IMG/VR virus record: IMGVR_UViG_3300028558_000016 | Span: 214,014-278,013 of that record | DNA from: a virus | DNA length: 64,000 nucleotides | Reading direction: 5' to 3' (one strand) | Notes under the pieces: model-generated | Database searches by the model: none | Told to the model about the DNA's origin: nothing | The model's input: the letters and a program-made list of their open reading frames with translations, nothing else | Program-made: the position numbers and the translations under genes | In this document: positions 1-64,000 of the stretch, one piece after another | Layout: every line of letters begins with the position of its first letter | Position numbering within the stretch: position 1 is the first letter of the stretch

Positions 1-81
1 ATAAGCGAAATAAAAGAGAATTTGAAAAAATTTCTGGACAGGGTCGAACTGCCGATACCAAAAGAACTCGAACAAGAATGA
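1..81 (+). CDS. 3' end of upstream gene (partial, open at window start)
   Basis: Frame 1 open from nt 1 to TGA at 79-81 (...KELEQE*); stop overlaps next start as ATGA. Confidence 0.35.
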   Translation: MSEIKENLKKFLDRVELPIPKELEQE

Positions 82-527
82 AAAAAGTAAATGACGGAAA
101 CTTAGAACTGTTGCATTCGGCCTTAACACATTTCGTTGGAGAACCGATAACTCAAATGAGCAAGTTCGCAGATGACAGTTTATTGTTTCAGACGCACAGC
201 GGAATTACTGGATTTGTAGAGCCAAACAATACTGGCAACATGGAAATATCGATAGGAGAAGACATTGTATATGAGATAGAAAAGAATTTATACGACCTTC
301 TCGAACTCGACAAAAAGGAAATAGGATTGATTGATTTTTACAACCATCTGAAAATGGTTGATTGGACAGAGTTCAAAACCAAATCAAAAGATTTTTTTGA
401 CATAGTAAAAATATCGACGGAAAACATTATTTTAAATTATAATCTTCCATTAGTTGGTGACACCACGATAAACTCAACACAGGTTCACTACACAAATGAC
501 CAGAAGATTAAGATCAATCTTAACTAA
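78..527 (+). CDS. hypothetical protein
   Basis: 149-aa ORF from track; TAA 525-527 immediately followed by ATG 529 of next gene. Confidence 0.5.
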   Translation: MKKVNDGNLELLHSALTHFVGEPITQMSKFADDSLLFQTHSGITGFVEPNNTGNMEISIGEDIVYEIEKNLYDLLELDKKEIGLIDFYNHLKMVDWTEFKTKSKDFFDIVKISTENIILNYNLPLVGDTTINSTQVHYTNDQKIKINLN

Positions 528-528
528 T

Positions 529-2514
529 ATGGCAGGAATTCAACATCTAACGGAAATATTCAAAAAGAAGGGGAAAGACTTCACTCAATCTCTATTTGAT
601 AAGTTTGTAACAATCAACGAGAAGCTTGATGCAAGTGCATTTGGCATTGAGAAGAATTCTTCTACCAAGAAGTTGGAATTCTTTAAAAGGAATACTGAGA
701 CGCCTATTTCATTAATAGACAGAACTCTAATGAAGCTTTACGAAAAGCCAATTCATTACTTCGAGGCGTTTGATCAAGAGGTTCTCGACAAGATACCTTC
801 GAGATGGAGATTTGGAATGGAATATTTTGCCAACGACCATCCACAAGAAATTTCTTACGACAGACTTCCAAAGAACGGTCTCGTGCTTTCTTACATTCAC
901 GTTAAAAATTCAAATGGCAAACTTGTTAGAACCATTCAGGATAAAACTGAACTTGACCAATGGGCTGACTTGTTAGGAATAGAAAGAAGTCCAATCATAT
1001 TTCAAGGAAACTTAAACGACGATCAGAAGATTCAGATAATGGATTTTCTCGATACTCCATTTGGAAAACTCGTAGACAAATTCAAGACTGACTCATTCGT
1101 AAAATTCATCATATCGGTTTTAAATCCAAAATTGAAGAAGACCACTCTTAACGATGATTTGAACAAGAACATCGAAGGAATTGTTTTCAGGTTTGGAGAC
1201 GAAGACGATAAGGAAGTAATTCTCGCAAAGATGGTTGACCCTGTGTTTGAGCTTGTTTCAAAGACCAAGGCTGAGACGAAGAACGATGATGAGCCAAACG
1301 ATATTTTCCAATTGACCGTCATTGACATGATGAATTTCATCGACAGTCTTAATTTCAAAAAGTTCCAACCTAAAGGAAAAGATCTCGAGTCAAGATATTT
1401 AAACTTCATTTCAAACGCGTTCAACGATTTCGTTGATAGGTTTGGTGACAAATACAAAGACCTTAACTTCAATGAACCTGAGTTCATGAAGAAAAAGAAT
1501 TTTGACATCAATCTTGATTTCATTAAGAATGATACAACAATCGATTTAATAAACGACAACGAGGCATATAAAAAGTTATTCAAGATATTCTTGGCAAGCT
1601 TCAGAAAGAAAAAGAAAAAGCCAAGCGGACTATTCACAACTGAAGTCATTAAACAATTTAATGGAACTGTAGACAAGATCCATGATCATCTTGCGCAAGG
1701 ACTTGCCGTTAGCGAATCTGAAATTCCAACATTTGGAGAATTCAGATTACAAAAAGGTGGATACATGGAAGATGCAGAGTCTGACGGAGGCGTGGACGAT
1801 TTTGTTGAGTTTGGTGGTAAAGTAATGGATGAAGACAAGGACGATCCAAATCCTCCACAAGAAAATCCAGAGCCAAAAGCAGCTGGAGATACTAAAGATG
1901 GAAAAGAAGAAAAGAAGAAAGAGATAATAAAAGAAAAGGGCGATAAGAAAGTAAACATCATTGTTGGAAGGTTTCAACCATTCCACAACGGTCATCTTTC
2001 CATGGCAAAAGATTTGTATGACGTTAACAAATGTCCTACTGTCATTGTCGTTGTTCACCCAGGCCACAACAAGAGCGGACAAAGTCCATTCACAATATCA
2101 ACCATTAAAACAATGATGAGCAACCTGTCAAAGGACAGCGATGGAATCATTAAGGATTATTGCATCATAGGAAGAGGTTTCATTTATGACGTGATAAACA
2201 AATTGAGAGAACTCAATTACGAACCTGTGTTATGGGGAGCTGGCGAAGACAGAATAAACGATTACAAGAAACAGCTCGAACTTAATTTCAAGAGAGACAA
2301 TGAACTTAAGCTTGGAGATAATTTCCAGCTCGTCAAGACCGATAGATATGGAACTGGTACAGAAGTAAGAAAAGCTATATCAGACGATAAGTTCGGTGAG
2401 TTCAAAGCACTCGTTCCTAAAACAGTTCAAGGAGTTTATACACTTCTCAGAAACGACATCGAGAATGCTAAGAGAGAAGCAGAAGAAGCAAAACAATTGA
2501 AGGCAACCCAGTAA
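529..2514 (+). CDS. two-domain nucleotidyltransferase: N-terminal Rnl2-like ligase/adenylyltransferase-like domain + C-terminal NMN/NaMN adenylyltransferase-like (HxGH) domain
   Basis: Start moved to ATG 529 (MAGIQHL), directly after upstream stop. N-domain has KLDA (motif I-like, K~32), EGIVFR (motif IV-like) and LAKMV (motif V-like) with Rnl2-like spacing. K/E/D-rich linker. C-domain has IIVGRFQPFHNGH, a textbook NadM/NMNAT HxGH motif. Confidence 0.6.
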   Translation: MAGIQHLTEIFKKKGKDFTQSLFDKFVTINEKLDASAFGIEKNSSTKKLEFFKRNTETPISLIDRTLMKLYEKPIHYFEAFDQEVLDKIPSRWRFGMEYFANDHPQEISYDRLPKNGLVLSYIHVKNSNGKLVRTIQDKTELDQWADLLGIERSPIIFQGNLNDDQKIQIMDFLDTPFGKLVDKFKTDSFVKFIISVLNPKLKKTTLNDDLNKNIEGIVFRFGDEDDKEVILAKMVDPVFELVSKTKAETKNDDEPNDIFQLTVIDMMNFIDSLNFKKFQPKGKDLESRYLNFISNAFNDFVDRFGDKYKDLNFNEPEFMKKKNFDINLDFIKNDTTIDLINDNEAYKKLFKIFLASFRKKKKKPSGLFTTEVIKQFNGTVDKIHDHLAQGLAVSESEIPTFGEFRLQKGGYMEDAESDGGVDDFVEFGGKVMDEDKDDPNPPQENPEPKAAGDTKDGKEEKKKEIIKEKGDKKVNIIVGRFQPFHNGHLSMAKDLYDVNKCPTVIVVVHPGHNKSGQSPFTISTIKTMMSNLSKDSDGIIKDYCIIGRGFIYDVINKLRELNYEPVLWGAGEDRINDYKKQLELNFKRDNELKLGDNFQLVKTDRYGTGTEVRKAISDDKFGEFKALVPKTVQGVYTLLRNDIENAKREAEEAKQLKATQ

Positions 2515-2522
2515 AATTTATT

Positions 2523-3575
2523 TTGATGATAAAGCCGACAAAAGAAGAAATAATAGAACTTCTTAATAAGTCCTCTTTAGATGACATGACGCTCGAAGCG
2601 GTACACAACCTTATCAAGGTTGATCCTTTGAACATCCGTTACGTCTCGGACTATTTACAAAAACTCGAATTCATAGAACACTTGAAGCTATCACACGATC
2701 TGTGCATGATGGATCATAGTGGGGTCCTTGATAGAATCATAGACAAAACAATAGTAGAGAAAGACTTTCCAAGAGAGAAGAGATTCAACCTCATAGACCT
2801 CTGCAACTCAAAAGGAATATTGGTTGACGTTGGACTGTTTAAATACCTTCTTGATTTCAAACCCGAATCACACATTATAATTGGAAAAGGAGAAACTCTT
2901 ATGAGAATTCTCATGAAGGGAGTTCCTACATTAAATGGAGACCTCGGAGCATCAGGAAAGAAATTTGAGATCAAATACAACAAATCTCGATTAAGAGGAC
3001 AGACTGGGTTTGATGCAACAGATGCAACCCAGGTGGCAAAAGCTCTTGACGACTATTTCATACACGAATGCAAGGCAATAAAATTTGATCCCACTTCATT
3101 GATAGGAACTGACAGAGGCAGATGGAATTTCGTTTCAGGTAAAAGAATAAAACCTTACCTTCTCAGTGAGATAGTAAAGCAATCCGGAATGAACCACCTT
3201 TATGCCTGCAAGATATTCGTTCAGGCCTTCAGAAAATTCTTTACCAAGATGACAGAGGATGAAGCATTGAACCTCGCGTTGTCTCTGTCAAACGAATTCA
3301 ATCCAGATGGTTCCATCAAAGAACGATTCGGATACTCAGATTTCATCTACAAGATGTGTGCCTATTCAATGAAATATTATGCACAGGTTGAAGATTTTGA
3401 TGGAATGCTTATCCTGAATGACAAATTCGATTGCATGTATATCACCAGGGAATTCATAGACACCAGTTCATTGGAAGTTCTATGCCGTTTCATCAGACAC
3501 AACCTGGAAATAACCACTCCCAACCTCGGTTCAAAGGCAGGTCCGCAAGGTTCTTCTTTTGGTATATCCCTGTAA
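2523..3575 (+). CDS. hypothetical protein
   Basis: 350-aa ORF, no recognisable motif. Confidence 0.55.
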   Translation: MMIKPTKEEIIELLNKSSLDDMTLEAVHNLIKVDPLNIRYVSDYLQKLEFIEHLKLSHDLCMMDHSGVLDRIIDKTIVEKDFPREKRFNLIDLCNSKGILVDVGLFKYLLDFKPESHIIIGKGETLMRILMKGVPTLNGDLGASGKKFEIKYNKSRLRGQTGFDATDATQVAKALDDYFIHECKAIKFDPTSLIGTDRGRWNFVSGKRIKPYLLSEIVKQSGMNHLYACKIFVQAFRKFFTKMTEDEALNLALSLSNEFNPDGSIKERFGYSDFIYKMCAYSMKYYAQVEDFDGMLILNDKFDCMYITREFIDTSSLEVLCRFIRHNLEITTPNLGSKAGPQGSSFGISL

Positions 3576-3611
3576 GAAAGAGATATATACAAAAAGAATT
3601 CTCAACAACAC

Positions 3612-3845
3612 ATGGGACTCAAGAAATTTGAAGACTTCGAGCATCATCTCGCAGAAGAAGACAAGAATACATTGGCAAACGACCATGCCAATGCAAAGAA
3701 GGAACTATTGGATTCCTTTGATAAGCATGGAAAAAAATTTTATACCAAGAATCATTTAGTAGATGATAAAGGTGGAGACTTAATTGCCATCGCAACAGGC
3801 GGTGAAAAATCAGTCATCGTTAAAGTAATAGGATACGAAGTATAA
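3612..3845 (+). CDS. small protein with CTS-like N-terminus (MGLKKFEDFEHHLAEE)
   Basis: 77-aa ORF; N-terminal K-K-F-E-D-F...L-A-E matches the recurring motif family; TAATG overlap with next gene. Confidence 0.5.
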   Translation: MGLKKFEDFEHHLAEEDKNTLANDHANAKKELLDSFDKHGKKFYTKNHLVDDKGGDLIAIATGGEKSVIVKVIGYEV

Positions 3846-5761
3846 TGACTCATAGAAGCTTCATAAGTAAATCAGCAGCCTGGGATTTTATTCAATCCCA
3901 AATGAAGGCGGTCAATGAAAATTCGACCGAAGGCAAAACCATTATATGGAACAACGGATTGGACGAAAAGTCTTTATTGGACATCGTTGAGTCTGGAGCA
4001 TTAAAAAAGATATTTGAACAGGAAGAAACAGTCGCAAGACAGTTTGTTATTTTGATGGGAGGACCGTCAACTGGAAAAGGTTATTTGACCTGGTGCAAGT
4101 TCGGAGAACAATTTGGTCTTGTTAATGGAAAAATGATGAAGGATTGGCTTGACATAGATGAATTCAGCATGAAGGATATTCACGAAGGAGATTCTATATT
4201 GAGAGAGATCCAAAGAGGAATAGCAATCATAACGTTTAATAGGTTATACAATGCTTCTCTTGCAGCAGGCAAGAAAGGATTTAACGCAGCAATCAAGGAG
4301 ATATTTTATACCACAAAAGACGGAAACACAAACAAGCTTTCCGATCATATAACATATCACGATTTCATGTCATACATCGCTCAGGCGCATGACCTTGGAG
4401 CAGAAGCTTCAAAATTGGCACATGAAATAAGAATAAACAAAGGAGAACTCAGAAAGATCAACAGCGATGTTGATGCTGAAGAAGAAGGAAAATCTCCAGA
4501 TAAAGAAAAGGTAACAGATTTAAAAGCTAAGGCAAAGGAATTAAGATCTACTTTAAAAGACCAAAGAGGAGATTTAAAGAAGGTTGTTGGAGATCTTTAT
4601 GTTGAGTCCATGCGAGACGAAGACGTATTGAGATATGATGATTTTTTAAATGAACAAGTTAAAAAAGAACTTCCAATAAAACAATTGAAGAGCATTCTCG
4701 GTCAAACGAGATCTGCTGAGCCTAAAAGCGAAGAAGCATTTGACGAATTCTTTGAGGCAACTATGTCTCAATTCTGGAAGAGCATGAGAGGTTGGAAAAA
4801 TGACGGTGCTCATGGTATAGAAAGATTCAAGGATGCAGCAAGAAAAGAATTCGAGAAAGAAATTAAAGAGAAACCAGAAACGGTTAAATCCATTCTTGGT
4901 GGAAACATCATTGTCGTTGACTCACCTGGAGAGGACGTTGCAAAGCAACCTTACGTTGGTGAATGCGAAGAAGCAGAAAAAGCTGGATTCGTTACTAACA
5001 TTATAAATCTTGAACCAAGAATTGGAGGAAGCGCATTATCATTGATGAGACTTTCCAACTTCACAAGAAATGTAGATGATGGTGATAGAATGGTTGACGA
5101 CAGCGACATCACAGGTTACACTGAAAACGTTGATGAAGCAATTCATCACATACACGCACATAAATTTCCAAGAGGTCCGGTTCATAGATATTTTCATCTC
5201 GTAAAAGATGTAGAGGATAAAGAAGCCATCACCAAGATAGTTGGTGCATTATACGGAGCTAAGAAAAACAAGGATCAATTCATATATCCAACAGGTGTAT
5301 ATGGAGAAAATACATCAACTCCAAAAGATGGAGTAAGCTTCAGAGAATTAAATTCTGCCATAGACAAAGCAAAAATCAATATATCATTGGCTACCGCTTT
5401 AAAAAACCTTCCAACATTAAAGGAATGGTGGAGCACTCACGTAAGAAAATTAATATTTGGAATAAACCCTGTCGTTCTTTATGGAATTAAAGAAGGAGAA
5501 AACGGTTCATTCAATTTTGATTTGTCAAGCAAAGAAATTCTTGTTGGCGTCAATGCAAGATTGGCTAAGACAGACGATGAAACCGAAGAGGTGACTCATG
5601 ATGACTACAATAAGATGGTTCAATCCGTTGACAAATGGACTAAGGAATATGATGAGTGGACAGACAAGGATACTTGGAACGCATTGAAGCCGGTGGTAAA
5701 CATCAAGGAATCTTCCAGAGTGCTTGGTTATAATGAATATATAAAAAAATTAAACGACTGA
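3845..5761 (+). CDS. P-loop NTPase (NMP-kinase-like Walker A), function unknown
   Basis: 638 aa; Walker A FVILMGGPSTGKGYL near the N-terminus; rest coiled-coil/charged. Confidence 0.6.
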   Translation: MTHRSFISKSAAWDFIQSQMKAVNENSTEGKTIIWNNGLDEKSLLDIVESGALKKIFEQEETVARQFVILMGGPSTGKGYLTWCKFGEQFGLVNGKMMKDWLDIDEFSMKDIHEGDSILREIQRGIAIITFNRLYNASLAAGKKGFNAAIKEIFYTTKDGNTNKLSDHITYHDFMSYIAQAHDLGAEASKLAHEIRINKGELRKINSDVDAEEEGKSPDKEKVTDLKAKAKELRSTLKDQRGDLKKVVGDLYVESMRDEDVLRYDDFLNEQVKKELPIKQLKSILGQTRSAEPKSEEAFDEFFEATMSQFWKSMRGWKNDGAHGIERFKDAARKEFEKEIKEKPETVKSILGGNIIVVDSPGEDVAKQPYVGECEEAEKAGFVTNIINLEPRIGGSALSLMRLSNFTRNVDDGDRMVDDSDITGYTENVDEAIHHIHAHKFPRGPVHRYFHLVKDVEDKEAITKIVGALYGAKKNKDQFIYPTGVYGENTSTPKDGVSFRELNSAIDKAKINISLATALKNLPTLKEWWSTHVRKLIFGINPVVLYGIKEGENGSFNFDLSSKEILVGVNARLAKTDDETEEVTHDDYNKMVQSVDKWTKEYDEWTDKDTWNALKPVVNIKESSRVLGYNEYIKKLND

Positions 5762-5763
5762 AG

Positions 5764-6348
5764 ATGGAATTCAACGAGAACAACATAAATGAAGCAAAGA
5801 ACTTCTTAAGAGAGAAAGCATCTGGAAAGGTGTTAAACTTCAACGACTTCATATTTGAAGCAGAAGAGAACGGATATGGCCAACAGGCATTCTTCTTTGC
5901 GGTTAATGGCGACACAGCTAATTATTTCTTTAAGATCAAAGATGGTCAAGAAACACATGCTTTGGTTGTATCCATTGGAAAGTTTGCAAAAACAATTCAG
6001 CCAACAGAACAAAAGACTGACTTCGGAGTTTTAGGAATAACAACTCTAAGTGAAGACGATCTTGACCAAGCTGTAGTTGACAAAGGAAAATTCACAACAA
6101 ACGAAGAGATCATTACAGCAAATGAGTCGTTCACAGGAAAATTCCTTGAGCACTTAGCTCTTATAATAGACGATTACCTTCAGAAGAATCCTAAGGTGAC
6201 TAAGTTTTATGACGAAATGCAAATGTGCTTTCAAGCACCTGATTACGATAACAAATTCTCTGTGTCATTAGCAAAATGGCCTGGCGGTAATGAAGCATGG
6301 AAATTACAAACCATGGAGAAGGGTAAATTAAACATCATCACCAAGTAA
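5764..6348 (+). CDS. hypothetical protein
   Basis: 194-aa ORF. Confidence 0.5.
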   Translation: MEFNENNINEAKNFLREKASGKVLNFNDFIFEAEENGYGQQAFFFAVNGDTANYFFKIKDGQETHALVVSIGKFAKTIQPTEQKTDFGVLGITTLSEDDLDQAVVDKGKFTTNEEIITANESFTGKFLEHLALIIDDYLQKNPKVTKFYDEMQMCFQAPDYDNKFSVSLAKWPGGNEAWKLQTMEKGKLNIITK

Positions 6349-6536
6349 TGAAGCATATCAAATTATTTGAGGAATTCAAAATAGACGAAGCTGAAACAGG
6401 AGCTTATCCTGCTCCTAAGTTTGCAAGAAAGCCTGCAGCCGGTGATTCTGGTTATAATTATGTTGCAAAACAATTTGGTGCAACTCCAGCTCCTAAGAAG
6501 AAAAAGAAGAATTCAAGGACTGAAGAGTCTAAATAA
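6348..6536 (+). CDS. small CTS-motif protein (MKHIKLFEEFKIDEAE), paralog of next gene
   Basis: Shares EAETGAYPAPKF..P.GD.GY with the downstream ORF; K-rich tail. Confidence 0.5.
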   Translation: MKHIKLFEEFKIDEAETGAYPAPKFARKPAAGDSGYNYVAKQFGATPAPKKKKKNSRTEESK

Positions 6537-6958
6537 TGGAACACTTAAAAGATTTTAATATTTTTGAAGCAGAGACGTCAAGTTATGATACTCCTAAATT
6601 CATAGTCAAACCTTATCCAGGCGATAAAGGTTATGAATTGACAAGAAAGAAATATCACAGATTTCTGTGGGTTCTTCCTCAACTTGGAAAAGGTGTTATC
6701 GATAAAGGAGAAAATCCTCCAGTAACTGAAGCTGCTTATGATGATACAATAGATAGAGACTCATTCAATCCAGCTGAGATCTCAGGTATGGGAAGAGCAC
6801 AGGAATTTCCAGGAGGCAAAACTCCAGGATACACTAAAGATACTGGGACTGATTATTTGCCAAGTGACAAATACGAAGATCCCGACGAGAAGAAGGCCAA
6901 AAAGTTAAAGAAGATAAAAGACTTTGAGGACTTTATAAATGGAGAAGAAACAAAATAA
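6536..6958 (+). CDS. CTS-motif protein (MEHLKDFNIFEAE...), motif repeated at C-terminus (KIKDFEDFINGEE)
   Basis: 140 aa; paralogous N-terminal region to 6348..6536. Confidence 0.5.
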   Translation: MEHLKDFNIFEAETSSYDTPKFIVKPYPGDKGYELTRKKYHRFLWVLPQLGKGVIDKGENPPVTEAAYDDTIDRDSFNPAEISGMGRAQEFPGGKTPGYTKDTGTDYLPSDKYEDPDEKKAKKLKKIKDFEDFINGEETK

Positions 6959-6970
6959 AAAACATAAACA

Positions 6971-7366
6971 ATGATTTACGTAATCGGTTTAATAGTTGTA
7001 GCGGCAATAGCATTCGTATTATGGAAAAGCCATAAGACTGTAATGTGCAAATGCGATAAATGCACAGATGAAAATTGCAAATGCGACGAGAACAAATGCG
7101 ACGATAATTGCAAATGTCATGATGTTGCTGAAGCTCCAGTTCCATATTTGAATGGTCACAGCAAGAAAATAACAGCTGATCCTGCTGACGAACCAACTGA
7201 TTCTTGTGATACAGCAGGTCACGAACCTTGCGACACTTGTACAGATGATGAACCTAAAGCAGCTGAAGCTCCTAAGGAAGAACCTAAAAAGGAAGAACCA
7301 AAGAAGGAACAGCCTAAAAAGAAACCAGCACCAAAGCCTAAGAAAAAAGGTAAAGGTAAAAAGTAA
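6971..7366 (+). CDS. membrane-anchored Cys-rich, Lys-rich protein
   Basis: N-terminal TM helix (IYVIGLIVVAAIAFVLW), CKCDKCTDENCKCDENKCDDNCKCH cysteine cluster, PKKEEPKK tail. Confidence 0.5.
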   Translation: MIYVIGLIVVAAIAFVLWKSHKTVMCKCDKCTDENCKCDENKCDDNCKCHDVAEAPVPYLNGHSKKITADPADEPTDSCDTAGHEPCDTCTDDEPKAAEAPKEEPKKEEPKKEQPKKKPAPKPKKKGKGKK

Positions 7367-7803
7367 TGCTGATTTCCATTGTATATCTGCTTTGGATTCT
7401 ATTTGCAATCTATGAAGGAAAAAGAGAAGCATTCTATTTTTCTTGCAAGATTAAAGCTCCACAGCAACAGGCATACAAAATAGACGAGCACGTCATGTTC
7501 ACTATACAGAGGACTTTTATTGCCTCAATGGCAATTTTAGCTTGTCGAGTGGATTGGTTGAATTCTGTTTTAGTATTGTTTTCGTTTGGATTATGTTTTC
7601 CATTTTTTCACGATGGGATGTATTACTTGACGAGACATAAGCTTGATGGAATATACGTAAAGGGTTGGTTTGATCAAAGCACAACATCGTCAGCTAAGTC
7701 TGACAAATTACATTTATTTGATCCAATACCAAGAACATTAATTTTTGGTTTGTCTTTAGGATTAATTATTTATGAAATAATAAAATTTTGGAAATGGGCA
7801 TAA
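7366..7803 (+). CDS. integral membrane protein
   Basis: Multiple hydrophobic helices. Confidence 0.45.
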   Translation: MLISIVYLLWILFAIYEGKREAFYFSCKIKAPQQQAYKIDEHVMFTIQRTFIASMAILACRVDWLNSVLVLFSFGLCFPFFHDGMYYLTRHKLDGIYVKGWFDQSTTSSAKSDKLHLFDPIPRTLIFGLSLGLIIYEIIKFWKWA

Positions 7804-8222
7804 AGAGATACAGCGATTTCGTTAACGTCAACGAAAAAGTCGAACAATACGATTTTGAATTCCACACAGTAGTGGTTGCAAAGAACATTGATTTCGATAA
7901 TGAGCCTGTGGACAATTCTAAGGAACAATACATTGAAAAAGGAGATTTAACCATCCATTGGATAATGGATTTCGATAATAGAAAATACGGAATCAATAGT
8001 ATGGCGCCTGTGATCAAAAAGATCTCAGGATTTTATACTTTGGTCACTCCACAAGAACAAGGCAGAGATATTGAAGATGAAGTGGAAATTCTAATGGATG
8101 AAAAATCTGATTGGAAATTCGAGAATGATTTTCAAAGCGAATTCAAATTCGGTTACTCAATTGTTCCAGGAAGCATAGAGATAGATTTCAAAGACAAGAC
8201 AATCAAAATACTTTATTATTGA
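7794..8222 (+). CDS. CTS-motif protein (MGIKRYSDFVNVNE)
   Basis: Track ORF 7788; likely start at second Met, giving MGIKRYSDF motif. Confidence 0.45.
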   Translation: MGIKRYSDFVNVNEKVEQYDFEFHTVVVAKNIDFDNEPVDNSKEQYIEKGDLTIHWIMDFDNRKYGINSMAPVIKKISGFYTLVTPQEQGRDIEDEVEILMDEKSDWKFENDFQSEFKFGYSIVPGSIEIDFKDKTIKILYY

Positions 8223-9223
8223 AGCATTTCCATTGCAAGTCTCGCACCAGGTATGTGAGATGTCATTGCCATGAATGCGTACAGTGCTAAAGCAAGAGTA
8301 AAGTATTGCAACACTGCCAATAATATTTGACGCAAAGTCATTATTGGTTTTTCCACCGGCTTTTCCGGTTTCCTTAAATTCGTTTTTGTTTCAGTTAGAT
8401 ATTTTGCTAATTCAGCAGGAATTGGAACATTTTTATCCGTATAATCTTTTTCTATCGATGCAATGTGATTCAATATTGAATAGTATTCGTTATTGAGTAT
8501 CTCATCATATTTGTTTTTTCTCTTCAACAGCCAAAATTCGAGCAACAATTCTATGGTTGATAGAATGACAACGAGAATAAAAATCCAAATGTGCGCATAC
8601 ACTGCGAGAAATATTGCACCCACAATTCCGAGGCACATGAAGATCAATCCAACCCAAGAGTGAATAGAGAATGCAATTGATTTCATTATACGACCACCAT
8701 CAAGAGGATTTATTGGAAGAAGGTTAAAAAGATTTATCATTGCCATCCAGCTTGCTCCAGCAGCATACATTGGATTTTCCGTGACATAGAATATAATCAT
8801 CATTCCAAGCGCACAGGCAAATCCAAACACAGGTCCCATTATGGCAACAAACACTTCGTCATTCCTTGTTTTAAAGTCTTCTGACGCAACAGCCGCTCCA
8901 CCCACAAATGGAATGAAATAGATTCCCTTGGTTTTTATGCCAACACGTTTCATGGCCCAAATATGACCATACTCATGGATTAAAAGTTGTACCATTAATA
9001 TAAGAGAGAACTTCCATGAATACATGTAACTGTATGCGGCAAAAGATATTCCAGCCAATGCAAGCTTGGTCATCTTTGCTGATATTGAAGTCACCTTTGT
9101 TATTACTTTAAGAGATAAGATAGCGATATTCGTCATCTTACTACCAAACGATTTTGGTTTTTCTGTTGTCATTTCTGCCATGCTACAAATATACTTAAAA
9201 CTTTTAATATCTAACGAATACAA
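8216..9223 (-). CDS. M50 family (site-2 protease-like) zinc metalloprotease, membrane
   Basis: HEYGH (HExxH) in a TM helix plus NLLPINPLDGG (LDG motif); multiple TM segments; one of only three minus-strand genes. Confidence 0.75.
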   Translation of the reverse strand: MYSLDIKSFKYICSMAEMTTEKPKSFGSKMTNIAILSLKVITKVTSISAKMTKLALAGISFAAYSYMYSWKFSLILMVQLLIHEYGHIWAMKRVGIKTKGIYFIPFVGGAAVASEDFKTRNDEVFVAIMGPVFGFACALGMMIIFYVTENPMYAAGASWMAMINLFNLLPINPLDGGRIMKSIAFSIHSWVGLIFMCLGIVGAIFLAVYAHIWIFILVVILSTIELLLEFWLLKRKNKYDEILNNEYYSILNHIASIEKDYTDKNVPIPAELAKYLTETKTNLRKPEKPVEKPIMTLRQILLAVLQYFTLALALYAFMAMTSHIPGARLAMEMLQ

Positions 9224-9283
9224 CTATTGAGAATTTTTGTAGATTTGTTTGAGTATATAGATACTGATAGTTCTTTGATTTAT

Positions 9284-9683
9284 GGGACCGAACGGTTTTG
9301 ACAGTAATCCCTTAGTGGGTAAGCACGTCGTGCCTTGTATGTGTAGCACGTTAAAGCAAACATTCACAATTTTGTAAACGGCAACGTAATTACAAACGAA
9401 GTTGGCTCAAAAGCTGACGTATTAGCAGTTTTAAAAACAGTTAAGGCTAAGCCTTCTGTTGCTCAAGTTGAAGAACTTGAGATTGCTTAATACCCTACGG
9501 GTTCACCGCAAACTCTTCAAACCTGAGAAAAGCATAAGACGCTAAGGTACAATCCGCGTGAATGCAAAGTTGATCTCGAACTCATCGAGGTTTAGTTTGA
9601 GGAATTATAAAAATTCCATCTAAACGTGTAGAAAATCTATTATTGTTTTTATTTGGACCCGGGTTCGAATCCCGGCGGTTCCA
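9284..9683 (+). ncRNA. tmRNA-like RNA (tRNA-like acceptor/T-arm closing a ~400-nt RNA)
   Basis: 5' GGGACCG (9284-9290) pairs with 3' CGGTTCC (9676-9682) in a 7-bp acceptor stem with one G-U; discriminator A 9683. T-arm CCGGG-TTCGAAT-CCCGG (9659-9675) preceded by GGAC. 5' GGTTTTGACAG resembles the tmRNA GGAUUCGACGG element. Internal ORF ...AVLKTVKAKPSVAQVEELEIA* ends TAA 9488-9490. Confidence 0.55.
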
Positions 9684-9892
9684 CTGAAGGTGAATCATAT
9701 TGGTTTACCTATTGAGTGCCTGTTACGTGACTTGAGAATTAATAGTTGCGTGGTGTAAGAAAACAGGATAAATGATAAATTCATGCTTACCGTAGACTGG
9801 ATGTTGAGTGGTTTACGCAACTATCAACCAGTCGAACACACATGAGTGACCTCGTTCGAAAACATTCAGCTCAATTGAATTTCGCCGTTAGT

Positions 9893-9978
9893 GTTTGTCC
9901 ATTCGTAAAATGGACTGGTGGATCAAGGTAACAACCTAACATGCCCAAGTTTGTCCAAACTTTAAATGGACTGGTGGA
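9893..9978 (+). repeat. two copies of a ~30-nt hairpin-containing direct repeat (GTTTGTCCA-N8-ATGGACTGGTGGA)
   Basis: 9893-9922 and 9949-9978; each has GTCCA/TGGAC inverted arms. Confidence 0.7.
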
Positions 9979-9998
9979 GGTGTATGCAAACGCCCTGT

Positions 9999-10032
9999 GG
10001 AAAATGGAACTTCGGTTCCATTTTCTGTTTTG
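9999..10032 (+). terminator. rho-independent terminator
   Basis: GGAAAATGGAAC-TTCG-GTTCCATTTTC perfect stem with UUCG tetraloop, then TGTTTTG. Confidence 0.8.
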
Positions 10033-10064
10033 AAACATATCATTAATCCTTTAATATAAAAGTC

Positions 10065-10706
10065 ATGCATGAAATCTTAATATCAAACGGAAAAATAACA
10101 AAGGACGGAAAGAAGATCGAAAGCATTTTTAGAATATTAACAAAGAGTGTTGAATTCCATAAAGATCTTACCGTATACGGATTATTTAAAGCATTGAAAC
10201 CTTTTTCAAAGGAAATCAATTTGGCATTTGCATCACAACTCGGTGGATTTGATTTTGATCTTTACATAACAGAAGCAGAAAAGAAATCCACCAAGGATGG
10301 TCATGGAGACTACATTGATTATTGTGAAGTTCATTGGAACGTGGATTACTCAAAAATAAAGAAGTATGAAGCTTTTTATTTATGGCCTGATTTCCATGGA
10401 TGCAAGAAAAGACAAAAGATGGGATATGGATTAGATTTCAGTCCAATCACAACATATAAGGATAAGCCAATCATATTGAATGAAACCTTAGACATCGGAC
10501 TCGTTCACATTGTAAATAAAAAAACAACGAGAACCCCAATATTGAACACAAAAAAACATTTCACGTTTTTTGAAGCCATTGGTGGATTTTTAAATGACAT
10601 TTCCTTTTATGGCCCACCTAAAACCAGAGATGAAAAAGGAAAAGAAATAATGGATGACACTGCATCGGAAAGAGCAATATTGATGGAGAAAAAGAAAAAG
10701 AAATAA
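10065..10706 (+). CDS. hypothetical protein
   Basis: 213-aa ORF. Confidence 0.55.
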   Translation: MHEILISNGKITKDGKKIESIFRILTKSVEFHKDLTVYGLFKALKPFSKEINLAFASQLGGFDFDLYITEAEKKSTKDGHGDYIDYCEVHWNVDYSKIKKYEAFYLWPDFHGCKKRQKMGYGLDFSPITTYKDKPIILNETLDIGLVHIVNKKTTRTPILNTKKHFTFFEAIGGFLNDISFYGPPKTRDEKGKEIMDDTASERAILMEKKKKK

Positions 10707-10707
10707 A

Positions 10708-10974
10708 ATGGAAAATATAACTGACAACCTGCTATCTGGATTAAGCGATGACTTAACTAAAGAAACGGAGCTTTTCCTTTTAAATAACATTGCTGACAAG
10801 AATACACAGCAAAAGATTATAGGATTAATAAACAAATCTTTTAACGAAGGAGCTCAAACTGCTCTTGAATTCTACGACAAGGCAAGAGAAGATTTTCAAA
10901 ATCAGGCATCATCCTTTCAAAAGGATTTCCACAATAAATTATTCGATGGACAAGATAAGCATGTTTCTGAGTAA
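10708..10974 (+). CDS. hypothetical protein
   Basis: 88-aa ORF immediately after upstream stop. Confidence 0.45.
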   Translation: MENITDNLLSGLSDDLTKETELFLLNNIADKNTQQKIIGLINKSFNEGAQTALEFYDKAREDFQNQASSFQKDFHNKLFDGQDKHVSE

Positions 10975-11314
10975 TCTTCCAAGAGTTTTAAATGACGATG
11001 GTGGTTTTGGATCTCCTCCAACTGAACTGGTCATACAAAATTCCATTAAATTCGTTAAGAGTCTTCCAGCATATTATCAAAGAATATTAGACCTTGAAGA
11101 TTGCATAACTGCAACAGGTCATGGAACAGTCACAATCGATTGGTATTATAAGAAACACTTCATCTCAGTTGAGATAGGGAACACATTAATTGGATGGTTT
11201 TCAGACCTTCCCGATGGTATAAATACCTCATCTTCAGGTGTTCCTATAAATGACTCCCCGCCTACTGAAATCATATCAGGTCTTAATAAGATCTATTCAC
11301 GTAAAGAAGTCTAA
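10961..11314 (+). CDS. hypothetical protein
   Basis: Track ORF 10865; start placed at ATG 10961 (or 10946) to limit overlap with upstream gene. Confidence 0.45.
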   Translation: MFLSNLPRVLNDDGGFGSPPTELVIQNSIKFVKSLPAYYQRILDLEDCITATGHGTVTIDWYYKKHFISVEIGNTLIGWFSDLPDGINTSSSGVPINDSPPTEIISGLNKIYSRKEV

Positions 11315-11378
11315 AACATTTATTTTTTTATTATCATTTTTGTTAGTATTTTTACATCCGTGAAAATACTGAAAGAAA

Positions 11379-11738
11379 ATGAAGAAAACACCGCCAAATG
11401 AGTTCAGATCTAAGGATCTGCCACTGCCAAATACCGACGAAATGGGAATGCTTGGAATATTTAGAATTCCATTCAATGGCGAGACATTCACTGTCGTTAT
11501 CAATGATGACAGATATGACAAGAAATGGGAACACGTTTCCGTTAGCCTGATGCACAGATGTCCAACCTGGGAAGAAATGTGCCACATCAAATCCCTCTTT
11601 TTTGAAGAGGAAGAAACTGTAGTTCAATTCCATCCAAAGAAATCACAGTATAAAAACGCTCATCCTTTTTGTTTGCACATGTGGAGAGACACCACAAAGG
11701 AGTATGAGCTTCCACCATCAATATACGTCGCATTATGA
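11379..11738 (+). CDS. hypothetical protein
   Basis: 119-aa ORF. Confidence 0.5.
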   Translation: MKKTPPNEFRSKDLPLPNTDEMGMLGIFRIPFNGETFTVVINDDRYDKKWEHVSVSLMHRCPTWEEMCHIKSLFFEEEETVVQFHPKKSQYKNAHPFCLHMWRDTTKEYELPPSIYVAL

Positions 11739-12403
11739 GAAGAAAACACATCATCAACACGTTCGCACGTAAAGCGGAAAAGAATTGGGACACTCTTTAT
11801 TGGGCTGTCGACATTCACGACACCTGCATAAAAGCAAATTATAAAGCTGGAGACATTCCAACTGAATTTTTTCCAGGTGCAAAAGAAGCATTAATAAAAA
11901 TAGCAAGCAGACCAGACTGTTGTCTTATATTATTCACATGTTCTCATCCGCATGAGATTGAAAAATATTTGGACTATTTCAAATCTCATGGAGTTAGATT
12001 CAAACACGTAAACAAAAATCCAGAAGCTGAGAATACTGCATTTGGTTTCTTTGAACACAAGTTTTATACCAACTTCATACTTGATGACAAAGCAGGTTTT
12101 GACCCGAAAGAAGATTGGGACATGATATTGAATGCATTGGAAGAAGTTGAATACATGGAAAGCACAACTCCAGAAGAAAGAGCCGCTCACAAGAAAACAG
12201 AAGAACGTCTTCCATACATATTTTCATTTACAGCCACGGCCGGAATTTTATTAGGATGCCTTTTAGGAATATGGACGCATTGGACACTTGGTGCTTTATT
12301 TTGTATTGCATCATTTGTGTTTAACACAATATATTTTTCCAAAAAAACAGATAGTGCACCTCTTAAATATCACACACCAGCATTTAAAAATAAATACCGA
12401 TGA
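11735..12403 (+). CDS. hypothetical protein with C-terminal TM anchor
   Basis: 222 aa; ATGA overlap; C-terminal hydrophobic helix. Confidence 0.5.
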   Translation: MRRKHIINTFARKAEKNWDTLYWAVDIHDTCIKANYKAGDIPTEFFPGAKEALIKIASRPDCCLILFTCSHPHEIEKYLDYFKSHGVRFKHVNKNPEAENTAFGFFEHKFYTNFILDDKAGFDPKEDWDMILNALEEVEYMESTTPEERAAHKKTEERLPYIFSFTATAGILLGCLLGIWTHWTLGALFCIASFVFNTIYFSKKTDSAPLKYHTPAFKNKYR

Positions 12404-12762
12404 AAACAATAGAAGCAGCAAAAGCTTTATTTGTGTTAGAAGCAATTAAAGCTGGAAACTTTAAACCAGTTTCCTATTTTACTTATCCAACCGGAACTGT
12501 TGGAAGCTCTTACATATTTGAGCAAAACTCTACTCCTGGTTTTCCAAGAGATGAAGAAGAGCAAAAATTATATGTCGCTGTTGAAAAAGCATTCGACGAT
12601 GTTTCTTCTAAATTAAACATATCAAAAGATAACAAGACCGCCATCAAGATCTCAATTGAAGGAATTGATGAACCTGTTTATCTTTCAACTTATGATTGGC
12701 GTCATGCCATTTGTATGGAGATTGCATCCAATAGAGGTGGAAAAGAAATTGAAATAAAATAA
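12400..12762 (+). CDS. hypothetical protein
   Basis: 120-aa ORF, ATGA overlap. Confidence 0.5.
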   Translation: MKTIEAAKALFVLEAIKAGNFKPVSYFTYPTGTVGSSYIFEQNSTPGFPRDEEEQKLYVAVEKAFDDVSSKLNISKDNKTAIKISIEGIDEPVYLSTYDWRHAICMEIASNRGGKEIEIK

Positions 12763-12772
12763 AAAAACCAAA

Positions 12773-13150
12773 ATGAAAAAAGTAGCAACAAAAGTCGCAA
12801 TCCTCGCCATGATAGTCATGATGACAGGATGCGCAAAGACGTGTAACAGAGTAACCGCAAACGGTTCCATAATAGGAGCAACTGACGGTGATTGGATAGT
12901 TGTAACATACAGCGGAAACAACATCACTGATGTATGGAAGATGTCTAACGTGATGGTCCAATCTGAAGATCATAGCGATGGGTGGTTATTTGTCGATGAT
13001 CATGGAAATGCTATTCATGTTGGTGGAAATACAAAAGCCATAAGAGTGAATGATAAGACCGGAGCACAATGGGACAAATACGTTGAATATCATTCTGAGT
13101 TCTCTAAAGTTGCATACCAACATTATGCAGATTCATTGTTGAAGAAATAA
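12773..13150 (+). CDS. putative lipoprotein
   Basis: Signal peptide ending in lipobox MMTGC. Confidence 0.55.
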   Translation: MKKVATKVAILAMIVMMTGCAKTCNRVTANGSIIGATDGDWIVVTYSGNNITDVWKMSNVMVQSEDHSDGWLFVDDHGNAIHVGGNTKAIRVNDKTGAQWDKYVEYHSEFSKVAYQHYADSLLKK

Positions 13151-13350
13151 TGAAAGAAAAAGAAGCATTCATAAAAGCATTGGATGGTTTATTCCATTAT
13201 TGGGGTGGAGACACTCCGCCTGAAGTGTATTGGGGTGCTAATGATATGTTGGATTGGTATGAGAAAGAATATTCAGTAAAGTTGAACATTCGCTTCGATG
13301 AAGAGAATCATAATTACGATGAAGTAGTTGAAGCAATAAGAAAGAGCTAA
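13150..13350 (+). CDS. hypothetical protein
   Basis: 66 aa. Confidence 0.4.
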   Translation: MKEKEAFIKALDGLFHYWGGDTPPEVYWGANDMLDWYEKEYSVKLNIRFDEENHNYDEVVEAIRKS

Positions 13351-13634
13351 TGGAAAAGAAAAAGAAAAAGACGTGGGAAGAAGTTGTCGGCGACCCGTTC
13401 AAACAGGTTGAAGAAAGCACGAGCCTTGAATATTTAACTCAGATGAGCAAATTCGTTGGAATGGATATTGAAAACATCAATAACGATGTCAATAAGTCAA
13501 TAGACATACAAGGATGGAAACTCACTGAGGAAGAGTATCAAGCAAAGAAGAAGAAAAGACTTGAATGGTTCAATGAATTTAAAACAAGGATAGAAAACAG
13601 AATAACTAAATTGAAAACAAATGAAAACAGTTAA
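13350..13634 (+). CDS. hypothetical protein
   Basis: 94 aa. Confidence 0.4.
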   Translation: MEKKKKKTWEEVVGDPFKQVEESTSLEYLTQMSKFVGMDIENINNDVNKSIDIQGWKLTEEEYQAKKKKRLEWFNEFKTRIENRITKLKTNENS

Positions 13635-13803
13635 ATGGATTGTAATCACAATGATCTTAATGGTCATTGCTTACGCAGTAATTCACGCGGTATTAGTATT
13701 TGCATGGATGCTTCAAATTGGAGTTATGGCAATGGCAGTTGTGGCCATCGTCATGTTATATTTCAAAGGAAAAAAATGGTTAAAAGGCGGTAACCAGAAA
13801 TAA
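13621..13803 (+). CDS. small membrane protein
   Basis: 60 aa, two hydrophobic helices. Confidence 0.4.
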   Translation: MKTVKWIVITMILMVIAYAVIHAVLVFAWMLQIGVMAMAVVAIVMLYFKGKKWLKGGNQK

Positions 13804-13828
13804 TCGCCAACAATAATAAAATAATAAT

Positions 13829-14305
13829 ATGAAAAAAGTAGGTTTACTAATTGCCCTTGTAGCATGTACAATGGGTTCGTTTGCACAAAAGGATAGCACT
13901 AAGTCCAAAGGATTAGACATGTATCTCGGAGGATCACTTTCCACTTCAACCGGAAATAATTTTAATCAGAACTCTTATGCCGGTGTTGAACTTGGCGTTT
14001 GTGCTAAGAACATGATGTTTGGTTATGCAACAGGCCGTGGAAATCTTGATTTCACTTCTGACATGACACAAAACTATTGGGGAGAATTAAAAGCTTATGC
14101 CTGTTTACCAATTGGTTCGGTTAAAGCATTTATTCTCGGTGGTTGGGGACAATATTACACATCAACACATAGCTTCATTGAATATGGAATTGGTGCATCA
14201 TACAGCGTAAAGAAGATTGATCTCTCTGTCACCGTTAGCAATTGGGATGGAGTTGTTTACATCTCTCCTGGATTGTGTTGGAACTTCCATGTAGGAAAGA
14301 AATAA
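13829..14305 (+). CDS. secreted protein (signal peptide)
   Basis: MKKVGLLIALVACTMGSFAQ signal peptide; G/Y/S-rich. Confidence 0.5.
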   Translation: MKKVGLLIALVACTMGSFAQKDSTKSKGLDMYLGGSLSTSTGNNFNQNSYAGVELGVCAKNMMFGYATGRGNLDFTSDMTQNYWGELKAYACLPIGSVKAFILGGWGQYYTSTHSFIEYGIGASYSVKKIDLSVTVSNWDGVVYISPGLCWNFHVGKK

Positions 14306-14309
14306 AATA

Positions 14310-14759
14310 ATGAGCACAAGCAGAGACATAATATTCTTTTCCAAAGATAAGAATCCAACCATTGAAAAAATGCTCAGATTTTCTGAGAGTCTTTTCGATC
14401 CTGGAAAACCTCACACTAAATTCGTGTTTGACAAAAACTTATTCTCTTATTCAAGAGAAGATGTTTGGGTTCCGACCAAAGGTGCGGATTTTAAATATTT
14501 TGGAATGCACAACGTTCCAGAAAAATTTAAAGGTCTCAAATCATTCATATACATAGGTTCATCAAACACTGTGTACGAGGATAATGGAAAAAGATATTTT
14601 TACAACTATCCATACTTTGCCAAGTTAATGGAACATATCAAAGATGATGACGTAAGCGAGATTTATCTCTTTTGCAAAATCAATGATCGTTCTGCAAGAC
14701 CAGCTTGGATGAAAGAATGGAAAGGTAAATTTTTAAGAACACCAAAATATCTTGACTAA
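14310..14759 (+). CDS. hypothetical protein
   Basis: 149 aa. Confidence 0.5.
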   Translation: MSTSRDIIFFSKDKNPTIEKMLRFSESLFDPGKPHTKFVFDKNLFSYSREDVWVPTKGADFKYFGMHNVPEKFKGLKSFIYIGSSNTVYEDNGKRYFYNYPYFAKLMEHIKDDDVSEIYLFCKINDRSARPAWMKEWKGKFLRTPKYLD

Positions 14760-15094
14760 TGACTGAGGAACAAAAACAACAATATGATGAGTGGTTCAAT
14801 TCACGTCCAAAGGTTATACAGGATTTGATTTTAAAATATCCTCACGACAAACAATATAGGATGACGAAGGATGCTCCTTATAGCATCTCATGTCCTGGAA
14901 CAAAGGTGAGCATTCATTCTTATATGGAAAATGGCAACATAGGAGTTGTTGTTATGGCTGAAGAGAAGATGGCCGAGGCAAAGCTGCATGAGATGGAATT
15001 AAGTGCTCAATACGGAAAGAACTACGACAAAATAACAAAACAAAATGTTAAGGTGGAAATAAACCCAATATATTTAGAAGAAATAAAACCATGA
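14759..15094 (+). CDS. hypothetical protein
   Basis: 111 aa. Confidence 0.45.
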   Translation: MTEEQKQQYDEWFNSRPKVIQDLILKYPHDKQYRMTKDAPYSISCPGTKVSIHSYMENGNIGVVVMAEEKMAEAKLHEMELSAQYGKNYDKITKQNVKVEINPIYLEEIKP

Positions 15095-15360
15095 AAGACG
15101 CGATAAAAGCTTTCTTAGAAAGCGACGAACAAAGCATTGAATTGGAATTCAAACCAATCAATGAATATGCTGAGATGCTATCTGAATTAGGATTCAATAC
15201 CAAAGAAAACGGATCTCTCAACTTATGTAATGAAGGAGGAAATGATTGGGATTCTAATGGTTGGCAGGTTGATTTCTGGTGGACCATTCACAGAGATGGA
15301 AAGAAATATACCTTAGCTGGTTCTTTGTTTTATGGACAAATTAAACTTTCAAAAGGATAG
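15091..15360 (+). CDS. hypothetical protein
   Basis: 89 aa. Confidence 0.45.
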   Translation: MKDAIKAFLESDEQSIELEFKPINEYAEMLSELGFNTKENGSLNLCNEGGNDWDSNGWQVDFWWTIHRDGKKYTLAGSLFYGQIKLSKG

Positions 15361-15608
15361 TGTTTTTCCAGATCTACATATTCTTTTTACAAATACGGAA
15401 TCTTTTTCCGTATTACACAGGTCCTACACTTATTCGTTGCATTAATAATGAACATTATGGTAAACAAATTTATAAACTTACAGTTGGAAAAGATTACAAG
15501 TCTGAACGTCGCGATAGAATATCCTATTACGTGAAAGACGACGACGGTGTTTTGCAAGAGATAGTAAAGACTAATTTTGTTTTAATAAAAAAAGTTAAAT
15601 AATTAATT

Positions 15609-16724
15609 ATGTGGTCAGACAGAGACTTAAAAGGTCCATTTTTAAAATATCGTGACATCCTTACAAAGTATGGATGCAGCGATGAAGACATTGCTAAACT
15701 TCAATCAATGTGGAATGAACCACACAGAGTTTATCACAACCAAGAACATCTTGATGAGATTATCTCATTAATAGAAAATTGGAAATCTCCAACCATCATT
15801 GATGGCAAAATGACTGAGACTGAATTCGATCTATTTATTCTTACTGCAATCTTCCATGATGCGATATATGATCCAAGAGCTAAATCTGGCGAGAATGAAT
15901 TAAATTCTGCTGAGTTATTTTTAAAGATGTGTCCAAAAGCAGCTGAGAGCGAATTGAACCCGCAAGGAAATCCATATAAATCCGTTTCAGATTTCGTATA
16001 TGGAATGATACTCGATACGAAAGACCACACACAAGAACCTTCATCAACATATTCAAGAGTATTCTTAGAATATGACTTGCATGGCATGATTAATGGAAGC
16101 TTATCGAGAATGATCTCTGATGAAGCAAAGATAATGCGCGAATATGGTTTCGTCGATTATGAAACTTACCATAATGTTAGAGGAACACAATTCTTGGAAA
16201 AGTTTGCCCCTCATATAAAGAAGCTAAATCCAAACTCAAAGGTGGAAGAGTATCTTGATTGGTATAAGAACAGAACTCCTAATATAGCGATATTTGCTGG
16301 AAGCTTTTATCCATTTCACAAAGGACACTTGGACATTCTGAAGAGAGCTGAAAGAATATTCGATAAGGTTATTGTGTTATTGTGCGTTAATCCCGGAAAG
16401 AATAACAACAGCGAACATGTTAAAGGATATATCATTAATGAATTAAGAGGAAAGCTTCCTAATAATCAGATTGAATTTTTCGATGGGATGTTACATAACT
16501 ACATAAAGAAATTAAGCTATCCAGTTTCCATAGTTAAAGGATTAAGGAATGCAAGCGATTTTGATTCTGAGAAATTACAATTAAGATATATGGAAGACAT
16601 GTGCCCTGACATAAATATAGTTTATATTGTGTCTGACAGAAAATATGAACACATTTCTTCTTCTGGCATTAAGCAAATACAAAGCATGGGAGCATTAAGT
16701 GAAGCTAAAGAATATTTAATATGA
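15609..16724 (+). CDS. HD-domain phosphohydrolase fused to HxGH cytidylyltransferase-family nucleotidyltransferase (NMNAT/PPAT-like)
   Basis: N-part: H..H (YHNQEHL) and HD (FHDAIYDP) motifs. C-part: FAGSFYPFHKGHLDILKRA...VNPGKN, typical CoaD/NMNAT signature. Confidence 0.65.
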   Translation: MWSDRDLKGPFLKYRDILTKYGCSDEDIAKLQSMWNEPHRVYHNQEHLDEIISLIENWKSPTIIDGKMTETEFDLFILTAIFHDAIYDPRAKSGENELNSAELFLKMCPKAAESELNPQGNPYKSVSDFVYGMILDTKDHTQEPSSTYSRVFLEYDLHGMINGSLSRMISDEAKIMREYGFVDYETYHNVRGTQFLEKFAPHIKKLNPNSKVEEYLDWYKNRTPNIAIFAGSFYPFHKGHLDILKRAERIFDKVIVLLCVNPGKNNNSEHVKGYIINELRGKLPNNQIEFFDGMLHNYIKKLSYPVSIVKGLRNASDFDSEKLQLRYMEDMCPDINIVYIVSDRKYEHISSSGIKQIQSMGALSEAKEYLI

Positions 16725-17131
16725 ACAACGCAGAATTCAGAGCATGGGACATACGCAACAAGAAGATGGTGTATGACGCTCTTAAAACTTCTCCAACAGG
16801 TCAACTTGTAACCGTTAATGAAGAACACTTCAACAGTCCGTTCTCTTTCTTTGATGGTTGTGTTTGGATGCAATACACAACAATGAATGACAAAGAGAAA
16901 AATAAAATCTTTGACGGAGACGTTATAGAATTGGATAAAGAATGGGCAGAAAGCATTGGAGCATCCAGGACTAAATGCTTGGTTGGTTTCAAAGATGGTT
17001 CATTCATGTTTGCACGAGGAGATGATCCTAATCACATGGATTCTTATTTATGGATCTCAAACAGGCATTGCAAAGTTATCGGTAACATTCATGCCAATCC
17101 AACAATACTCGAAACTATTTCTTTGTCATGA
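16721..17131 (+). CDS. hypothetical protein
   Basis: 136 aa. Confidence 0.45.
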   Translation: MNNAEFRAWDIRNKKMVYDALKTSPTGQLVTVNEEHFNSPFSFFDGCVWMQYTTMNDKEKNKIFDGDVIELDKEWAESIGASRTKCLVGFKDGSFMFARGDDPNHMDSYLWISNRHCKVIGNIHANPTILETISLS

Positions 17132-17508
17132 TTCCGCAAACAGAAAGAAAAAGAATACCACCTCTTCCTCCATCATTGTCAATAGGAATTGATGAAGAAG
17201 GAATGTATCTTTCTGATGTGCAAGAATTTTACAATAGGCTTTGCAAGAAATATAGAACTTTATCTGTGAAAGCATACTTAGTTCACAATGATGAAGAAAG
17301 CACCAAACTCACTGGACAAGCATTCAGAAAATTAGATTACAAAGGATTGTACATTGAATGGCCATTCAGAAAGATTTTCTTAAACGCAAACAACTTTACA
17401 ATAAGAACTGTTTATCACGAAATATTTCATCATTTGAATCCTAATTTAAGAGATGGTGAAAAATTTGAACGGCTATTAGATAAATTCATGATAGAAGAAT
17501 ATCTATAA
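17128..17508 (+). CDS. hypothetical protein with HExxH (YHEIFHH)
   Basis: 126 aa; possible mini zinc-metallopeptidase motif, weak. Confidence 0.4.
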   Translation: MIPQTERKRIPPLPPSLSIGIDEEGMYLSDVQEFYNRLCKKYRTLSVKAYLVHNDEESTKLTGQAFRKLDYKGLYIEWPFRKIFLNANNFTIRTVYHEIFHHLNPNLRDGEKFERLLDKFMIEEYL

Positions 17509-17531
17509 AGTTATTATCTTTCTATTATCAG

Positions 17532-17566
17532 AAGGCATTCGCAAACACGAATGCCTTTTTTGTTGA
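17532..17566 (+). terminator. rho-independent terminator
   Basis: AAGGCATTCG-CAAACA-CGAATGCCTT followed by TTTTGTTG. Confidence 0.75.
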
Positions 17567-17624
17567 AATAATTCTAAAAAAATTTTGAAAAAATTATTTT
17601 TCTGTTGAAGAAAAAAAATTACAT

Positions 17625-17954
17625 TTGTTAAGAAACAATTTTACTGATAAAAAATCTATGTTCGGTCAAGAAGAAAATAAGCAGTTGACATTTGGCGGTT
17701 ATCCGGTTACGTTAAGAGTTGTTGGCGATGATGTCTTAGTAAATTGCAAAAATGTAACAGGTGCTTACTCGCAAGCGAGAGCATTTGTAAAGAATCAAAG
17801 TCCAACAAACATCTATCCGTGGGGAATTAAAACAACGAAGCCAGCTTTTCTTGAATACATCCCTGGAGGCAATGTGAACATCGCATGTCTTGAAGACACA
17901 AAGGCGAAATTCATGGAGCTCTATGATGAATGCGAAAGGTTGCTCGGTAAATAA
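17625..17954 (+). CDS. hypothetical protein
   Basis: 109 aa; true start may be internal ATG 17659; TAcaTTTG motif at 17611-17618. Confidence 0.45.
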   Translation: MLRNNFTDKKSMFGQEENKQLTFGGYPVTLRVVGDDVLVNCKNVTGAYSQARAFVKNQSPTNIYPWGIKTTKPAFLEYIPGGNVNIACLEDTKAKFMELYDECERLLGK

Positions 17955-17999
17955 TTCCATTTTAAATCAATAAATAATAACCATAAAAACAAAAAACAA

Positions 18000-18635
18000 A
18001 TGTCAACAACAGGAAAAGGTGCTAAAAAAGGCACATCAAACACAGAATTAATCATCGGCTCAGCAGTTGGTGAATTAAAAAAAGTAATTGCTTCAGTAGA
18101 ATCTGCTACCGAAAAAATCGCAGCCCTTGCAGAAGAAGCTGAAAAACAACAAGGCATCATCGCTCAACGCGAAGACCAAATTAAAGAACTTGACGTCACG
18201 TTTGCAGAAACAAAACGTCAAAAAGAAGTTCAAATGGCTGTTGAGTTAAAAGAAAACGAAAAGAAAACCGTTGATGGTATTCTTGAAAAACAAAGCCTTG
18301 TTGCAGTGGACAAAGCTTCTTACGCTAAATTCACATCGGATTTGGAAACAATTAAAGCCGATGCTTCAAAAGACGCACAAAAAGAAATTCACGCCGCTAC
18401 CGGTTCGATGAAGAAACAACACGAAAACGAAATTGCTTTAATGAAAGCCGGTTTTGAAAAAGACCAGGCATCAACTACCGCGCAACTTGCACAAACTGCA
18501 GAACAAATCAAGTTCTTACAAGAACAGGTTAACATGTGGAAAGGTGCTCTTGATGCAGAACGTTCTGCAGGTGTTGAACGCGCTAAAGCAAGTTCAATCG
18601 GTACAGTTTCCATCACTGGTGCAGGTAAAAACTAA
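18000..18635 (+). CDS. Ala/Gln/Glu-rich coiled-coil protein (scaffold-like composition)
   Basis: 211 aa; CGN arginine codons unlike flanking genes. Confidence 0.6.
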   Translation: MSTTGKGAKKGTSNTELIIGSAVGELKKVIASVESATEKIAALAEEAEKQQGIIAQREDQIKELDVTFAETKRQKEVQMAVELKENEKKTVDGILEKQSLVAVDKASYAKFTSDLETIKADASKDAQKEIHAATGSMKKQHENEIALMKAGFEKDQASTTAQLAQTAEQIKFLQEQVNMWKGALDAERSAGVERAKASSIGTVSITGAGKN

Positions 18636-18677
18636 AAATCGACAGTAACTTAATATAAACCTAAAAACAAAATCAAA

Positions 18678-20183
18678 ATGTCGTCAACCGCAGAAAAAAC
18701 AAAGAAAAAAAACGACGAAGCCAAGGAAATCATCAACGACGTGTTGAAAAATGGCAAAGTTAAGAAGGACTTCTCTAAAGCAGAAGTAACGAGAGGAGAA
18801 ACCAGCAAAATCATCCTGCCTGAAGGCATGCCGTTGGAAACAGCAGCAGAGTGGATCAAGCGTCAAATAATCATGGAAGAGAAAGTTGTTACTTTCCACC
18901 AGGGTTTGAGAGCTTATCCTCTTGATGGGGCTTACGCGCTTTACCGTGCGATTGTCGACATCTTCGGATATGTTGATCTTGCGAAAGAAGAAGGGCCTTC
19001 AAGCTCAACTCCTCCGCACATGATCGGAATTAAGTTACCGGATGGAAGTAGCATTCAGGTTCCTTGGGGTCGCATGCAGTTCCCTGGTCTTGACAAGGAA
19101 TCTTTCTTGGAGACTAAATACAACAACCAAAAAATGGAATTCGAGATCCACGGACAATTCCGTAAAAAATTCGAGCCGGTTGTTGCGCGTATCGCAGACA
19201 GGACAATGGAAATCCTTCGCGACGAGTCGATCTACAAAGGACAAGCAATTAAGGTTGACCTTGCCTGGATCGCTAACAACGAATTTCCTTCGGATCCTAA
19301 GTTCTTAAAGGACATCATGAACATTAAGGATGAAGATGTTCTTATGAACGAAGCAACAAAATCAAACTACGGAACATCCGTATTGTTGCGTATCCAACGC
19401 TCTAAACTTTGCATTAAGAAAGGCATTCCATTGAAACATGGTTGCTTACTTGCTGGACCTTACGGTACCGGTAAAACCTTAACTGCAAAATGGACAGCTA
19501 AGAAAGCAGTTGAGAACAACTGGACTTTCATTTACCTTGAAGATTGCCGTCAGATGAAAGATGCTTTGCGCCTTGCAGAAATGTACGCGCCAGCAGTTGT
19601 GTTCGCTGAAGACATCGACAAAGCAATGGAAGGTGGACGTAGCACTCAGATGAATGAGATCTTAAATACCTTGGACGGTATCGATACTAAATCGAATCCA
19701 ATCATCACCATCCTAACAACCAATCACATCGACAATATCAACCCGGCGTTTTTACGTGCAGGTCGTATTGACAGCCTCATCCAAATGAGAGCTCTTGATG
19801 TGGAAATGGCTGCTCAATTCATTAAGAATTTTGGAAAAAATTCTGATGGAGAAAGCGTGTTAGCTGACGATGACTACTCAAAAGCAGCACAAGCATTAAC
19901 CGGAATTGTTCCTGCCTTCGCAAGCGAGGTAATGAACAAAGCGAAAATGAATGCTCTTTACAGAGGTGGAGAAGAAGAGAAAATCAACAACGAAGACATC
20001 GTTGCGGCAGCTCTTTCATTCAAGGAACACATCGCCTTCACTGAGGGTGCTGTTGAGAAATCACCATTGGAGAAACTTGGTAGCGCAGCAGCGACATACT
20101 GGGATCTTGTGGTACAATCAAAGAACCTTGCTGACACTGTGAATTCAACAAAAGCCGCGGCTCCTGTAGCTAAAGGCAAATAA
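18678..20183 (+). CDS. AAA+ ATPase
   Basis: Walker A GPYGTGKT, Walker B region VVFAEDID, AAA second-region-of-homology ILTTNHIDNINPAFLRAGRID. Confidence 0.75.
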   Translation: MSSTAEKTKKKNDEAKEIINDVLKNGKVKKDFSKAEVTRGETSKIILPEGMPLETAAEWIKRQIIMEEKVVTFHQGLRAYPLDGAYALYRAIVDIFGYVDLAKEEGPSSSTPPHMIGIKLPDGSSIQVPWGRMQFPGLDKESFLETKYNNQKMEFEIHGQFRKKFEPVVARIADRTMEILRDESIYKGQAIKVDLAWIANNEFPSDPKFLKDIMNIKDEDVLMNEATKSNYGTSVLLRIQRSKLCIKKGIPLKHGCLLAGPYGTGKTLTAKWTAKKAVENNWTFIYLEDCRQMKDALRLAEMYAPAVVFAEDIDKAMEGGRSTQMNEILNTLDGIDTKSNPIITILTTNHIDNINPAFLRAGRIDSLIQMRALDVEMAAQFIKNFGKNSDGESVLADDDYSKAAQALTGIVPAFASEVMNKAKMNALYRGGEEEKINNEDIVAAALSFKEHIAFTEGAVEKSPLEKLGSAAATYWDLVVQSKNLADTVNSTKAAAPVAKGK

Positions 20184-20201
20184 GAAATCACATTTCTAAT
20201 T

Positions 20202-20240
20202 AAAAGGGGGCCATTTCTGGTCCCCTTTTTTGTTTTTACT
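20202..20240 (+). terminator. rho-independent terminator
   Basis: AAAAGGGGGCC-ATTTCT-GGTCCCCTTTT then TTGTTTTT. Confidence 0.75.
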
Positions 20241-20265
20241 TGACAGATATTATTAGTATATTTGC
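20241..20265 (+). promoter_or_regulatory. candidate Bacteroidetes-type promoter (TTG ... TAnnTTTG)
   Basis: TTGACA at 20241 and TATATTTG at 20258-20265, upstream of gene 20308; spacing not canonical. Confidence 0.3.
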
Positions 20266-20307
20266 ATATTAAACGTAATACAAATGGCAGGCAACTAATT
20301 AAAACAA

Positions 20308-21084
20308 ATGGCAAAAATAAGAAAGCTTATTCTTGAGAGGAACAAAAAAATAAAACGCAAATACCTCAAGGAAACAACTGCAGGAAAAGACTCGGATGCC
20401 GTGATGGACGAACTTGCTAAACAGCATGACATTGGAAGATTTTATATTCGTACTATTCTGAAAGAAGAAGGAATAGAGATTGAAAGAAAAACAGAGTACG
20501 AAAGAAGCGACAAGGAAAAGCTTAACAAGAGAGACCAGGACATTATTGATTTGTTCAACACGGAAGTCGACCCTGACGATATTGCAAAAAAATTCAAACT
20601 AACTCCAACGAGAGTAAGGCAGATTCTTCGTGCCAAACTTGGAAAAGCATTCAAGGTACCAAAGCTAAAACTCAAGCTTGAGGAAATAAAAAAAGAACTT
20701 GAGCAGGGAGTTCCATACGACACTATAGTCGATAAATATGGAAAGAATGTAATCAAGCAAATAAAATACAATCTCAGTTATAACATATTCAAGAAATCTC
20801 TCGAATACAAAATAAAAGACATTGTGTCAATGGCTAAAAGCGGTGAGGCTCCAAAAAAGATTGCAGACAAACATCGTGTGACGTTGAATTATACTTACAT
20901 GATACTTCACGACAATGGAATACGTTCTAAGATCTCAAAAGACGATAAAGAAAAGAGAGACTTGAAAATATTCAATGCAAGCAAAAAGAAAAGCGTGGAC
21001 GTCATAGCAGAAGAATTTGAATTGACTCCTACAATGGTGCGAATAATAATTTCTAAAATGAAACTAACTAAAACCCCTAAATAA
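20308..21084 (+). CDS. DNA-binding protein with four tandem sigma-70 region-4-like HTH repeats
   Basis: Repeats LAKQHDIGRFYIRTIL / IAKKFKLTPTRVRQILRAKL / IADKHRVTLNYTYMIL / IAEEFELTPTMVRIIISKM. Confidence 0.55.
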   Translation: MAKIRKLILERNKKIKRKYLKETTAGKDSDAVMDELAKQHDIGRFYIRTILKEEGIEIERKTEYERSDKEKLNKRDQDIIDLFNTEVDPDDIAKKFKLTPTRVRQILRAKLGKAFKVPKLKLKLEEIKKELEQGVPYDTIVDKYGKNVIKQIKYNLSYNIFKKSLEYKIKDIVSMAKSGEAPKKIADKHRVTLNYTYMILHDNGIRSKISKDDKEKRDLKIFNASKKKSVDVIAEEFELTPTMVRIIISKMKLTKTPK

Positions 21085-21566
21085 TGGCTCTCGAAATAGA
21101 AAGACGAATATTGCTTAAAAACATCCCTCTTCCAATATTTGAATTTGACGAACATCAAGTCATTCGTCAATTTTATGCTCCAACTGGAAGATTGAGAGAA
21201 GTTTCCATTATCAAAGGGAAAAAATGTTTGACTAAATACATCAGAACAAACAAGACTGCTATATCTGAAGGTGTTAACGATGAAAAAGAAGAAGAGATTT
21301 CCAAAAAACAATTCTATAAGGAAATAAAAAGATCCACACGAGCTCTGACCAAGATCAGATACATCAAGAAGGTTGGAAAATATAAATGGGAAGTGGATGT
21401 TTTTGATTTCAAACTTGTCATCGCTGAAATAGAAGTAAAAACAAAGAAAGAATTGAAGACTGTGAAAATTCCAGGCTTCATCAAAAAAGTAATGATCAAA
21501 GACATCACCGGAGAAAAACCATTCTCCAATTTTAATTTAGCAGATAAGTGGAAAAAGAAGAATTAA
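21084..21566 (+). CDS. hypothetical protein
   Basis: 160 aa; ATGG overlap. Confidence 0.5.
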   Translation: MALEIERRILLKNIPLPIFEFDEHQVIRQFYAPTGRLREVSIIKGKKCLTKYIRTNKTAISEGVNDEKEEEISKKQFYKEIKRSTRALTKIRYIKKVGKYKWEVDVFDFKLVIAEIEVKTKKELKTVKIPGFIKKVMIKDITGEKPFSNFNLADKWKKKN

Positions 21567-21913
21567 TAAAACATGCAGATCAGGAATTGCAATGGTTAAG
21601 ATATTATGCTCTCGCAGATGTAGATCAAAAAACGTATCCTAACAAAAATGGTCGTAACAATTTCGACCCTAATAGATCTCCTTATGATCAATTAGTAAGC
21701 ATCGGATATACTAAAAGAGTGATTGGTCTCGATAGAAGATGTGCATTCATGCGTGTCACAGCAGAAACCCCTCTGATAGAAACCCCTCTAAGCAATATCG
21801 TAGATGCAGGTGGTGAACCAAGAAACCCAGATAAAAATATTTTAAGCGCTTTAGAAATATTATTGCTCAAATGTCCTGAAGAGCATGAGAGAATAGTAAA
21901 TTACCTCAAATAA
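21548..21913 (+). CDS. hypothetical protein
   Basis: 121 aa. Confidence 0.45.
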   Translation: MEKEELIKHADQELQWLRYYALADVDQKTYPNKNGRNNFDPNRSPYDQLVSIGYTKRVIGLDRRCAFMRVTAETPLIETPLSNIVDAGGEPRNPDKNILSALEILLLKCPEEHERIVNYLK

Positions 21914-21960
21914 CCGAAACAAGGTTTCTTCATCCTGGTATAACTTCAAAACATACCAAG

Positions 21961-22410
21961 ATGAAAGAAGTAAAAATCTTTAAATTACGAAGCGTAAAAA
22001 CCCCTCAAAGGGGAACACCTAAATCGGCGGGAATAGATTTCTTTATCCCGGACGATTTTCCAAGAACAGAACTGTTGCCTCATCAATCGGTATTAATACC
22101 GTCAGGCATCAAAGTAAAATTACCAGAAGGTTATGCACTTGTTGCAAACAACAAATCTGGAATTGCATCAAAAAAACAATTGATCATTGGCGCTTCCGTC
22201 GTCGATGAAGATTATCAAGGAGAAATTCATCTCAACCTCATCAACACAGGACACGTGAATGCAATCATCGCACCAGGCGATAAAATCATTCAATTCCTTC
22301 TTGAAAAACAAGAATATGCTTCTGTTATTGAAGTTGGTTCTGAGGATGAATTATTTAATGGCGTCGTAACAGAAAGAGGCGCAGGCGGATTTGGTTCTAC
22401 TGGAGTTTAA
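21961..22410 (+). CDS. dut: dUTP diphosphatase
   Basis: All five dUTPase motifs visible: AGIDFF, IPSG, IIGASVVDEDYQGE, RGAGGFGSTG. Confidence 0.9.
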   Translation: MKEVKIFKLRSVKTPQRGTPKSAGIDFFIPDDFPRTELLPHQSVLIPSGIKVKLPEGYALVANNKSGIASKKQLIIGASVVDEDYQGEIHLNLINTGHVNAIIAPGDKIIQFLLEKQEYASVIEVGSEDELFNGVVTERGAGGFGSTGV

Positions 22411-22427
22411 CTAAAAAAATTAATCAC

Positions 22428-23072
22428 ATGGGAAATGACGTTTGGGGAGGAAAACCCGGCATGGAAGCCGAGGATAAAAAATCTGTAACTACGCCAATAG
22501 TAAGCGCAGGAAGCAGTGATAGAGTAGATTCACTTGGATCTAAAATTTTCTTTTATTCTTCGGTTGTCGAAGATAAAATTCTTGATCTCAATAAACACTT
22601 GCATGAAATATCTGGAAAGATGGCTGCAAGAAATTTTGAAAATTCTTTAGGCGACAATGCTTTAATTACAACACCCATAATGTTGCACATTAAATCTTAT
22701 GGTGGTTCAGTGTTCGCAGGACTTGCTGCAATGGATACAATCATTGATATTAAAAAGAGAGTTCCAGTTTACACAATTGTAGAAGGATGTGCAGCAAGCG
22801 CAGGAACTTTTCTTTCTTGTGTTGGTACAAAAAGATACATGCGCAAACATGCATGGCTGTTAATTCACCAATTGAGTTCTGGCTTCTGGGGAAAATACAG
22901 CGAGATAAAGGATGAAGTAGAAAATCTCGATCGTTTAATGGAAACAATCAAGAAGATTTACAAGGAGAATACAAAGGTTCCTATGAAGGAACTTGATGGC
23001 ATTCTTAAAAGAGACATTTGGTGGGATGCGCAGACTTGTTTGAAGTATGGATTAATAGATGAAATAATTTAA
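22428..23072 (+). CDS. ClpP-family serine protease (candidate prohead/processing protease)
   Basis: HIKSYGGSVFAGLAAMDTI (cf. INSPGGSVTAGLAIYDTM), Ser in EGCAASAGTFL, His in LLIHQL. Confidence 0.6.
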   Translation: MGNDVWGGKPGMEAEDKKSVTTPIVSAGSSDRVDSLGSKIFFYSSVVEDKILDLNKHLHEISGKMAARNFENSLGDNALITTPIMLHIKSYGGSVFAGLAAMDTIIDIKKRVPVYTIVEGCAASAGTFLSCVGTKRYMRKHAWLLIHQLSSGFWGKYSEIKDEVENLDRLMETIKKIYKENTKVPMKELDGILKRDIWWDAQTCLKYGLIDEII

Positions 23073-23073
23073 T

Positions 23074-23376
23074 ATGGAAGAAAAAGAATTGATAATACTC
23101 ACACATTATGTGAATGTTGGGAGTTCATCTCCAGAAACAGCAAAGCGTATAATGGAAAGAACCGTAGAAATGGTTTTGAGCGAGGATACAGATCCATTGT
23201 ATAGATTTAAACATTTTTTCTATCCTGTGAAAGATGAAGTCAATGCAAGAACAGAATGCATCTATCCTGTAAGACAAGGTCCAATGGGAATTCCTGGAGT
23301 TCCTGGAGATTATTTTGAATCGATTTTGAAAGACCTTGATAATAAGTACGAACAGCTTTTAGAAAAAATAGGATGA
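23074..23376 (+). CDS. hypothetical protein
   Basis: 100 aa. Confidence 0.45.
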   Translation: MEEKELIILTHYVNVGSSSPETAKRIMERTVEMVLSEDTDPLYRFKHFFYPVKDEVNARTECIYPVRQGPMGIPGVPGDYFESILKDLDNKYEQLLEKIG

Positions 23377-24836
23377 TACTCGATATAGAAAAAAGACCTC
23401 ACGAACTTGCATGCAGTTACTTCAATAAAGAAGGAACAATTGAATATGTAAGAATTCCAGTTCCATTGAACGAAAGATTCAATTGGTTAACTTGTAATGA
23501 CACGGATAAGGACAAGGACGTAGAATGGAAAACGTGGGACGAAAATCCTGTAAAGAAGATAATCGTAAAAGATGCAACTAAACTTTCTAAGTATAGATGT
23601 GAAGAGGTTATTTATCAACATACACAAGCAAATCCCGACTCTCCGTTATTGGAGTTTAATGTTCCAAGAAAGTATTTCATAGATATTGAGGTTGAGGTTC
23701 TTGATGGATTTCCAGATCCTGACACAGCACAAAATAAAATAACTGCAATATCAATCGCAGGCGCTGATAGCAAAAGGATTTTTGTTCTTGGTCTTAAACC
23801 ATTAACAGAAGCGCAATGTCACAAGATCGATGCCGACATCAACGGGCACTTTGCCAAGTTCGATGATAAATGGAATTTCCAATACAAGCAGTTTGATTCT
23901 GAGCATGACATGTTGGTTGAATTCTTTCAGAAGATATTACCTAACATGCCTTGCATAAGTGGATGGAATTTTTTCGGATACGATTGGAAGTACCTTCTTA
24001 ACAGAGCTTACAAATACAAGGATGTAAAACCAGAGAGATGTTCTCCGTCGAATACTTTAATAACAAAAAGAAATTCCGGTAATTCAGGAATTCCACAACA
24101 TAAGCTTATTGTGGATTACATGGAAATTTACAAGAAGTGGGATAAGGTTATCAAGGTAAGAGAAAACGATAAGCTTGATTATGTTGCCAAGATGGCAACA
24201 GGATTGGAGAAAATTAAATATCCAGGAAGCTTCACAGAGCTTTATGAAAGAGATTTTCAAAAGTTTATCTTCTATAACGCGGTCGATTCAATTCTGGTTC
24301 ATTACATCGATAAGAAGCTAAACACAATGTTGGCTTATCTTAAATTGGCACATGTTTCAGGAATAGAAATAAAGAAAGCATTCTCTCCTATTTGGATCAT
24401 GGAAGCAATGATGAACAGAAAATTCCTTGACAGAAAACAAGTATTCGTTTATTTGGGTGGAGATGAAGAAGATCAAAAACCATTTGATGGTGCGTATGTA
24501 AAAGAACCTTTGAGAGGATTTCACAATTGGGTTACATGTTATGACTTTGCATCTTTGTATCCTAATACCATGATGCAATTCAACATCAGTCCAGAAACAT
24601 TTGTTGGAAATAACGTTGAGCCTAAAGAAGGTCAGATCAAGGCCGGTGAGCACGTCAATGAATTTGGAAAAACATCTTGGAGAGTTTTCGATAACAGCTC
24701 TGACTCCATAATGAGAGTAATTTTAACAGAGCTTTATGGAAAGAGAAAAGAAACGAAACAAAAGTACCTCTCTATTAATAAAGAGATCGACGCTCTCAGC
24801 AAGTACATTTCAAAAGAACGATTAGAGAAAGCCTAA
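23373..24836 (+). CDS. family B DNA polymerase, N-terminal segment (3'-5' exonuclease + polymerase motif A)
   Basis: Exo I YFIDIEVE, Exo II WNFFGYDWKYL, Exo III YNAVDSIL, motif A YDFASLYPNTM; ends before motif B. Confidence 0.85.
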   Translation: MILDIEKRPHELACSYFNKEGTIEYVRIPVPLNERFNWLTCNDTDKDKDVEWKTWDENPVKKIIVKDATKLSKYRCEEVIYQHTQANPDSPLLEFNVPRKYFIDIEVEVLDGFPDPDTAQNKITAISIAGADSKRIFVLGLKPLTEAQCHKIDADINGHFAKFDDKWNFQYKQFDSEHDMLVEFFQKILPNMPCISGWNFFGYDWKYLLNRAYKYKDVKPERCSPSNTLITKRNSGNSGIPQHKLIVDYMEIYKKWDKVIKVRENDKLDYVAKMATGLEKIKYPGSFTELYERDFQKFIFYNAVDSILVHYIDKKLNTMLAYLKLAHVSGIEIKKAFSPIWIMEAMMNRKFLDRKQVFVYLGGDEEDQKPFDGAYVKEPLRGFHNWVTCYDFASLYPNTMMQFNISPETFVGNNVEPKEGQIKAGEHVNEFGKTSWRVFDNSSDSIMRVILTELYGKRKETKQKYLSINKEIDALSKYISKERLEKA

Positions 24837-24980
24837 TGGATCAAATTAACAAGGAAGAGTTTAAGAACATGGACATTTGGACAGGTACTCAAATTCTGAT
24901 TGACAAAATTAATCACCTCATGCAAGAGGTGGAAAAACTTAAAGAAGAAAACAAACAATTAAAAAACAACACCAACTATT

Positions 24981-25223
24981 ATGAACAATCATTATGTAGC
25001 AGTAGTCGCGTTTGAGACAGAAAAACTCGATGGCGAAGGAAATCCAAAAACCAAGAAATCTAAATTCTTAATCGAAGGGGTGACTCTTTATGATGCACAG
25101 GAGAGCCTGATGGCTTACTTGAAGACAGATTCAAGAGGATGGGACGTTAAATCTATCTCAGAGGCAAAATTCGAGGACATCATCGGACAAAAGAAAACTT
25201 CAAAGGTAGTAAAAATGGATTAA
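24981..25223 (+). CDS. hypothetical protein
   Basis: 80 aa. Confidence 0.4.
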   Translation: MNNHYVAVVAFETEKLDGEGNPKTKKSKFLIEGVTLYDAQESLMAYLKTDSRGWDVKSISEAKFEDIIGQKKTSKVVKMD

Positions 25224-25249
25224 TTTGAATCGAATCGATTATTCCACGA

Positions 25250-25289
25250 AAACCTCCGGAAATTTATTTTTCGGAGGTTTTTTATTTTA
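25250..25289 (+). terminator. rho-independent terminator
   Basis: AACCTCCG ... CGGAGGTT then TTTTTATTTT. Confidence 0.7.
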
Positions 25290-25345
25290 CTTTTTAAATA
25301 TATAGTTCAGACCTTCCTATTATAGGTAACCAAAAATAAGGTCAA

Positions 25346-26194
25346 TTGCTTGTGAAAAATTTTTTAAACGGATTGTTAGATAAAGTTGTTACTAATTTCG
25401 GATTTGACTCAAACCATGATTTCTCCTCTTCCATGATGCATGCTAATTTGCTGTTCTTCACTATACCAGTTGCCTTCATATCTTCCTTTATAGAAAACTA
25501 TTTTGGACTGCAGGCTGTTACCCTTATAGCTTTCGTGACGCTTATTGCACTGGAATTAATAACAGGAATAAGTTCTTCAAGAGTAAGGAAAATTCCATTA
25601 CAATCAAAGAGGTTCAGCAGATTTGGTTTTAAGCTTGTTATTTGGTTCTTGATATTCTTCATCCTTCAAACCATGAAGCTTCAATACAAGGACAATGCCG
25701 TCATAGGTGGAATATACAGTTGGCTGCACAGCAGCATCTTCATATATGTCACGCTTGAGTATTTGATCTCTGTTGTTGAGAACGTATCTGTCATCACGGG
25801 AGATAACAACAACGTCATCCTGCACATGATAAAGGGAACTGTTGGAAAATACATGAAGGTTAAAGAGAATGAGGCGGAAGAGTTCTTCCAAGTAAACGAT
25901 GAACTTTTATGTGTTCTGTCTGAAGAAGGTAAATTCAGAAAGGTAAATAAGGCATGGATGGAAGCACTTGGATACGATGAGAAATACATCCTCAATAAAA
26001 GCTTTAAGGAATTCGTTCATCCAGAGGATTTAAAGAAGACCAAGGAAGAATATGAGAAATTGAAATCATCTGGAACTATTTCAGGATTGATAAACAGGTA
26101 TAAGACAAAAGACGGCAATTACATCTATTTGTCATGGCACGCTAAAGGAGGTAAGAACGGAATGTTCTACTGCACCACAAAGGTCGTAATCTAA
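25346..26194 (+). CDS. holin-like membrane domain (Holin_4_1/TcdE-type) fused to a C-terminal PAS domain
   Basis: TM helices plus ELITGISSSRVRKIPLQSKRFSRFGFKLVIWFLIFF (cf. TcdE DTLLGCLSAIKSRKF..S.GIDGGIRKV). C-terminus LCVLSEEGKFRKVNKAWMEALGYDEKYILNKSFKEFVHPEDL...KTKDGNYIYL is PAS-like. TTG start as in track. Confidence 0.5.
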   Translation: MLVKNFLNGLLDKVVTNFGFDSNHDFSSSMMHANLLFFTIPVAFISSFIENYFGLQAVTLIAFVTLIALELITGISSSRVRKIPLQSKRFSRFGFKLVIWFLIFFILQTMKLQYKDNAVIGGIYSWLHSSIFIYVTLEYLISVVENVSVITGDNNNVILHMIKGTVGKYMKVKENEAEEFFQVNDELLCVLSEEGKFRKVNKAWMEALGYDEKYILNKSFKEFVHPEDLKKTKEEYEKLKSSGTISGLINRYKTKDGNYIYLSWHAKGGKNGMFYCTTKVVI

Positions 26195-26212
26195 TTAACA
26201 AAATCATAATAA

Positions 26213-26246
26213 GAGCCCTCGAAATTTCGAGGGCTTTTTTATTTTT
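26213..26246 (+). terminator. rho-independent terminator
   Basis: Perfect palindrome AGCCCTCGAAA/TTTCGAGGGCT then TTTTTTATTTTT. Confidence 0.8.
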
Positions 26247-26265
26247 ATTATATTGCAATAAGCAA

Positions 26266-26685
26266 ATGATAAAAGATAAAAGTCCATACAACCTTCTACA
26301 AGAAATATATTGGCCTGATGAATGGAAGATACTTATCTGTTGCATGTTTTTGAATCAAACCGGAAGGAAACAAGTAGACGCAGTTAGGGTTTCATTCTTT
26401 AAGAAATGGCCAAACGCAAAGAAGGCAGCAAAAGCAGATCCTGGAGAAATGAAAGAGATGATAAGGTCTCTTGGATTTGTCAACAGAAGAACTATTTCCA
26501 TCATTAAAATGAGCCAGGATTTCATCGAGAAGGATTGGAAGGAACCAAAGGAACTTTATGGAATTGGACAATACGGACAGGACTCTTATGACATATTCGT
26601 GAGAGGAAACATAAGGATAAAAAATCCATCTGATCATGTATTGAAAATGTATTTAAAATGGGCTAAACAATATAAAACAAAATAA
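26266..26685 (+). CDS. HhH-GPD-like (endonuclease III-family-like) small protein
   Basis: W..LICCMFLNQTGRKQV ... LYGIGQYGQDSYDIF helix-hairpin-helix-like; short (139 aa). Confidence 0.35.
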   Translation: MIKDKSPYNLLQEIYWPDEWKILICCMFLNQTGRKQVDAVRVSFFKKWPNAKKAAKADPGEMKEMIRSLGFVNRRTISIIKMSQDFIEKDWKEPKELYGIGQYGQDSYDIFVRGNIRIKNPSDHVLKMYLKWAKQYKTK

Positions 26686-26686
26686 C

Positions 26687-27049
26687 ATGGCAAAGAAGAA
26701 AATCAATCATGATTCCAAAGATTTCGTCACAGCATTAGGCATTGATAAGAATGACATAATAGATGCTGTGGAAACAGGATTTAAAATGCACATGACTGAA
26801 GAAAAACCTTTAAGCGAATGCATACTGGAAGTGGCAAAGAAACTAAAGAAAGGTAGAAAACCTACTGATAATGATCTAAAGATGTTTTCTGCCGGGATGG
26901 TATTATCTACTGCTTTATCAAGCGTTAGGGGTGAACCTCTGGGCGCTTTACTTAAAAGTATGAAAAAGCGCCAGGATAATGACCTGGCATTCACCACGGA
27001 TGACCTTCTAAAGTCTATTAGAGATGAAATGGATGGCCAGAAATCTTAG
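26687..27049 (+). CDS. hypothetical protein
   Basis: 120 aa. Confidence 0.45.
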   Translation: MAKKKINHDSKDFVTALGIDKNDIIDAVETGFKMHMTEEKPLSECILEVAKKLKKGRKPTDNDLKMFSAGMVLSTALSSVRGEPLGALLKSMKKRQDNDLAFTTDDLLKSIRDEMDGQKS

Positions 27050-27137
27050 AAAATTATTTTAACAAATATTTTTTTATTTGAAATTTAGTTCGTACTTTTA
27101 CAGTCCAAATCAGTTTAACAATTAAAAATAAATTATC

Positions 27138-27845
27138 ATGGGATTATTCTTTAAGGATGACGATGAAAAAAAGGAAGTAACGAAAAAGGATGAAAAAAAA
27201 CCTATCGTTAACAACACGGCAAAAAAAATTCCTTTGTCGATTATGTCGATTAACAACAAAAACAACACTACGGACGACTCGGATTTTTCCAGCCAGTTCA
27301 ACGGCACATCTTCCGTCGCAGGTGTGAAAAAACAGGAAATAGTTGAATACTTCGAAAAGATTTTTGAAGAGAACAATATTCCTGGACCTGATTACTTTGA
27401 ATTCAGGAAAGCTTTATTGAAGATGAAAAATGTTGCTCAGGATGATGCAACTAAAATCAAAACAGTTTTCATCGGATTTGAAGCGATGGGATTAACTCCA
27501 CAAAAACTTATAGAGACCACCGGTGTTTACAAAAAATTGTTTGCTGGAAAATTAACCCAATTCAATGGCGAACTTGAAAATGCGTTTAAAGAACAGATCG
27601 GAAAAAAACAAACACAGGTAGATGAGCTTTCAAAAGCCAACATCAAGATCGATGAAGAGATGCGTAAGCTTAATGAGCAAAAAATTGCAAATCAAAAAAC
27701 TGCCGAAAATCTAAACGCGGAAATTCAGAAGAACACTTCTGAGTTAAGCACATCAAAAAATGATTTCCATGCAACATACGATGACCTAATCAAGGAAATT
27801 GATGGTCACGTTGATTTGTTCACTAAACACCTTTTAAATCAATAA
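27138..27845 (+). CDS. coiled-coil protein
   Basis: 235 aa; K/D low-complexity N-part, coiled-coil C-part; CGN arginine codons. Confidence 0.5.
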   Translation: MGLFFKDDDEKKEVTKKDEKKPIVNNTAKKIPLSIMSINNKNNTTDDSDFSSQFNGTSSVAGVKKQEIVEYFEKIFEENNIPGPDYFEFRKALLKMKNVAQDDATKIKTVFIGFEAMGLTPQKLIETTGVYKKLFAGKLTQFNGELENAFKEQIGKKQTQVDELSKANIKIDEEMRKLNEQKIANQKTAENLNAEIQKNTSELSTSKNDFHATYDDLIKEIDGHVDLFTKHLLNQ

Positions 27846-27882
27846 TCACAAATATAAATCATCAACAAAAACCAAATCAAAT

Positions 27883-28908
27883 ATGCAAACAATTGGATCA
27901 GGGGAACCAAAACCCCATTGGATGGAAAAAATAATCCGCTTGGCAATACCAGCAGGATTAATATGGGGAGGTATAAAGCTGTTCAATGCTTTTGCTCCCA
28001 CGTTAATTGAATTCTTCAACAACTTCTGGCACATCGTGCTTGTTGGAGCTCCGGCAGTGTTTCTTACATTGTTCGTTTTACAAAATCCAACATTCTTATG
28101 GATGGGTTATAAAACGCTTTGTCGTAAGATAACTTCCTTCTTTATTAAAATGGATCCGCTGTCATTCATGGACAGATATGTGGATCTTTTGAAAATGAAA
28201 AGAAAAGGCTTGCAAGCAAGCAAAACAAGTCTCAATGCAAATAAGATTCAGCTCGAACGCGATATGGCAGATCTTAAAAAGAACATTGATGAAAAAATGC
28301 GTATGTCCAAGGCCGCAAAAAATTTGGGCGACACCGAAGAAGCAAGTCATCAAGCAGGTATTGCGATGACGGACAAAGGCTCATACGATTTGTATGCACC
28401 AATTCTCCACAAAATGGAAAGCAATCTTGTATTCCTTACTAAGCTGGATGAAAACTGGGGTCGTTCAATAGAAAAGCTTTCTCACACCGTTGAAGCTAAA
28501 CGTAAAGAATTTACCACGTTGAAAAAAATGGCTAAGGCTCTTAACTTCGCAGAAGAGTTTGCCAAAGGAGATACAGAAGCAAATCGCATCTACAAAGAAT
28601 CTGTGTTAGCATTGGAAGAAAAAGTAACACAAAGTCTTGCATACATTGAACAATTTGAAACAGACTCAAAAGGAGTTATGAAATCAATTGATCTTGAAAA
28701 ACAAATGCAAAACGATGAAGGATTAGAAATGCTTGCTCAATACGAACAAAACGGTTCATTGTTCTTGGATGAAGATTATAGCAAGTACAGAATGGAAATT
28801 GACCCTAACAAGGATTTATTTTCCAAAGCAAATGCAAATGCAAAAAATAATTTTGCCGATGCAAGCAAAAACAAAAGCACTGAATTCAGTAGCTTCTTAA
28901 AAAAGTAA
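27883..28908 (+). CDS. membrane-anchored coiled-coil protein
   Basis: 341 aa; two N-terminal TM helices then long coiled coil. Confidence 0.55.
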   Translation: MQTIGSGEPKPHWMEKIIRLAIPAGLIWGGIKLFNAFAPTLIEFFNNFWHIVLVGAPAVFLTLFVLQNPTFLWMGYKTLCRKITSFFIKMDPLSFMDRYVDLLKMKRKGLQASKTSLNANKIQLERDMADLKKNIDEKMRMSKAAKNLGDTEEASHQAGIAMTDKGSYDLYAPILHKMESNLVFLTKLDENWGRSIEKLSHTVEAKRKEFTTLKKMAKALNFAEEFAKGDTEANRIYKESVLALEEKVTQSLAYIEQFETDSKGVMKSIDLEKQMQNDEGLEMLAQYEQNGSLFLDEDYSKYRMEIDPNKDLFSKANANAKNNFADASKNKSTEFSSFLKK

Positions 28909-28970
28909 CAAATCAAAAATAAATAAAAACAAAAACAAGTAGTAATCATCAACAATTAAAAAAACAAATC

Positions 28971-30806
28971 ATGAAAGACAAAATCACGTACTTTTTAAAA
29001 GAATCAACAGTCTTCACTAAATTCTTAGTGGTAGTAGGCTTAGTTGGAATCGTTTGGGGCTTTAAATATGCATGGGAAACATGGATGCCTAAACCAACAG
29101 TTAAAACGGAAGTAATCGCAGTAAACGATCTTCCACCGTTAGCGTACGATAAAAACGCAAACGCAATTTCGCGTCCTTTACCTGACACCATTAACCTTAG
29201 CGAGGTTGGTGCACCGTTCCAATTGAGAGCGGAAATCATGGGATGGAACGCGCAAGCCGGAGTAGCATACGCAAATGGTGGAGCACAAACAATGGCAAAA
29301 TCAATCATGGAAGAACAAGGTGTTCGTCTTAACTTGATCTGTCAAAACAATTGCGGTAAACAAGGTGAGGATGTATTTGCATTCGCACAAGAATATGCTA
29401 AAGGAAGTAAAACATCCGCAAAAGGATGTCACATGATTGCCTGGATGGGTGATGGAGTTCCATCTTACTTGCAGGACTTAAACGAACGCATCAAAAAACA
29501 AATTGGTGAAGAATACATCTTACAAGTGTTCGCAACGTTCGGTGCTTCTTTCGGTGAAGATAAAGCAATCTTCGAAAACGGTTCATTCAAACAAGATCCT
29601 CAAAAATTACGCGGTTCATTATGGTGCGGTGTTATTCGTGATGGAGATTGGAACATCTTAATGAAATATGCAGACATGAACCAAATTCCAGTAAACACAG
29701 ATCTTACAACTTACGATCCTACCGGTATTAATTGGATGCAAGCTCCTGATTTCGATTACACGAAAGCTGCTCAACAATATGTTGCTCGCACAAAAGAAAA
29801 ACGTGAAATCGTTATAAATGGAAAACGTACAGGCCGTGACACTACAGTTGCAGTTAATGGTTGTGTTACATGGTTCCCTGGTGATCAAGTTGCTTTCCAA
29901 GGTCGTGGCGGTGTAACAGTTGCTTCAACTAAAGATTTTGGTGCTCAAATGGCAAACACTTGGTTAGCTCCAAAGAAATGGTTACAAGACAATCGCGCAT
30001 ACGTTGAGAAATTTATTTATGCCGGTTTATTAGGTGGAGATCAAGTTAAATCTCATAGTTCAGCTCTTGCATTTGGTTGCCGTGTTGAAACTGCTATCTA
30101 TGCTGATGCTACAATGAAAGCTTCTGATTGGGAAAATGCATTCAAAGGAATGCAATATACCGATGCAAATGGAAACATGTGCGAAATCGGTGGTTCACGT
30201 GTATTCAACTTATCGGATGCTGCTGAGTATTATGGATTAACAAATGGTGGAACTGACAAATATGCTGCGGTGTATTCTACATTCGGTGATCTTTGTGTTA
30301 AGGCATATCCTAAAGACGTTCCAAAATATCCTGCTTATGAAGAAGTAGTTGATTTAAGCTACATCACAGAAGTTTACACCAAGAACAAAGGGTCAAACAC
30401 TTCAGTTGCTTCAATGCCAACATTCAAAGAAGGTCAAACAATGACATCATCGTTTTCTTCTAAGAAAGTTTCCATTGAATTTGACTTAGGTAGCGCAACA
30501 ATCAAGCCTTCATCTTATGCTACATTACAAGGCATTGCAAACGATTTCATCGTTGCTGAAGGTTTACTTGCAACTATCGAAGGTCATACTGACAACACTG
30601 GAAATGCTGATGCTAACATGAACCTATCTCAACAACGTGCTGATGCCGTTAAGAATTGGTTGATGAATAAAAATCCTAAGTTATTCAAAAACAAAATCAC
30701 TTCGGTTGGTTACGGACAAGATCGTCCAGTTGATCCAAACGCAGACAACAACAATGCTTCTAATAGAGCACACAATCGTCGCGTTGAAATTAAACTTGGC
30801 CACTAA
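28971..30806 (+). CDS. large N-terminally anchored protein with C-terminal OmpA-like peptidoglycan-binding domain (possible substrate-binding component)
   Basis: N-terminal TM/signal anchor. C-terminus IEGHTDNTGNADANMNLSQQRADAVKNWL...GYGQDRPV...NRRVEI is a classic OmpA_C domain. Followed by ABC permease and ATPase. Confidence 0.65.
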   Translation: MKDKITYFLKESTVFTKFLVVVGLVGIVWGFKYAWETWMPKPTVKTEVIAVNDLPPLAYDKNANAISRPLPDTINLSEVGAPFQLRAEIMGWNAQAGVAYANGGAQTMAKSIMEEQGVRLNLICQNNCGKQGEDVFAFAQEYAKGSKTSAKGCHMIAWMGDGVPSYLQDLNERIKKQIGEEYILQVFATFGASFGEDKAIFENGSFKQDPQKLRGSLWCGVIRDGDWNILMKYADMNQIPVNTDLTTYDPTGINWMQAPDFDYTKAAQQYVARTKEKREIVINGKRTGRDTTVAVNGCVTWFPGDQVAFQGRGGVTVASTKDFGAQMANTWLAPKKWLQDNRAYVEKFIYAGLLGGDQVKSHSSALAFGCRVETAIYADATMKASDWENAFKGMQYTDANGNMCEIGGSRVFNLSDAAEYYGLTNGGTDKYAAVYSTFGDLCVKAYPKDVPKYPAYEEVVDLSYITEVYTKNKGSNTSVASMPTFKEGQTMTSSFSSKKVSIEFDLGSATIKPSSYATLQGIANDFIVAEGLLATIEGHTDNTGNADANMNLSQQRADAVKNWLMNKNPKLFKNKITSVGYGQDRPVDPNADNNNASNRAHNRRVEIKLGH

Positions 30807-30813
30807 GAAATAT

Positions 30814-30843
30814 GGAAAAGGGCTTCGGCCCTTTTCTTTTTTC
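30814..30843 (+). terminator. rho-independent terminator
   Basis: GAAAAGGGC-TTCG-GCCCTTTTC then TTTTTT. Confidence 0.75.
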
Positions 30844-30851
30844 CTCTAATC

Positions 30852-31670
30852 TTGTGTAGTATGAAACAGTTAAAGATGCTTAGGCAGACAGCCATTGATG
30901 TGACCACTCCAAATAAAACAATTGGAGGTTCGTCAAAAAATTCCATATTCGCATTTTGGATTTGTTCCACCATGTTGTTATGGTTCTTGACAGGATCAAA
31001 ACTTCTTCCATCGCCAATGGATATTCTAACGGCATTGAAGATGATGATCGTGGATAAGAATTTCATAGGTGAGCTTTTGACAAGCACCACCTTTTGTATG
31101 AAGGCAATGGGATATGCAATTGTCGTATCATTCATTGTAGCATACCTCTCAGTGCTTCCAATATTTAGACCTATATGTGCATTCGTTGCTAAAGCAAGAT
31201 TCTTAAGCACAGCAGGTTTGACGTTCTTTGTTGGAGAAATAACCCCAGACAGCGGAGTTAAAAAACTCGTAATGCTTTCGTTTGTCATCACTGTATTTCT
31301 TGTTACTTCCATGCTCGCAGTAGTTATGGATGTTAAGAAGGATGATCTTGATTATGCAAGAACATTGAGAATGAATGAATGGAAAGCCGTATGGGCAGTA
31401 ATAATTAGAGGAAAGATCGATATGATGTTTGAAGTGATAAGACAAAATTTTGCCATTGCCTGGATGATGCTTGCCATGTCGGAAAGCTTATGCAGGGCAG
31501 AAGGTGGGATAGGAATATTATTGACAGACACAGACAAACATTTCCACCTCGATGAGGTATTTGGAATTCAACTTGTGGTGTTATGTGTTGGTATGTTCTT
31601 TGATTGGTCACTTAGAAAAATCAGAGCTTGGTTCTTTCCATATTCAGTGCTTAAACTTGAAAGGAAGTAA
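30852..31670 (+). CDS. ABC transporter permease (NitT/TauT SsuC/TauC-like)
   Basis: LLPSPMDIL N-terminal signature, 6 predicted TM helices, conserved loop ...AIAWMMLAMSESLCRAEGGIGILL. Confidence 0.65.
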   Translation: MCSMKQLKMLRQTAIDVTTPNKTIGGSSKNSIFAFWICSTMLLWFLTGSKLLPSPMDILTALKMMIVDKNFIGELLTSTTFCMKAMGYAIVVSFIVAYLSVLPIFRPICAFVAKARFLSTAGLTFFVGEITPDSGVKKLVMLSFVITVFLVTSMLAVVMDVKKDDLDYARTLRMNEWKAVWAVIIRGKIDMMFEVIRQNFAIAWMMLAMSESLCRAEGGIGILLTDTDKHFHLDEVFGIQLVVLCVGMFFDWSLRKIRAWFFPYSVLKLERK

Positions 31671-31672
31671 TT

Positions 31673-32500
31673 ATGTTAGGACAGTCATATACATTAGGTG
31701 AAGACATTCTCAATGTAGAGAATGTTTCCCTTGAGCTTGGTGGAAAACTCATATTGAGAGACATCAATATAAACATTAAGGACGTAATTCGTCCGAACAC
31801 AGGACCAACAGGTCAGATCATTGGATTTCTTGGTCCATCTGGACGTGGAAAAACTCAACTATTTAAAATACTTGCAGGATTAAATAAACCAACAACAGGA
31901 CAAGTTCTTCTTGGAACTGAAAGGAAAATAGTTCAAACTGGAGATGTTGGAGTTGTTGCACAAAATTATCCGTTGTTTGAGTACTTAACGGTTTGGGGGA
32001 ATCTCGAACTTGTTGCGAAAGAAAAAACAAAAGCAGAAAAGAAAGAAAAAATTGAGTTCTATCTTGATCGTTTCAAGATGATGGAACATAAGGACAAATA
32101 TCCTGCTCTATTATCTGGAGGACAAAGACAACGCGTAGCAATCATTCAACAAATGCTTTGTTCTGAATATTTCTTATTGATGGATGAACCGTTTTCCGGT
32201 CTTGATCCATTGATGACGACGCAAGTTTGTCAAATGATAGAAACCGTTGCAAACATAAATGAGAAGAATACAATCATCATTGTGTCTCACGATATTCCAT
32301 CTACAGTATCAATAGCTCAAACCATTTGGCTTCTTGGATATGATTATGATCCTCAAACAAAACAGCCAATACCTGGAGCAAGGATAAAATACGTTGAAAA
32401 CCTTATGGATCGTGGATTGACATGGAAAGAAGATCTTGTGAACTCACCTGAATTCTTTTCATTTGTGAAAGATGTACGTAACACATTTAATGAACTGTAA
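31673..32500 (+). CDS. ABC transporter ATP-binding protein
   Basis: Walker A GPSGRGKT, signature LSGGQRQRVAI, Walker B LLMDEPFSGLD, H-loop IIIVSHD. Confidence 0.85.
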   Translation: MLGQSYTLGEDILNVENVSLELGGKLILRDININIKDVIRPNTGPTGQIIGFLGPSGRGKTQLFKILAGLNKPTTGQVLLGTERKIVQTGDVGVVAQNYPLFEYLTVWGNLELVAKEKTKAEKKEKIEFYLDRFKMMEHKDKYPALLSGGQRQRVAIIQQMLCSEYFLLMDEPFSGLDPLMTTQVCQMIETVANINEKNTIIIVSHDIPSTVSIAQTIWLLGYDYDPQTKQPIPGARIKYVENLMDRGLTWKEDLVNSPEFFSFVKDVRNTFNEL

Positions 32501-32502
32501 AC

Positions 32503-32727
32503 ATGGGAGAGCATATACCTCAATTGGAAATATTCACAGTGTACAACAATCCAAAGGATTATCCTGGCAAAGTAGTTGTTCGCAAATTTGTAGGTGAGCA
32601 ACCATCGCCAGATCCTTTGTGTGTTGTAGACACATTGGAAGAAGCTCGCAAAAAAATTCCGGCTGGATTATTCAGAATGGACAGAATGCCTGAAGATGAT
32701 GCGGCCATATTAGAAACATGGTTTTAA
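32503..32727 (+). CDS. hypothetical protein
   Basis: 74 aa. Confidence 0.4.
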   Translation: MGEHIPQLEIFTVYNNPKDYPGKVVVRKFVGEQPSPDPLCVVDTLEEARKKIPAGLFRMDRMPEDDAAILETWF

Positions 32728-32737
32728 AAATATTATA

Positions 32738-33301
32738 ATGGAAAAAGAAGAAAAAGAAGAAAGTATTTCAATGTTAGAAAGAATTTTGCTTTCATCCAAA
32801 TATCTGCTCATCCCGTTTTTCATGGGTTTGATGGTATCATTAGCAATTTACACCTACATTGACATTAAAGAAATATGGCACTTGTTCCACAAGGTCAAAG
32901 CTTTAGAGCCAAATGATGGAATGTTAATGTTGTTGGAAATAATAGACATTGCAATGGTAGCATTCTTGGTTAAGCTAATTATCGTAGGAAGTTATTCTTC
33001 TTTTTATAAGAAGAATGATGGAGGTGGAAAGAAAGTAGATCCAAACATAAATACAAGCTCAGGCGTATTGAAAGTTAAGATTGCGACAGCATTAATAGGT
33101 GTTACATCGATCAATTTGTTAACCACATTCATTAAACCAGAAGAGGTGAGTATGGAAGCCTTTCAAAAGAAATTGGTAATACACGCAACGTTCTTGATAG
33201 GAGCATTGGTATTAGCTGCGATAGATTGGATGCACGTTAAGGCAGAAGCAATACACCACCAGGATTGCATCTGTTGTAAAGAAAAAGGAATAACACATTA
33301 A
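32738..33301 (+). CDS. membrane protein
   Basis: 187 aa, several hydrophobic helices. Confidence 0.5.
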   Translation: MEKEEKEESISMLERILLSSKYLLIPFFMGLMVSLAIYTYIDIKEIWHLFHKVKALEPNDGMLMLLEIIDIAMVAFLVKLIIVGSYSSFYKKNDGGGKKVDPNINTSSGVLKVKIATALIGVTSINLLTTFIKPEEVSMEAFQKKLVIHATFLIGALVLAAIDWMHVKAEAIHHQDCICCKEKGITH

Positions 33302-33311
33302 CAATAACAAT

Positions 33312-33536
33312 ATGAAATTTGAAATCACTCTTGATGACGCAAAGGAGAAAGAGCTTTTGGAGATTATTAATAAACGCTTGGATGGGATGAAAATCCTTAA
33401 GAGCGATACTAATACGAAGAAAGCACTTGTCCAATACATCGTGAACAAAGCTTTAAGTAAGAATGGCGACATTCTTTCTTCTACGCTGAAGAACATGAGT
33501 AATGGAGAATTCTTTGAACTAATCAAGAATTGTTGA
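33312..33536 (+). CDS. hypothetical protein
   Basis: 74 aa, followed by terminator. Confidence 0.45.
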   Translation: MKFEITLDDAKEKELLEIINKRLDGMKILKSDTNTKKALVQYIVNKALSKNGDILSSTLKNMSNGEFFELIKNC

Positions 33537-33539
33537 TGA

Positions 33540-33578
33540 TGGGAGAGCGCTTTTGATTTGGCGCTCTCCTTTTTTTCA
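33540..33578 (+). terminator. rho-independent terminator
   Basis: GGGAGAGCGC-TTTTGATTTG-GCGCTCTCC then TTTTTTTT. Confidence 0.8.
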
Positions 33579-33585
33579 CTAAACC

Positions 33586-34125
33586 ATGAAAACATACAAA
33601 CATAATCAAATACAGACAGACAACAAAGGAATAGAGATAGGAAGAAACTATGCCTATTTTGAAGAATTTCCAACTGTCATCGCTTGCATCGTGGTCCTTG
33701 AAGATAATTCTGACGATGAATTCATAAAGCTTAAACTTAAAGTAGTAAAAGGGATCCATCCCACAATGCAAGGAAAAGAAGGACATACATTTGATGTGTC
33801 AGCTAAACAAGGATTATATTATTATGCAGGAATGTGGACCATCAAAAATTTCAATGCAATCAATCTCGCCTCATCAATGAGTAAAGCAAAAACACCTGTG
33901 ATGGAAATGGATCACGTAAAAAAGGTTTGTAAGGTTGGTGCAGGTGGAGGTCAATGTTGTAGATACTTAACTATGGGTGCAGATGGTTTTGAATGTGGAA
34001 GACTTAGTGAATCCATGACTAAGTTATTAGATGAAAGAGCAGACTCTGGACAGATGAATGCCATCAGTAAAAATTGTGATGGTTATGGAATTCATAATAC
34101 AGATCATATAAAAGCAGCCAATTAG
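33586..34125 (+). CDS. Cys-rich hypothetical protein
   Basis: 179 aa; CKVGAGGGQCCRYLTMGADGFECG cluster. Confidence 0.5.
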   Translation: MKTYKHNQIQTDNKGIEIGRNYAYFEEFPTVIACIVVLEDNSDDEFIKLKLKVVKGIHPTMQGKEGHTFDVSAKQGLYYYAGMWTIKNFNAINLASSMSKAKTPVMEMDHVKKVCKVGAGGGQCCRYLTMGADGFECGRLSESMTKLLDERADSGQMNAISKNCDGYGIHNTDHIKAAN

Positions 34126-34306
34126 TCCATTTGGAAGATTTCCGCCTGGAAATTTAACTTATTGATTATCAACAAGTTACGCATTATTCCACCAATTTTG
34201 ATGAAATTATTTTTCTATATGGAACATATTTAGTAATTTTACATTGTTAAAGGAAAACAAATAACCTTAAAAATAAACAAAGTAAAAATTAAAAAACAAA
34301 AAAGCC

Positions 34307-34945
34307 ATGAACAACAACAACGACACCAACGAAACAGGAACAGTAGCAACTTCAAACGAAACCGCTGCTTCAACCTCAACCGCAAAAAAGCCAGCTAAGA
34401 AAGCTGCAAAAAAACCGCATGTAACAAAACCTGCCGCTAAAAAACCTGCAGCAAAGAAACCTGCTAAAAAAACAGCAAGCAAACCTGCTGCTAAAAAACC
34501 GGCAAAAAAAGCTGCTAAGCCAGCTAAAAAAGTAGCTAAAAAACCTGCTGCTAAAAAACCATCAAAAAAATCAGGAAAACGTACAGCCGACAATTTCGAT
34601 CGTAACTTCGGTCGCATCCGTTTCAACGGTGAGTCATTCTCAAAAGGCCGTGCAGTTCATGCAGTAATCGCTGCTTTTGCTGAAAAGAAAAAACCGACCG
34701 CTTCAGCGTTACAAGCTGCATTCCCGGCTGAGTTATTGAAAAACTACGGTATCGTACGCGAAGCTGCAAAAGCACGTCAATACAATGTAAATGGAAAAAC
34801 CCGTTTCTTTGTTGACAGCGCGGACCTTATCAAAACAAAAGATGGAAAATCTTTTGCAGTGTGTAATCAATTCTCTACTGAGAACATTAAACCATTCATC
34901 AAGCATGCGAAATCTTTAGGTTTCACCATGACTGCTGGAAAATAA
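34307..34945 (+). CDS. histone H1-like Lys/Ala/Pro-repeat DNA-binding protein
   Basis: ~60 aa of AKKPAAKKPAKK repeats followed by a globular C-domain; CGN arginine codons. Confidence 0.6.
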   Translation: MNNNNDTNETGTVATSNETAASTSTAKKPAKKAAKKPHVTKPAAKKPAAKKPAKKTASKPAAKKPAKKAAKPAKKVAKKPAAKKPSKKSGKRTADNFDRNFGRIRFNGESFSKGRAVHAVIAAFAEKKKPTASALQAAFPAELLKNYGIVREAAKARQYNVNGKTRFFVDSADLIKTKDGKSFAVCNQFSTENIKPFIKHAKSLGFTMTAGK

Positions 34946-34966
34946 TCAAAACCATCATCAACAAAA

Positions 34967-35002
34967 TCAGAAGCCCAAATGAAAGTTTGGGCTTCTTTTT
35001 TA
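34967..35002 (+). terminator. rho-independent terminator
   Basis: CAGAAGCCCAAA-TGAAAG-TTTGGGCTTCT then TTTTT. Confidence 0.75.
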
Positions 35003-35016
35003 AATTAAACCCAACC

Positions 35017-35343
35017 ATGAAAAAATTTAAACATCTGAATAGAATTTCCGGAGGATCACTTGGAATGTTCATTCTCAGCATAATTTTCTTATTCATAACA
35101 GTTTCATGCACAAGCGATGAAGCTGGAAATATCTACATAGGTGGAAAACCAAAAGATGCAGAGATCAATCCATTTAAGATCAAATTTCTGTTCACTAAGG
35201 ATTGTTGCTCTGTGTATAGTTTTCAAGACGAAGGAACAACACATTACTTTTGTACAAGACCAGGATCCGTTGAAAGCCAGCATCAAGTTGGAAAAATAAC
35301 CAAACATGAAATAACAGAAACCTTTAATAAAGAAACGCCATGA
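35017..35343 (+). CDS. secreted/lipoprotein-like small protein
   Basis: Track ORF 34987 extends back into the terminator; real start likely ATG 35017 (MKKFKHLNRISGGSLGMFILSIIFLFITVSC). Confidence 0.5.
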   Translation: MKKFKHLNRISGGSLGMFILSIIFLFITVSCTSDEAGNIYIGGKPKDAEINPFKIKFLFTKDCCSVYSFQDEGTTHYFCTRPGSVESQHQVGKITKHEITETFNKETP

Positions 35344-35780
35344 AAAAAATAATAATTTTAATATGTTCATCCTTAGTTGTTGCGACAACACTCTCTATCG
35401 TTTTTTTCTACTATGGACAAAATTCGGCAAAGCCTGAAATGGAAAAAATCCACAAGGAGCTTGATTCAACAAGAATGGAGCTTTCCAATTTTCAGGGTCT
35501 GTCATTGGCCAAAACGAGATACATCGATTCTTTGAGCAAAGTGAATTTGCTTCTATCCAAATACAGAGCATTAACTGATGCAATGACCTACAGGGATTCA
35601 ATTAGAAAGCCATTGGAATTTAGGATAGGAGAGAATGTCAGAATGAAAAGAGACTCATCACGCGTTCTCGTGGATGACATAATAGTTGGTGGAGATAAAT
35701 TCAGCTATTACATTAAATACATCATTGAGCATAAGGATAAATCATTGGAAACTGTTTCACCTGAAAAATTATACAAATGA
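35340..35780 (+). CDS. membrane-anchored protein
   Basis: N-terminal TM helix; ATGA overlap. Confidence 0.5.
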   Translation: MKKIIILICSSLVVATTLSIVFFYYGQNSAKPEMEKIHKELDSTRMELSNFQGLSLAKTRYIDSLSKVNLLLSKYRALTDAMTYRDSIRKPLEFRIGENVRMKRDSSRVLVDDIIVGGDKFSYYIKYIIEHKDKSLETVSPEKLYK

Positions 35781-36235
35781 AGAAGATTTTCTTTTACATA
35801 GAAACGTATGTCTCAAATTTTCCGTGCTATTTAGCTCATGAAATTTCGCACATTATTTTCGTGTTCATATTTTGGATATTTGGGATTAATTCATTTCCAA
35901 AAATGATATGGAAAAGAAAAGCAAGCATGACAATAAACAAAGATCTAACAACTTCAATGCAATCTACATATTTGTTTGTTCAATACACGAGTTATTTTAA
36001 AAATAGAATTCCACTTCTTATTGTAAGTGCTTCTCCAGCATTATTGACTATTTTACTTTTTATATTTTCTCCATGGTACATGTACCTATATTATATCGCT
36101 AACATAAACACGTTGTGGATGTCCGTTGGTGATACAGTGAAATGCCAAGAAATATTCATTGCATATAGAAGAGCCATCAGGATTCGTTGGCATTCTGGGC
36201 ACACCATCGTAGGCAGAATATTTTCTACGAAATAA
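35777..36235 (+). CDS. membrane protein
   Basis: 152 aa, hydrophobic; ATGA overlap. Confidence 0.45.
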   Translation: MKKIFFYIETYVSNFPCYLAHEISHIIFVFIFWIFGINSFPKMIWKRKASMTINKDLTTSMQSTYLFVQYTSYFKNRIPLLIVSASPALLTILLFIFSPWYMYLYYIANINTLWMSVGDTVKCQEIFIAYRRAIRIRWHSGHTIVGRIFSTK

Positions 36236-36372
36236 TTTCCATTCTGTGCACATTCTGTGCATATTTTCCATACATCTTATTGAAATTCAAATGCTTCCAA
36301 TGGAAGCGTTTTTCTTTTATTCTCGAATATATAGTTATAGAAGTGGCACTCTAAAATTAACTACCATGATCG

Positions 36373-36792
36373 ATGTCAAAGAAATCCAAGGTATCAAGGT
36401 CGGTTGCTGCCAAAAGGAAGTTGAAAGATCATCTTAAGACTCACCTTGGCAAGAATTCTTCTTGTTACTTTACTCCAACGGAGTCAGTTGCTTGGTATTG
36501 GTGGAGAGTCATCAATAAGGCCGCGTTCAAAAACAAACTTCCATATCCAAAAGAAATTGTCATTAGGAAATTAAGAGGAGCATGGGGAATTTGTGACGGC
36601 AAAGCAAGGATGGACATGTGTGTCATAACAATATCGTCAGACATTACAAACAGAAAATTATTCATTGCAACAGTTGCGCATGAAATGGTTCATCAATGGC
36701 AATTCCATTACGCAGCAGGAAACCTACACCACGGATCCAATTTCAGAGATTGGGACGTATACTTTAAAAGAAACTTCGGCATCACTTTATGA
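36373..36792 (+). CDS. SprT-like zinc metalloprotease domain protein
   Basis: ATVAHEMVHQWQFHYAAGNLHHGSNF matches SprT HExxH..H..HG..F pattern. Confidence 0.6.
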   Translation: MSKKSKVSRSVAAKRKLKDHLKTHLGKNSSCYFTPTESVAWYWWRVINKAAFKNKLPYPKEIVIRKLRGAWGICDGKARMDMCVITISSDITNRKLFIATVAHEMVHQWQFHYAAGNLHHGSNFRDWDVYFKRNFGITL

Positions 36793-36983
36793 GGATAGAC
36801 ATAGAAAGAGTTAAGGCTCTGAAAGCAGAGATAGACTTGATAAACGGACATCCACTACATGCCATAGAACTATTTGAAAACGGAGAGAAGGTAGAAACTG
36901 ATCCTCAGTTAATAGATGCCTTAGAGCACACCTCCTTAAACAATTACAACATAATCTTATCCAGGTTCTTTATTAAGCCATAA
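36789..36983 (+). CDS. hypothetical protein
   Basis: 64 aa. Confidence 0.35.
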   Translation: MRIDIERVKALKAEIDLINGHPLHAIELFENGEKVETDPQLIDALEHTSLNNYNIILSRFFIKP

Positions 36984-37016
36984 GGAACAATTTCTGATGC
37001 TTATTATAGAATAGGC

Positions 37017-38687
37017 ATGGCAAATATTGATAAGATCACATCGAGCAGCACGGCAGAATACTTCTCAAAGAACCTTCAACAGGTGGGATTCTCATCTCAC
37101 ACTAAAGCAGTTTTGACTGTTGTTAAGGAATCTGTAGATAATTCTCTTGATGCCTGCGAAGAAGCTGGAATACTTCCAAACATCAACGTCATCATCGAAA
37201 AGATGGGACCTGGAACATTAACTGGTTCGGACCAAATTCGTGTTCGAGTGGAAGATAATGGTCCTGGAATAAATCAAGAAGACATTCAAAAAGTTTTCGG
37301 AGAATATCTTTCGTCATCCAAATTCGGAAGAGGTAGATGTTCGAGAGGGCAACAAGGTATAGGAATCTCTGCAGCAACCACATGGGCCCAATTGACTAAT
37401 GCGATGGGCGTAAGAGTAATCACAAAAAGGAAAGAGAATAATAAAGCCATAAAATGCCTCGTTGAAGTTGACATCAAAAATAACAAGGGTGTTATCAAAG
37501 ATAAGGAGTCAATAACATGGAATAAACCTCATGGCACTTGTGTTGAGTTTATATTTGACGGAAGAATACAAGCCAACGGAGAACTTGGTTTAATAAACTA
37601 CCTAACAGGAACCGCACTTGTGAATCCACACATGTCCATGGATTATAAGATCTTTGGATTTGAACAGAAGGTTCTAACCCGAGTAAGCAATGACATGCCG
37701 GAAATTCCAGAGGCAGTCGAACCACATCCACACACTTTAAAACTTGGTGAATTCATAGCGCACTCACACATGTATGGGAAAACTAAAGTAGACCATTGGT
37801 TGAAAAAAGGTTTCTCCAGAATAAACGAAGGCACTCTTAAAGACATTGCTAAGCATGGAGGAAAGGGAATGATGACAAAACAAGTCGATAGCTTAAATGA
37901 TGTCGAACTTAAAACTCTATTTAAAGCAATACAAGATACAAAGCTAATGGCTCCGATGACAAAGAGCGTAATGTCGATTGGAGAGGAAGCATTTTCAAAA
38001 AGCATGAAGAGACTTGGAACAGTAAATTTCTTTTCCATAGTTTCAAGAACTCCTTGCGTATGTGATTTTAAACCAGTTCTTGTGGAAGTTGCAATTGCTC
38101 GTGTGTCAGATGGTGGACCTGAAGATTCATCCGCTCAAGTTCTAAGATTTGCAAACAGAGTTCCTCTTCAGTTTGATAAGTCGTCTTGCGCAATAGTCAA
38201 ATCAATTGAGAGCGTAAATTGGAAAGCATACGGATTAAACCAACCAAAGAATTCTCTTCCATTAGGACCATACATCATAGCAGTTTCAGTTGTTTCTCCT
38301 TTCATCAAGTTTAAAAATGCTTCTAAAGAAACAATCGATGCATCAGATGAATTAGTGGAAGAAATAAGAAAAGCATTAATACAAGCAGGGCAGAGATTAT
38401 CAAAACACATCAAACATGAGGATAAGGCAGCAGAGCTTGAAAAGAAGTTAAGACACATCGAACAGTTCTGTCCAATATTATTAAATGGATTGTGTCATAT
38501 AACAAATGCTTCCAAGACAAGAAGAAATCAAGCAGAAAAAGGTCTTGCCAATCTTCTTGGAAGAGATGCAAAATCGACAAAGCTCGAACTTGATCAAGCA
38601 ACAAAAAGCTTAAACAAGGCTAAAGAAAAAGGAACCATCCAAAATAAAGAAAAAGGATTGGACGAAATAATGGATGATTTAATTTAA
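37017..38687 (+). CDS. type IIB DNA topoisomerase (Topo VI-like) subunit B, GHKL ATPase
   Basis: Bergerat-fold motifs ESVDNSLDA (N box), DNGPGI (G1), GQQGIGISAA (G2). Confidence 0.8.
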   Translation: MANIDKITSSSTAEYFSKNLQQVGFSSHTKAVLTVVKESVDNSLDACEEAGILPNINVIIEKMGPGTLTGSDQIRVRVEDNGPGINQEDIQKVFGEYLSSSKFGRGRCSRGQQGIGISAATTWAQLTNAMGVRVITKRKENNKAIKCLVEVDIKNNKGVIKDKESITWNKPHGTCVEFIFDGRIQANGELGLINYLTGTALVNPHMSMDYKIFGFEQKVLTRVSNDMPEIPEAVEPHPHTLKLGEFIAHSHMYGKTKVDHWLKKGFSRINEGTLKDIAKHGGKGMMTKQVDSLNDVELKTLFKAIQDTKLMAPMTKSVMSIGEEAFSKSMKRLGTVNFFSIVSRTPCVCDFKPVLVEVAIARVSDGGPEDSSAQVLRFANRVPLQFDKSSCAIVKSIESVNWKAYGLNQPKNSLPLGPYIIAVSVVSPFIKFKNASKETIDASDELVEEIRKALIQAGQRLSKHIKHEDKAAELEKKLRHIEQFCPILLNGLCHITNASKTRRNQAEKGLANLLGRDAKSTKLELDQATKSLNKAKEKGTIQNKEKGLDEIMDDLI

Positions 38688-38691
38688 AACA

Positions 38692-39843
38692 ATGGCAAAA
38701 AATAACGACATATCAAAACTAAGCAAGGACATTTGCGAAAGACTTTTGTCAGACTTGGAAAATTCTAAGAGACCAACATTGAAAGCAACAAAGTGTTCTT
38801 TGGACAATGCTGTGTATGATTTCAAAAAGGGATATTTGACGGCTGGACCAAAGAAAGTAATAACGGAATTGAATGTTAGCTCGGTCAAGAAGATGGCAAG
38901 AACTATATTTGTTCTTAAGATCATTTTAAGAAACATAGAGGTTGGAGCGGTCAACACTAAACGTGAGATTTATTACATCTGCAAAGGTGAAATAAAACAT
39001 GATCCTTCGTTGAAACCAATAAACTTTGAAGACCAAAGCGAGTCAGACGAAATAATAGATTTCATTTGTGAGTTATTGGAATGTTACAGAGAAGAATTGA
39101 ATTGCTTCGCCAACGATAGAGGTGGACAAACATATTCGCAAAACCTAATTGTGACCGAAACATTAAATGACGGAACAATTGCAACCATAGATCTTTCCAA
39201 ATTAGGAACAACTCCTTTTCAACCTAAAAACAGACCTCAAAGCTTAAAGCTATCTTCTAACGCAGGAAAGAAGAAACCTGATTTCTGTTTGATAGTTGAG
39301 TCAGAAGGTACTGCCAACACGCTCGTGTCAAACGGTTTCACCAAAAGGAATAATTGCATTTTGTTAGGTGCTCAAGGAGTTCCATCAAATGCAGTAAGAG
39401 GTTGGTGCAAGCTTATACAGGATGATCTTAAAATTCCATTATATTTCTTTGGTGACCTTGACGCATACACCATGCAAAACATTTTCAGAACGTTGAAAGC
39501 CGGATCAGCATCAAGCATTTTAAGGAATGCAGATTTCTCTGCACCCGACGTTAAGTTCCTTGGTGTTCTTCCTAAGGACATAAAGAAATACGATCTCAAT
39601 GATTACCCGGTAAAGACAAGCGATGCTCAGGAAGTAAGAGCTTTGAAGAAAGCTGCTGATGCTTTGAAAAATGATCCTTTCTTTCAAGACAAGAACAACA
39701 AGGGGTTAACTGAGGTGTTGAAATGGTTATTAGTCAATAAGAGACGTTGCGAGCAACAATCTTTCTTCAGTGTTAATCCCAAGGATCCTATAATGCCAGA
39801 GAAGATAATTCTTGACAAGATAAAGAATGGGGATTTCTTATAA
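38692..39843 (+). CDS. type IIB DNA topoisomerase subunit A (Spo11/Topo VI-A-like)
   Basis: Catalytic-Tyr context REIYYICKGE; Toprim acidic residues LIVESEGTANTL and YFFGDLDAYT. Confidence 0.8.
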   Translation: MAKNNDISKLSKDICERLLSDLENSKRPTLKATKCSLDNAVYDFKKGYLTAGPKKVITELNVSSVKKMARTIFVLKIILRNIEVGAVNTKREIYYICKGEIKHDPSLKPINFEDQSESDEIIDFICELLECYREELNCFANDRGGQTYSQNLIVTETLNDGTIATIDLSKLGTTPFQPKNRPQSLKLSSNAGKKKPDFCLIVESEGTANTLVSNGFTKRNNCILLGAQGVPSNAVRGWCKLIQDDLKIPLYFFGDLDAYTMQNIFRTLKAGSASSILRNADFSAPDVKFLGVLPKDIKKYDLNDYPVKTSDAQEVRALKKAADALKNDPFFQDKNNKGLTEVLKWLLVNKRRCEQQSFFSVNPKDPIMPEKIILDKIKNGDFL

Positions 39844-39904
39844 ACCGAAACTTTGCAAAATCTAACTTATAGAATGATTAAACAATCTAATACAGATATA
39901 AACC

Positions 39905-40702
39905 ATGAGCACAACAACGACAAAAACTAAGAAACAAGTTGCAACATTTAAGATCAAATCACCGAACAATTTCATTTCATTCTTAAAACGTTTCTCTCCA
40001 ATAGAGAAATCACTGTTGCTTGAATTAGCAGAAGATCCTAAGACTCCAGGCACCTATGCAATGGTGGCCAAGTCACATACACCAGACAGATCAACAATAA
40101 AATACTCTAAGCTTCCATTAACTGAAGTTCTCGAGGGGACAGTGCCTGCAAAGAACTTAAAGGTTGCTTTGCTCGACATCAATAAGGTAGTAAACGTGTT
40201 TAGACATTTCAACGATGGTGATGAGATATTTCTCGACATCTCTTACGATGATGTTAATGATGATACATTTGCTTTCAGTTTAAAATTCTACACGAAATCA
40301 TTGAAGATTAATTTGACCTGTGCTGATCCAATTCAGTTCACACATATTTCGGCTGAAGCATTAAAGAGAATTGTGAAGTCTGTGGATGATGAAAAGATCC
40401 TCGAATTCCCTTTCCCTAAAGAAGCATTCTCGAAAATAAATTCTCTTTGCGGAATTGATGCTGGGGATGATTTACTCAAAATCAAAGTAACAGCAGAAGG
40501 TGAAGTGTTCTTCACAAGCAAATCATTCGAGTATCACATCCTCGATGTACCTGCTGGAAAAGAAGCTAACATGGCATTCTACAACAGCCAATTCGCTTTC
40601 ATCGACCAAGAGGTTTCTGCTTTTCACTTAAGCCAAAACAAGTTACTCGTTAAATCAACTGATTCAAACACGATGATCATCGTTGGTAGAATCGAAAGAT
40701 AA
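39905..40702 (+). CDS. possible sliding clamp (gp45-like); otherwise hypothetical
   Basis: 265 aa; position among replication genes; loose N-terminal resemblance to T4 gp45 (ATFKIKSPNNFISFLKRFS vs ...TTALLKNFATINSG...). Confidence 0.3.
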   Translation: MSTTTTKTKKQVATFKIKSPNNFISFLKRFSPIEKSLLLELAEDPKTPGTYAMVAKSHTPDRSTIKYSKLPLTEVLEGTVPAKNLKVALLDINKVVNVFRHFNDGDEIFLDISYDDVNDDTFAFSLKFYTKSLKINLTCADPIQFTHISAEALKRIVKSVDDEKILEFPFPKEAFSKINSLCGIDAGDDLLKIKVTAEGEVFFTSKSFEYHILDVPAGKEANMAFYNSQFAFIDQEVSAFHLSQNKLLVKSTDSNTMIIVGRIER

Positions 40703-40707
40703 TCACA

Positions 40708-41163
40708 ATGAAAAAAGATTTGTTTGTCATAACTGGACTTTCCTGTTTTGCAAGCACGCAAGCTGACGCAAAAAAATTAACTCAAGAAATGAGAGTTAAA
40801 TATAGCGGAAGAAACTGCAAGATGACGTTGAAGCGTGTTGTTGACTTAACTGCTAAAAAGATAGAAGAGTCCTCATACTTCATGCATTGCGGAAATACTA
40901 ACTATGATGGTGTTTCGAGTTTTGATCCTTATGTAAAAGGAATCAAACACATTGGCGAAAGCACTAAAGGAATTCCATTATTCATATTGGACTCAGAGCA
41001 GATAATAAAGGGAGTCATTGTTGAAATGGAGTACAATGTGAAGAAAGTTGTTGGTAAAAAAACAGAAGATCATTTAGTTCCTGTTAAGGTAGTAAAAATA
41101 ATAGGATACATGAATGTGGAAAAAGCGCAAAAAACAAAAGATAAAATAACGCCTCTATTTTAG
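40708..41163 (+). CDS. secreted protein
   Basis: Signal peptide MKKDLFVITGLSCFASTQA. Confidence 0.5.
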   Translation: MKKDLFVITGLSCFASTQADAKKLTQEMRVKYSGRNCKMTLKRVVDLTAKKIEESSYFMHCGNTNYDGVSSFDPYVKGIKHIGESTKGIPLFILDSEQIIKGVIVEMEYNVKKVVGKKTEDHLVPVKVVKIIGYMNVEKAQKTKDKITPLF

Positions 41164-41164
41164 T

Positions 41165-41470
41165 ATGGACGAATTTCAAACAAGACAATTTTGGAAAATG
41201 AAACCACAAGACATAAAACCAATAACATACAGACATCTTAAAGAATTATTAAATTCTTTGGATGAGTCACATTTAGATCACCCAGTTAGATGGGGAGGTG
41301 ACAACACCAGTGGATTAATAACTGGAACTTGGCTGGTCGAAGAAGACCAAATAAATCCGTCAGGAGATGGTTGGGAGCCTAAATCAGCTTACAAAGATGA
41401 TCCAGATTTTGATGTGACCGATGAACCTGTTGTTTGTCCGAGCGGATCTTTGATTTTGCTATGTGAGTAA
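41165..41470 (+). CDS. hypothetical protein
   Basis: 101 aa. Confidence 0.45.
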   Translation: MDEFQTRQFWKMKPQDIKPITYRHLKELLNSLDESHLDHPVRWGGDNTSGLITGTWLVEEDQINPSGDGWEPKSAYKDDPDFDVTDEPVVCPSGSLILLCE

Positions 41471-41656
41471 ATGGGAAATTTTATGATACCTGTTTGTTGT
41501 GTTTGTGGAAAATCAGCTCCTCATTGGCATAACAGTGAATGGGAAAAAGCTGGTGGGCTTCAGGATTTTTGTCCTGAACATGTCAAACTCATAAAAACAG
41601 TTCACGGAGAATTTGAAGAATATGTAGTGAATCATTTAGAAAAAGCCGTTCATTGA
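41471..41656 (+). CDS. small Cys/His-rich protein
   Basis: CCVCGKSAPHWH...CPEH; stop lies in terminator loop. Confidence 0.4.
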   Translation: MGNFMIPVCCVCGKSAPHWHNSEWEKAGGLQDFCPEHVKLIKTVHGEFEEYVVNHLEKAVH

Positions 41657-41672
41657 GCGGCTTTTTTTATTT
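41641..41672 (+). terminator. rho-independent terminator
   Basis: AAAAGCCG-TTCATTGAG-CGGCTTTT then TTTATTTT. Confidence 0.65.
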
Positions 41673-41716
41673 TAAACAATTTCGAAACTTCGAATCTCTC
41701 ACAACATAAAACATAC

Positions 41717-42931
41717 ATGAGCTTTCAATATACACAAATAGATCCAGAAACAGCTACCCCGGAAGAAATTAAGGCCGAGATAGACAGGATGAAACAACTT
41801 TCCAATGAGTGGAAAAACGAAGAACAAGCAGTAAAAATCTTAATTAATTCCATGTATGGTGCTCTTGGAAATAAGTGGCTCGTATGTTTCAACCCAGACG
41901 TTGCTGAGACCGTAACACATCAAGGACAAAACTTCTTCATGCTTGCGGAAAAATCTATAAATCATTATTTCCAAAACATGTGGGTTAAGGATACAGAGCT
42001 TCATGCAAAGCTTGGAATTGTTGGAGAAGTAAAACCCGTAAAAAAACCTGTTGTAATTGCTGGAGACACTGATAGCTGTTATGTTTGTTGGGACGAAGTA
42101 GTGGAGTCTTTCGATTGGGAAGCATCCAATGTTGAAGGTGGACCTCATGGACTCATATTGAAAATAAATGAATTCCGATTTGCTAACTTCTTAAACACCG
42201 TGTTTGACAGATATGCAGCAAGAGAGAAAACAAAGAACTATCAAGATTTTGAACTCGAGAATATTTCTGAATCTGCTATATGGCTTGCAAAGAAGAAGTA
42301 CTTATTGAATGTTGTATGGCAAGATGGAATTGACATCAATACTCTTACTCAGATCACATTCAAGGGAGTTGAATTAGCACAATCATCAACTCCTGAATTT
42401 GCGAGAGAGAAATTAAAAGATCTCGTTAAGTTCGTATTCACAAATAAGAAAGGGTTGAAGCTTAACGACATCATCGGTCTATTAAAAAAATATAAAGAAG
42501 AATTCAAGATAGCTGATCCTCAGAAAGTTTCCATGGGTAGAGGAATAACTGATTATAGCAAATACATTTTGAATGACTCAACTAAATTTGAGGTGGCAAG
42601 CAAATGTCCAATTCACGTTAGGGCTGCAGGATATTACAATTATTTGCTTAACCAAAATCCAAAATTAAAAAGCAAGTACGAAGTAATAAAGGCTGGTGAC
42701 AAGATTAAATTCTTCCACGCTAAGACAAAGGGATGGTCCGAGAATTTAGCGAGCAACGAAGAGGATGTATTCGCATTTCTTCCAGGATCTTTTCCTGTGG
42801 AGTTTGCTCCTCCAATTGATTATGATAATCAATTCACTAAAACTATCATTGACCCAATAAATAGGATCACCTCAGCAATGGGACTTCCAGATATTGGCCC
42901 GAATTTATTTATTGCGCATGCGCTTTTCTAA
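41717..42931 (+). CDS. family B DNA polymerase, C-terminal segment (motifs B and C, thumb)
   Basis: Motif B KILINSMYGALG, motif C IAGDTDSCYV; begins ~45 aa before motif B. Confidence 0.85.
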   Translation: MSFQYTQIDPETATPEEIKAEIDRMKQLSNEWKNEEQAVKILINSMYGALGNKWLVCFNPDVAETVTHQGQNFFMLAEKSINHYFQNMWVKDTELHAKLGIVGEVKPVKKPVVIAGDTDSCYVCWDEVVESFDWEASNVEGGPHGLILKINEFRFANFLNTVFDRYAAREKTKNYQDFELENISESAIWLAKKKYLLNVVWQDGIDINTLTQITFKGVELAQSSTPEFAREKLKDLVKFVFTNKKGLKLNDIIGLLKKYKEEFKIADPQKVSMGRGITDYSKYILNDSTKFEVASKCPIHVRAAGYYNYLLNQNPKLKSKYEVIKAGDKIKFFHAKTKGWSENLASNEEDVFAFLPGSFPVEFAPPIDYDNQFTKTIIDPINRITSAMGLPDIGPNLFIAHALF

Positions 42932-43226
42932 AAAATTAATTGATTGGATAACGAAGACCGTTTTAGAAACGAGAGGTGCGTCATTTCGTTACAACATCAA
43001 TTACGCGAACAGCTTGATGAAACGAGTTGACCGATTGATTGAGGAAGAATATGCCCTAAACCTTCCAGGAGGAACAACATACAGTTGGCACATCAAGCAT
43101 TCGTTGATGAGTGTTAGGTTTGCCATAATGAATGGCACTCTTAGCACTGACCTAATTGGAGACAGATTGGACCAGCTCTCAGACAGAATAGATGAAGCAA
43201 CAGAATTATTTAAAAGAGGAAGATAA
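42918..43226 (+). CDS. hypothetical protein
   Basis: Track ORF 42894; start placed at ATG 42918 (MRFSKK). Confidence 0.4.
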   Translation: MRFSKKLIDWITKTVLETRGASFRYNINYANSLMKRVDRLIEEEYALNLPGGTTYSWHIKHSLMSVRFAIMNGTLSTDLIGDRLDQLSDRIDEATELFKRGR

Positions 43227-43501
43227 TGGAATTAGTTGATTTTGTTCAAAATAAAATATTACAGAGAAGAAGGGCATTTGATAGGAACCACGTCATTTTT
43301 AAATATGCAGATTACCTTCTTGAAAGTATAGCTAAACTTAAATTTCCATTGAAGTACGGAAGGATAGCACGTTTGATATATGATACTAACCATGATTTCT
43401 ATATTGGAAAAATTTCAGAAGATGAAGCAAGAGAACATCTTGAATATTTTGCAAGTAAAATAGACACATTTCACGAACATGAAAATCGTAAAAACATTTA
43501 A
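43226..43501 (+). CDS. hypothetical protein
   Basis: 91 aa. Confidence 0.45.
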   Translation: MELVDFVQNKILQRRRAFDRNHVIFKYADYLLESIAKLKFPLKYGRIARLIYDTNHDFYIGKISEDEAREHLEYFASKIDTFHEHENRKNI

Positions 43502-43895
43502 AGATGGAACAGTCCTGGTCGAATCCGACCAAGGAAGCGCCGTCATGGACCTTGACGAATATGAACGTCTAAGGCTCAAAAATTTTGATCTCGGAGAAGA
43601 GATCTTAAAAAGATTGAAGGACACTTTTTCTCATTGCTCATTCTCAATACATGAGATGAAATCGAGAGAACACATCTACATGGATGACTCAATAGAACTC
43701 ACAAACTTGTCAATAGGGTCTCTTGAATTCTGGATACGTGACGAGAAAATGACATACGATGATATTATGAAGTATATGGACCAGAAAATCATGCCTCCTA
43801 TATTAATGGAAGTTAATAAAGTTGAATGCAAAAGGTGTCAGGATTTCATGTATTTTTTCAATCATTATGCCCGAAACAAAGGCCCTAAAGACTAA
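43479..43895 (+). CDS. hypothetical protein
   Basis: 138 aa. Confidence 0.45.
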   Translation: MKIVKTFKDGTVLVESDQGSAVMDLDEYERLRLKNFDLGEEILKRLKDTFSHCSFSIHEMKSREHIYMDDSIELTNLSIGSLEFWIRDEKMTYDDIMKYMDQKIMPPILMEVNKVECKRCQDFMYFFNHYARNKGPKD

Positions 43896-43906
43896 TAGAA
43901 TTAAAT

Positions 43907-44224
43907 ATGTTAGAGGTTTCTGCGTACATAGCAATGCTTATAGTTTTAGTTTCTTTCACGATGAAGGACATGGTGAAACTCAGGATATTAAACAGCATTG
44001 CCTGTGCCATATTCGTGGTGTATGGAATTGCACATGACACGATGCCGATAGTAGTGATGAACATTTCTGTGATACTAATAAATGTTTATTATTTGATCAA
44101 GACTAAACGAACAACAAAAATATTTGAGGGAAGTAAACCTCTCACTGGTTTTGAAGCTGATGTGCTTAGCGAGACTTTAAGTAAGACCTCAAAAAGCACT
44201 CCAACACTTCCAGGAAGAAAATGA
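43907..44224 (+). CDS. small membrane protein
   Basis: Three hydrophobic helices. Confidence 0.45.
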   Translation: MLEVSAYIAMLIVLVSFTMKDMVKLRILNSIACAIFVVYGIAHDTMPIVVMNISVILINVYYLIKTKRTTKIFEGSKPLTGFEADVLSETLSKTSKSTPTLPGRK

Positions 44225-44262
44225 TCTGAACGATTATTAACAAACAAAAAACGTCAATTAAA

Positions 44263-45543
44263 ATGGCAAAAAAAGTAACAACAAAAGCAGCTTCAACGAA
44301 AGCAACAACGTCAAAAGGATTCGACTTCGGAAAATTCGATGCACAGCTATCGAAGATTGAAGGATTCGAAACAGGGTCAATTTTCGAGAACAATGTATTC
44401 TCCGAAGTGGATGAGTGGATCAGCGTAGGAAACTACTTGATGAATGCTCAATTCTCTGGAACATTGTTTGGTGGAATTCCAAACACAAGAAGCGTAGGAT
44501 TTGGTGGAGATCCAGGAAGCGGTAAAACGTTCCTGTGTTTGAACATCGTACGCGAAGCACAAAAGACAGGATACTTTGTATTCTATTGTGACACAGAAGG
44601 AGCAGTGGATAGAGAACAAGCAACAAACTTTGGGATTGACACATCGAAAGTAAGGTATCAACCTATCAAGACGATTTCTCAATTCAAAACATTTGTGGTC
44701 ACTGTTATTGGAATGTTGAAAGAAGAAAAGAAAAAACGTCCAGACAATGATCCGCCTAAGTTCATGATTGTGTTAGACTCTCTTGGAATGTTAACCACAG
44801 ACAAGGAACAAAAAGATGCAATCGCAGGACACAACGCGCAAGACATGGGGTCTAAAGCTAAGGAGCTTCGTTCATTGTTTAGAAACATCACGTTAGACCT
44901 TGCAGAACACAGAGTTCCATTAATATGTACAAACCACTCTTCGTGGGGAGGTATGATGGCACCTAAGACTGTATCAGGTGGTGACGGTCCAATTTTTGCA
45001 ATGTCTCTTTTGTCGATGTTAAGCACAAAACAATTGAAAGAAGGTGATGTTAAAACTGGAATCATTGTTAAGAGCAGCATGAAGAAAAGCAGATTTGCTA
45101 TTCCAAGATCAATCGAAATTCACATATCATTCTTGAAAGGAATGAATCCTTTCGTTGGTCTTGAGCACTTTATAAGCTGGGAAAATTGTGGAGTGGAAAG
45201 AGGAACTATCCTAACTGCAAAAGAAGCAACAAAACAAAAAGTGGATGGAGAAGCTTACAAGACAACCTTAGTCGATGAAGAGACTGGAGAAATGTCAGAA
45301 GTTGATTTAGTGTTTGTGGCTAAAGCGACTGCAAAAACATTCGCAGTAAAACATCTTGGCAAAAATGTTTCTCCCAAAGAATTATTTTCTGAGAAAGTGT
45401 TTACTCTTGAAGTTTTAAAACAGTTAGACGAAAACGCCATCAAGCCTTACTTCTCATTCCCTTCAAAAGAAGAAGCAGAAGCGCAAGAAGCAGCACAGTA
45501 CGAAGAAGTTTTAGATTCAGATGATTCTGAGTCTGAAGATTAA
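44263..45543 (+). CDS. uvsX: UvsX/RecA-family recombinase
   Basis: GGIPNTRSVGFGGDPGSGKTFLCLN Walker A in RecA context; acidic C-terminal tail DSDDSESED. Confidence 0.75.
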   Translation: MAKKVTTKAASTKATTSKGFDFGKFDAQLSKIEGFETGSIFENNVFSEVDEWISVGNYLMNAQFSGTLFGGIPNTRSVGFGGDPGSGKTFLCLNIVREAQKTGYFVFYCDTEGAVDREQATNFGIDTSKVRYQPIKTISQFKTFVVTVIGMLKEEKKKRPDNDPPKFMIVLDSLGMLTTDKEQKDAIAGHNAQDMGSKAKELRSLFRNITLDLAEHRVPLICTNHSSWGGMMAPKTVSGGDGPIFAMSLLSMLSTKQLKEGDVKTGIIVKSSMKKSRFAIPRSIEIHISFLKGMNPFVGLEHFISWENCGVERGTILTAKEATKQKVDGEAYKTTLVDEETGEMSEVDLVFVAKATAKTFAVKHLGKNVSPKELFSEKVFTLEVLKQLDENAIKPYFSFPSKEEAEAQEAAQYEEVLDSDDSESED

Positions 45544-45632
45544 ATAAATACTATACGGTTTTACGCGTTAATAAAGATTATAAGGGCGCTTAATCTTTTT
45601 CCGTATCTTGTTTTTAACTAACACACTTTTCC

Positions 45633-45962
45633 ATGAAGGACGACAAAGAAAAGAAGAAAGAGCCTGAGATTGATTTCGAATCCAAGTACTACCAGGCGAT
45701 GAAAGAAAACGTCCTACACAAGGACAAAAAGATCTCGATAGAATTCACTGCAATAGAGATAGATTTTTTGAAGTCTGTGATGTATGAAGAGCTGTATGAC
45801 GTGAGAGACCGTGCATACTTTTCCGATGATTCAGAGAATGATGAAGACAATGAAGCAATGAAAAATCTAAAACCTCAGAAGGATGTGGTTTTGAATTCAA
45901 TGATCGAAGAGAAAAGAACTATGATGGAAACCATAGTAAAAAAATTACGGTTTGAAATATGA
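45633..45962 (+). CDS. hypothetical protein
   Basis: 109 aa. Confidence 0.45.
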   Translation: MKDDKEKKKEPEIDFESKYYQAMKENVLHKDKKISIEFTAIEIDFLKSVMYEELYDVRDRAYFSDDSENDEDNEAMKNLKPQKDVVLNSMIEEKRTMMETIVKKLRFEI

Positions 45963-46276
45963 GCGACATCGTCGACAGAATAAACGAGGAGAACAGAAAG
46001 AAGTACGGAGAGGTTCAAGCATGTTGTGGACTTCATTACGAATATTGCAGATGCGAAACCAAACCTTTGAAATTTGAAAAGGATTATTGGTTTGGAACTC
46101 CTGGTGATGGACCAGCACCTAAAATAGAAACATTGGAATGGGATCACACTGATGACGAAGTTTCAAAATGGTTTAAAAAGAAATTAATGGAAGCAGCAGA
46201 GATGCCTTCAACTCTCGTTAAAGGAGAAAGATTTGTAAAAAAGACTTTTTGGCAACGATTAAAATTTTGGAAATGA
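45959..46276 (+). CDS. hypothetical protein
   Basis: 105 aa. Confidence 0.45.
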   Translation: MSDIVDRINEENRKKYGEVQACCGLHYEYCRCETKPLKFEKDYWFGTPGDGPAPKIETLEWDHTDDEVSKWFKKKLMEAAEMPSTLVKGERFVKKTFWQRLKFWK

Positions 46277-46578
46277 CACAAGAAAACATACCAGTAAAAT
46301 ACACAATGAACATTTGGAAAGGACTTCCTGTTTATCCAACTAAGCTCGACGTGTTGTTTGAGATCTATTCAAATCTATTCAAGAATGGAAAAACTGAATT
46401 CTCAGAGCTTACATTGAATTCCATTTGGTATGATGAAAAAGGATCTGGTAATTGGAAAGGAACTAAATACGAACATTATTTCATTGAGCTACAAAAGGAT
46501 TTGACCATAAGAGAAATAAAGAATACTAATGGAAAGTCTTGGTTAGTAATCGATGATTCTAAAAATCCATTCAAATGA
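46273..46578 (+). CDS. hypothetical protein
   Basis: Start at ATG 46273 (ATGA overlap) rather than track 46249. Confidence 0.45.
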   Translation: MTQENIPVKYTMNIWKGLPVYPTKLDVLFEIYSNLFKNGKTEFSELTLNSIWYDEKGSGNWKGTKYEHYFIELQKDLTIREIKNTNGKSWLVIDDSKNPFK

Positions 46579-46847
46579 ACATTAGCAAACATTTTGAATT
46601 CGAGGATTGGCACAAATGCTTTGCCTATTTTGATGAGATGGCAAAGCAGGAAATAAAAAATCTAAGGCTTGTGATAAGCACTCATTGGGCCTCAGAAGGA
46701 TATTGGATAGAAAACACAACTGAGGAAGTTTCTTCAGAAGATTACGTTTACACACCAGAAGAAGTTCCTGCACTTATGGAAAGAGTGAAAGATGGAATTG
46801 AACAAGCTAAAATACAAGGAATGCTTGGACCTGGTTTAATACTTTAA
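46575..46847 (+). CDS. hypothetical protein
   Basis: 90 aa. Confidence 0.45.
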   Translation: MNISKHFEFEDWHKCFAYFDEMAKQEIKNLRLVISTHWASEGYWIENTTEEVSSEDYVYTPEEVPALMERVKDGIEQAKIQGMLGPGLIL

Positions 46848-46859
46848 AACAATCATACA

Positions 46860-47081
46860 ATGAACATAATTCTTATTGACCTAAAAAACCCTAAGGAAGT
46901 TGAAAAATTCGTATCATTGAATCCATCAGGCAACGGAAAGATGCTTGATAATTACATTAAGGAAGGAAGAACTGAAATAGGGTACGACGAATCAACAGGA
47001 GATATTCTGTTGGCCATCCAAAATGGAAAATTGCTTTATCTCGAAGACAAATTGAATATTAACTTTAAAAGAATAGTATGA
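46860..47081 (+). CDS. hypothetical protein
   Basis: 73 aa. Confidence 0.4.
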   Translation: MNIILIDLKNPKEVEKFVSLNPSGNGKMLDNYIKEGRTEIGYDESTGDILLAIQNGKLLYLEDKLNINFKRIV

Positions 47082-57162: not shown

Positions 57163-58160
57163 GACGCATAAAGCTATATGAAGAATTTGTCGTTCAACTC
57201 AATGAGCTGAACGCAAGTCCTTATTTCTGGAGATGGGACACCAACAAGACTGCAAAGTTTGAATCGCCTGACGATACTTACGAAGTATTCTTCTTTAAAA
57301 CCAAAGACGACAACACATACATAGCACATTACGAATCAAAGAAATACGGAACAAACAAATCAGGACCTGGATCAACAGGAAATGCAATGAGAGTTCTTGC
57401 AACTGTAATGGACATCATAATAGCTTTCCTTGATCAGTTTCCTGAATACGACGTTGAATTCGTAGGAGACAAAGAAGAAGACGAGAAAGATGGTCCAACC
57501 AAGAGAGACAGAATATACAAGATGATGATGCAAGATCTTCCAGACAATTACAAATGGGAACTCGCATCAGACAAGAAAACAATTCACATAAGCAGGCAAC
57601 ACGTTTACGAAGACGTTAGCGGAATTGGTGGTGAAACATTCTACCATGGATCAACTGACAAGAATTTAGCTGGTCACAAGGGATTGCATGTAGGAACTCG
57701 TGAGGCAGCAAAGGAAGCTCTTGAAGCAAGGATAGGAGTTCCAGCTGAAGGAGAATGGGATGGAACAAGAGAATATGGAAAGACTCTATTAGCAGGACAA
57801 GACAGATTGAACAAGATAGAGAAGGAAGAAAAAAGATATGTGGCAACAGGTTTCAATTGTGGAAGCGATGTGCCAAAAGAAGATTACTATCCGACAGACA
57901 GAAAGGAAAAAGCAACATACAGCGATGAGTCTGTTGTTCCAATGAACTGCAAGCCAATAATATTTCCAGTTAAAATAGTCGGTCACATGACAAACACGCC
58001 TCAGCATCCATTGAGCGATTCCAAAGCGAATGGATTGATGAAAAGAAGCTTGACGGCAGGAAATGCTAAGAGCGGATTCTATTACAAGAACATCGGAGAG
58101 GACGAAGGGTCTATATCAGCTGTCGTTCCGGATAAGTCTTTCTTGAAACTTACCACTTAG
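57159..58160 (+). CDS. CTS-motif protein (MRRIKLYEEFVVQLNE) with PARP/diphtheria-toxin-like ADP-ribosyltransferase signature
   Basis: FYHGSTDKNLAGHKGLHVG parallels PARP HGSRTTNFAGILSQGLRIA; downstream RYVATGF (Tyr) and YSDESVV (cf. YNEYIVY catalytic Glu). Confidence 0.55.
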   Translation: MRRIKLYEEFVVQLNELNASPYFWRWDTNKTAKFESPDDTYEVFFFKTKDDNTYIAHYESKKYGTNKSGPGSTGNAMRVLATVMDIIIAFLDQFPEYDVEFVGDKEEDEKDGPTKRDRIYKMMMQDLPDNYKWELASDKKTIHISRQHVYEDVSGIGGETFYHGSTDKNLAGHKGLHVGTREAAKEALEARIGVPAEGEWDGTREYGKTLLAGQDRLNKIEKEEKRYVATGFNCGSDVPKEDYYPTDRKEKATYSDESVVPMNCKPIIFPVKIVGHMTNTPQHPLSDSKANGLMKRSLTAGNAKSGFYYKNIGEDEGSISAVVPDKSFLKLTT

Positions 58161-58286
58161 TTATTAACATTATAAATTCATAACTTGCTCACAAGTATGA
58201 TACTAATGACGGATTAATGCCTACATTTGTGAGCCGTCAGTTTTTGGCCTTTGAGGTTCTCAGTATTAATATTTTGAATTAGTATA

Positions 58287-58475
58287 ATGCCAAAACAAAT
58301 TTCAACTTATTCGTTGCAACAAGAGATTGTAGACAATGAAACCTACCATAATTTTTTCGTGAATTTCAGAAACCAAGGTGGAGATTTATCCTTGCTTAAG
58401 GATTATTATCTCAAAGAGGAATTCCATTACAACAAGAGCTTAACCGAATCACTTAATGAAATTCCAAAGCCATGA
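58287..58475 (+). CDS. hypothetical small protein
   Basis: 62 aa. Confidence 0.3.
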   Translation: MPKQISTYSLQQEIVDNETYHNFFVNFRNQGGDLSLLKDYYLKEEFHYNKSLTESLNEIPKP

Positions 58476-58729
58476 GACATAATAAAACTTTTTCGGTGTA
58501 TCTTATGAGATACATTTATGGAACACACTATGTTGGAGTCAATATAGATCCTGTCAAACATATTATAGAATTCAATAAAAGGAAAAAATGTCAAGCCGTT
58601 CTCATCTATATTATATCCGATTTATCCATTATAGATGCAATAGACATTCAATTAAATCTTAAGAGTCAGAGCACCAATACTCTCGAAGAATATTTCCAAG
58701 AACACGGTAAACAAGTTATACATGTCTGA
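58472..58729 (+). CDS. hypothetical small protein
   Basis: 85 aa. Confidence 0.35.
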   Translation: MRHNKTFSVYLMRYIYGTHYVGVNIDPVKHIIEFNKRKKCQAVLIYIISDLSIIDAIDIQLNLKSQSTNTLEEYFQEHGKQVIHV

Positions 58730-58904
58730 AGATTTAAAATATAAAATGTTCTTGATTGACATCAAGAATCTGTGTGATCAACACGACGACTTAGCGCCGA
58801 TCTCTAATCTAATAAAAAATGGAATGACACGTTTGGAAAAAAAGCCTGGTCCGATCATAGAAAAAGAATTAAAGAAACCTATACCTCTTTATTTATTAAA
58901 TTGA
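58722..58904 (+). CDS. hypothetical small protein
   Basis: 60 aa; converges on minus-strand gene. Confidence 0.3.
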   Translation: MSEDLKYKMFLIDIKNLCDQHDDLAPISNLIKNGMTRLEKKPGPIIEKELKKPIPLYLLN

Positions 58905-59265
58905 TGTGCATCTTCAGTATGTCACACAATTCCTCGCCGGCCTCTTTGAGATCGGAATCCTCGTAATACCAATTGATGGAAGCATTGTGAAACGCTTCCA
59001 ATTTCCTGAATATCTTTATTAATTGCAACAGGCTTGATGGAGAGAAATATCCAAGGTCCACGTTGATCAGGAAATAAGAATTCTTGTCTTGAACTTTTAG
59101 GAAAGCATCAAGCCAATCTATTATTGGAAGATAAAATGATTTTGGATCTGTTGGAACTGAAACCCCTTTGATGTTAAAGATCCCATCCTTTGGAATGTAC
59201 TCGAACGATGGAGACTTTTCTGTGGCCTTCATCCTTAAGGGGATATTGTACAAACCATCACTCAC
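58879..59265 (-). CDS. hypothetical protein (minus-strand module, gene 2)
   Basis: 128 aa. Confidence 0.45.
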   Translation of the reverse strand: MSDGLYNIPLRMKATEKSPSFEYIPKDGIFNIKGVSVPTDPKSFYLPIIDWLDAFLKVQDKNSYFLINVDLGYFSPSSLLQLIKIFRKLEAFHNASINWYYEDSDLKEAGEELCDILKMHINLINKEV

Positions 59266-59281
59266 ATGTTAAATATACTAA

Positions 59282-60013
59282 TTATAAAGACAATCCTAAA
59301 ATATTTCTATTATAAATCTTAGAAGCAAATAGATGATTGAGGACAGGGAATACGCTCTTCTTTGTGTCATAGCTTAAATCGCTCTCAACAGCCACAAATA
59401 GATCATCAGACTTGTTCTCCTCTTCTAACACCTTAATCTTAACGTCTGTGAAATCTGCTTTGGTCGGCATGTCATAATATTTATGCAATGAGAAAGTAAC
59501 GTCCTTAAATGTGGAATCATAGATGAACTTGTAACACTCGAACACAGGTGAACCCGCATATCTCAATAACAAATATCCGGTGCTCTTGTCCAATGTTTTT
59601 CCAATGTAATAAAGCTTGATGTGTGATTCGATCTTCTTGAAAACCTCACCGCCCTGCTTTATGGATTCCTGCAATTTTTTTAATGACCACTTAGCGATCT
59701 TAATTGCTTCCATCAAATCAGGATTGTTATCAGGTTGAGAGGCAACCTTCTTGAAATATTCTCTTTGTTCATCTGTAGGTGATGGAACGTCTCTCAATTC
59801 GAGAAGAGATCTTATTGTAAGAAAGCATTCGATGTTTTTCGAATGGTATCGTGTTTCCTGCAGATAATCTGCAAGGTTGTTTCTCTTGAAACCTCTTTCC
59901 ACCTTTTGAAGATAATCCATTAAAATGTACTGCTTATGCTCGAAATCGATAGGCGATTCGAGGAACCAAATGGGTGATAGTTTCATGCCGTTTGTAGTTT
60001 TCTTGCGTGCCAT
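59282..60013 (-). CDS. hypothetical protein (minus-strand module, gene 1)
   Basis: 243 aa; divergent from fiber gene. Confidence 0.5.
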   Translation of the reverse strand: MARKKTTNGMKLSPIWFLESPIDFEHKQYILMDYLQKVERGFKRNNLADYLQETRYHSKNIECFLTIRSLLELRDVPSPTDEQREYFKKVASQPDNNPDLMEAIKIAKWSLKKLQESIKQGGEVFKKIESHIKLYYIGKTLDKSTGYLLLRYAGSPVFECYKFIYDSTFKDVTFSLHKYYDMPTKADFTDVKIKVLEEENKSDDLFVAVESDLSYDTKKSVFPVLNHLFASKIYNRNILGLSL

Positions 60014-60077
60014 GTTTCAGTTTATATATTCATTAAATTTTCAATATATAGGATAAGTAAAACCCATCAATCCATTC

Positions 60078-62198
60078 ATGAACGGTGCTCAATTAAAAAT
60101 CAAACAAATCAAGGGTCTCAACGCAGAGCTCGCTGATAAGCTTTCAAAGAGTTTAGGCGGAACTGTTACCGGACCATTGACGATAGGTGGACCATTAGTG
60201 GTCACTGGGCCAACCATCATAAACACTGATCTTTCTTTACAAGGAGCTATAGTGGATTTTTATGGAAGTCCTGGACCTCCAGGATGGGTGCTAACCTCCA
60301 CAGGAACAGCAACACAATGGGTGGATCCTTTAGGACCATTAGGTGTTTCAGGATTTAGTGGAACATCAGGTATCTCAGGTTACAGCGGAACATCAGGTGT
60401 TTCTGGTTACACAGGTGTAAGCGGTTATTCAGGTGTAAGCGGATTCTCTGGATATTCCGGAGACAGCGGTACAAGTGGAACAACAGGTATTTCAGGAACA
60501 AGCGGTGTTTCAGGTTTTTCTGGATACTCAGGCGTATCAGGATACTCTGGAACTTCTGGTATTTCAGGAACGAGCGGTATAAGTGGAACAACAGGTGTAA
60601 GCGGATTTTCAGGATACACTGGAGCTTCAGGAACTTCTGGATTTACTGGTGTGTCAGGTTTTTCTGGATACTCAGGCGTGAGTGGTTTTTCTGGATACAC
60701 AGGAACTTCTGGTATTTCAGGAACAAGCGGTATTAGTGGAACTTCTGGAATTTCTGGATACAGTGGTGTTTCAGGTTTTTCTGGTGTTAGTGGATGGTCA
60801 GGATCAAGCGGTATTTCTGGATTCAGTGGTTATTCAGGTGTAAGTGGATTCACAGGTGTGAGCGGTTACACTGGTGTTTCTGGATTCACTGGAACTTCTG
60901 GTATTTCTGGATCATCTGGATATTTTGGACAAGATGGTATGTCAGGTTTTTCTGGATTCTCTGGATTCGGAATTTCTGGTTACTCAGGATATTCTGGAAA
61001 CAATGGAGTTGCCGGTGGAGCTTTATACTATTTAAGAGATGAAGACTCAGATGTCCCAGGCTTTAAAGAATTAGATATAAATCCAGATGGAATAGATCCT
61101 GAAGGATCTTATACAGCTGCTTGCGATAATACAACCGGCGAAGTATTAATAAAACAATTCTTAACTTTTCCATCAAACCCAGATCAGCTTTATATTTCAG
61201 GTGGTTCATGGATATTCGATACTTATGCCTCAGTAGACAACTCAGGCGGAGTTTCAAATATCGTAATAAGATTTTACAAGAGAGATCAATTTGGTATTGA
61301 GACTGAATTGTTCAACGTAACGACTGCAGAGATAAATGTCGTATCTCCTACATTATTTTCAAAAGAAATTCTCCAAGGAGAATTCAATATAGCATTAACT
61401 GATAGATTATTAGTAAAGTATTTTGCAAAAACTACTTCAACGACAACAATTAACGTCAGCATTTATTTAGAAGGAAATACGCATGCAACACATATTCACT
61501 CTCCTGTATCTTTCATAGGAGCTTCAGGTTTCTCTGGATGGTCAGGTTTTAGTGGAACTTCAGGAACTTCTGGATTCACAGGAGTTTCAGGATTTACGGG
61601 TGTGAGCGGATATAGCGGTGTTTCAGGTTTTTCTGGTGTAAGCGGATTCACAGGTGTCAGTGGTGTTTCAGGTTTCTCTGGATATTCTGGAACAAGTGGA
61701 ACATCTGGTTATAGTGGAACATCTGGTTTTTCAGGCGTGTCAGGTTACTCTGGAACTTCTGGATTCTCTGGATATTCTGGAACATCAGGCTTCACAGGCG
61801 TCAGCGGTTTCTCAGGTATTTCTGGAGACTCAGGTGTTAGCGGATTCACAGGAGCAAGTGGAACATCCGGTTTTTCAGGCGTGTCAGGTTACTCTGGAAC
61901 TTCTGGATTCTCTGGATATTCTGGAACAAGTGGAACATCCGGTTATAGTGGATTTAGCGGAGTTTCTGGATATTCTGGTGTAAGTGGATTCTCAGGTGTT
62001 TCAGGATTTAGCGGATACTCAGGAACATCCGGATTCTCTGGTTACAGCGGAACAAGTGGATTTACCGGTGTCAGTGGATTCAGCGGCGTTAGCGGATTTT
62101 CAGGAACCTCTGGATTATCTGGAACTTCTGGATTTTCAGGAACCTCTGGATTTGATGCAGGTATTCTTGCATTGATCATCAATAGTCTTGGCTTGTAA
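60078..62198 (+). CDS. collagen-like tail fiber protein with two (Gly-X-Ser/Thr)n blocks flanking a globular domain
   Basis: 706 aa. Gly at every third residue over ~aa 86-310 and ~477-695 with X mostly F/Y/V/I/T/W and Y mostly S/T. N-terminal non-repeat head; central ~170-aa non-repeat domain. Confidence 0.75.
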   Translation: MNGAQLKIKQIKGLNAELADKLSKSLGGTVTGPLTIGGPLVVTGPTIINTDLSLQGAIVDFYGSPGPPGWVLTSTGTATQWVDPLGPLGVSGFSGTSGISGYSGTSGVSGYTGVSGYSGVSGFSGYSGDSGTSGTTGISGTSGVSGFSGYSGVSGYSGTSGISGTSGISGTTGVSGFSGYTGASGTSGFTGVSGFSGYSGVSGFSGYTGTSGISGTSGISGTSGISGYSGVSGFSGVSGWSGSSGISGFSGYSGVSGFTGVSGYTGVSGFTGTSGISGSSGYFGQDGMSGFSGFSGFGISGYSGYSGNNGVAGGALYYLRDEDSDVPGFKELDINPDGIDPEGSYTAACDNTTGEVLIKQFLTFPSNPDQLYISGGSWIFDTYASVDNSGGVSNIVIRFYKRDQFGIETELFNVTTAEINVVSPTLFSKEILQGEFNIALTDRLLVKYFAKTTSTTTINVSIYLEGNTHATHIHSPVSFIGASGFSGWSGFSGTSGTSGFTGVSGFTGVSGYSGVSGFSGVSGFTGVSGVSGFSGYSGTSGTSGYSGTSGFSGVSGYSGTSGFSGYSGTSGFTGVSGFSGISGDSGVSGFTGASGTSGFSGVSGYSGTSGFSGYSGTSGTSGYSGFSGVSGYSGVSGFSGVSGFSGYSGTSGFSGYSGTSGFTGVSGFSGVSGFSGTSGLSGTSGFSGTSGFDAGILALIINSLGL
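60333..61008 (+). repeat. 9-nt-periodic coding repeat block 1 (GGn-nnn-TCn/AGy triplets)
   Basis: Encodes (G-X-S/T)n; generates spurious ORFs in other frames. Confidence 0.8.
61509..62165 (+). repeat. 9-nt-periodic coding repeat block 2
   Basis: Second (G-X-S/T)n block of the fiber gene. Confidence 0.8.
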
Positions 62199-62220
62199 AG
62201 ATCAAAATATATAAAAGAGA

Positions 62221-62988
62221 ATGATCAGGTTAGACACAGTAAATAAGTCGATTAGAATTTATTCGGATGCTACAGCAACTACGAATGAACCAAATTATGC
62301 AACATCATGGGATGACATAAGAGTGGTAAACCCGCAGTTCACGCCAGGCAGTCAAGATGGAGCTTTAAATGGAACAACGCCGATTGCAGTAATTTCTGCG
62401 CCGGCTTCTTCAATATACAGAAATATAAAATACATCCATGTTGCGAATGTAGACACAGTTCAACACGTAATAACAGTTGAGCTTTTAAATAATGGAACAC
62501 AAAGAACTCTTTTAAAAGTAACGCTTGGAATAGGAGAAGAATTAATATTCAACGATGGTTCTGGCTGGATGACGTTAGACAATATTGGCGAACTGAAAAT
62601 CACCGGTAATTCCGGAGCTAACATCAAGGTTGGTCAAATAGGTTTCGGCATCGATAACAATGGAAGTGTATTAACAACAGGAACAAAAGCTTATGCAGTA
62701 GTCCCTTTCTCAGGAACGATAGTCTCATGGGAATTGTTTTCAGATGTTGCAGGAAACGTTGTGATAGATGTTTGGAAAGCTCCCTATGCGAGTTATCCGC
62801 CAACAGTGGCAAACACCATAACAGGAACAGATAAGCCAACGCTCTCTTCTCAACAGAAGAATGTTGACACGGTTCTTACTGGATGGGGAAACCAAGTAGT
62901 CAATGCAGGAGATATTTTTGCGTTCAATATAGATTCAGTATCAACGATAACGAGACTCAACGTGAGCCTCAAAATAATTAAAGACTAA
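62221..62988 (+). CDS. putative structural (tail/fiber-associated) protein
   Basis: 255 aa, T/S/G/N-rich beta-type composition, directly after fiber gene. Confidence 0.5.
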   Translation: MIRLDTVNKSIRIYSDATATTNEPNYATSWDDIRVVNPQFTPGSQDGALNGTTPIAVISAPASSIYRNIKYIHVANVDTVQHVITVELLNNGTQRTLLKVTLGIGEELIFNDGSGWMTLDNIGELKITGNSGANIKVGQIGFGIDNNGSVLTTGTKAYAVVPFSGTIVSWELFSDVAGNVVIDVWKAPYASYPPTVANTITGTDKPTLSSQQKNVDTVLTGWGNQVVNAGDIFAFNIDSVSTITRLNVSLKIIKD

Positions 62989-62992
62989 AAGC

Positions 62993-64000
62993 ATGTCAAA
63001 GAAAGCAATAGATTTCGTATTCACAGGAGCAACCACACCAATCGCTTCTTACGATTCAACAAAGACCAACATTGGAACTTTGATCAAACAATATACAGGA
63101 GCTCTCGCAACAGATAAGTTTGCAGGCCCAGAAATAGTTTCTGTCGCAAGACCAGGTGAAGCTTCCACTTCCATATTCGGAGGATTTCCATATATCGTAC
63201 AATTTTCTACGACAATTGATTGGGTTTTCCTTGCAGAAAACTCTGCTGCCGCTGTGACAAGAAGAATAATCTGGTATGAATTTAATAAGACTACTCAAGT
63301 CTTTACGTGGAAAGGATTCATCACACTAACATACCCAGCTGCGACCGCACACACCATAAGAGGTTTAAGCGTAACAAAAGATAATTACACCACTGGAACT
63401 GTAGCCGTCTCAGGAACTACTGTGACTGGAACAGGTTCTTTATGGTTAACTGAACCACAATCATTAGGTTCAAGAATAGGATTTGGAACAACCGATCCAA
63501 CCGCTGTAACAACGTGGTTTGAAATCTCTGCTATAGGATCAGACACATCCATAACATTAACATCAACTGCAGGAAGCATACCTGCTGGAACTGCTTATGT
63601 CATTGAAGATTTAAGAGTCTATACTGCGACAACAAATGCTACATTAACCAATGGCGGTTTATTTGTTACTAAAGGTTTAAGAATAGAAAACTTTTCAACG
63701 GGTGGAACAACAATTTCAGCTGCTGTAACAACCGATAACATAAGAGCTGTTTACTGGTTGGCTGATGCTTCAACTGTCACAAATACTGTAGCAGGTGGTT
63801 TATATGTCGACACGAGATCTTCATGGACTAACCAAGTTGCTTACATCGTCAACGTGACAGCTGCGACAACTCCAGCTATTTATGTCTATAATACAAGAGC
63901 AGCCTTAACGCTTGCCGCAGGAAAAGACACAACAACAAACACCATAAAGACCGGAGTTCAAACCGTAACAGGTAACGTTTCTCAGGTAGGAAATGGAATT
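62993..64000 (+). CDS. Thr-rich putative structural protein (partial, open at window end)
   Basis: ATG 62993 (MSKKAIDFVFTG...), uninterrupted to nt 64000; absent from track because no stop in window. Confidence 0.5.
   Translation, partial: MSKKAIDFVFTGATTPIASYDSTKTNIGTLIKQYTGALATDKFAGPEIVSVARPGEASTSIFGGFPYIVQFSTTIDWVFLAENSAAAVTRRIIWYEFNKTTQVFTWKGFITLTYPAATAHTIRGLSVTKDNYTTGTVAVSGTTVTGTGSLWLTEPQSLGSRIGFGTTDPTAVTTWFEISAIGSDTSITLTSTAGSIPAGTAYVIEDLRVYTATTNATLTNGGLFVTKGLRIENFSTGGTTISAAVTTDNIRAVYWLADASTVTNTVAGGLYVDTRSSWTNQVAYIVNVTAATTPAIYVYNTRAALTLAAGKDTTTNTIKTGVQTVTGNVSQVGNGI

Follow-up and report, generated by a model that had tools for sequence, protein, structure and literature searches.

What is encoded in the long gene-free stretch of a densely packed viral genome? 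The DNA analysed here (64 kb, referred to as the window) carries ~75 closely spaced genes, almost all of them on the same strand, and a stretch from 9182 to 10064 without any gene, in which the initial annotation had placed a divergent phage tmRNA. The sequence and structure of this element, its membership in the RF00023 family, the covariation of its helices in 12 relatives, the coding selection on its tag and its huge-phage surroundings all bear out that proposal, and we conclude that a ~480-kb megaphage very probably has a functional gene for a one-piece tmRNA (SsrA) at 9284–9683. Phage-borne tmRNAs were correctly assumed to be known: they occur in cluster C mycobacteriophages and Bacillus phage G (PMC4131195) and in huge phages (PMC7162821), and the gene adds a member to this established kind.

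The RF00023 covariance model, which the initial annotation had proposed as a check, matched positions 9284–9686 on the plus strand with 101.1 bits, far over the gathering score of 47 (E = 2.6e-38), and the match extended over model positions 1–374 of 374. It was the sole Rfam family in the 64 kb. A permissive scan of 9150–10120 returned no second Rfam family at E ≤ 1 and no group I core (RF00028), and the model of the two-piece tmRNA (RF04321) was without match in the window. A permuted two-piece tmRNA is ruled out by the colinear match to the standard model from position 1 to 374.

Twelve further copies of the gene were found via three routes, namely the neighbouring M50 peptidase, back-translation of the tag peptide and a conserved downstream gene; with RF00023 they reached 83–113 bits where scored. 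The copies come from IMG/VR contigs of 374 kb (L001) and 508 kb (L020), from JGI metagenomes (L021–L025) and from ENA and Logan assemblies (L148–L152), and their tmRNA genes are 55–95% identical to the window gene, with a GC content of 36–51%. Synteny comprises homologues of 5764–6348, 6536–6958, 7366–7803, 7788–8222 and the M50 peptidase upstream of the tmRNA, and homologues of 10708–10974 and 10865–11314 downstream of it. In the window, the M50 gene is divergently transcribed from the tmRNA, and an M50 gene adjoins the tmRNA in L001, L022, L023, L024 and L148–L152; judged from this gene order, it is a syntenic neighbour of the tmRNA in the phage lineage. In one relative, L025, a 6-kb metagenome contig sharing genes of the lineage, a group I intron (RF00028, 74 bits) interrupts the T-loop behind its second base, at the position called subsite 3, where introns have been reported only from the class Bacteroidia (PMC11915505). 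Motif scans were less productive: an IMG/VR scan with the 3′ motif (GGTTCGAATCCNNNCGGTTCCAC) gave mostly ordinary tRNAs, three hits of a 5′ motif scan were discarded as chance matches inside coding sequence, and a helix-2d motif scan gave nothing.

The window genes include a family-B DNA polymerase fragment, an AAA ATPase, an RNA-ligase/nucleotidyltransferase fusion, YopX and a Mor-like regulator. They are read with the standard code; a reassignment of TAG or TGA of the type used by Lak phages was rejected because it does not make the long ORFs merge. No match was obtained by blastn when the tmRNA region and the first 20 kb were compared with 50,697 phage records. At the protein level, the polymerase is nearest to those of the metagenomic huge phages LR756500–LR756503 (462–735 kb) and of Prevotella Lak megaphages, with 32–38% identity. 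Contigs of 482,059 and 482,156 bp carry proteins identical to window ORFs, and therefore the source is a ~480-kb megaphage, of which the window represents 64 of ~482 kb. These similarities indicate that the megaphage is related to Lak and to the huge phages of Al-Shayeb et al. It probably infects Bacteroidota, as suggested by the Gly resume codon of its tmRNA, which is the same as in the native Bacteroides tag GETNYALAA, by the Bacteroidia-only position of the L025 intron, and by the nearest phages being Lak and related megaphages of Bacteroidota.

Since tmRNA genes are common integration sites, a host ssrA can enter viral-contig collections, and the gene might then belong to a bacterium, either because its contig was misassigned or because it lies where a prophage joins the chromosome. 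However, it lies mid-way in 64 kb of phage-like genes of a single orientation, the same syntenic block recurs in contigs of 374 kb, 508 kb and ~482 kb, and the tag family was not found when 185,579 species-representative genomes were scanned with the tag alignment. We regard a bacterial origin of this kind as extremely improbable. The lone hit of the genome scan, in a Flavobacteriales MAG, was inside an ordinary unrelated coding sequence and was dismissed as a chance match.

The elements of the phage tmRNA and of its surroundings are given in Table 1.

Table 1 Features of the megaphage tmRNA locus, in window coordinates
Feature	Position	Strand	Basis and details
M50-family (site-2 protease type) membrane metallopeptidase	8216–9181	−	Pfam PF02163, E = 1e-19; ATG start at 9181
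Promoter-like AT-rich box, TTGAGA ... TATATA	9227–9259	+	Inferred from shared sequence
Mature tmRNA as encoded, 400 nt before CCA addition	9284–9683	+	RF00023; full structure 94% paired
Acceptor stem, 5′ strand GGGACCG	9284–9290	+	Pairs with 9676–9682; G3·U70-type pair
GGTTTTGACAG, D-loop analogue and start of helix 2a	9294–9304	+	9302–9304 pairs with 9653–9655; RF00023 alignment
Helix 2b (9313–9320) and helix 2d (9323–9328), 5′ strands	9313–9328	+	Partners 9635–9642 and 9624–9629
PK1	9329–9366	+	Stem 1, 9329–9333/9346–9350; stem 2 as drawn, 9336–9342/9360–9366
Frame-setting UAAAC (U −5, A −4), then resume codon GGC (Gly, 9380–9382)	9375–9382	+	cmscan alignment
Tag frame, 36 codons GNVITNEVGSKADVLAVLKTVKAKPSVAQVEELEIA, and stop TAA (9488–9490)	9380–9490	+	Codon analysis, relatives
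Tag-frame hairpins, the second helix-5-like	9401–9407/9412–9418, 9462–9469/9474–9481	+	Pairing counts
PK2	9521–9565	+	9521–9524/9545–9548, 9532–9535/9562–9565, 9539–9542/9556–9559
PK3 and terminal hairpin	9575–9616	+	9575–9579/9585–9589 with 9581–9584/9598–9601; hairpin 9602–9606/9612–9616
Helix 2, 3′ strands: CUAAACGUGUAG element and partners	9624–9655	+	Close the pseudoknot domain; covariance model, pair counts
T-arm CCGGG-TTCGAAT-CCCGG	9659–9675	+	TTCRANY-type loop; compensatory changes at 3/5 pairs, 8 copies
Acceptor stem, 3′ strand CGGTTCC, discriminator A (9683), then CTG	9676–9686	+	CTG where CCA would stand
Trailer spacer, ~206 nt	9687–9892	+	Inverted repeat 9739–9751/9815–9827; only short, unconserved ORFs
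Module copy A: GTTT, 6-bp hairpin GTCCAT/ATGGAC, TGGTGGA	9893–9922	+	
Module copy B: GTTT, hairpin, TGGTGGA (9949–9978), then small hairpin (9979–9994)	9949–9994	+	
Intrinsic terminator, 12-bp stem and UUCG loop (9999–10026), then UGUUUUG	9999–10033	+	Fold −15.8 kcal/mol, z = −5.2

Both ends of the RNA are as the initial annotation had described them, with an acceptor stem containing one G·U and followed by A, a T-arm preceded by GGAC, and a tmRNA-like element near the 5′ end, which aligns to the RF00023 consensus GGaUUCGACgg. The G3·U is the only wobble in the 7-bp acceptor stem and is invariant in 8/8 aligned copies. A G3·U pair and an A73 discriminator are alanine identity elements, and the predicted acceptor stem has both, as G3·U70 and A73. 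CCA is absent from the gene, so it must be added after 3′ processing; among the relatives, it is encoded only in L025.

Applied to 8 copies, RNAalifold recovered the acceptor stem, the T-arm, helix 2d, PK1 stem 1 and two tag-frame hairpins, with compensatory changes at 3/7 acceptor-stem pairs (stem positions 4–6), at 3/6 pairs of helix 2d and also in PK1 stem 1. We also drew the complete structure with its pseudoknots by hand and counted pairs in the four best-aligned copies: 94.2% were paired, compared to 28–45% with slid partners, and 13 pairs had changed on both sides, where the percentage paired is somewhat favoured by drawing from the window sequence and the compensatory changes are the stronger evidence. 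None of 500 shuffles reached the observed values. In the long helix 2, which takes the place of the anticodon arm, helices 2a, 2b and 2d were 90–100% paired with compensatory pairs (2d, 100% paired with two compensatory pairs). PK1 stem 1 and PK2 were each 100% paired with one compensatory pair, and PK3 and the terminal hairpin were 90–94% paired, with compensatory pairs in every helix; PK1 stem 2 as drawn was weakly supported (68% paired). The PK2–PK4 domain is known to be variable, and a simple terminal hairpin (9602–9606/9612–9616) takes the position of PK4 here.

The initial annotation had noted a short internal frame ending in ...KAKPSVAQVEELEIA before the TAA at 9488–9490. This end is correct, whereas the part quoted was only the C-terminal portion of a frame that has 36 codons from GGC 9380, the codon that cmscan aligned with the RF00023 resume codon. 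A tag frame of 34–37 codons is kept in 12/12 relatives across 36–51% GC. In a codon-by-codon alignment of 8 copies, the variable columns at codon positions 1, 2 and 3 were 20, 14 and 30 of 35, all indels were of whole codons, and the stop was TAA in every copy. This pattern of change indicates that the tag frame is under coding selection. We considered whether the long tag arose when one base, a U at ~9432 in the cmscan alignment, was inserted into the consensus stop, and rejected this idea, as the long frame is kept in all relatives.

The bases that set the frame are also conserved: all 12 copies examined had U at −5 and A at −4, within UAAAC, UAAAU, UAGAU or UAACU. Their counterparts in E. 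coli tmRNA are U85 and A86, and experiments have defined A86 as the main determinant of the resume frame (PMC2481249). Because the codon before the resume codon varies (N/D/T) and there is no conserved start codon, trans-translation is the only plausible way of reading this frame. In L152 the resume codon is GCU (Ala) and the tag is ANAITNEVGTADDLRFVLAQMSAKTASAQVEVLELV, followed by the stop.

The window tag is ~3.5 times the usual length, the commonest length of tmRNA tags being 10 residues (PMC11915505). Its conserved blocks are the N-terminal ITNEVG and the central ADVLAV, and QVEELE is fixed before a variable C-terminus. As the initial annotation had observed, the tag does not end in ALAA; it reads ...EELEIA, and the endings in the family (EIA, EFA, EFAA, ELAA, ELVA, LMAA and ELV) are likewise non-canonical, consisting of hydrophobic residues plus Ala or Val instead of the typical ...ALAA. 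Comparison of the tag with Pfam families and PDB chains gave nothing above chance, and tblastn against deposited phage genomes gave no match. From the sequence of its end, the hydrophobic-Ala C-terminus probably directs tagged fragments to proteolysis.

Alternatively, the tmRNA may work as usual and its long tag may confer a phage-specific fate on proteins, which could be recognised by an adaptor or protease of the phage, could evade host ClpXP or could have a signalling role. This would fit a tag of 34–37 residues instead of 10 that is conserved over its whole length, including the ITNEVG and ADVLAV blocks, whose terminus varies (IA, FA, FAA, LAA, LVA, MAA, LV) while QVEELE stays fixed, whose family is absent from species-representative and deposited phage genomes as searched, and whose gene has a protease gene (M50) as conserved neighbour. 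However, the endings are all hydrophobic-Ala or Val and would suit degrons of the known SsrA type, part of the tag conservation is explained by hairpins that the RNA forms within the frame, the tag matches no known domain or peptide, and the adjacency of the M50 gene, whose orientation differs between lineages, belongs to the general synteny. We consider such a special fate unlikely compared to the proteolysis that we favour.

A tmRNA requires its partner protein SmpB to be considered as well. SmpB was not found in the 64-kb window by tblastn, a weak test with an approximate E. coli SmpB sequence as query, and there was no SmpB or CCA-adding enzyme among 30 ORFs scanned with Pfam, including 20 flanking the tmRNA. 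SmpB is presumably supplied by the host, or comes from the other ~420 kb of the phage. The lack of a phage SmpB nearby would also be in line with a decoy RNA that ties up the SmpB of the host or blocks trans-translation there, the tag frame then being irrelevant, as has been proposed for the TLD-only RNA of mycobacteriophage DS6A (PMC4131195; PMC11915505). For a pure decoy, however, one would not expect the tag to be under coding selection, with indels in whole codons and conserved bases that set the frame, nor PK1, PK2 and PK3 to be maintained by compensatory changes; we judge a decoy to be very unlikely compared to a tmRNA that tags proteins.

A check with ARAGORN, also proposed in the initial annotation, failed: neither the default settings nor -ps, -ps90 and -ps80 gave a tmRNA in the window, and the default run found no tRNA anywhere in it. 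The gene was not rescued by in-silico edits (GACAG to GACGG, TTTTGAC to TTTCGAC, CTG to CCA, the GGC resume codon to GCA, an early stop, and combinations of these). Of the 13 copies in the lineage, ARAGORN detects only L020, to which it assigns a shorter tag from an internal GCA; among nine other compact phage tmRNAs it finds five. Censuses based on this program under-count such phage tmRNA genes. Taken alone, ARAGORN would have led to the wrong rejection of the tmRNA call.

In its intron mode at the 80% threshold, ARAGORN built a 'tRNA-Phe(aaa)' with a 311-nt intron from both ends of the element, which corresponds to the reading of the locus as a tRNA gene with a ~310-nt intron. Yet this call depends on strongly lowered thresholds, and both its D-arm and its anticodon arm are poor; Rfam gives neither a group I intron nor another family at E ≤ 1, while the real intron of L025 scores 74 bits; and the tmRNA model reaches 101 bits, with a conserved coding frame and covarying pseudoknots inside the supposed intron. 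The tRNA reading, against which the initial annotation had already decided, is effectively refuted, and its probability is close to nil.

We then considered what flanks the tmRNA gene. Shortly upstream of the mature 5′ end, the relatives share ...GAAACTTTT...TA(G/A)ATATATA, and a second promoter-like box for the next genes lies past the terminator. An equivalent terminator is found downstream of the trailer module (see below) in L148–L152, L021 and L001. Judged from its fold, the terminator closes the tmRNA transcription unit, and the rest of the intergenic region is the tmRNA 3′ trailer. The trailer spacer is long in the window, L149 and L150, and short or absent in L021, L148, L152, L001 and L024.

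The trailer contains two copies of a ~30-nt module, and these are the only two matches in the 64 kb (0.00 expected). In the window lineage, it stands downstream of the tmRNA in 9/10 loci with >15 nt of downstream sequence, 7–350 nt from the 3′ end; L020 and L025 are without it. For 15 copies, 14 from the window lineage that were found independently of the motif and one (L190) from a motif scan, the hairpin is 93% paired compared to ≤43% with slid partners, both bases change in 3/6 pairs whereas no pair shows a one-sided change, and UGGUGGA is invariant. This heptamer is perfectly complementary to UCCACCA, with which the mature tmRNAs of the lineage end; the complementarity was noticed after the fact and counts as a lead and not as a finding. 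In L001, whose module begins 4 nt past the gene, UCCACUG pairs with CUGGUGGA in the minimum-energy fold of the 3′ segment, and this pairing stacks on the hairpin.

A first loose viral motif scan was set aside, since it gave mostly chance hits. A stricter pattern search of IMG/VR showed that the module occurs widely, with stems that differ in many ways through compensatory changes; UGGUGGA was fixed by the search pattern, and its conservation among these hits is uninformative. The module occurs inside compact (306–377 nt) phage tmRNAs, where it fills the interval between the tag ORF and helix 2, replacing PK2–PK4, directly after tmRNA-like 3′ ends in L159 and L190, and, in phage tRNA clusters, 5–7 nt after tRNA-Glu or tRNA-Gly genes or alone. 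Other explanations of the motif were considered. A small protein was rejected because differences in loop length disrupt the frame and the L001 sequence contains a TGA in frame, and a genome-wide regulatory repeat was rejected because there are only 2 copies in the 64 kb. Readings as a mini-CRISPR array, as a Chi-like site and as a Shine-Dalgarno element were not supported: the two copies are of divergent subtypes, single copies are frequent, and no start codon lies at a suitable distance.

As a tentative proposal, to which we give a low probability, the module (GUUU, covarying hairpin, UGGUGGA and second hairpin) could be an undescribed RNA element of phage tRNA/tmRNA loci, whose single-stranded UGGUGGA would pair with ...UCCACCA-3′ of the tmRNA (or ...CACCA of tRNAs) and thereby regulate how the 3′ end matures, whether it carries CCA or whether it is aminoacylated, or else detect 3′ ends that are uncharged. 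The proposed contact would bear a loose analogy to the one between UGGN and NCCA in T-box leaders. If this is true, the module and the long non-canonical tag would point to a phage-specific, regulated trans-translation system and not to a borrowed host gene.

From established tmRNA biology, we infer expression, processing, charging, partnership with SmpB and the fate of the tagged proteins as follows. The tmRNA's own promoter-like box would drive a precursor through the structured trailer to the terminator at 9999–10033. RNase P would cut the 5′ end at G9284, and 3′ trimming after A9683 would be followed by CCA addition. Alanyl-tRNA synthetase would then charge the tmRNA via the G3·U pair and the A discriminator, and the charged tmRNA would enter stalled ribosomes with SmpB (presumably that of the host) and EF-Tu. 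Translation would resume at GGC 9380, positioned by the upstream U-A, add Ala and 36 residues (...AQVEELEIA) and stop at TAA 9488, and in this way ribosomes would be freed during infection.

Huge-phage tmRNA genes are taken as a sign of phage control over host translation. Here, a megaphage clade has kept a tag of 34–37 residues under coding selection through a drift from 36% to 51% GC, which raises the question of the role of the extra ~25 residues, and its tmRNA transcription unit carries a covarying trailer module common to other phage tmRNAs and to the surroundings of phage tRNAs. Junctions with ...QVEELEIA would offer a direct proteomic handle on phage-driven trans-translation in infected hosts of the Bacteroidota type.

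The window tmRNA resembles the bacterial one-piece tmRNAs of E. coli and Bacteroides in its acceptor stem with G3·U and A discriminator, its T-arm, the absence of an anticodon arm, the long helix 2, PK1 as far as its stem 1 is concerned, the start-less ORF with U-A at −5/−4 and the downstream pseudoknots, and the tag of Bacteroides also starts from a Gly resume codon. It differs from them in its tag of 36 instead of ~10 codons, ending in ...EELEIA and not ...YALAA, in the reduction of PK4 to a hairpin, in being carried by a phage, in not encoding CCA and in its conserved 3′ trailer module. With the intron-form tmRNA genes, which have a group I intron in the T-loop (PMC11915505), it is connected through its relative L025, whereas the window gene itself is uninterrupted. 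The tmRNAs of cluster C mycobacteriophages (Bxz1 and others) and Bacillus phage G are likewise complete genes on large virulent phage genomes (PMC4131195), but their hosts and sequences are unrelated, and no sequence similarity was detected. Among deposited phages, neither the tmRNA region (blastn) nor the tag (tblastn) had a match. A further parallel is to the huge-phage tmRNAs of Al-Shayeb et al. 2020 (PMC7162821), with which the window shares a phage of several hundred kb, a translation-rescue RNA and a polymerase related to those of LR7565xx and Lak. Those tmRNAs were catalogued with ARAGORN and phage SmpB was reported there too (PMC7162821), whereas no SmpB was seen within the 64-kb window. 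What distinguishes the present tmRNA is its lineage-wide long tag, its invisibility to ARAGORN, the tool of the huge-phage census, and the trailer module that it shares with other phage loci.

The trailer between the window tmRNA and its intrinsic terminator contains two copies of a conserved RNA module, which consists, in this order, of GUUU, a 6-bp covarying hairpin, an invariant UGGUGGA and a second hairpin. UGGUGGA is the complement of UCCACCA, the 3' end of the tmRNA. No Rfam family matched the module in the window's trailer at E ≤ 1. The same element is found beside the tmRNAs of related viral and metagenomic contigs (L001, L021, L024 and L148-L152).

A pattern scan of IMG/VR, in which UGGUGGA was fixed by the search pattern, revealed the module in two further settings. 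Compact phage tmRNAs (306-377 nt; L154, L157, L162, L164, L168, L169, L171, L194, L195 and L200) carry it internally, in place of the PK2-PK4 pseudoknot domain. Their tags end differently (...DYAVAA, ...EKAAA, ...SLAA, ...RLAA or ...MLAAA), and ARAGORN failed to detect four of the nine that were extracted. In phage tRNA clusters, the module lies 5-7 nt downstream of tRNA-Glu or tRNA-Gly genes or stands alone. Since copies are also present near these tRNA genes, we conclude that the module's association extends to 3' ends of the tRNA type at large, that of the tmRNA being one case.

Positions of the trailer module, promoter-like boxes and selected genes
Feature	Locus	Position	Strand	Remark
Trailer module	window	9893-9922 and 9949-9994
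Trailer module	L001	6448-6480
Trailer module	L021	508-537 and 561-590
Trailer module	L024	2655-2686
Trailer module	L148-L152
Module in tRNA cluster	L165	9340-9374
Module in tRNA cluster	L174	12009-12043
Module in tRNA cluster	L187	2927-2965	-
Module in tRNA cluster	L209	9612-9641	-
Promoter-like box	window	9227-9259		before tmRNA
Promoter-like box	window	10030-10057		after tmRNA terminator
M50 (site-2 protease family) membrane metallopeptidase	window	8216-9181	-
RNA-ligase-like/cytidylyltransferase-like fusion	window	496-2514	+	672 aa
HD-phosphohydrolase/nucleotidyltransferase protein	window	15609-16724	+	few kb from tmRNA

In the window, the modules are separated from the tmRNA by a spacer of ~206 nt (9687-9892) with an inverted repeat (9739-9751/9815-9827), in which neither an Rfam match nor a conserved ORF was found. 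Its length is comparable in L149 and L150, and it is short or absent in L021, L148, L152, L001 and L024; the spacer may be an insertion. The two promoter-like boxes of the window are alike (TTGA[A/G]A ... TATATA or TAATAT). Because TTGAAAC...ATATAA is common to the relatives at both sites, before the tmRNA and after the terminator, the predicted boxes suggest a lineage-specific promoter consensus.

Nine related loci share the M50 metallopeptidase gene as a conserved neighbour of the tmRNA. The two genes are divergently oriented in the window, L022/L023 and L148-L152, and lie ~1.2 kb apart in the same direction in L001 and L024; no homologues were found in deposited phage genomes. ARAGORN and Rfam concordantly detected no tRNA genes across window positions 1-64000, a 64-kb part of this ~480-kb tmRNA-bearing phage. 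The RNA-ligase-like/cytidylyltransferase-like fusion, 57% identical to its counterpart in the 374-kb relative, and the HD-phosphohydrolase/nucleotidyltransferase protein may form an RNA-repair or nucleotide-salvage gene set. As the family-B DNA polymerase ORF (23373-24836) matches only the N-terminal ~500 residues of phage polymerase profiles, this gene may be split.

A circularly permuted (two-piece) tmRNA gene (L012 4744-5033; RF04321, 91.7 bits), retrieved by chance through a tRNA-like 3' motif, is surrounded by densely clustered tRNA genes on an IMG/VR viral contig of 64 kb.

The tmRNA of the 508-kb contig L020 (2897-3290) was the sole family member found by ARAGORN, which began its tag, AKSKTTATQVEELEIA, at an internal GCA. 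Conservation within the family, together with the preceding U-A context, indicates that the real frame is GNVITNEVGSLSDILSVLAKSKTTATQVEELEIA, starting from a GGC 18 codons upstream. The metagenomic L025 tmRNA (2897-3569; tag GEITNEVGSKADVLAVMKSIAPVAVAEEAEELLMAA), a relative of the one in the window which alone in the family encodes CCA, is interrupted by a ~230-nt group I intron at about 3319-3548 (RF00028, 74 bits). The intron splits the T-loop between its second and third bases (TT|CGAAT). This site is subsite 3, a position for which reports of group I introns are limited to Bacteroidia (PMC11915505).

Follow-up and report, generated by a model that had tools for sequence, protein, structure and literature searches.

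Two ORFs lying 16,880 nt apart were found to encode the two portions of a family-B DNA polymerase in the stretch of DNA analysed here (the window; 64 kb of a phage genome of roughly 482 kb). These very probably represent two subunits of a single functional T4-type replicative polymerase, with a gene that was split at the fingertip in the distant past, a split that became fixed, products that assemble non-covalently, and further genes that accreted between the halves at a later stage. The split is neither a defect nor a one-off event, and is inherited as the usual condition across a very large group of giant phages. Both ORFs exist exactly as described in an earlier note on this sequence, which had proposed a family-B polymerase divided into two ORFs approximately 16.9 kb apart.

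The two halves of the polymerase

The N half and its neighbours were located as follows:

21961..22410, + strand, dUTPase gene, conserved neighbour upstream of the N half (Pfam dUTPase, 1e-17; PHROG dUTPase, 5e-38)
22428..23072, + strand, ClpP-like protease, operon partner of the N half (Pfam CLP_protease, 2.3e-31)
23074..23376, + strand, 100-aa ORF (ORF list) with a stop overlapping the N-half start, operon partner of the N half
23373..24836, + strand, probable PolB N subunit, 487 aa (translation, Pfam, RB69 alignment, motifs)
24836..25223, + strand, two small ORFs (59 and 80 aa; ORF list) right behind the N half, the second DUF4494-like

The N ORF comprises the N-terminal domain, a 3'-5' exonuclease, a segment of the palm that bears motif A, and the first fingers helix (LYGKRKETK), beyond which a tail of 25 aa is found. 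It matched Pfam DNA_pol_B_exo1 (2e-11), covered positions 21-138 of the 453 of the DNA_pol_B profile (Pfam, 2.8e-16) and, by comparison with solved structures, aligned with residues 113-494 of RB69 gp43 (5.7e-35). The Exo I, II and III motifs and motif A previously attributed to this ORF were all located, with IDIE, NffgYD and YNAVD aligning to RB69 D114/E116, N217/D222 and Y323/D327, respectively, and motif A (DFASLYP) lying at aa 391. The clean stop noted after the motif A region is a TAA codon that overlaps the following ATG. All three stop codons are used in the window, and thus there is no recoding in it.

Homologues of the N half numbered 1,332 (E <= 1e-10), and among the best 120 of these every one was half-length (118 of 458-498 aa and two, cut short, of 387-390 aa). 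The dUTPase gene was identified upstream of the N half in relatives L001, L004, L006-L011, L013 and L031-L034, and just downstream of it in L003. The protease gene and the 100-aa ORF precede the N half in identical order in L031, L032 and L034, while gene tables showed the DUF4494-like ORF to follow the N half in relatives too.

The C half was located near a recombinase gene:

41717..42931, + strand, probable PolB C subunit, 404 aa (translation, Pfam, RB69 alignment, motifs)
44263..45543, + strand, UvsX/RecA-like recombinase, conserved neighbour downstream of the C half (PHROG UvsX-like, 8e-52; Pfam RecA, 2.6e-14)

This ORF starts with a 39-aa head, after which come the second fingers helix (motif B), the palm (motif C and KKKY), the thumb and a C-terminal tail. 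It covered DNA_pol_B profile positions 134-235 (Pfam, 3.2e-15) and aligned with RB69 gp43 residues 560-818 (solved-structure comparison, about 5e-11). Motif B (KILINSMYG), motif C (DTDS) and KKKY were found at aa 40, aa 117 and aa 192; the first two had been correctly assigned to this ORF, with its start placed some 45 aa before motif B, a distance that is in fact 39 aa. The hydrophobic-aromatic tail (...NLFIAHALF) has the form ...NLxxxxxLF, which is kept in most relatives having a complete C half (Lak-A2 and LR756504 among them) and is absent from the C halves of MA9V-2, PAU, pT24 and L015. It is a putative clamp-binding peptide. Synteny of the UvsX-like gene with the C half was identified in L001, L007-L009, L015-L017, L029 and L030, and the order resembles that of gp43 and UvsX in cyanophage S-PM2.

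Position of the break and common history of the halves

A T4-type polymerase is a single polypeptide of about 830-900 aa, whereas the window encodes 487 aa in one ORF and 404 aa in another, with 16,880 nt between them. On the DNA_pol_B profile, the two halves abut (138|134 of 453) without loss or duplication, and they also abut on RB69 gp43 at about residues 511/521, which is the fingertip between the two long fingers helices. The N product keeps the RK helix and the C product motif B, as in fingertip-split gp43 of the 43A/43B type. Polymerase motifs A, B and C and the KKRY-type motif (KKKY here) are all intact across both ORFs. Distance matrices of the N and C halves were found to be congruent (Mantel r 0.95, p 1e-4). 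No polB-like sequence besides the two halves was identified in the 64-kb window, and complete related genomes, used as a proxy for the remainder of the window genome, have one N place and one C locus each. The suggestion that this is one polymerase broken in the fingers was thereby borne out, the alignment to gp43 that had been called for placing the breakpoint between the fingers helices. An assembly artefact was also considered and ruled out, because the same gene order was recovered independently in an assembly from another sequencing run.

Conservation of the split in relatives

In every relative examined, the two halves occupy separate reading frames, with the N frame ending after 465-525 aa and the C frame spanning 392-475 aa. 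The break is the same in all of them, down to 25% identity, and clade alignments showed the breakpoints to be homologous. From 86% down to 25% identity, the halves are conserved in hundreds of lineages with lengths unchanged, and the same two genes are present in cultured, viable phages (PAU gp105/gp110, pT24 165/168 and MA9V-2 192/196).

It is conceivable that the two ORFs are decaying remnants and that another polymerase replicates the genome, either an intact polB encoded elsewhere or a split Pol III alpha-like enzyme, as the sequence examined covers 64 kb of about 482 kb and an additional split Pol III alpha-like enzyme has been described in group 2.2 jumbo phages (Iyer et al., PMC7824862). 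Nonetheless, the retention of every catalytic motif in both halves, their conservation at unchanged length, the single N and single C locus of complete related genomes and the viability of cultured phages with the same split make this extremely unlikely.

The distance between the halves was found to vary widely. It is 1.2-3.5 kb in the cultured phages PAU, pT24 and MA9V-2 (1.2-5.1 kb with L007-L009 included), 10.4 kb in LR756500, 16.9 kb in the window, and 20.4 and 36.0 kb in relatives of its subclade. In complete megaphage genomes the halves are on opposite strands, at about 101 (LR745206), 132 (LR756502), 221 (Lak-A2) and 281 kb (LR756504). The proposed comparison of synteny with related phages thus revealed halves that are near-adjacent in compact relatives (from 1.2 kb) and far apart in others. 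The view that a separation of 17 kb is unusual holds when set beside T4-like phages in the literature (gaps of 2 bp to 3 kb, PMC3061061) but not within the clade (1.2 to about 281 kb). With weak support (66%), the polymerase of Flavobacterium phage MaF61, which is intact, is placed within the clade of split enzymes, so that the fingertip split is likely, though not certain, to have arisen once.

The interval between the halves

Spanning 16,880 nt, the interval was found to contain 27 ORFs of at least 59 aa on the + strand, where about 30 genes had been reported previously. Those lying before the sliding clamp gene include the following:

25346..39843, + strand, gene block between the N half and the clamp, apparently accreted (Pfam, translation; partly syntenic in L031, L029, L030 and L034)
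34307..34945, + strand, H1-like Lys/Ala-rich (AKKPAKK-rich) ORF (translation)
37017..38687, + strand, Topo VI B (Pfam)
38692..39843, + strand, Topo VI A (Pfam)

The block encodes a holin+PAS fusion, an HhH-GPD glycosylase, an OmpA-domain protein, an ABC permease and ATPase, UPF0114, the H1-like protein, an SprT-like protein and unknowns. Of the contents named in the earlier note, the holin+PAS, the ABC transporter and Topo VI were confirmed with Pfam, and the H1-like protein was recognised by translation, without a Pfam match.

A mobile island, arriving as a single large and recent insertion between genes that had until then been adjacent, is an unlikely source of the gap. The genes between the halves do vary among relatives, with the Topo VI of the window sitting where L029 and L030 carry a type IIA topoisomerase and with a different spacing in L015, and DUF7487/REase-type mobile genes and a TnpB occur at or between the halves in some relatives. 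Against this, relatives at 47-75% identity share synteny across the gene block between the halves, with the block downstream of the N half syntenic in L031 (75% identity). The order of ABC transporter, SprT, topoisomerase, clamp and C half recurs in L029, and its topoisomerase-clamp-C part in L030 (both at about 57-66% C-half identity). The interval is of unremarkable, uniform GC with every gene on one strand, and no endonuclease, transposase or integrase was detected in it. Two origins had been offered earlier, namely an old split with subsequent gene accretion and a large insertion into a pre-split site. Accretion is the one supported, because the break is the same in all relatives examined, the interval block is syntenic and the GC is unremarkable.

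A predicted sliding clamp gene upstream of the C half

Between this block and the C half, two further features were identified:

39905..40702, + strand, sliding clamp (PCNA/gp45-type) by predicted fold, 265 aa, conserved companion just upstream of the C half
40708..41656, + strand, three small ORFs (151, 101 and 61 aa) between the clamp and the C half, no families found

The sequence of the first of these had no match in Pfam, PHROG or PDB-sequence searches. Its AlphaFold2 model (pLDDT 93.9) gave 397 matches at E <= 0.001 against the PDB with Foldseek, the best 50 of which were all PCNA and beta-clamp structures (probability 1.00, TM 0.65-0.70), and it fits the two-domain clamp fold of about 230-270 aa. 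By predicted fold, the ORF is a sliding clamp. Profile links join it to PAU gp109, MA9V2_194 and pT24_167, and PAU gp109 has been independently assigned as a gp45-like clamp in a phage that also has clamp-loader genes (PMC4889955). The clamp gene sits between the halves in compact relatives too. For the three small ORFs, Pfam and PHROG gave no families; the last (61 aa) has Cys/His-rich motifs.

Transcription units and the absence of splicing signals

Three terminators were identified in relation to the halves:

25248..25282, + strand, strong intrinsic terminator closing the N-half transcription unit (15-pair stem and T-run)
26211..26238, second terminator after the N half
41637..41669, + strand, intrinsic terminator immediately upstream of the C half (dG -18.4 kcal/mol, z -6.3)

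The last of these was not equalled in stability by any of 200 shuffles, and terminator-like sites in the region numbered 15, compared to 2.7 expected from shuffles. With at least three terminators between them, the N and C halves belong to separate transcription units. Given the terminator at 41637..41669, the C half would have its own transcription start in the next ~47 nt (41670..41716). A search upstream of both units found no promoter motif common to them. A tmRNA was the only element identified in the window with Rfam.

Separate transcription units, together with megaphage halves on opposite strands 100-281 kb apart, could be taken to mean that the halves have partly independent roles, for instance with the N subunit acting as a free proofreading exonuclease, or with differently timed synthesis regulating replication by assembly; in phiKZ-like phages, exonuclease and polymerase are separate proteins (PMC3201878). 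Such roles are nevertheless very unlikely, as the motif A and one fingers helix of the N half are functionless without the C half, and the tight co-evolution of the halves seen in the Mantel test points to one obligate complex.

Joining of the halves after synthesis, by a split intein (as for Nanoarchaeum PolB) or RNA trans-splicing, was likewise considered. Split inteins do occur in the same gene of relatives LR756500, L017 and Lak-A2, but at motif C, the N-intein following GDTD and the C-intein ending ...HN|S(C/I)Y. No intein domain was found with Pfam in either window ORF, there is no HN[STC] signature in the C head, the N tail extends just 25 aa past the fingers helix motif, and Rfam found no intron in the window. 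The junction check recommended in the earlier note, which was for inteins or homing endonucleases, identified no intein at the fingertip in any relative examined. Joining is accordingly highly improbable.

Proposed assembly and origin of the polymerase

In the preferred two-subunit reading, a polB gene would have been cut long ago at the tip of the fingers, and a large clade of jumbo phages and megaphages would have retained that cut as a fixed trait. Fingers helix 1 would be supplied by the N subunit, along with the N-terminal domain, the exonuclease used in proofreading and the motif A strand of the palm; fingers helix 2, bearing motif B, would come from the C subunit, as would the thumb, the motif C part of the palm and the putative clamp-binding tail. 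Transcribed from separate units and translated separately, the subunits would assemble non-covalently, with the fingers helices pairing as an antiparallel hairpin and the palm sheet being completed by both chains. The assembled holoenzyme may then ride on the sliding clamp of the phage, whose gene lies just before the C half. We infer the physical assembly and activity of the two subunits by analogy with 43A/43B of Aeromonas phage 25 and with split Pfu polymerase. The 16.9-kb gap would have arisen not in a single insertion but as genes were gained, replaced and rearranged in the space from the N half to the clamp gene, the same process having placed the halves 20-36 kb apart in sister lineages and 100-281 kb apart, on opposite strands, in complete megaphages.

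A broader proposal is about evenly balanced, namely that a two-subunit fingertip-split PolB is obligate, ancestral and universal in the clade, with the layout N half, clamp, C half, that the split arose by rearrangement or partial duplication, and that the halves later dispersed to about 281 kb. If true, no split replicative polymerase known from a virus would be more widely dispersed than this one. Among the members of the clade would be MA9V, Lak, the PAU-like and pT24-like phages and the 'huge phages' of 460-735 kb. T4 and the relative MaF61, whose polymerase is intact, have the clamp upstream of the whole polymerase gene, so the split may stem from a rearrangement, or from a clamp-polB unit that was partially duplicated in tandem and then lost complementary parts, instead of from simple homing-endonuclease insertion.

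PolB serves as a standard marker when phages are classified, placed in trees or checked for genome completeness. An abundant clade with two half-length PolB genes, sometimes hundreds of kb apart, is consequently an annotation hazard, as pipelines may call the split PolB truncated, count it twice or use one half for trees. A replicative polymerase can persist very long as two unlinked genes, and the hundreds of natural split sites and termini are a resource for studying fingers-domain subunit assembly and for split-polymerase engineering. The graded gaps from 1 kb to 281 kb record the growth of giant phage genomes, by accretion and rearrangement, around a fixed landmark. Furthermore, this gene is broken twice in some relatives, at motif C with trans-splicing and at the fingertip without it, allowing direct comparison of both ways of coping with gene disruption.

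Comparison with known split polymerases

The split described here extends that of gp43 (43A/43B), while the dispersal of the halves appears to be new, no published description of dispersed polymerase halves having been found in the literature searched. Bicistronic gp43 is described for Aeromonas and Acinetobacter phages 25, 31, 44RR, 65 and 133 (Petrov et al. 2006, 2010, as cited in PMC3061061 and PMC2988022), and 43A and 43B of phage 25 co-purify and are active (PMC2988022). These phages and the window alike have a T4-type family-B enzyme with a fingertip break between the fingers helices and no intein; in both, two polypeptides must associate, as shown for phage 25 and as would be expected for the window. 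The 43A/43B cistrons, however, are 2 bp to 3 kb apart and sporadic among close relatives (PMC3061061), whereas the halves in the window are 16.9 kb apart in separate transcription units with a sliding-clamp gene between them, and in its clade the split is fixed, with gaps to about 281 kb and opposite strands in relatives.

The PolB of Methanothermobacter thermautotrophicus, an archaeal enzyme, likewise consists of two polypeptides from unlinked genes, which are 85 kb apart and form an active complex (Kelman et al. 1999, as cited in PMC3061061). It is broken in the palm, about 83 residues to the C-terminal side of the fingertip site (PMC3061061). This is thus a different and independent split site. 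The PolB of Nanoarchaeum equitans is encoded in split-intein pieces by distant, separate genes and is healed by protein trans-splicing. In that enzyme, and at motif C in LR756500, L017 and Lak-A2, intein halves are found at the junction, whereas the window junction is without an intein and its gene is uninterrupted at motif C. Lastly, Pfu polymerase cut at the fingertip and reconstituted from separately purified fragments was found to be wild-type-like; the cut is at the same structural position as in the window, but in an artificial, adjacent bicistronic construct of an archaeal enzyme (PMC3061061).

Split of the DNA polymerase at the fingertip

The DNA polymerase of the window was found to be encoded by two ORFs at the positions reported in the earlier note:

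23373..24836, + strand, 487 aa, N half
41717..42931, + strand, 404 aa, C half

The earlier reading of these as one family-B polymerase (PolB) broken in the fingers was essentially right, as supported by Pfam, alignment to RB69 gp43, intact motifs and the congruent histories of the halves. The N half carries DNA_pol_B_exo1 and positions 21-138 of 453 of the DNA_pol_B profile, with the C half covering this profile from positions 134-235 onward; the halves abut on the family profile, with no piece missing or doubled (Pfam). Comparison with solved structures showed that RB69 gp43 residues 113-494 match the N half (E 5.7e-35), leaving 17 N-half residues beyond the aligned part, while the alignment of the C half starts at its residue 40, at RB69 gp43 residue 560. 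From these alignments, the breakpoint was placed at approximately RB69 residues 511/521, at the tip of the fingers domain between two long antiparallel helices.

The N half ends with fingers helix 1 (LYGKRKETK, the equivalent of the RB69 R482/K486 helix) and a 25-residue tail, its TAA stop overlapping the following ATG. The C half starts with a 39-residue head, followed by helix 2 with motif B, and most clade members retain its tail (...NLxxxxxLF). Exo I-III, motifs A, B and C and a KKRY-like motif are intact, and each half contributes to the palm, the N half with motif A and the C half with motif C and KKKY. From the RK helix to motif B, the fingertip spans ~80-90 residues in the clade, similar to T4 (96) and to the intact PolB of Flavobacterium phage MaF61 (84), and is shorter in cyanophage-type and P10VF enzymes (~55-59 residues). 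A long fingertip would thus leave room for a cut with the catalytic residues untouched.

Lak phages are known for stop-codon recoding. Such recoding was ruled out for the window, as TAA, TGA and TAG all serve as stops in it. No second polB-like sequence was found elsewhere in the 64-kb window, nor a second N or C locus in the complete related genomes, where each half is a single locus; by proxy, the latter would speak against a second intact polB. The gene order on both sides was recovered again in an independent assembly, made from another sequencing run.

Conservation of the split among huge phages

The closest GenBank phage records to both halves were those of uncultured huge phages (LR756500-LR756504, LR745206; 462-735 kb) and Prevotella Lak megaphages, followed by the cultured jumbo phages Chryseobacterium MA9V-1 and MA9V-2, Sphingomonas PAU and Tenacibaculum pT24. 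A protein of the window is also carried by a 482-kb contig. In every relative examined, the N-half frame closes at 465-525 aa and a separate frame, 392-475 aa long, encodes the C half, with Lak-A2 showing the same split with TAG read through. Alignments of these relatives showed that N halves stop 25-35 residues past the conserved fingers 'RK' helix and that C halves start 35-45 residues ahead of motif B. Searching a collection of 5.8 billion proteins with the N half gave 1,332 matches at E <= 1e-10; the best 120 of these, down to ~44% identity, were all half-length (118 of 458-498 aa, and two cut short at 387-390 aa), on contigs of up to 474 kb. The same two genes are present in PAU (gp105/gp110), pT24 (BPT24_165/168) and MA9V-2 (192/196), which are viable, as they have been cultured.

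Pairwise identities of the N and C halves were strongly congruent (Pearson and Mantel r 0.95, permutation p 1e-4; 11 genomes), which argues against their derivation from different polymerases, a possibility raised in the earlier note. A distance-based neighbour-joining bootstrap analysis gave 100% support to a clade of all split enzymes and MaF61. The position of MaF61 in this tree (66% support) is not fixed, and there may therefore have been two splits, or a re-fusion, instead of a single origin.

A predicted sliding clamp beside the C half

Evidence on this origin was found in the ORF at 39905..40702 (265 aa), which had no match in Pfam, PHROG or PDB sequence searches and a sole match, LR756500, in tblastn against phage records. 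In many relatives a homologue sits just ahead of the C half. An AlphaFold2 model built with 35 homologues was very confident (pLDDT 93.9), and Foldseek against the PDB gave 397 matches at E <= 0.001, the best 50 of which are PCNA and beta-clamp structures (probability 1.00, TM 0.65-0.70). Going by this predicted fold, the ORF is a sliding clamp and a conserved companion gene. A clamp profile placed the gene immediately before the C half in eight loci of relatives (L001, L007-L009, L015-L017, L029), a few genes ahead of it in L030 and ~9 kb ahead of it in L028, and also matched PAU gp109, MA9V2_194 and pT24_167. In LR756504 and Lak-A2 the profile found no clamp gene up to 5 kb from the C half; the gene may lie elsewhere or be too divergent.

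Compact genomes have the clamp gene between the polymerase halves. The MaF61 homologue is 2.6 kb upstream of the whole, intact PolB gene, and the gene order of T4-like phages is 45-44-62-regA-43. Since the clamp is upstream of the whole gene in both, the order N half - clamp - C half would be a shared derived arrangement, and thus supports a common split origin in PAU-, pT24- and MA9V-like phages and the megaphage lineages. The nested clamp would be accounted for more directly by a translocation, or by partial tandem duplication of a clamp-polB unit followed by complementary loss, than by a simple endonuclease insertion.

Distance between the halves and nature of the spacer

The separation of ~17 kb had been considered unusual in the earlier note, which offered as its origin either an old split with later gene accretion or one large insertion. 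Synteny comparison showed gaps from 1.2 kb to ~281 kb, with the halves near each other in compact relatives, and the gap of the window is typical of its lineage, not exceptional.

Distance between the N and C halves of PolB in the window and its relatives
pT24: 1.2 kb
L009: 1.9 kb
PAU: 2.4 kb
MA9V-2: 3.5 kb, two hypothetical genes and TnpB inside
L008: 4.4 kb
L007: 5.1 kb
LR756500: 10.4 kb
Window: 16.9 kb
Logan SRR15237813_39511: 20.4 kb
374-kb contig of sample 3300035183: 36.0 kb, assuming shared coordinates of the IMG/VR and JGI copies (both 373,759 bp)
LR745206: ~101 kb, opposite strands
LR756502: ~132 kb, opposite strands
Lak-A2: ~221 kb, opposite strands
LR756504: ~281 kb, opposite strands

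The interval consists of 27 + strand ORFs and holds the contents previously described (holin+PAS fusion, ABC permease and ATPase, AKKPAKK-rich H1-like protein, Topo VI B and A). In one relative, whose N half is 75% identical, the genes that follow the N half match those of the window, and order is partially kept in relatives at ~57-66% C-half identity, namely L029 (ABC transporter ... SprT ... topoisomerase ... clamp ... C half ... RecA) and L030 (topoisomerase ... clamp ... C half ... RecA). GC content of the interval is ordinary (0.35-0.38) and there is a single coding strand. No integrase, transposase or endonuclease was recognisable in it, and a regex scan for GIY-YIG, LAGLIDADG and HNH gave a single weak minus-strand HNH-like string, judged to be due to chance. 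The synteny in relatives, ordinary GC, single strand and lack of recognisable mobile genes argue against one recent insertion and indicate that the spacer is old within the subclade and grew stepwise. An old split with later accretion is thus retained from the earlier proposals, and one large insertion is set aside given the syntenic spacer.

A number of genes within and around this region were also of note. The fusion of holin family 4_1 with a PAS sensor domain (25346..26194; Pfam) is conserved, as it also follows the N half in L031 and in the independent assembly (L027). The 212-aa protein resembling H1/Hc1 (34307..34945) has a long AKKPAKK-type Lys/Ala/Pro-rich region, and Hc1/HC2-annotated genes are found nearby in relatives. 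Topo VI B and A (type IIB; 37017..39843) fill the slot between a SprT-like gene and the clamp, with type IIA T4-like topoisomerase subunits (HATPase_c+Toprim, DNA_topoisoIV) in the same slot in L029 (5323..9249) and L030 (4204..9386); from this synteny, it looks like a non-orthologous displacement of the phage topoisomerase. A 672-aa protein with an RNA-ligase domain and a cytidylyltransferase-like domain (496..2514; Pfam) is kept in several relatives, lying <= 7 kb from the N half in L001, L003 and L005. Just upstream of the dUTPase - PolB-N block, two relatives encode ~800-aa proteins with MVP_shoulder, the major-vault-protein shoulder domain (L033 1..1344, L034 1..1811).

Transcription units

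The N-half and C-half genes lie in different transcription units. Strong terminators were predicted at:

25248-25282
26211-26238
41637-41669 (dG -18.4, z -6.3)

No shared promoter motif was found upstream of the two halves: sigma-70-like sites were rarer there than in shuffles (10 vs 17.1; 14 vs 18.0) and no common element was seen in the 23 intergenic regions inspected.

Inteins, mobile genes and a second break

Inteins and homing endonucleases at the junction were looked for, as the earlier note had suggested. No intein was found at the fingertip junction in any clade member or in the window. An Rfam gathering scan of the window gave no intron, by which RNA splicing of the halves was rejected; its single hit was a full-length phage-encoded tmRNA gene (9284..9686; RF00023, 101 bits, E 2.6e-38). 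With neither intein nor intron, the fingertip break is unhealed and, on sequence grounds, the enzyme must work as two chains.

No homing endonuclease was recognisable in the window interval. The N half of LR756500 is directly followed by a DUF7487 + MTES_1575 nuclease-like gene, and in a relative, GCA_040384045, DUF7487 genes abut the N-half end and C-half start. DUF7487 genes were identified beside broken genes in L001 (20546..22489, 9718..11421), L028 (3505..4659, 18884..20065), L032 (4421..5380) and L030 (3160..3618), at the PolB N end, the PolB C start and inside a split intein, some with an MTES_1575 restriction-endonuclease-like domain. These are candidates for a mobile endonuclease family in huge phages.

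Within the C half, LR756500 (L001 8784..12184), L017 (8029..10957) and Lak-A2 (L021 4977..7125) have a further interruption at motif C, the classical intein site, and their PolB is encoded in three pieces. In the upstream ORF, GDTD runs into intein sequence (Pfam Intein_splicing in LR756500). A C-intein opens the downstream ORF, and its last residues, ...ND-I-L-(V/A)-H-N, precede S-(C/I)-Y, such that joining restores DTDS(C/I)Y. Judged by these termini, the interruptions are split inteins, which presumably trans-splice. In LR756500, the intein halves flank a DUF7487+MTES_1575 nuclease-like gene. The ribonucleotide reductase large subunit of this phage is also split in two (L001 16360..20531), the first piece ending in an intein N-part and a 376-aa ORF lying between the pieces. 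Downstream of the C half, a UvsX/RecA-like gene is in two pieces 3.1 kb apart in L016 (12063..16265) and 1.3 kb apart in L009 (10450..12937), which suggests another inserted element.

Proposed two-subunit enzyme and comparison with known systems

In Aeromonas phage 25, the 43A and 43B proteins purify together and show activity (PMC2988022), and Pfu polymerase cut at the fingertip performs as the wild-type enzyme does once its fragments, each purified on its own, are recombined (PMC3061061). By analogy, we infer that the two chains form one working enzyme, in which they would assemble non-covalently via the fingers hairpin and shared palm, and the C-terminal tail may dock on the adjacent clamp.

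No description of a dispersed split PolB in megaphages, huge phages or phage PAU was found in the open-access literature searched. The Jug-phage paper describes local splitting by endonuclease insertions only, and Iyer et al. 2021 considered the PolB of the group 'classic', noting a split Pol III alpha-like enzyme instead (PMC7824862). The two-gene state is already visible in the GenBank annotations of PAU, pT24 and MA9V. The finding is real and is of use for annotation and for understanding giant-phage genome growth, with the clade constituting a large natural series of split-polymerase pairs.

Among known split PolBs, the fingertip-split gp43 of T4-related phages, whose cistrons are separated by 2 bp to 3 kb, has its break site in common with the window, and the M. 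thermautotrophicus enzyme, split in the palm, has unlinked genes in common with it (PMC3061061). Unlike in these systems, the split described here is fixed throughout a very large phage clade, the halves enclose a clamp gene, and the dispersal of the halves among the relatives of the window is far greater.

Follow-up and report, generated by a model that had tools for sequence, protein, structure and literature searches.

A Phage_holin_4_1 membrane domain fused to a PAS domain in a single protein of a large phage

We describe a phage protein of 280 residues in which a membrane domain of the Phage_holin_4_1 family is followed, within the same chain, by a PAS domain (hereafter the holin-PAS protein). 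Its gene lies in a stretch of phage DNA of 64,000 nucleotides, which we refer to as the window. Both parts of the protein are known folds, and the novelty lies in their combination. Full-text literature searches found no paper on this architecture, in line with the original prediction, which knew of no described example. Since automated pipelines label relatives as "PAS domain S-box-containing protein" and precomputed Pfam matches show both domains, the fusion is already present in databases, where it has passed unremarked. The protein is most likely a holin or an antiholin gated by its PAS domain. To the more specific reading, in which the protein is a holin and its tethered cytoplasmic PAS domain gates oligomerisation, we assign a probability of roughly 45%.

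Domain composition and predicted structure

The original prediction placed an open reading frame at positions 25346 to 26194 of the + strand. The frame is indeed there and its stop at 26194 stands, but the TTG at 25346 does not hold as the start codon. Translation almost certainly begins at the GTG at 25352 (M-K-N-F...), because both the gene callers (P0001, 280 aa) and the relatives begin at this position. P0001, a product identical to the window protein, is encoded on a 482,059-bp contig, k141_1209612 of ENA ERZ27245401, at about 206,018–206,860, and on two other contigs. The homologous start codon is TTG in L070, GTG in L074 and ATG in L075, and three of the four relatives use GTG or TTG. 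All residue positions are given in the 280-aa numbering, and the coordinates of the gene, its domains and its flanking elements are collected in Table 1.

Table 1. Features of the holin-PAS gene and its immediate surroundings (window coordinates)
Feature	Residues	Position	Strand	Details
Terminator closing the upstream operon (polB N-part to DUF4494-like gene)		25248..25292	+	15-pair stem and T-run
ATATATAG motif, candidate promoter element		25298..25305	+	47-54 nt upstream of the start codon
Holin-PAS coding sequence	1-280	25352..26194	+	280 aa, GTG start, TAA stop
N-terminal segment, predicted cytoplasmic	1-28	25352..25435	+	Helices 2-14 and 21-28 (AlphaFold)
Four membrane helices	29-150	25436..25801	+	31-51, 54-78, 85-111, 116-149 (AlphaFold, hydropathy, Pfam)
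Juxtamembrane amphipathic helix and flexible linker	151-182	25802..25897	+	Helix 155-168 (AlphaFold)
PAS domain, predicted cytoplasmic	183-280	25898..26191	+	Pfam, NCBIfam, AlphaFold, Foldseek
Terminator closing the single-gene unit		26211..26248	+	Stem 26211-26238, 12 pairs, 6 G-C; T-run

Both of the domains that had been proposed, a holin-like membrane domain and a C-terminal PAS domain, score above curated Pfam thresholds. In Pfam-A, residues 46–153 match Phage_holin_4_1 (PF05105) with 29.2 bits (gathering score 22.2), and the alignment spans profile positions 2–104 of 116. The same profile was matched by all 22 extended or related proteins tested. The PAS matches, at residues 183–269, are to PAS_3 (PF08447; 44.0 bits, cut-off 25.6), PAS (PF00989; 29.4 bits, cut-off 22.6) and PAS_9 (28.7 bits, cut-off 27) in Pfam-A, and to the sensory_box model TIGR00229 (46.8 bits, cut-off 22.9) in NCBIfam. 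The NCBIfam holin_1 model (NF035928) gave a weak 24.9 bits, below its cut-off of 150; the holin-PAS protein is related to this subfamily without being a member of it. The PF05105 score is modest at 29 bits, and with 280 residues the protein exceeds the size of classical holins.

The residue signature quoted for the membrane domain (D/E-x-[IL]-T-G...) is present only approximately. The family-invariant residues comprise E68, G72, S85, R90-F91-G92, K94, W98, E136-Y137, S140 and E143-N144, and every one of these residues is retained in the membrane domain of the holin-PAS protein.

The AlphaFold2 model of the protein has a mean pLDDT of 84, and hydropathy analysis gives the same layout. The N-terminal segment carries an NFGF(D)xxxDFxxS motif that is kept in fusion proteins and PAS-less relatives alike. 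It is followed by four predicted membrane helices (pLDDT 78–94), not by the three of the TcdE-type holins named in the original prediction. Since the Pfam holin profile covers helices 2–4, it is the N-terminal helix that is extra with respect to the three-helix type. The loop between helices 2 and 3, SSSRVRKIPLQSKRFSRFGFK (within residues 74–95), contains seven Lys/Arg and no Asp/Glu by charge count. According to the positive-inside rule, this basic loop together with the four helices places the N terminus, the loop and the PAS domain in the cytoplasm. Both ends of the protein are thus predicted to be cytoplasmic, and the cytoplasmic location originally proposed for the PAS tail agrees with this prediction, which draws on the charge distribution and the four-helix model. 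Foldseek found no match for the membrane part among solved structures in PDB. Among the predicted viral structures of BFVD, it matched annotated phage holins, including those of CP-51 and CampHawk, both Bacillus phages, and that of a crAss-like phage. The nearest homologue of the membrane domain in a cultured phage is the annotated holin of Flavobacterium phage laban6-1.

The linker residues 164–182 have pLDDT values below 50 and are disordered in the model. In the most divergent of the close relatives, residues 151–182 as a whole are less conserved, at 46% identity, than any other segment. The C-terminal domain that follows is modeled with five strands (184–189, 194–198, 242–251, 257–266 and 272–279) and intervening helices, at block-mean pLDDT values of 88–95 from residue 191 and 79 for residues 181–190. 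A Foldseek search of PDB with this domain returned PAS domains exclusively. The best match was 8px4, the PAS domain of a Leptospira diguanylate cyclase (E 2e-10, TM 0.88–0.91, 28–29% identity), followed by the PAS-B domains of HIF-2a and ARNT; TM-scores to solved PAS domains were 0.85–0.91. A phmmer search of PDB sequences likewise pointed to 8px4 (E 1.9e-10). The model and its structural matches therefore correspond to a complete PAS fold, as had been claimed, and not to an unrelated one. Reading the PAS sequence by eye for cofactor signatures, we saw neither a LOV-type NCRFL Cys motif nor an F-alpha histidine. The domain does contain an HPED motif, which we take to be a generic S-box feature.

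Conservation, distribution and genomic setting of the fusion

The same architecture is present in 11 proteins from ENA, Logan and JGI assemblies that share 63–100% identity, and two further fusions were found on JGI metagenome contigs. Altogether, the fusion occurs as an uninterrupted ORF on about 10–13 contigs derived from different samples and assemblers. The two halves resemble the window protein to a similar degree, with identities of 67–92% in the membrane core and 59–84% in the PAS domain. Relative to the L074 protein (87% identical), the membrane half has a dN/dS of 0.04 and the PAS half one of 0.08, with dS above 1; both halves are under strong purifying selection. Because the fusion is conserved across about 13 contigs from all three sources, because both of its halves are selected, and with neither a start nor a terminator inside the ORF at the domain junction, there is next to no chance that a mis-assembly, frameshift or read-through has artificially joined two separate genes.

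A search of 1.84 billion cluster representatives with a profile of the holin domain only (E up to 1e-3) yielded 382 family members, mostly 160–190 aa long. About 14 of the best 150 clusters are longer (244–338 aa). All of the long members tested match PF05105, and five of them match PAS models directly. About 12–14 clusters (at 50% identity) bear a C-terminal extension of ~100 aa. A family-specific PAS profile detects this extension in P0053, P0022, P0038, P0017 and P0021, is marginal for P0023, P0029 and P0041, and misses several extensions, P0042 among them. The P0042 extension, the one Pfam-negative case that we modeled, is given by AlphaFold as a beta-beta-alpha(n)-beta-beta-beta domain, and all of its fold matches in PDB are again PAS domains, the top ones having E values of about 1e-3 and probabilities of at least 0.98. 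In a rough neighbor-joining tree of the holin domain, proteins with the ~100-aa extension occupy one region, which they share with a few short proteins, a pattern that would fit a single old fusion followed by divergence. The long members P0064, P0043, P0050 and P0110, none of which is a PAS fusion, are placed in other parts of the tree.

Overall, the holin-PAS fusion is rare. It was found in none of 64 IMG/VR loci, in two of 63 JGI metagenome loci and in no GenBank phage. As to the origin of the PAS domain, a PAS-only search returned just one fragment of the same family, and tblastn against GenBank phages had no match with an E value of 1 or below. Outside the fusions, the nearest PAS sequence found, at 31% identity, belongs to P0016, a multi-PAS histidine kinase. 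A prophage or bacterial origin was considered and rejected: among 185,579 bacterial and archaeal species, each represented by one genome, there was a single match, on a 32.9 kb contig that is exactly as long as an IMG/VR viral contig and is probably mis-binned. The holin family is, on account of this single match, essentially confined to phages.

The window has a G+C content of 37%, and 100 of its 106 ORFs lie on one strand. Its products include ClpP and a SprT-like protein, and the holin-PAS gene itself sits among replication and repair genes, namely those for dUTPase, an HhH-GPD protein, Topoisomerase VI (A and B), RecA and a family-B DNA polymerase (polB) that is split into two genes about 17 kb apart; neither structural nor lysis genes adjoin it. 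Genes for an OmpA-domain protein, an ABC transporter and a UPF0114 protein are also found in the neighborhood. The polymerase is closest to those of the uncultured huge phages LR756500 (462 kb, 38% identity), LR756501 and LR756503 (735 kb), and is also near that of Prevotella Lak phages (about 33% identity); neither these huge phages nor the Lak phages have the fusion. The phage, uncultured and of about 0.48 Mb, likely has a Bacteroidota host. No tRNA genes were found in the 64 kb. Three window proteins that were looked up had no record with exactly the same product, and a fourth matched just a 5.7 kb contig without Pfam matches. About 7 kb past the window end, there are only large unannotated ORFs.

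The four close relatives share with the window the gene order of polB N-part, DUF4494-like gene and fusion, with the OmpA-domain protein and ABC transporter genes further downstream; an HhH-GPD gene after the fusion is limited to the window and L074. The two distant fusions represent a second type of synteny, in which a divergent ClpB-like AAA+ gene lies upstream of the fusion and a KTSC gene lies downstream.

The original prediction also described the gene as a stand-alone transcription unit bracketed by two strong terminators. Both intrinsic terminators were found. The stem of the upstream one occupies positions 25248–25282 (GAAAACCTCCGG...CGGAGGTTTTT) and is followed by a T-run; its position is kept in L070, L074 and L075, where the stems differ by compensating changes. 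The downstream terminator, AAGAGCCCTCGAAATTTCGAGGGCTTTT followed by a T-run, is kept in the same three loci. Between 15 and 35 kb of the window there are five strong + strand terminators in total, and since two of these flank the holin-PAS gene, it is the only single-gene unit in that region. The layout of the unit, with both terminators and the motif upstream of the gene, is conserved in four relatives. This motif, ATATATAG, lies about 15 nt past the T-run and is invariant in all four aligned relatives amid diverged sequence. The window contains only three copies of it, each on the + strand and 27–54 nt ahead of the start of a gene; the two further copies precede the SprT/Topo VI genes and the gene for a collagen-repeat protein. 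These positions hint at a promoter element, although the count alone is not significant. Repeats of a longer upstream motif, ATATATAGNNNAGACC, are not beyond chance in the window. The GTG/TTG start codons and the separate unit would be in keeping with a potentially lethal protein whose expression is kept low and controlled separately.

Lysis context and possible roles

Is the holin-PAS protein part of a lysis system? The original prediction suggested looking for a partner endolysin or spanin nearby in the full genome. No endolysin family was detected in the 64 kb window of this 482 kb genome, as judged from ORFs of at least 100 aa outside 15.4–36.2 kb and from the called genes inside that interval. 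Neither the window nor the other fusion loci (L070–L075) contain a second holin-family member or an Amidase_2-like ORF. An endolysin gene lies beside the fusion in none of six contexts (the window and five other loci, covering both synteny types), and the ClpB-like/KTSC neighborhood of the distant fusions is free of lysis genes.

The PAS-less relatives provide a link to lysis. Three phages have one of them, 28–46% identical to the holin-PAS protein, next to an amidase endolysin. L004 has baseplate and tail genes upstream of the holin gene, the start of which is overlapped by an Amidase_2 gene. In L047, the holin gene lies between a Laminin_G_3 tail-fibre-like gene and an amidase gene matching phrog_822. 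In the cultured Flavobacterium phage vB_FspS_laban6-1, the holin gene comes first and overlaps a gene for N-acetylmuramoyl-L-alanine amidase. Among 46 distinct contexts (L004 and IMG/VR loci), however, only two have a PAS-less relative next to a recognisable endolysin, to which laban6-1 is to be added. With so few relatives adjoining an endolysin, the context support for a lytic role of the family is thin. Upstream of 26 PAS-less relatives there is a conserved ORF of ~260 aa that has no Pfam, PHROG or PDB match and is neutral with respect to lysis. Many PAS-less relatives lie beside putative metabolic genes that read as MetK, dUTPase-like and glutamine-synthetase-like.

Lysis genes are commonly dispersed in the genomes of large phages, T4 being one case, so that the lack of an adjacent endolysin makes the holin reading weaker without refuting it. 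Its family membership and the three PAS-less relatives in lysis cassettes suggest that the holin-PAS protein may take part in lysis. Its anatomy as such is compatible with three roles, those of a holin, an antiholin and a non-lytic membrane protein.

As a holin, it would be a four-helix Phage_holin_4_1 protein (TcdE-type) of the inner membrane with both ends in the cytoplasm, and a complete PAS domain on the cytoplasmic side would be tethered to its last helix by a flexible linker of about 20 residues. The membrane part would accumulate in the host inner membrane until lethal holes start lysis, as is presumed for the PAS-less relatives. The PAS domain would set the moment at which the membrane helices oligomerise, either through PAS–PAS dimerisation or through a conformational change brought about by ligand or redox state. 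By either route, the timing of lysis would come to depend on an intracellular condition. Hole formation, PAS gating and sensing are each attributed to the protein by inference from its parts.

A non-lytic role during infection, played by a membrane protein derived from a holin, seems to us somewhat unlikely, yet it has to be weighed seriously. Possible tasks are export or leakage of molecules, control of membrane potential, superinfection exclusion, or membrane-anchored PAS signalling or scaffolding. There is precedent within PF05105, since its members TcdE and TcsE release toxins without lysis (PMC8878733). The surroundings of the fusion point in the same direction: the neighbors are replication, repair and membrane-transport genes rather than lysis genes, the distant fusions adjoin ClpB-like AAA+ and KTSC genes instead, and the putative metabolic neighbors of many PAS-less relatives would also agree with a function other than lysis. 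On the other hand, the three relatives whose contexts can be interpreted all lie in lysis cassettes, and the scattering of lysis genes in large phages makes missing adjacency weak evidence. Moreover, PADLOC defence-system models gave no match for the holin-PAS protein or four of its neighbors.

Rather improbable, in our view, is a role as an antiholin or lysis-inhibition factor, that is, a holin paralogue that co-assembles with the actual holin of the phage, whose gene would lie in another part of the 482 kb genome. Hole formation would then be blocked by the bulky PAS domain until a signal frees the protein. Transcription of the gene apart from any lysis gene and the lack of a nearby endolysin speak for such a role, and the weak GTG/TTG starts would suit a protein whose ratio to its partner matters. 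Known antiholins, moreover, are often holin variants with an added element, as exemplified by lambda S107. However, no second family member is present in the window or in any fusion locus, hence no partner is seen, and with all of the family-invariant residues kept, nothing marks the membrane domain as that of a disabled holin.

Returning to the PAS-gated holin, its significance would lie in the mode of control. The triggering of holins is the textbook case of a timer built into a protein, and its known regulation involves either separate antiholin proteins or, as for T4 T and RI, a periplasmic receptor domain. Covalent attachment of a cytoplasmic PAS domain to a holin-family protein would represent a new arrangement for such control. 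In its strongest form, the proposal would make this the first holin with a built-in cytoplasmic sensor, a one-protein switch from signal to lysis in a clade of huge phages, with the PAS domain gating oligomerisation directly; we regard this full version as unlikely. Its input could be a host metabolite, the redox or energy state, or a ligand made by the phage. A signal-gated holin, if true, would turn the lysis clock from a concentration timer into a signal switch, and if the gating is real, the protein would offer a compact ligand- or redox-responsive lysis switch of use to synthetic biology. Should it turn out not to be lytic, the Phage_holin_4_1 fold would have been recruited for another membrane function in large phages. 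In any event, the finding extends the picture of huge phages equipped with sensory and regulatory modules.

Comparison with known systems

With Phage_holin_4_1/TcdE-type holins, the protein shares a homologous membrane domain, the basic, predicted cytoplasmic loop and the motifs E-L-x-T-G, S-R-F-G-x-K and E-Y-L-x-S-x-x-E-N. It differs from them in having four membrane helices instead of three, the additional one being N-terminal, and a folded PAS domain of ~100 aa in place of a short charged C-terminal tail. It is also longer (280 aa versus about 140–185), and its gene is not adjacent to an endolysin gene.

The arrangement of a predicted cytoplasmic PAS domain tethered to membrane helices is reminiscent of PAS histidine kinases and of E. 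coli Aer, an energy sensor with an FAD-binding PAS domain. Unlike these proteins, the holin-PAS protein has no HAMP, kinase, GGDEF or other output domain, and inspection by eye recognised no flavin, haem or LOV signature. As there is no separate output domain, the holin-family membrane domain is the only possible output.

As in lambda S105/S107 and the S21 pinholin, timing could act through the cytoplasmic end of the holin and its dimer state. In contrast to these systems, there is no conserved dual-start motif, and the regulatory element is a whole folded domain. The internal Met28-Met29 pair was considered as a dual-start antiholin motif and rejected, as it is not conserved in relatives.

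[quoted passage not shown] T has one membrane helix and a periplasmic globular domain that binds a separate antiholin protein. In the holin-PAS protein, the corresponding domain has a PAS fold, is predicted to be cytoplasmic and belongs to the same chain, and we know of no reason to expect homology between the two proteins. What they would have in common, if our proposal is correct, is a globular regulatory domain that sets the timing of lysis and, in a large genome, a holin-family gene encoded apart from the endolysin gene.

Relatives of the holin-PAS protein

The two distant holin-PAS-like relatives, encoded at loci L071 and L072, have a neighborhood in common that differs from that of the holin-PAS gene in the window. 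At both loci a divergently transcribed gene for a ClpB-like AAA+ ATPase lies 5′ of the holin-PAS-like gene, and a gene for a KTSC-domain protein directly follows it on the 3′ side. As for holin-family genes devoid of the PAS extension, in 26 loci they are overlapped at their start by an ORF that is conserved, helical and roughly 260 aa long. Searches of Pfam, PHROG and PDB returned no match for this ORF, which could represent an uncharacterized lysis partner.

Among 185,579 species, each represented by a single genome, only one match to the family was detected, in a 32.9 kb contig (L076, JBIKJV010000434.1) within a Phycisphaerales MAG. Since this contig is equal in length to the IMG/VR viral contig L053, it probably belongs to a phage and was mis-binned.

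A motif upstream of the holin-PAS gene

All three window copies of AATATATAG are on the plus strand, 27–54 nt 5′ of a gene start, and the copy preceding the holin-PAS gene is invariant across four relatives. The motif is a candidate phage promoter element, although its number of copies is not statistically significant.

Other genes of the window

Features of the window and of related loci
Feature	Location	Details
Peptidase_M50 (site-2 protease family) membrane protein	window 8216–9223	
Family-B DNA polymerase, first gene	window 23373–24836	exonuclease and N-terminal polymerase part
AATATATAG motif	window 25298, 36327, 60044	only three occurrences in 64 kb
OmpA-domain protein, then ABC permease and ABC ATPase	window 28971–32500	
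SprT-like gene, then topoisomerase VI subunits B and A	window 36373–39843	
Topoisomerase VI subunit B	window 37017–38687	downstream of SprT-like gene
Topoisomerase VI subunit A	window 38692–39843	after subunit B
Family-B DNA polymerase, second gene	window 41717–42931	residues 18–124 match PF00136 profile positions 134–235
SiaC-family regulatory phosphoprotein	window 58879–59265	
Collagen-repeat protein	window 60078–62198	706 aa; rich in collagen triple-helix repeats (match to Pfam Collagen at E 1e-62)
Neighborhood of distant relatives	L071 7657–11117; L072 4044–7499	conserved
Conserved helical ORF	L007 9219–9995; L010 9184–9984	also at 24 other IMG/VR loci

The Peptidase_M50 and SiaC-family proteins, encoded by two of the few minus-strand genes in the window, are further signaling or membrane-regulation modules of the phage. 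The 611 aa OmpA-domain protein has a membrane anchor at its N terminus and a peptidoglycan-binding OmpA domain at its C terminus, separated by a large central region; together with the ABC permease and ATPase, it forms a block retained in the close relatives L070 and L075. The collagen-repeat protein is probably a fiber or structural protein.

The two genes that make up the split family-B DNA polymerase are separated by about 17 kb, and the holin-PAS gene is located between them. The window also encodes both subunits of topoisomerase VI, a type IIB topoisomerase, which is unusual for a phage.

Follow-up and report, generated by a model that had tools for sequence, protein, structure and literature searches.

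A complete topoisomerase VI gene pair, most likely of Bdellovibrionota origin, in the replication region of a megaphage

Results

A Gene Pair for Topoisomerase VI Lies Between the Halves of a Split Phage DNA Polymerase

Two adjacent genes on the plus strand—top6B (37017..38687; 556 aa) and top6A (38692..39843; 383 aa)—are separated by 4 nt and stand in the B-then-A order of cellular topoisomerase VI (Topo VI) loci. The gene for a T4-type family-B DNA polymerase (PolB) is split, and the pair is inserted in the variable cargo zone that separates the halves of that gene: an N-terminal half at 23373..24836 (+; phrog_2062 and phrog_262, E ~ 1e-79) and a C-terminal half at 41717..42931 (+; phrog_1918 and phrog_262, E ~ 1e-68). 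A gene for a UvsX-like recombinase lies at 44263..45543 (+; phrog_97, E = 8e-52). For the PolB N-half and UvsX, the best tblastn matches are huge phages, namely uncultured phages of 462–735 kb or Lak phages, at 32–39% identity.

These genes belong to a 64-kb stretch of DNA (hereafter, the window) that is 93% coding, with 96 of its 105 ORFs on one strand. Further phage genes encode a dUTPase, a head protease of the ClpP type, a virion protein, and proteins resembling tail fibres. The 64 kb showed no capsid, portal, or terminase gene. Gene order is shared with LR756500, and a 482,156-bp contig carries proteins identical to those of the window. The window is part of a huge phage of ~482 kb in the megaphage group (LR756500/Lak-like). 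Neither tRNA nor housekeeping genes occur in the 64 kb. Genes of cellular type are present as well: OmpA, an ABC transporter, UPF0114, and an M50 peptidase.

The pair is flanked by two copies of a promoter-like element. One, GGAACA-N15-TATAGAAT (36984..37012, +), ends 5 nt before the top6B ATG; the other (39847..39875, +) follows top6A upstream of the ORF at 39905. The exact pattern GRAAC-N16-TRTADAAY occurs twice in the 64 kb against 0.09 expected occurrences. The same architecture is kept upstream of top6B in two related phage contigs (L001 and L091), and elements of this class also stand upstream of the dUTPase gene and of the C-terminal PolB half. The copy before top6B would act as a promoter. 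A reading of TTATAGAAT as a promoter of general use in the phage was rejected: taken alone, the 8/9-mer shows only weak enrichment, and the bipartite pattern is more specific yet rare.

The upstream neighbor of top6B, conserved in all phage contigs, is a gene for a SprT-like metalloprotease (36373..36792, +; Pfam SprT-like, E = 1.8e-8). It adjoins the pair in phage contigs L001, L008, L009, L091, and L093 and is absent at the cellular loci L003 and L005. A functional tie between this protease and Topo VI is speculative.

Both Subunits Carry the Canonical Topo VI Domains and Motifs

A first-pass annotation had read the two genes as a GHKL-type B subunit and a Spo11/Top6A-type A subunit. ORFs, profiles, PDB comparisons, and folds agree on this, and the motif strings it quoted are all present in the translations. 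Alignments to PDB sequences span nearly all of both subunits, and the profile matches lie well outside what chance would give.

The B subunit is laid out as a GHKL ATPase domain, an H2TH domain, a transducer domain, and a 58-aa charged helical tail. Profile, PDB-sequence, and fold matches concur: the NCBIfam Topo VI-B equivalog NF003218 scores 511.7 bits over aa 5–544 (cutoff 274), against 24.8 bits for a MutL profile; Pfam identifies HATPase_c and Topo-VIb_trans (E = 2e-44); and Methanosarcina mazei Top6B (PDB 2q2e_B) aligns over aa 8–498 with E = 3.9e-85. A Foldseek search with an AlphaFold2 model of moderate confidence (pLDDT 64, TM ~0.4) returned Top6B for all 16 best matches (E 1e-29 to 1e-21, all ≤ 6e-21), whereas MutL, ParE, GyrB, and Hsp90 appeared at E ≥ 4e-8; Top6B thus outranks MutL, GyrB, and Hsp90 by at least 13 orders of magnitude. 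A MutL- or Hsp90-like protein, the alternative named in the first-pass annotation, does not account for these matches.

The ATPase motifs are intact. The N-box KESVDNSLDA (aa 37–46; 37125..37154, +) supplies the general base E38 and the Mg-binding N42, equivalent to M. mazei E44 and N48 and invariant in 32/32 sequences. The G1 box EDNGPGI (aa 79–85; 37251..37271, +) has invariant D80, G82, and G84, and the G2 box GQQGIGISAA (aa 111–120; 37347..37376, +), aligned to M. mazei, is of GxxGxG type with invariant G111-x-x-G-x-G116. The transducer switch lysine K437 (NASKETI; 38316..38336, +) is invariant and corresponds to SESKDAI in M. mazei. Further positions are likewise present: the H2TH DNA-binding residues K263, R268, and K309 (37797..37955, +), conserved and equivalent to M. 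mazei R263, K268, and K308; the WKxY motif N-W-K-A-Y-G (W402-K-A-Y405; 38217..38234, +), located by alignment to M. mazei; and the basic stalk residue R460. The WKxY motif reads W-K-A-Y in 10/10 phage-type and W-R-A-Y in 22/22 cellular B subunits.

One archaeal element is replaced. In M. mazei, the KGRR loop lies in the T-segment cavity and is essential for strand passage. The segment aligned to it reads DGRIQANGE (37557..37583, +), with A186-N-G-E189 opposite M. mazei K186-G-R-R189, so that the basic loop is not conserved. N187, G188, and E/D189 are fixed in phage and cellular Bdellovibrionota-type B subunits alike. The replacement is shared with the chromosomal enzymes and is therefore not a phage adaptation; the KGRR loop characterizes the archaeal model enzyme and is not a universal criterion for Topo VI.

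The A subunit combines a 5Y-CAP/winged-helix domain with a Toprim domain, as identified by Pfam (TP6A_N, E = 6e-16; TOP6A-Spo11_Toprim, E = 1e-37), NCBIfam, PDB, and fold comparisons. Against the equivalog NF003335, it scores 394.5 bits, slightly below the cutoff of 424, in a full-length alignment over aa 12–380, and Methanocaldococcus jannaschii Top6A (1d3y_A) matches with E = 3.4e-32. In a Foldseek search of the PDB with its AlphaFold2 model (moderate confidence, pLDDT 66), eight Top6A chains were the sole significant matches (E 1e-13 to 4e-8), in line with the Top6A/Spo11 fold proposed in the initial reading; the TM of only ~0.4 is due to flexible or low-confidence regions.

The 5Y-CAP motif TKREIYYICKGE (aa 89–100; 38956..38991, +) contains the clasp arginine R91 and the catalytic tyrosine Y95 (M. 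jannaschii R99 and Y103), both invariant even across a diverse alignment of 30 A sequences. Alignments place the Toprim glutamate at E203 (LIVESEG; 39289..39309, +) and the DxD pair at D255/D257 (FGDLDAY; 39448..39468, +). The T2BI box, R352-C-E354-Q-Q-S357 (39742..39765, +), is of Topo VI type: it fits R/K-x-E-x-x-A/S, includes the invariant clasp glutamate E354, and mismatches both the RVELNAM box of Topo VIII and the WELDAL box of Mini-A. With the exception of the KGRR loop, the catalytic and DNA-binding residues checked in both subunits are invariant over 32 phage and cellular sequences.

Comparison with Known Topoisomerases

The closest counterparts are chromosomal Topo VI enzymes of Bdellovibrionota, exemplified by Bdellovibrio bacteriovorus Bd2864/Bd2865, Oligoflexus tunisiensis, and Bacteriovoracaceae MAGs. 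They share the B-then-A order, similar lengths (cellular B ~555 aa, A ~381 aa), identical catalytic residues, and the non-basic residues in place of the KGRR loop. Unlike the cellular genes, which overlap by 1 nt, the phage genes are 1–8 nt apart; the phage pairs also differ in lying within a phage replication module, in their phage-level GC, in the SprT-like neighbor, and in small clade-specific substitutions. Archaeal Topo VI (M. mazei 2Q2E/9O8P, Sulfolobus shibatae 2ZBK, and M. jannaschii 1D3Y) has the same domain architecture in both subunits and the same Tyr/Arg pair, Toprim E and DxD, clasp Glu, N/G1/G2 boxes, H2TH basic residues, WKxY motif, and switch Lys, but identity is ~25–35% and the KGRR loop is not conserved. 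Whereas M. mazei Top6B (621 aa) ends in an Ig-like domain, the phage B subunit has its charged helical tail there.

Other relatives differ more in organization. Plasmid-borne Topo VIII is likewise a type IIB enzyme of mobile elements and has the GHKL, transducer, 5Y-CAP, and Toprim modules, but in most members B and A are fused into one polypeptide, and the T2BI box reads RVELNAM; the phage enzyme is encoded by two ORFs, has RCEQQS at this position, and has its profile hits among the Topo VI equivalogs. Mini-A is also a virus-encoded 5Y-CAP and Toprim module, but of ~300 aa, with a WELDAL box and no known B partner, in contrast to a 383-aa A subunit that lacks WELDAL and adjoins a canonical B. 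The Top6B-like meiotic partner of Spo11 is without H2TH and has a degenerate ATPase, whereas the phage B keeps H2TH and all ATPase motifs. The type IIA enzyme of T4 (gp39/gp52/gp60) presumably fills the same role—ATP-dependent relaxation and decatenation—in a T4-like module with UvsX; its cleavage subunit is not homologous, and the B similarity is weak and limited to the GHKL region (phrog_543, E = 8.5e-10, aa 28–185).

Topo VI Is Confined to One Subclade of Huge Phages

Queries with A and B (tblastn) found no match among 50,697 GenBank phages, and a 20-kb megablast against the same set returned nothing. A scan of IMG/VR with a single protein and with the clade alignment did not find relatives, although other types of Topo VI may occur in that collection; PHROGs has no family matching top6A, and the literature we searched did not mention Topo VI in a phage. 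Topo VI is absent from LR756500-504 and from Lak phages, including the LR756500 interval syntenic with the locus, and no Topo VI pair lies less than 10 kb from the ABC gene in contigs L090 and L092. At the LR756500 syntenic site, we considered nonorthologous displacement by a type IIA enzyme and rejected it: an intein-bearing RNR, REase-like genes, and an ATP-grasp enzyme stand there instead.

At least four diverged phage lineages (window/L008, L001, L091, and L093) do carry the pair, each at the same place in the genome. Within the huge-phage family, Topo VI is restricted to a single subclade. To our knowledge, the type IIB relatives described in viruses hitherto are truncated Mini-A proteins only, and on mobile elements the complete enzymes of this type are plasmid-borne Topo VIII. 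No full type IIB topoisomerase appears to have been seen in a phage before, although as an enzyme this one is an unremarkable member of the well-known Topo VI family. The earlier reading of the pair as a phage-encoded, two-subunit Topo VI in a replication module is supported, and such an enzyme is unusual in phages.

Phylogeny, Composition, and Selection Point to an Old Capture

The nearest nonphage homologs are the chromosomal Topo VI enzymes of Bdellovibrionota (A 74–81%, B 56–70% identity), which occur in at least 288 GTDB species at a conserved locus, RmuC/AI-2E transporter/top6B/top6A. Identity falls to 54% for the next outgroup and ~34% for the following one; P0121, the closest outgroup pair, is of cellular origin and adjoins sfsA. 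Neighbor-joining (not maximum-likelihood) trees of A and B recover the phage clade as monophyletic with 100% bootstrap support. Cellular sequences are monophyletic to the exclusion of phages in 0/100 bootstraps of the rooted B tree, which nests the phage clade; in the rooted A tree, with 82–112 cellular sequences, cellular monophyly is recovered in 46–59% of bootstraps and sister and nested placements are split. Measured from the outgroup, the A subunit has evolved at the same rate in phages and cells (0.717 vs. 0.708), and the B subunit is slightly accelerated in phage copies. L093 is the deepest phage lineage: its A identity to the core phages (76–80%) is about the phage-to-cell distance.

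Judged from these sequence comparisons, the pair belongs to the chromosomal Topo VI clade of Bdellovibrionota and not to an independent viral type IIB lineage, and it was most likely captured from a Bdellovibrionota-type bacterium by the ancestor of the phage subclade. The viral IIB lineage suggested at first stands as a monophyletic phage clade, but not as an independent one in the manner of Mini-A or Topo VIII: the enzyme is a canonical Topo VI of the Bdellovibrionota clade.

Between phage lineages, dN/dS is 0.03–0.08, with saturated synonymous sites; GC and GC3 of the pair match the values of each phage, and the pair is kept at the same site in lineages down to 56% ABC-ATPase identity. The pair has been under strong purifying selection since capture. 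The compositional match and the low dN/dS together point to an old, retained host-to-phage capture.

The Topo VI pair is the one indicator that suggests a Bdellovibrionota host for the phage. The ABC ATPase gene gave no Bdellovibrionota signal and is uninformative as a host indicator: its relatives are mainly huge-phage-like contigs, plus one Saprospiraceae protein at 54%.

Discussion

We consider it likely that this ~482-kb megaphage encodes a functional, canonical Topo VI, derived from Bdellovibrionota, inserted between its PolB halves, kept by selection, and serving genome replication. The predicted enzyme would assemble as A2B2 and act as an ATP-dependent type IIB topoisomerase. By analogy with characterized Topo VI, B would dimerize on ATP and capture the T-segment; A would cut the G-segment with Y95 as catalytic residue and E203/D255/D257 as Mg2+ site, under the R91/E354 clasp. 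Strand passage would then relax supercoils and preferentially decatenate, so that Topo VI could unlink and relax a very large genome replicating by a UvsX/recombination-dependent route, a task for which T4 uses a type IIA enzyme. Because the window covers 64 of ~482 kb, a type IIA enzyme may be encoded elsewhere in the phage, and the role of Topo VI would then possibly be narrower.

In the rooted A tree, the sister placement of the phage clade to all 82–112 sampled cellular sequences, at 46–59% of bootstraps and with equal rates, would fit an old virus-borne type IIB lineage from which huge phages gave Topo VI to a Bdellovibrionota ancestor, as would the depth of L093, about as far from the core phages as phages are from cells, and the proposal that bacterial Topo VI arrived by horizontal transfer (PMC11302465). 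We nonetheless regard a reversed transfer or an independent viral lineage as unlikely. No bootstrap of the rooted B tree groups the cellular sequences to the exclusion of phages; Topo VI extends across the phylum Bdellovibrionota, at a conserved locus of housekeeping type, yet is restricted to one huge-phage subclade, being absent from LR756500-504 and Lak phages and near the ABC gene in L090/L092; the outgroup pair beside sfsA is cellular; and neither the T2BI box nor any domain departs from the Topo VI standard. A sister-group position of the phage clade to Bdellovibrionota Topo VI as a whole, with huge phages delivering the enzyme into the phylum, is, in this specific form, distinctly improbable; if true, it would reveal a long-lived, virus-resident, complete type IIB lineage bridging cellular Topo VI and viral Mini-A. 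A cellular origin of the window itself—a segment of a Bdellovibrionota chromosome or plasmid, or an assembly chimera, with Topo VI the host's own—is extremely unlikely. The 482-kb source contig, proteins up to 81% identical to cellular ones, and the cell-like genes might be read that way, but cellular copies occupy a different, conserved housekeeping locus, and here the pair lies between T4-type PolB halves in the company of UvsX, a head protease, and virion proteins. The backbone genes are nearest to 460–735 kb phages, with no tRNA or housekeeping gene in 64 kb, and a chimera is excluded by independent contigs (L001, L002, L008, L009, L091, and L093), built from different samples by different assemblers, on which this arrangement is found again.

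Function could also depart from topoisomerase activity. Top6A homologs act as nucleases in meiosis, Wadjet/MksBEFG, and Gabija (PMC13040014); the KGRR loop, on which strand passage depends in M. mazei, is missing; and the phage-only neighbor belongs to the SprT family, which removes DNA–protein crosslinks. These points would suit a device mainly for DNA breakage, host takeover, or antidefense, such as a Spo11-like double-strand-break maker or an MksG/JetD-like Toprim nuclease. We think this very unlikely, since B retains a complete ATPase (E38, N42, G1, G2, and K437), the H2TH basic residues, and the WKxY and stalk residues—features lost in Spo11 partner proteins—and the cleavage-restraining R91/E354 clasp is intact. 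The KGRR replacement is common to chromosomal enzymes, and top6A evolves at the rate of its cellular orthologs. PADLOC gave no match for A, B, or either neighbor, and the locus has no SMC/Mks or Gaj partners; we accordingly rejected a defense Toprim nuclease (MksG/JetD or Gabija GajA). Huge phages do gather many host-derived genes, and related ones lack the pair, so a recent, functionless passenger heading for decay might be imagined; it is scarcely credible given active-site residues intact in every phage copy, dN/dS of 0.03–0.08 with saturated synonymous sites, GC and GC3 matching each phage, and same-site retention across lineages down to 56% ABC-ATPase identity.

The phage Topo VI reveals no new enzyme class. 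Its significance lies in its setting: type IIB enzymes can work in the T4-like replication module of a phage, in place of or beside a type IIA enzyme. As a compact bacterial-type Topo VI without the KGRR loop, it could be used for probing T-segment sensing, and its affinities give a megaphage lineage a first host clue, Bdellovibrionota, that is open to test.

Two Adjacent Genes Encode Topoisomerase VI

The two adjacent plus-strand ORFs that the first-pass annotation had placed at 37017–39843 were found at exactly those coordinates, and every motif string it quoted was located in their products. The upstream gene, top6B (37017–38687, +), encodes a 556-aa Topo VI B subunit; top6A (38692–39843, +) follows after 4 nt and encodes a 383-aa A subunit. 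The B subunit scores 511.7 bits over residues 5–544 against the NCBIfam Topo VI-B equivalog NF003218 (cutoff 274), matches Pfam HATPase_c and Topo-VIb_trans (the latter at E = 2e-44), and aligns over residues 8–498 to M. mazei Top6B in a PDB sequence search (E = 3.9e-85). The A subunit matches Pfam TP6A_N (E = 6e-16) and TOP6A-Spo11_Toprim (E = 1e-37), falls slightly under the 424-bit cutoff of the NCBIfam Topo VI-A model NF003335 with 394.5 bits, and aligns to M. jannaschii Top6A (E = 3.4e-32).

Despite the moderate confidence of the AF2 models (pLDDT 66 for A and 64 for B), the Foldseek outcome against the PDB is unambiguous. Eight Top6A chains are the sole significant matches of the A model, and the best 16 matches of the B model are Top6B (E 1e-29 to 1e-21), with MutL, ParE, GyrB, and Hsp90 ranking after them (E of at least 4e-8). 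These profile, PDB, and Foldseek matches identify B as a Topo VI-type GHKL ATPase rather than a nontopoisomerase GHKL protein and A as a Spo11-fold subunit, as had been proposed.

Active-Site Residues Are Conserved Except for One Loop

We mapped residues onto structurally and biochemically defined positions (PMC5922973, PMC7671362, PMC13040014). The A subunit carries the clasp Arg R91, the catalytic Tyr Y95, and Toprim residues E203 and D255-x-D257. Its T2BI box, which holds the clasp Glu, reads R352-C-E354-Q-Q-S357, the Topo VI pattern, in place of the RVELNAM signature of Topo VIII or the WELDAL signature of Mini-A. The B subunit retains the ATPase general base E38, N42, the G1 box, and a GxxGxG-type G2 box, together with H2TH basic residues (K263, R268, and K309), a W402-K-A-Y405 motif, stalk R460, and the switch Lys K437. 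These residues are invariant in 32 phage and cellular sequences, with K/R exchange at two basic sites; the W-K-A-Y form occurs in 10/10 phage-type B subunits vs. W-R-A-Y in 22 cellular ones.

The sole exception among the mapped residues is the M. mazei KGRR loop, which Topo VI of that species reportedly requires for strand passage. The aligned segment (37557–37583, +; Top6B residues 181–189) places A-N-G-E opposite KGRR, and A/L-N-G-E replaces the basic loop in all Bdello-type Top6B, the clade of Bdellovibrionota chromosomes and these phages. Because the replacement is fixed clade-wide, cells included, it characterizes the clade rather than reflecting adaptation in phages; it implies that the surface predicted to sense the T-segment differs from that of M. 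mazei.

The Pair Lies Within a Huge-Phage Replication Region

Coding sequence fills 93% of the window; 96 of its 105 ORFs share a strand, ORFans are numerous, and a tRNA search of the 64 kb found none. It encodes a split family-B DNA polymerase (PolB N-half, 23373–24836, +; C-half, 41717–42931, +), a UvsX-like recombinase, a dUTPase, a ClpP-type head-maturation protease, a virion structural protein, and collagen-repeat tail-fibre-like proteins; no capsid, portal, or terminase genes were seen within these 64 kb of a ~482-kb phage. PolB N-half and UvsX have their best matches (32–39% identity) in the uncultured huge phages LR756500–504 and LR745206 (462–735 kb) and in Lak phages (~540 kb), and gene order is common to the window and LR756500. 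Proteins identical to Top6A, Top6B, and the ABC ATPase of the window occur on one 482,156-bp contig. The order SprT-like/top6B/top6A/265-aa ORF/PolB-C/UvsX recurs on the phage contigs L001/L002, L008/L009, L091, and the deep-branching L093; the same arrangement on independent contigs from other samples excludes an assembly chimera.

The upstream neighbor of top6B, a SprT-like metalloprotease gene (36373–36792, +), holds that position in L001, L008, L009, L091, and L093; it is present in every phage contig and absent at cellular Topo VI loci. Proteases of the SprT/Spartan family remove DNA–protein crosslinks, and, speculatively, this one may clear trapped Top6A–DNA adducts. Directly 3′ of top6A, a 265-aa ORF (39905–40702) is kept in all sister contigs, matches nothing in Pfam, PHROG, or PADLOC, and has a counterpart in LR756500 (25% identity) adjoining PolB C-half; it may be an uncharacterized replication accessory protein of huge phages. 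In L093, an extra 161-aa ORF without a Pfam match (11688–12173) separates top6B from top6A, and a DUF3841 gene lies immediately upstream of top6B.

The PolB halves are ~17 kb apart, with variable cargo in between: OmpA, ABC transporter, SprT, and Topo VI genes in the window; an intein-containing RNR, REase-like genes, and an ATP-grasp enzyme in LR756500. The latter's halves lie at 22495–23904 and 8787–12124, the C-half further broken up by a DUF7487/REase ORF. A module of a 611-aa OmpA-domain protein, ABC permease and ATPase, and UPF0114 membrane protein (28971–32500 and 32738–33301) is common to the huge-phage family (L001, L008, and L090–L093); phages seldom carry envelope and transport genes of this sort. 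Other unusual cargo includes an RNA-ligase/cytidylyltransferase fusion (496–2514), an M50-family peptidase (8216–9223, −), a second cytidylyltransferase-domain protein (15609–16724), and a holin-like/PAS fusion protein (25346–26194). A gene 2 kb upstream of the topoisomerase (34307–34945) encodes a 212-aa protein with a long N-terminal AKKP/AAKKPA repeat resembling a histone H1 tail; it has no Pfam match and may be a phage DNA-compaction protein.

Composition and Promoter-Like Elements Fit the Phage

GC and GC3 of the pair fit each phage (37% in the window and 31–33% in L001) vs. 42–53% at cellular loci. The cellular B and A genes overlap by 1 nt, whereas the phage genes lie 1–8 nt apart. A bipartite promoter-like element, GRAAC-N16-TRTADAAY, has two exact copies in the window (0.09 expected), which flank the pair: one (36984–37012, +) stops 5 nt short of the top6B ATG, and the other (39847–39875, +) follows top6A. 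The element also precedes top6B in L001 and L091. One-mismatch copies at 14280, 21916, 41684, and 43873 precede the dUTPase gene, PolB C-half, and other ORFs, and 6/7 matches with at most one mismatch lie directly 5′ of plus-strand ORF starts. With the −10-like box ending ~5 nt from the ATG, transcripts may be leaderless or nearly so, and the shared element suggests that expression of the Topo VI pair is integrated into the program of the phage itself.

The Pair Probably Derives from a Bdellovibrionota-Like Topo VI

Outside phages, both subunits most closely resemble the Topo VI encoded on Bdellovibrionota chromosomes (74–81% identity for A and 56–70% for B); Bdello-type sequences number ~2,600. 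Among GTDB species genomes, at least 288 encode relatives, and the best-matching 80 are nearly all Bdellovibrionales, Bacteriovoracaceae, Oligoflexia (including Oligoflexus tunisiensis), or Pseudobdellovibrionaceae; surveys of 2019 and 2024 list the last among at least 17 bacterial families with Topo VI. The cellular locus is conserved as RmuC/AI-2E transporter/top6B/top6A in housekeeping surroundings, on contigs of up to 578 kb. In a 50%-identity representative library, the closest out-of-clade sequence is 54% identical, cellular, and adjoins sfsA; a second is ~34% identical.

In distance-based neighbor-joining trees with bootstrap, the phage clade is monophyletic in 98–100% of replicates and joined to Bdellovibrionota in 95–100%. 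Cellular sequences are never monophyletic in the B tree rooted on the B gene of the outgroup (0/100), so the phage B clade is nested among them; phage B is mildly accelerated (0.602 vs. 0.542 ± 0.020). The A tree recovers cellular monophyly in 46–59% of replicates and is compatible with both sister and nested placements, with no acceleration of phage A (0.717 vs. 0.708 ± 0.029 from the outgroup). L093 A groups with the other phage copies in 81% of replicates; the trees give its B no firm placement. Of the viral type IIB lineage suggested in the first-pass annotation, the monophyletic phage clade stands, but its members are canonical Topo VI grouping with Bdellovibrionota.

Other readings of the pair fare less well. 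A nuclease or defense device is disfavored because the ATPase, H2TH, and clasp elements are all intact and a PADLOC search gave no matches; a cellular or chimeric origin of the window is disfavored by its phage gene context and by the arrangement repeated on independent contigs. Selection data exclude a decaying passenger: dN/dS is 0.03–0.08 for both genes between phage lineages, whose synonymous differences are saturated. Transfer from virus to cell, for which the unsettled A tree leaves room, has a low probability. Tree placement and an insertion site identical in every phage lineage point instead to a single old host-to-phage capture as the simplest history, and from the top6B–top6A pair alone we infer Bdellovibrionota as the putative phage host.

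A Canonical Enzyme on a New Kind of Replicon

Searches of known phages returned little: tblastn with both subunits gave no matches in 50,697 GenBank phage records, including related huge phages; PHROGs held no family for A and a weak match to the GHKL region of B; and IMG/VR scans by clade-specific motifs recovered nothing. No topoisomerase lies in the syntenic interval of LR756500, and in L090 and L092, two more distant members of this huge-phage family, the 10 kb around the conserved OmpA/ABC module lack the pair. No phage or virus Topo VI was reported in the literature searched, and Mini-A is the only viral type IIB relative listed in the 2019 and 2024 surveys. The pair is thus a canonical Topo VI on a new kind of replicon.

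By homology, the predicted A2B2 enzyme would couple ATP-driven B dimerization to T-segment capture; with the R91/E354 clasp as regulator, the A dimer would bend the G-segment and cut it using Y95 and Mg2+ before strand passage. Characterized Topo VI relaxes supercoils of both signs and is a preferential decatenase (PMC8837201). The M. mazei enzyme is reported to complement an E. coli parE(ts) strain (PMC11302465). A second, type IIA topoisomerase may be encoded elsewhere in the phage, 64 of ~482 kb being covered here. For B. bacteriovorus, a 2023 review gives "Top IV (Bd0005)," contrary to which the 2024 survey finds Topo IV not present outside Pseudomonadota and Terrabacteria; its Topo IV status bears on whether the putative host has any decatenase besides Topo VI. 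Given the ~480-kb genome and T4-like, UvsX-dependent replication machinery, the phage enzyme would likely serve to unlink and relax branched, concatemeric replication intermediates.
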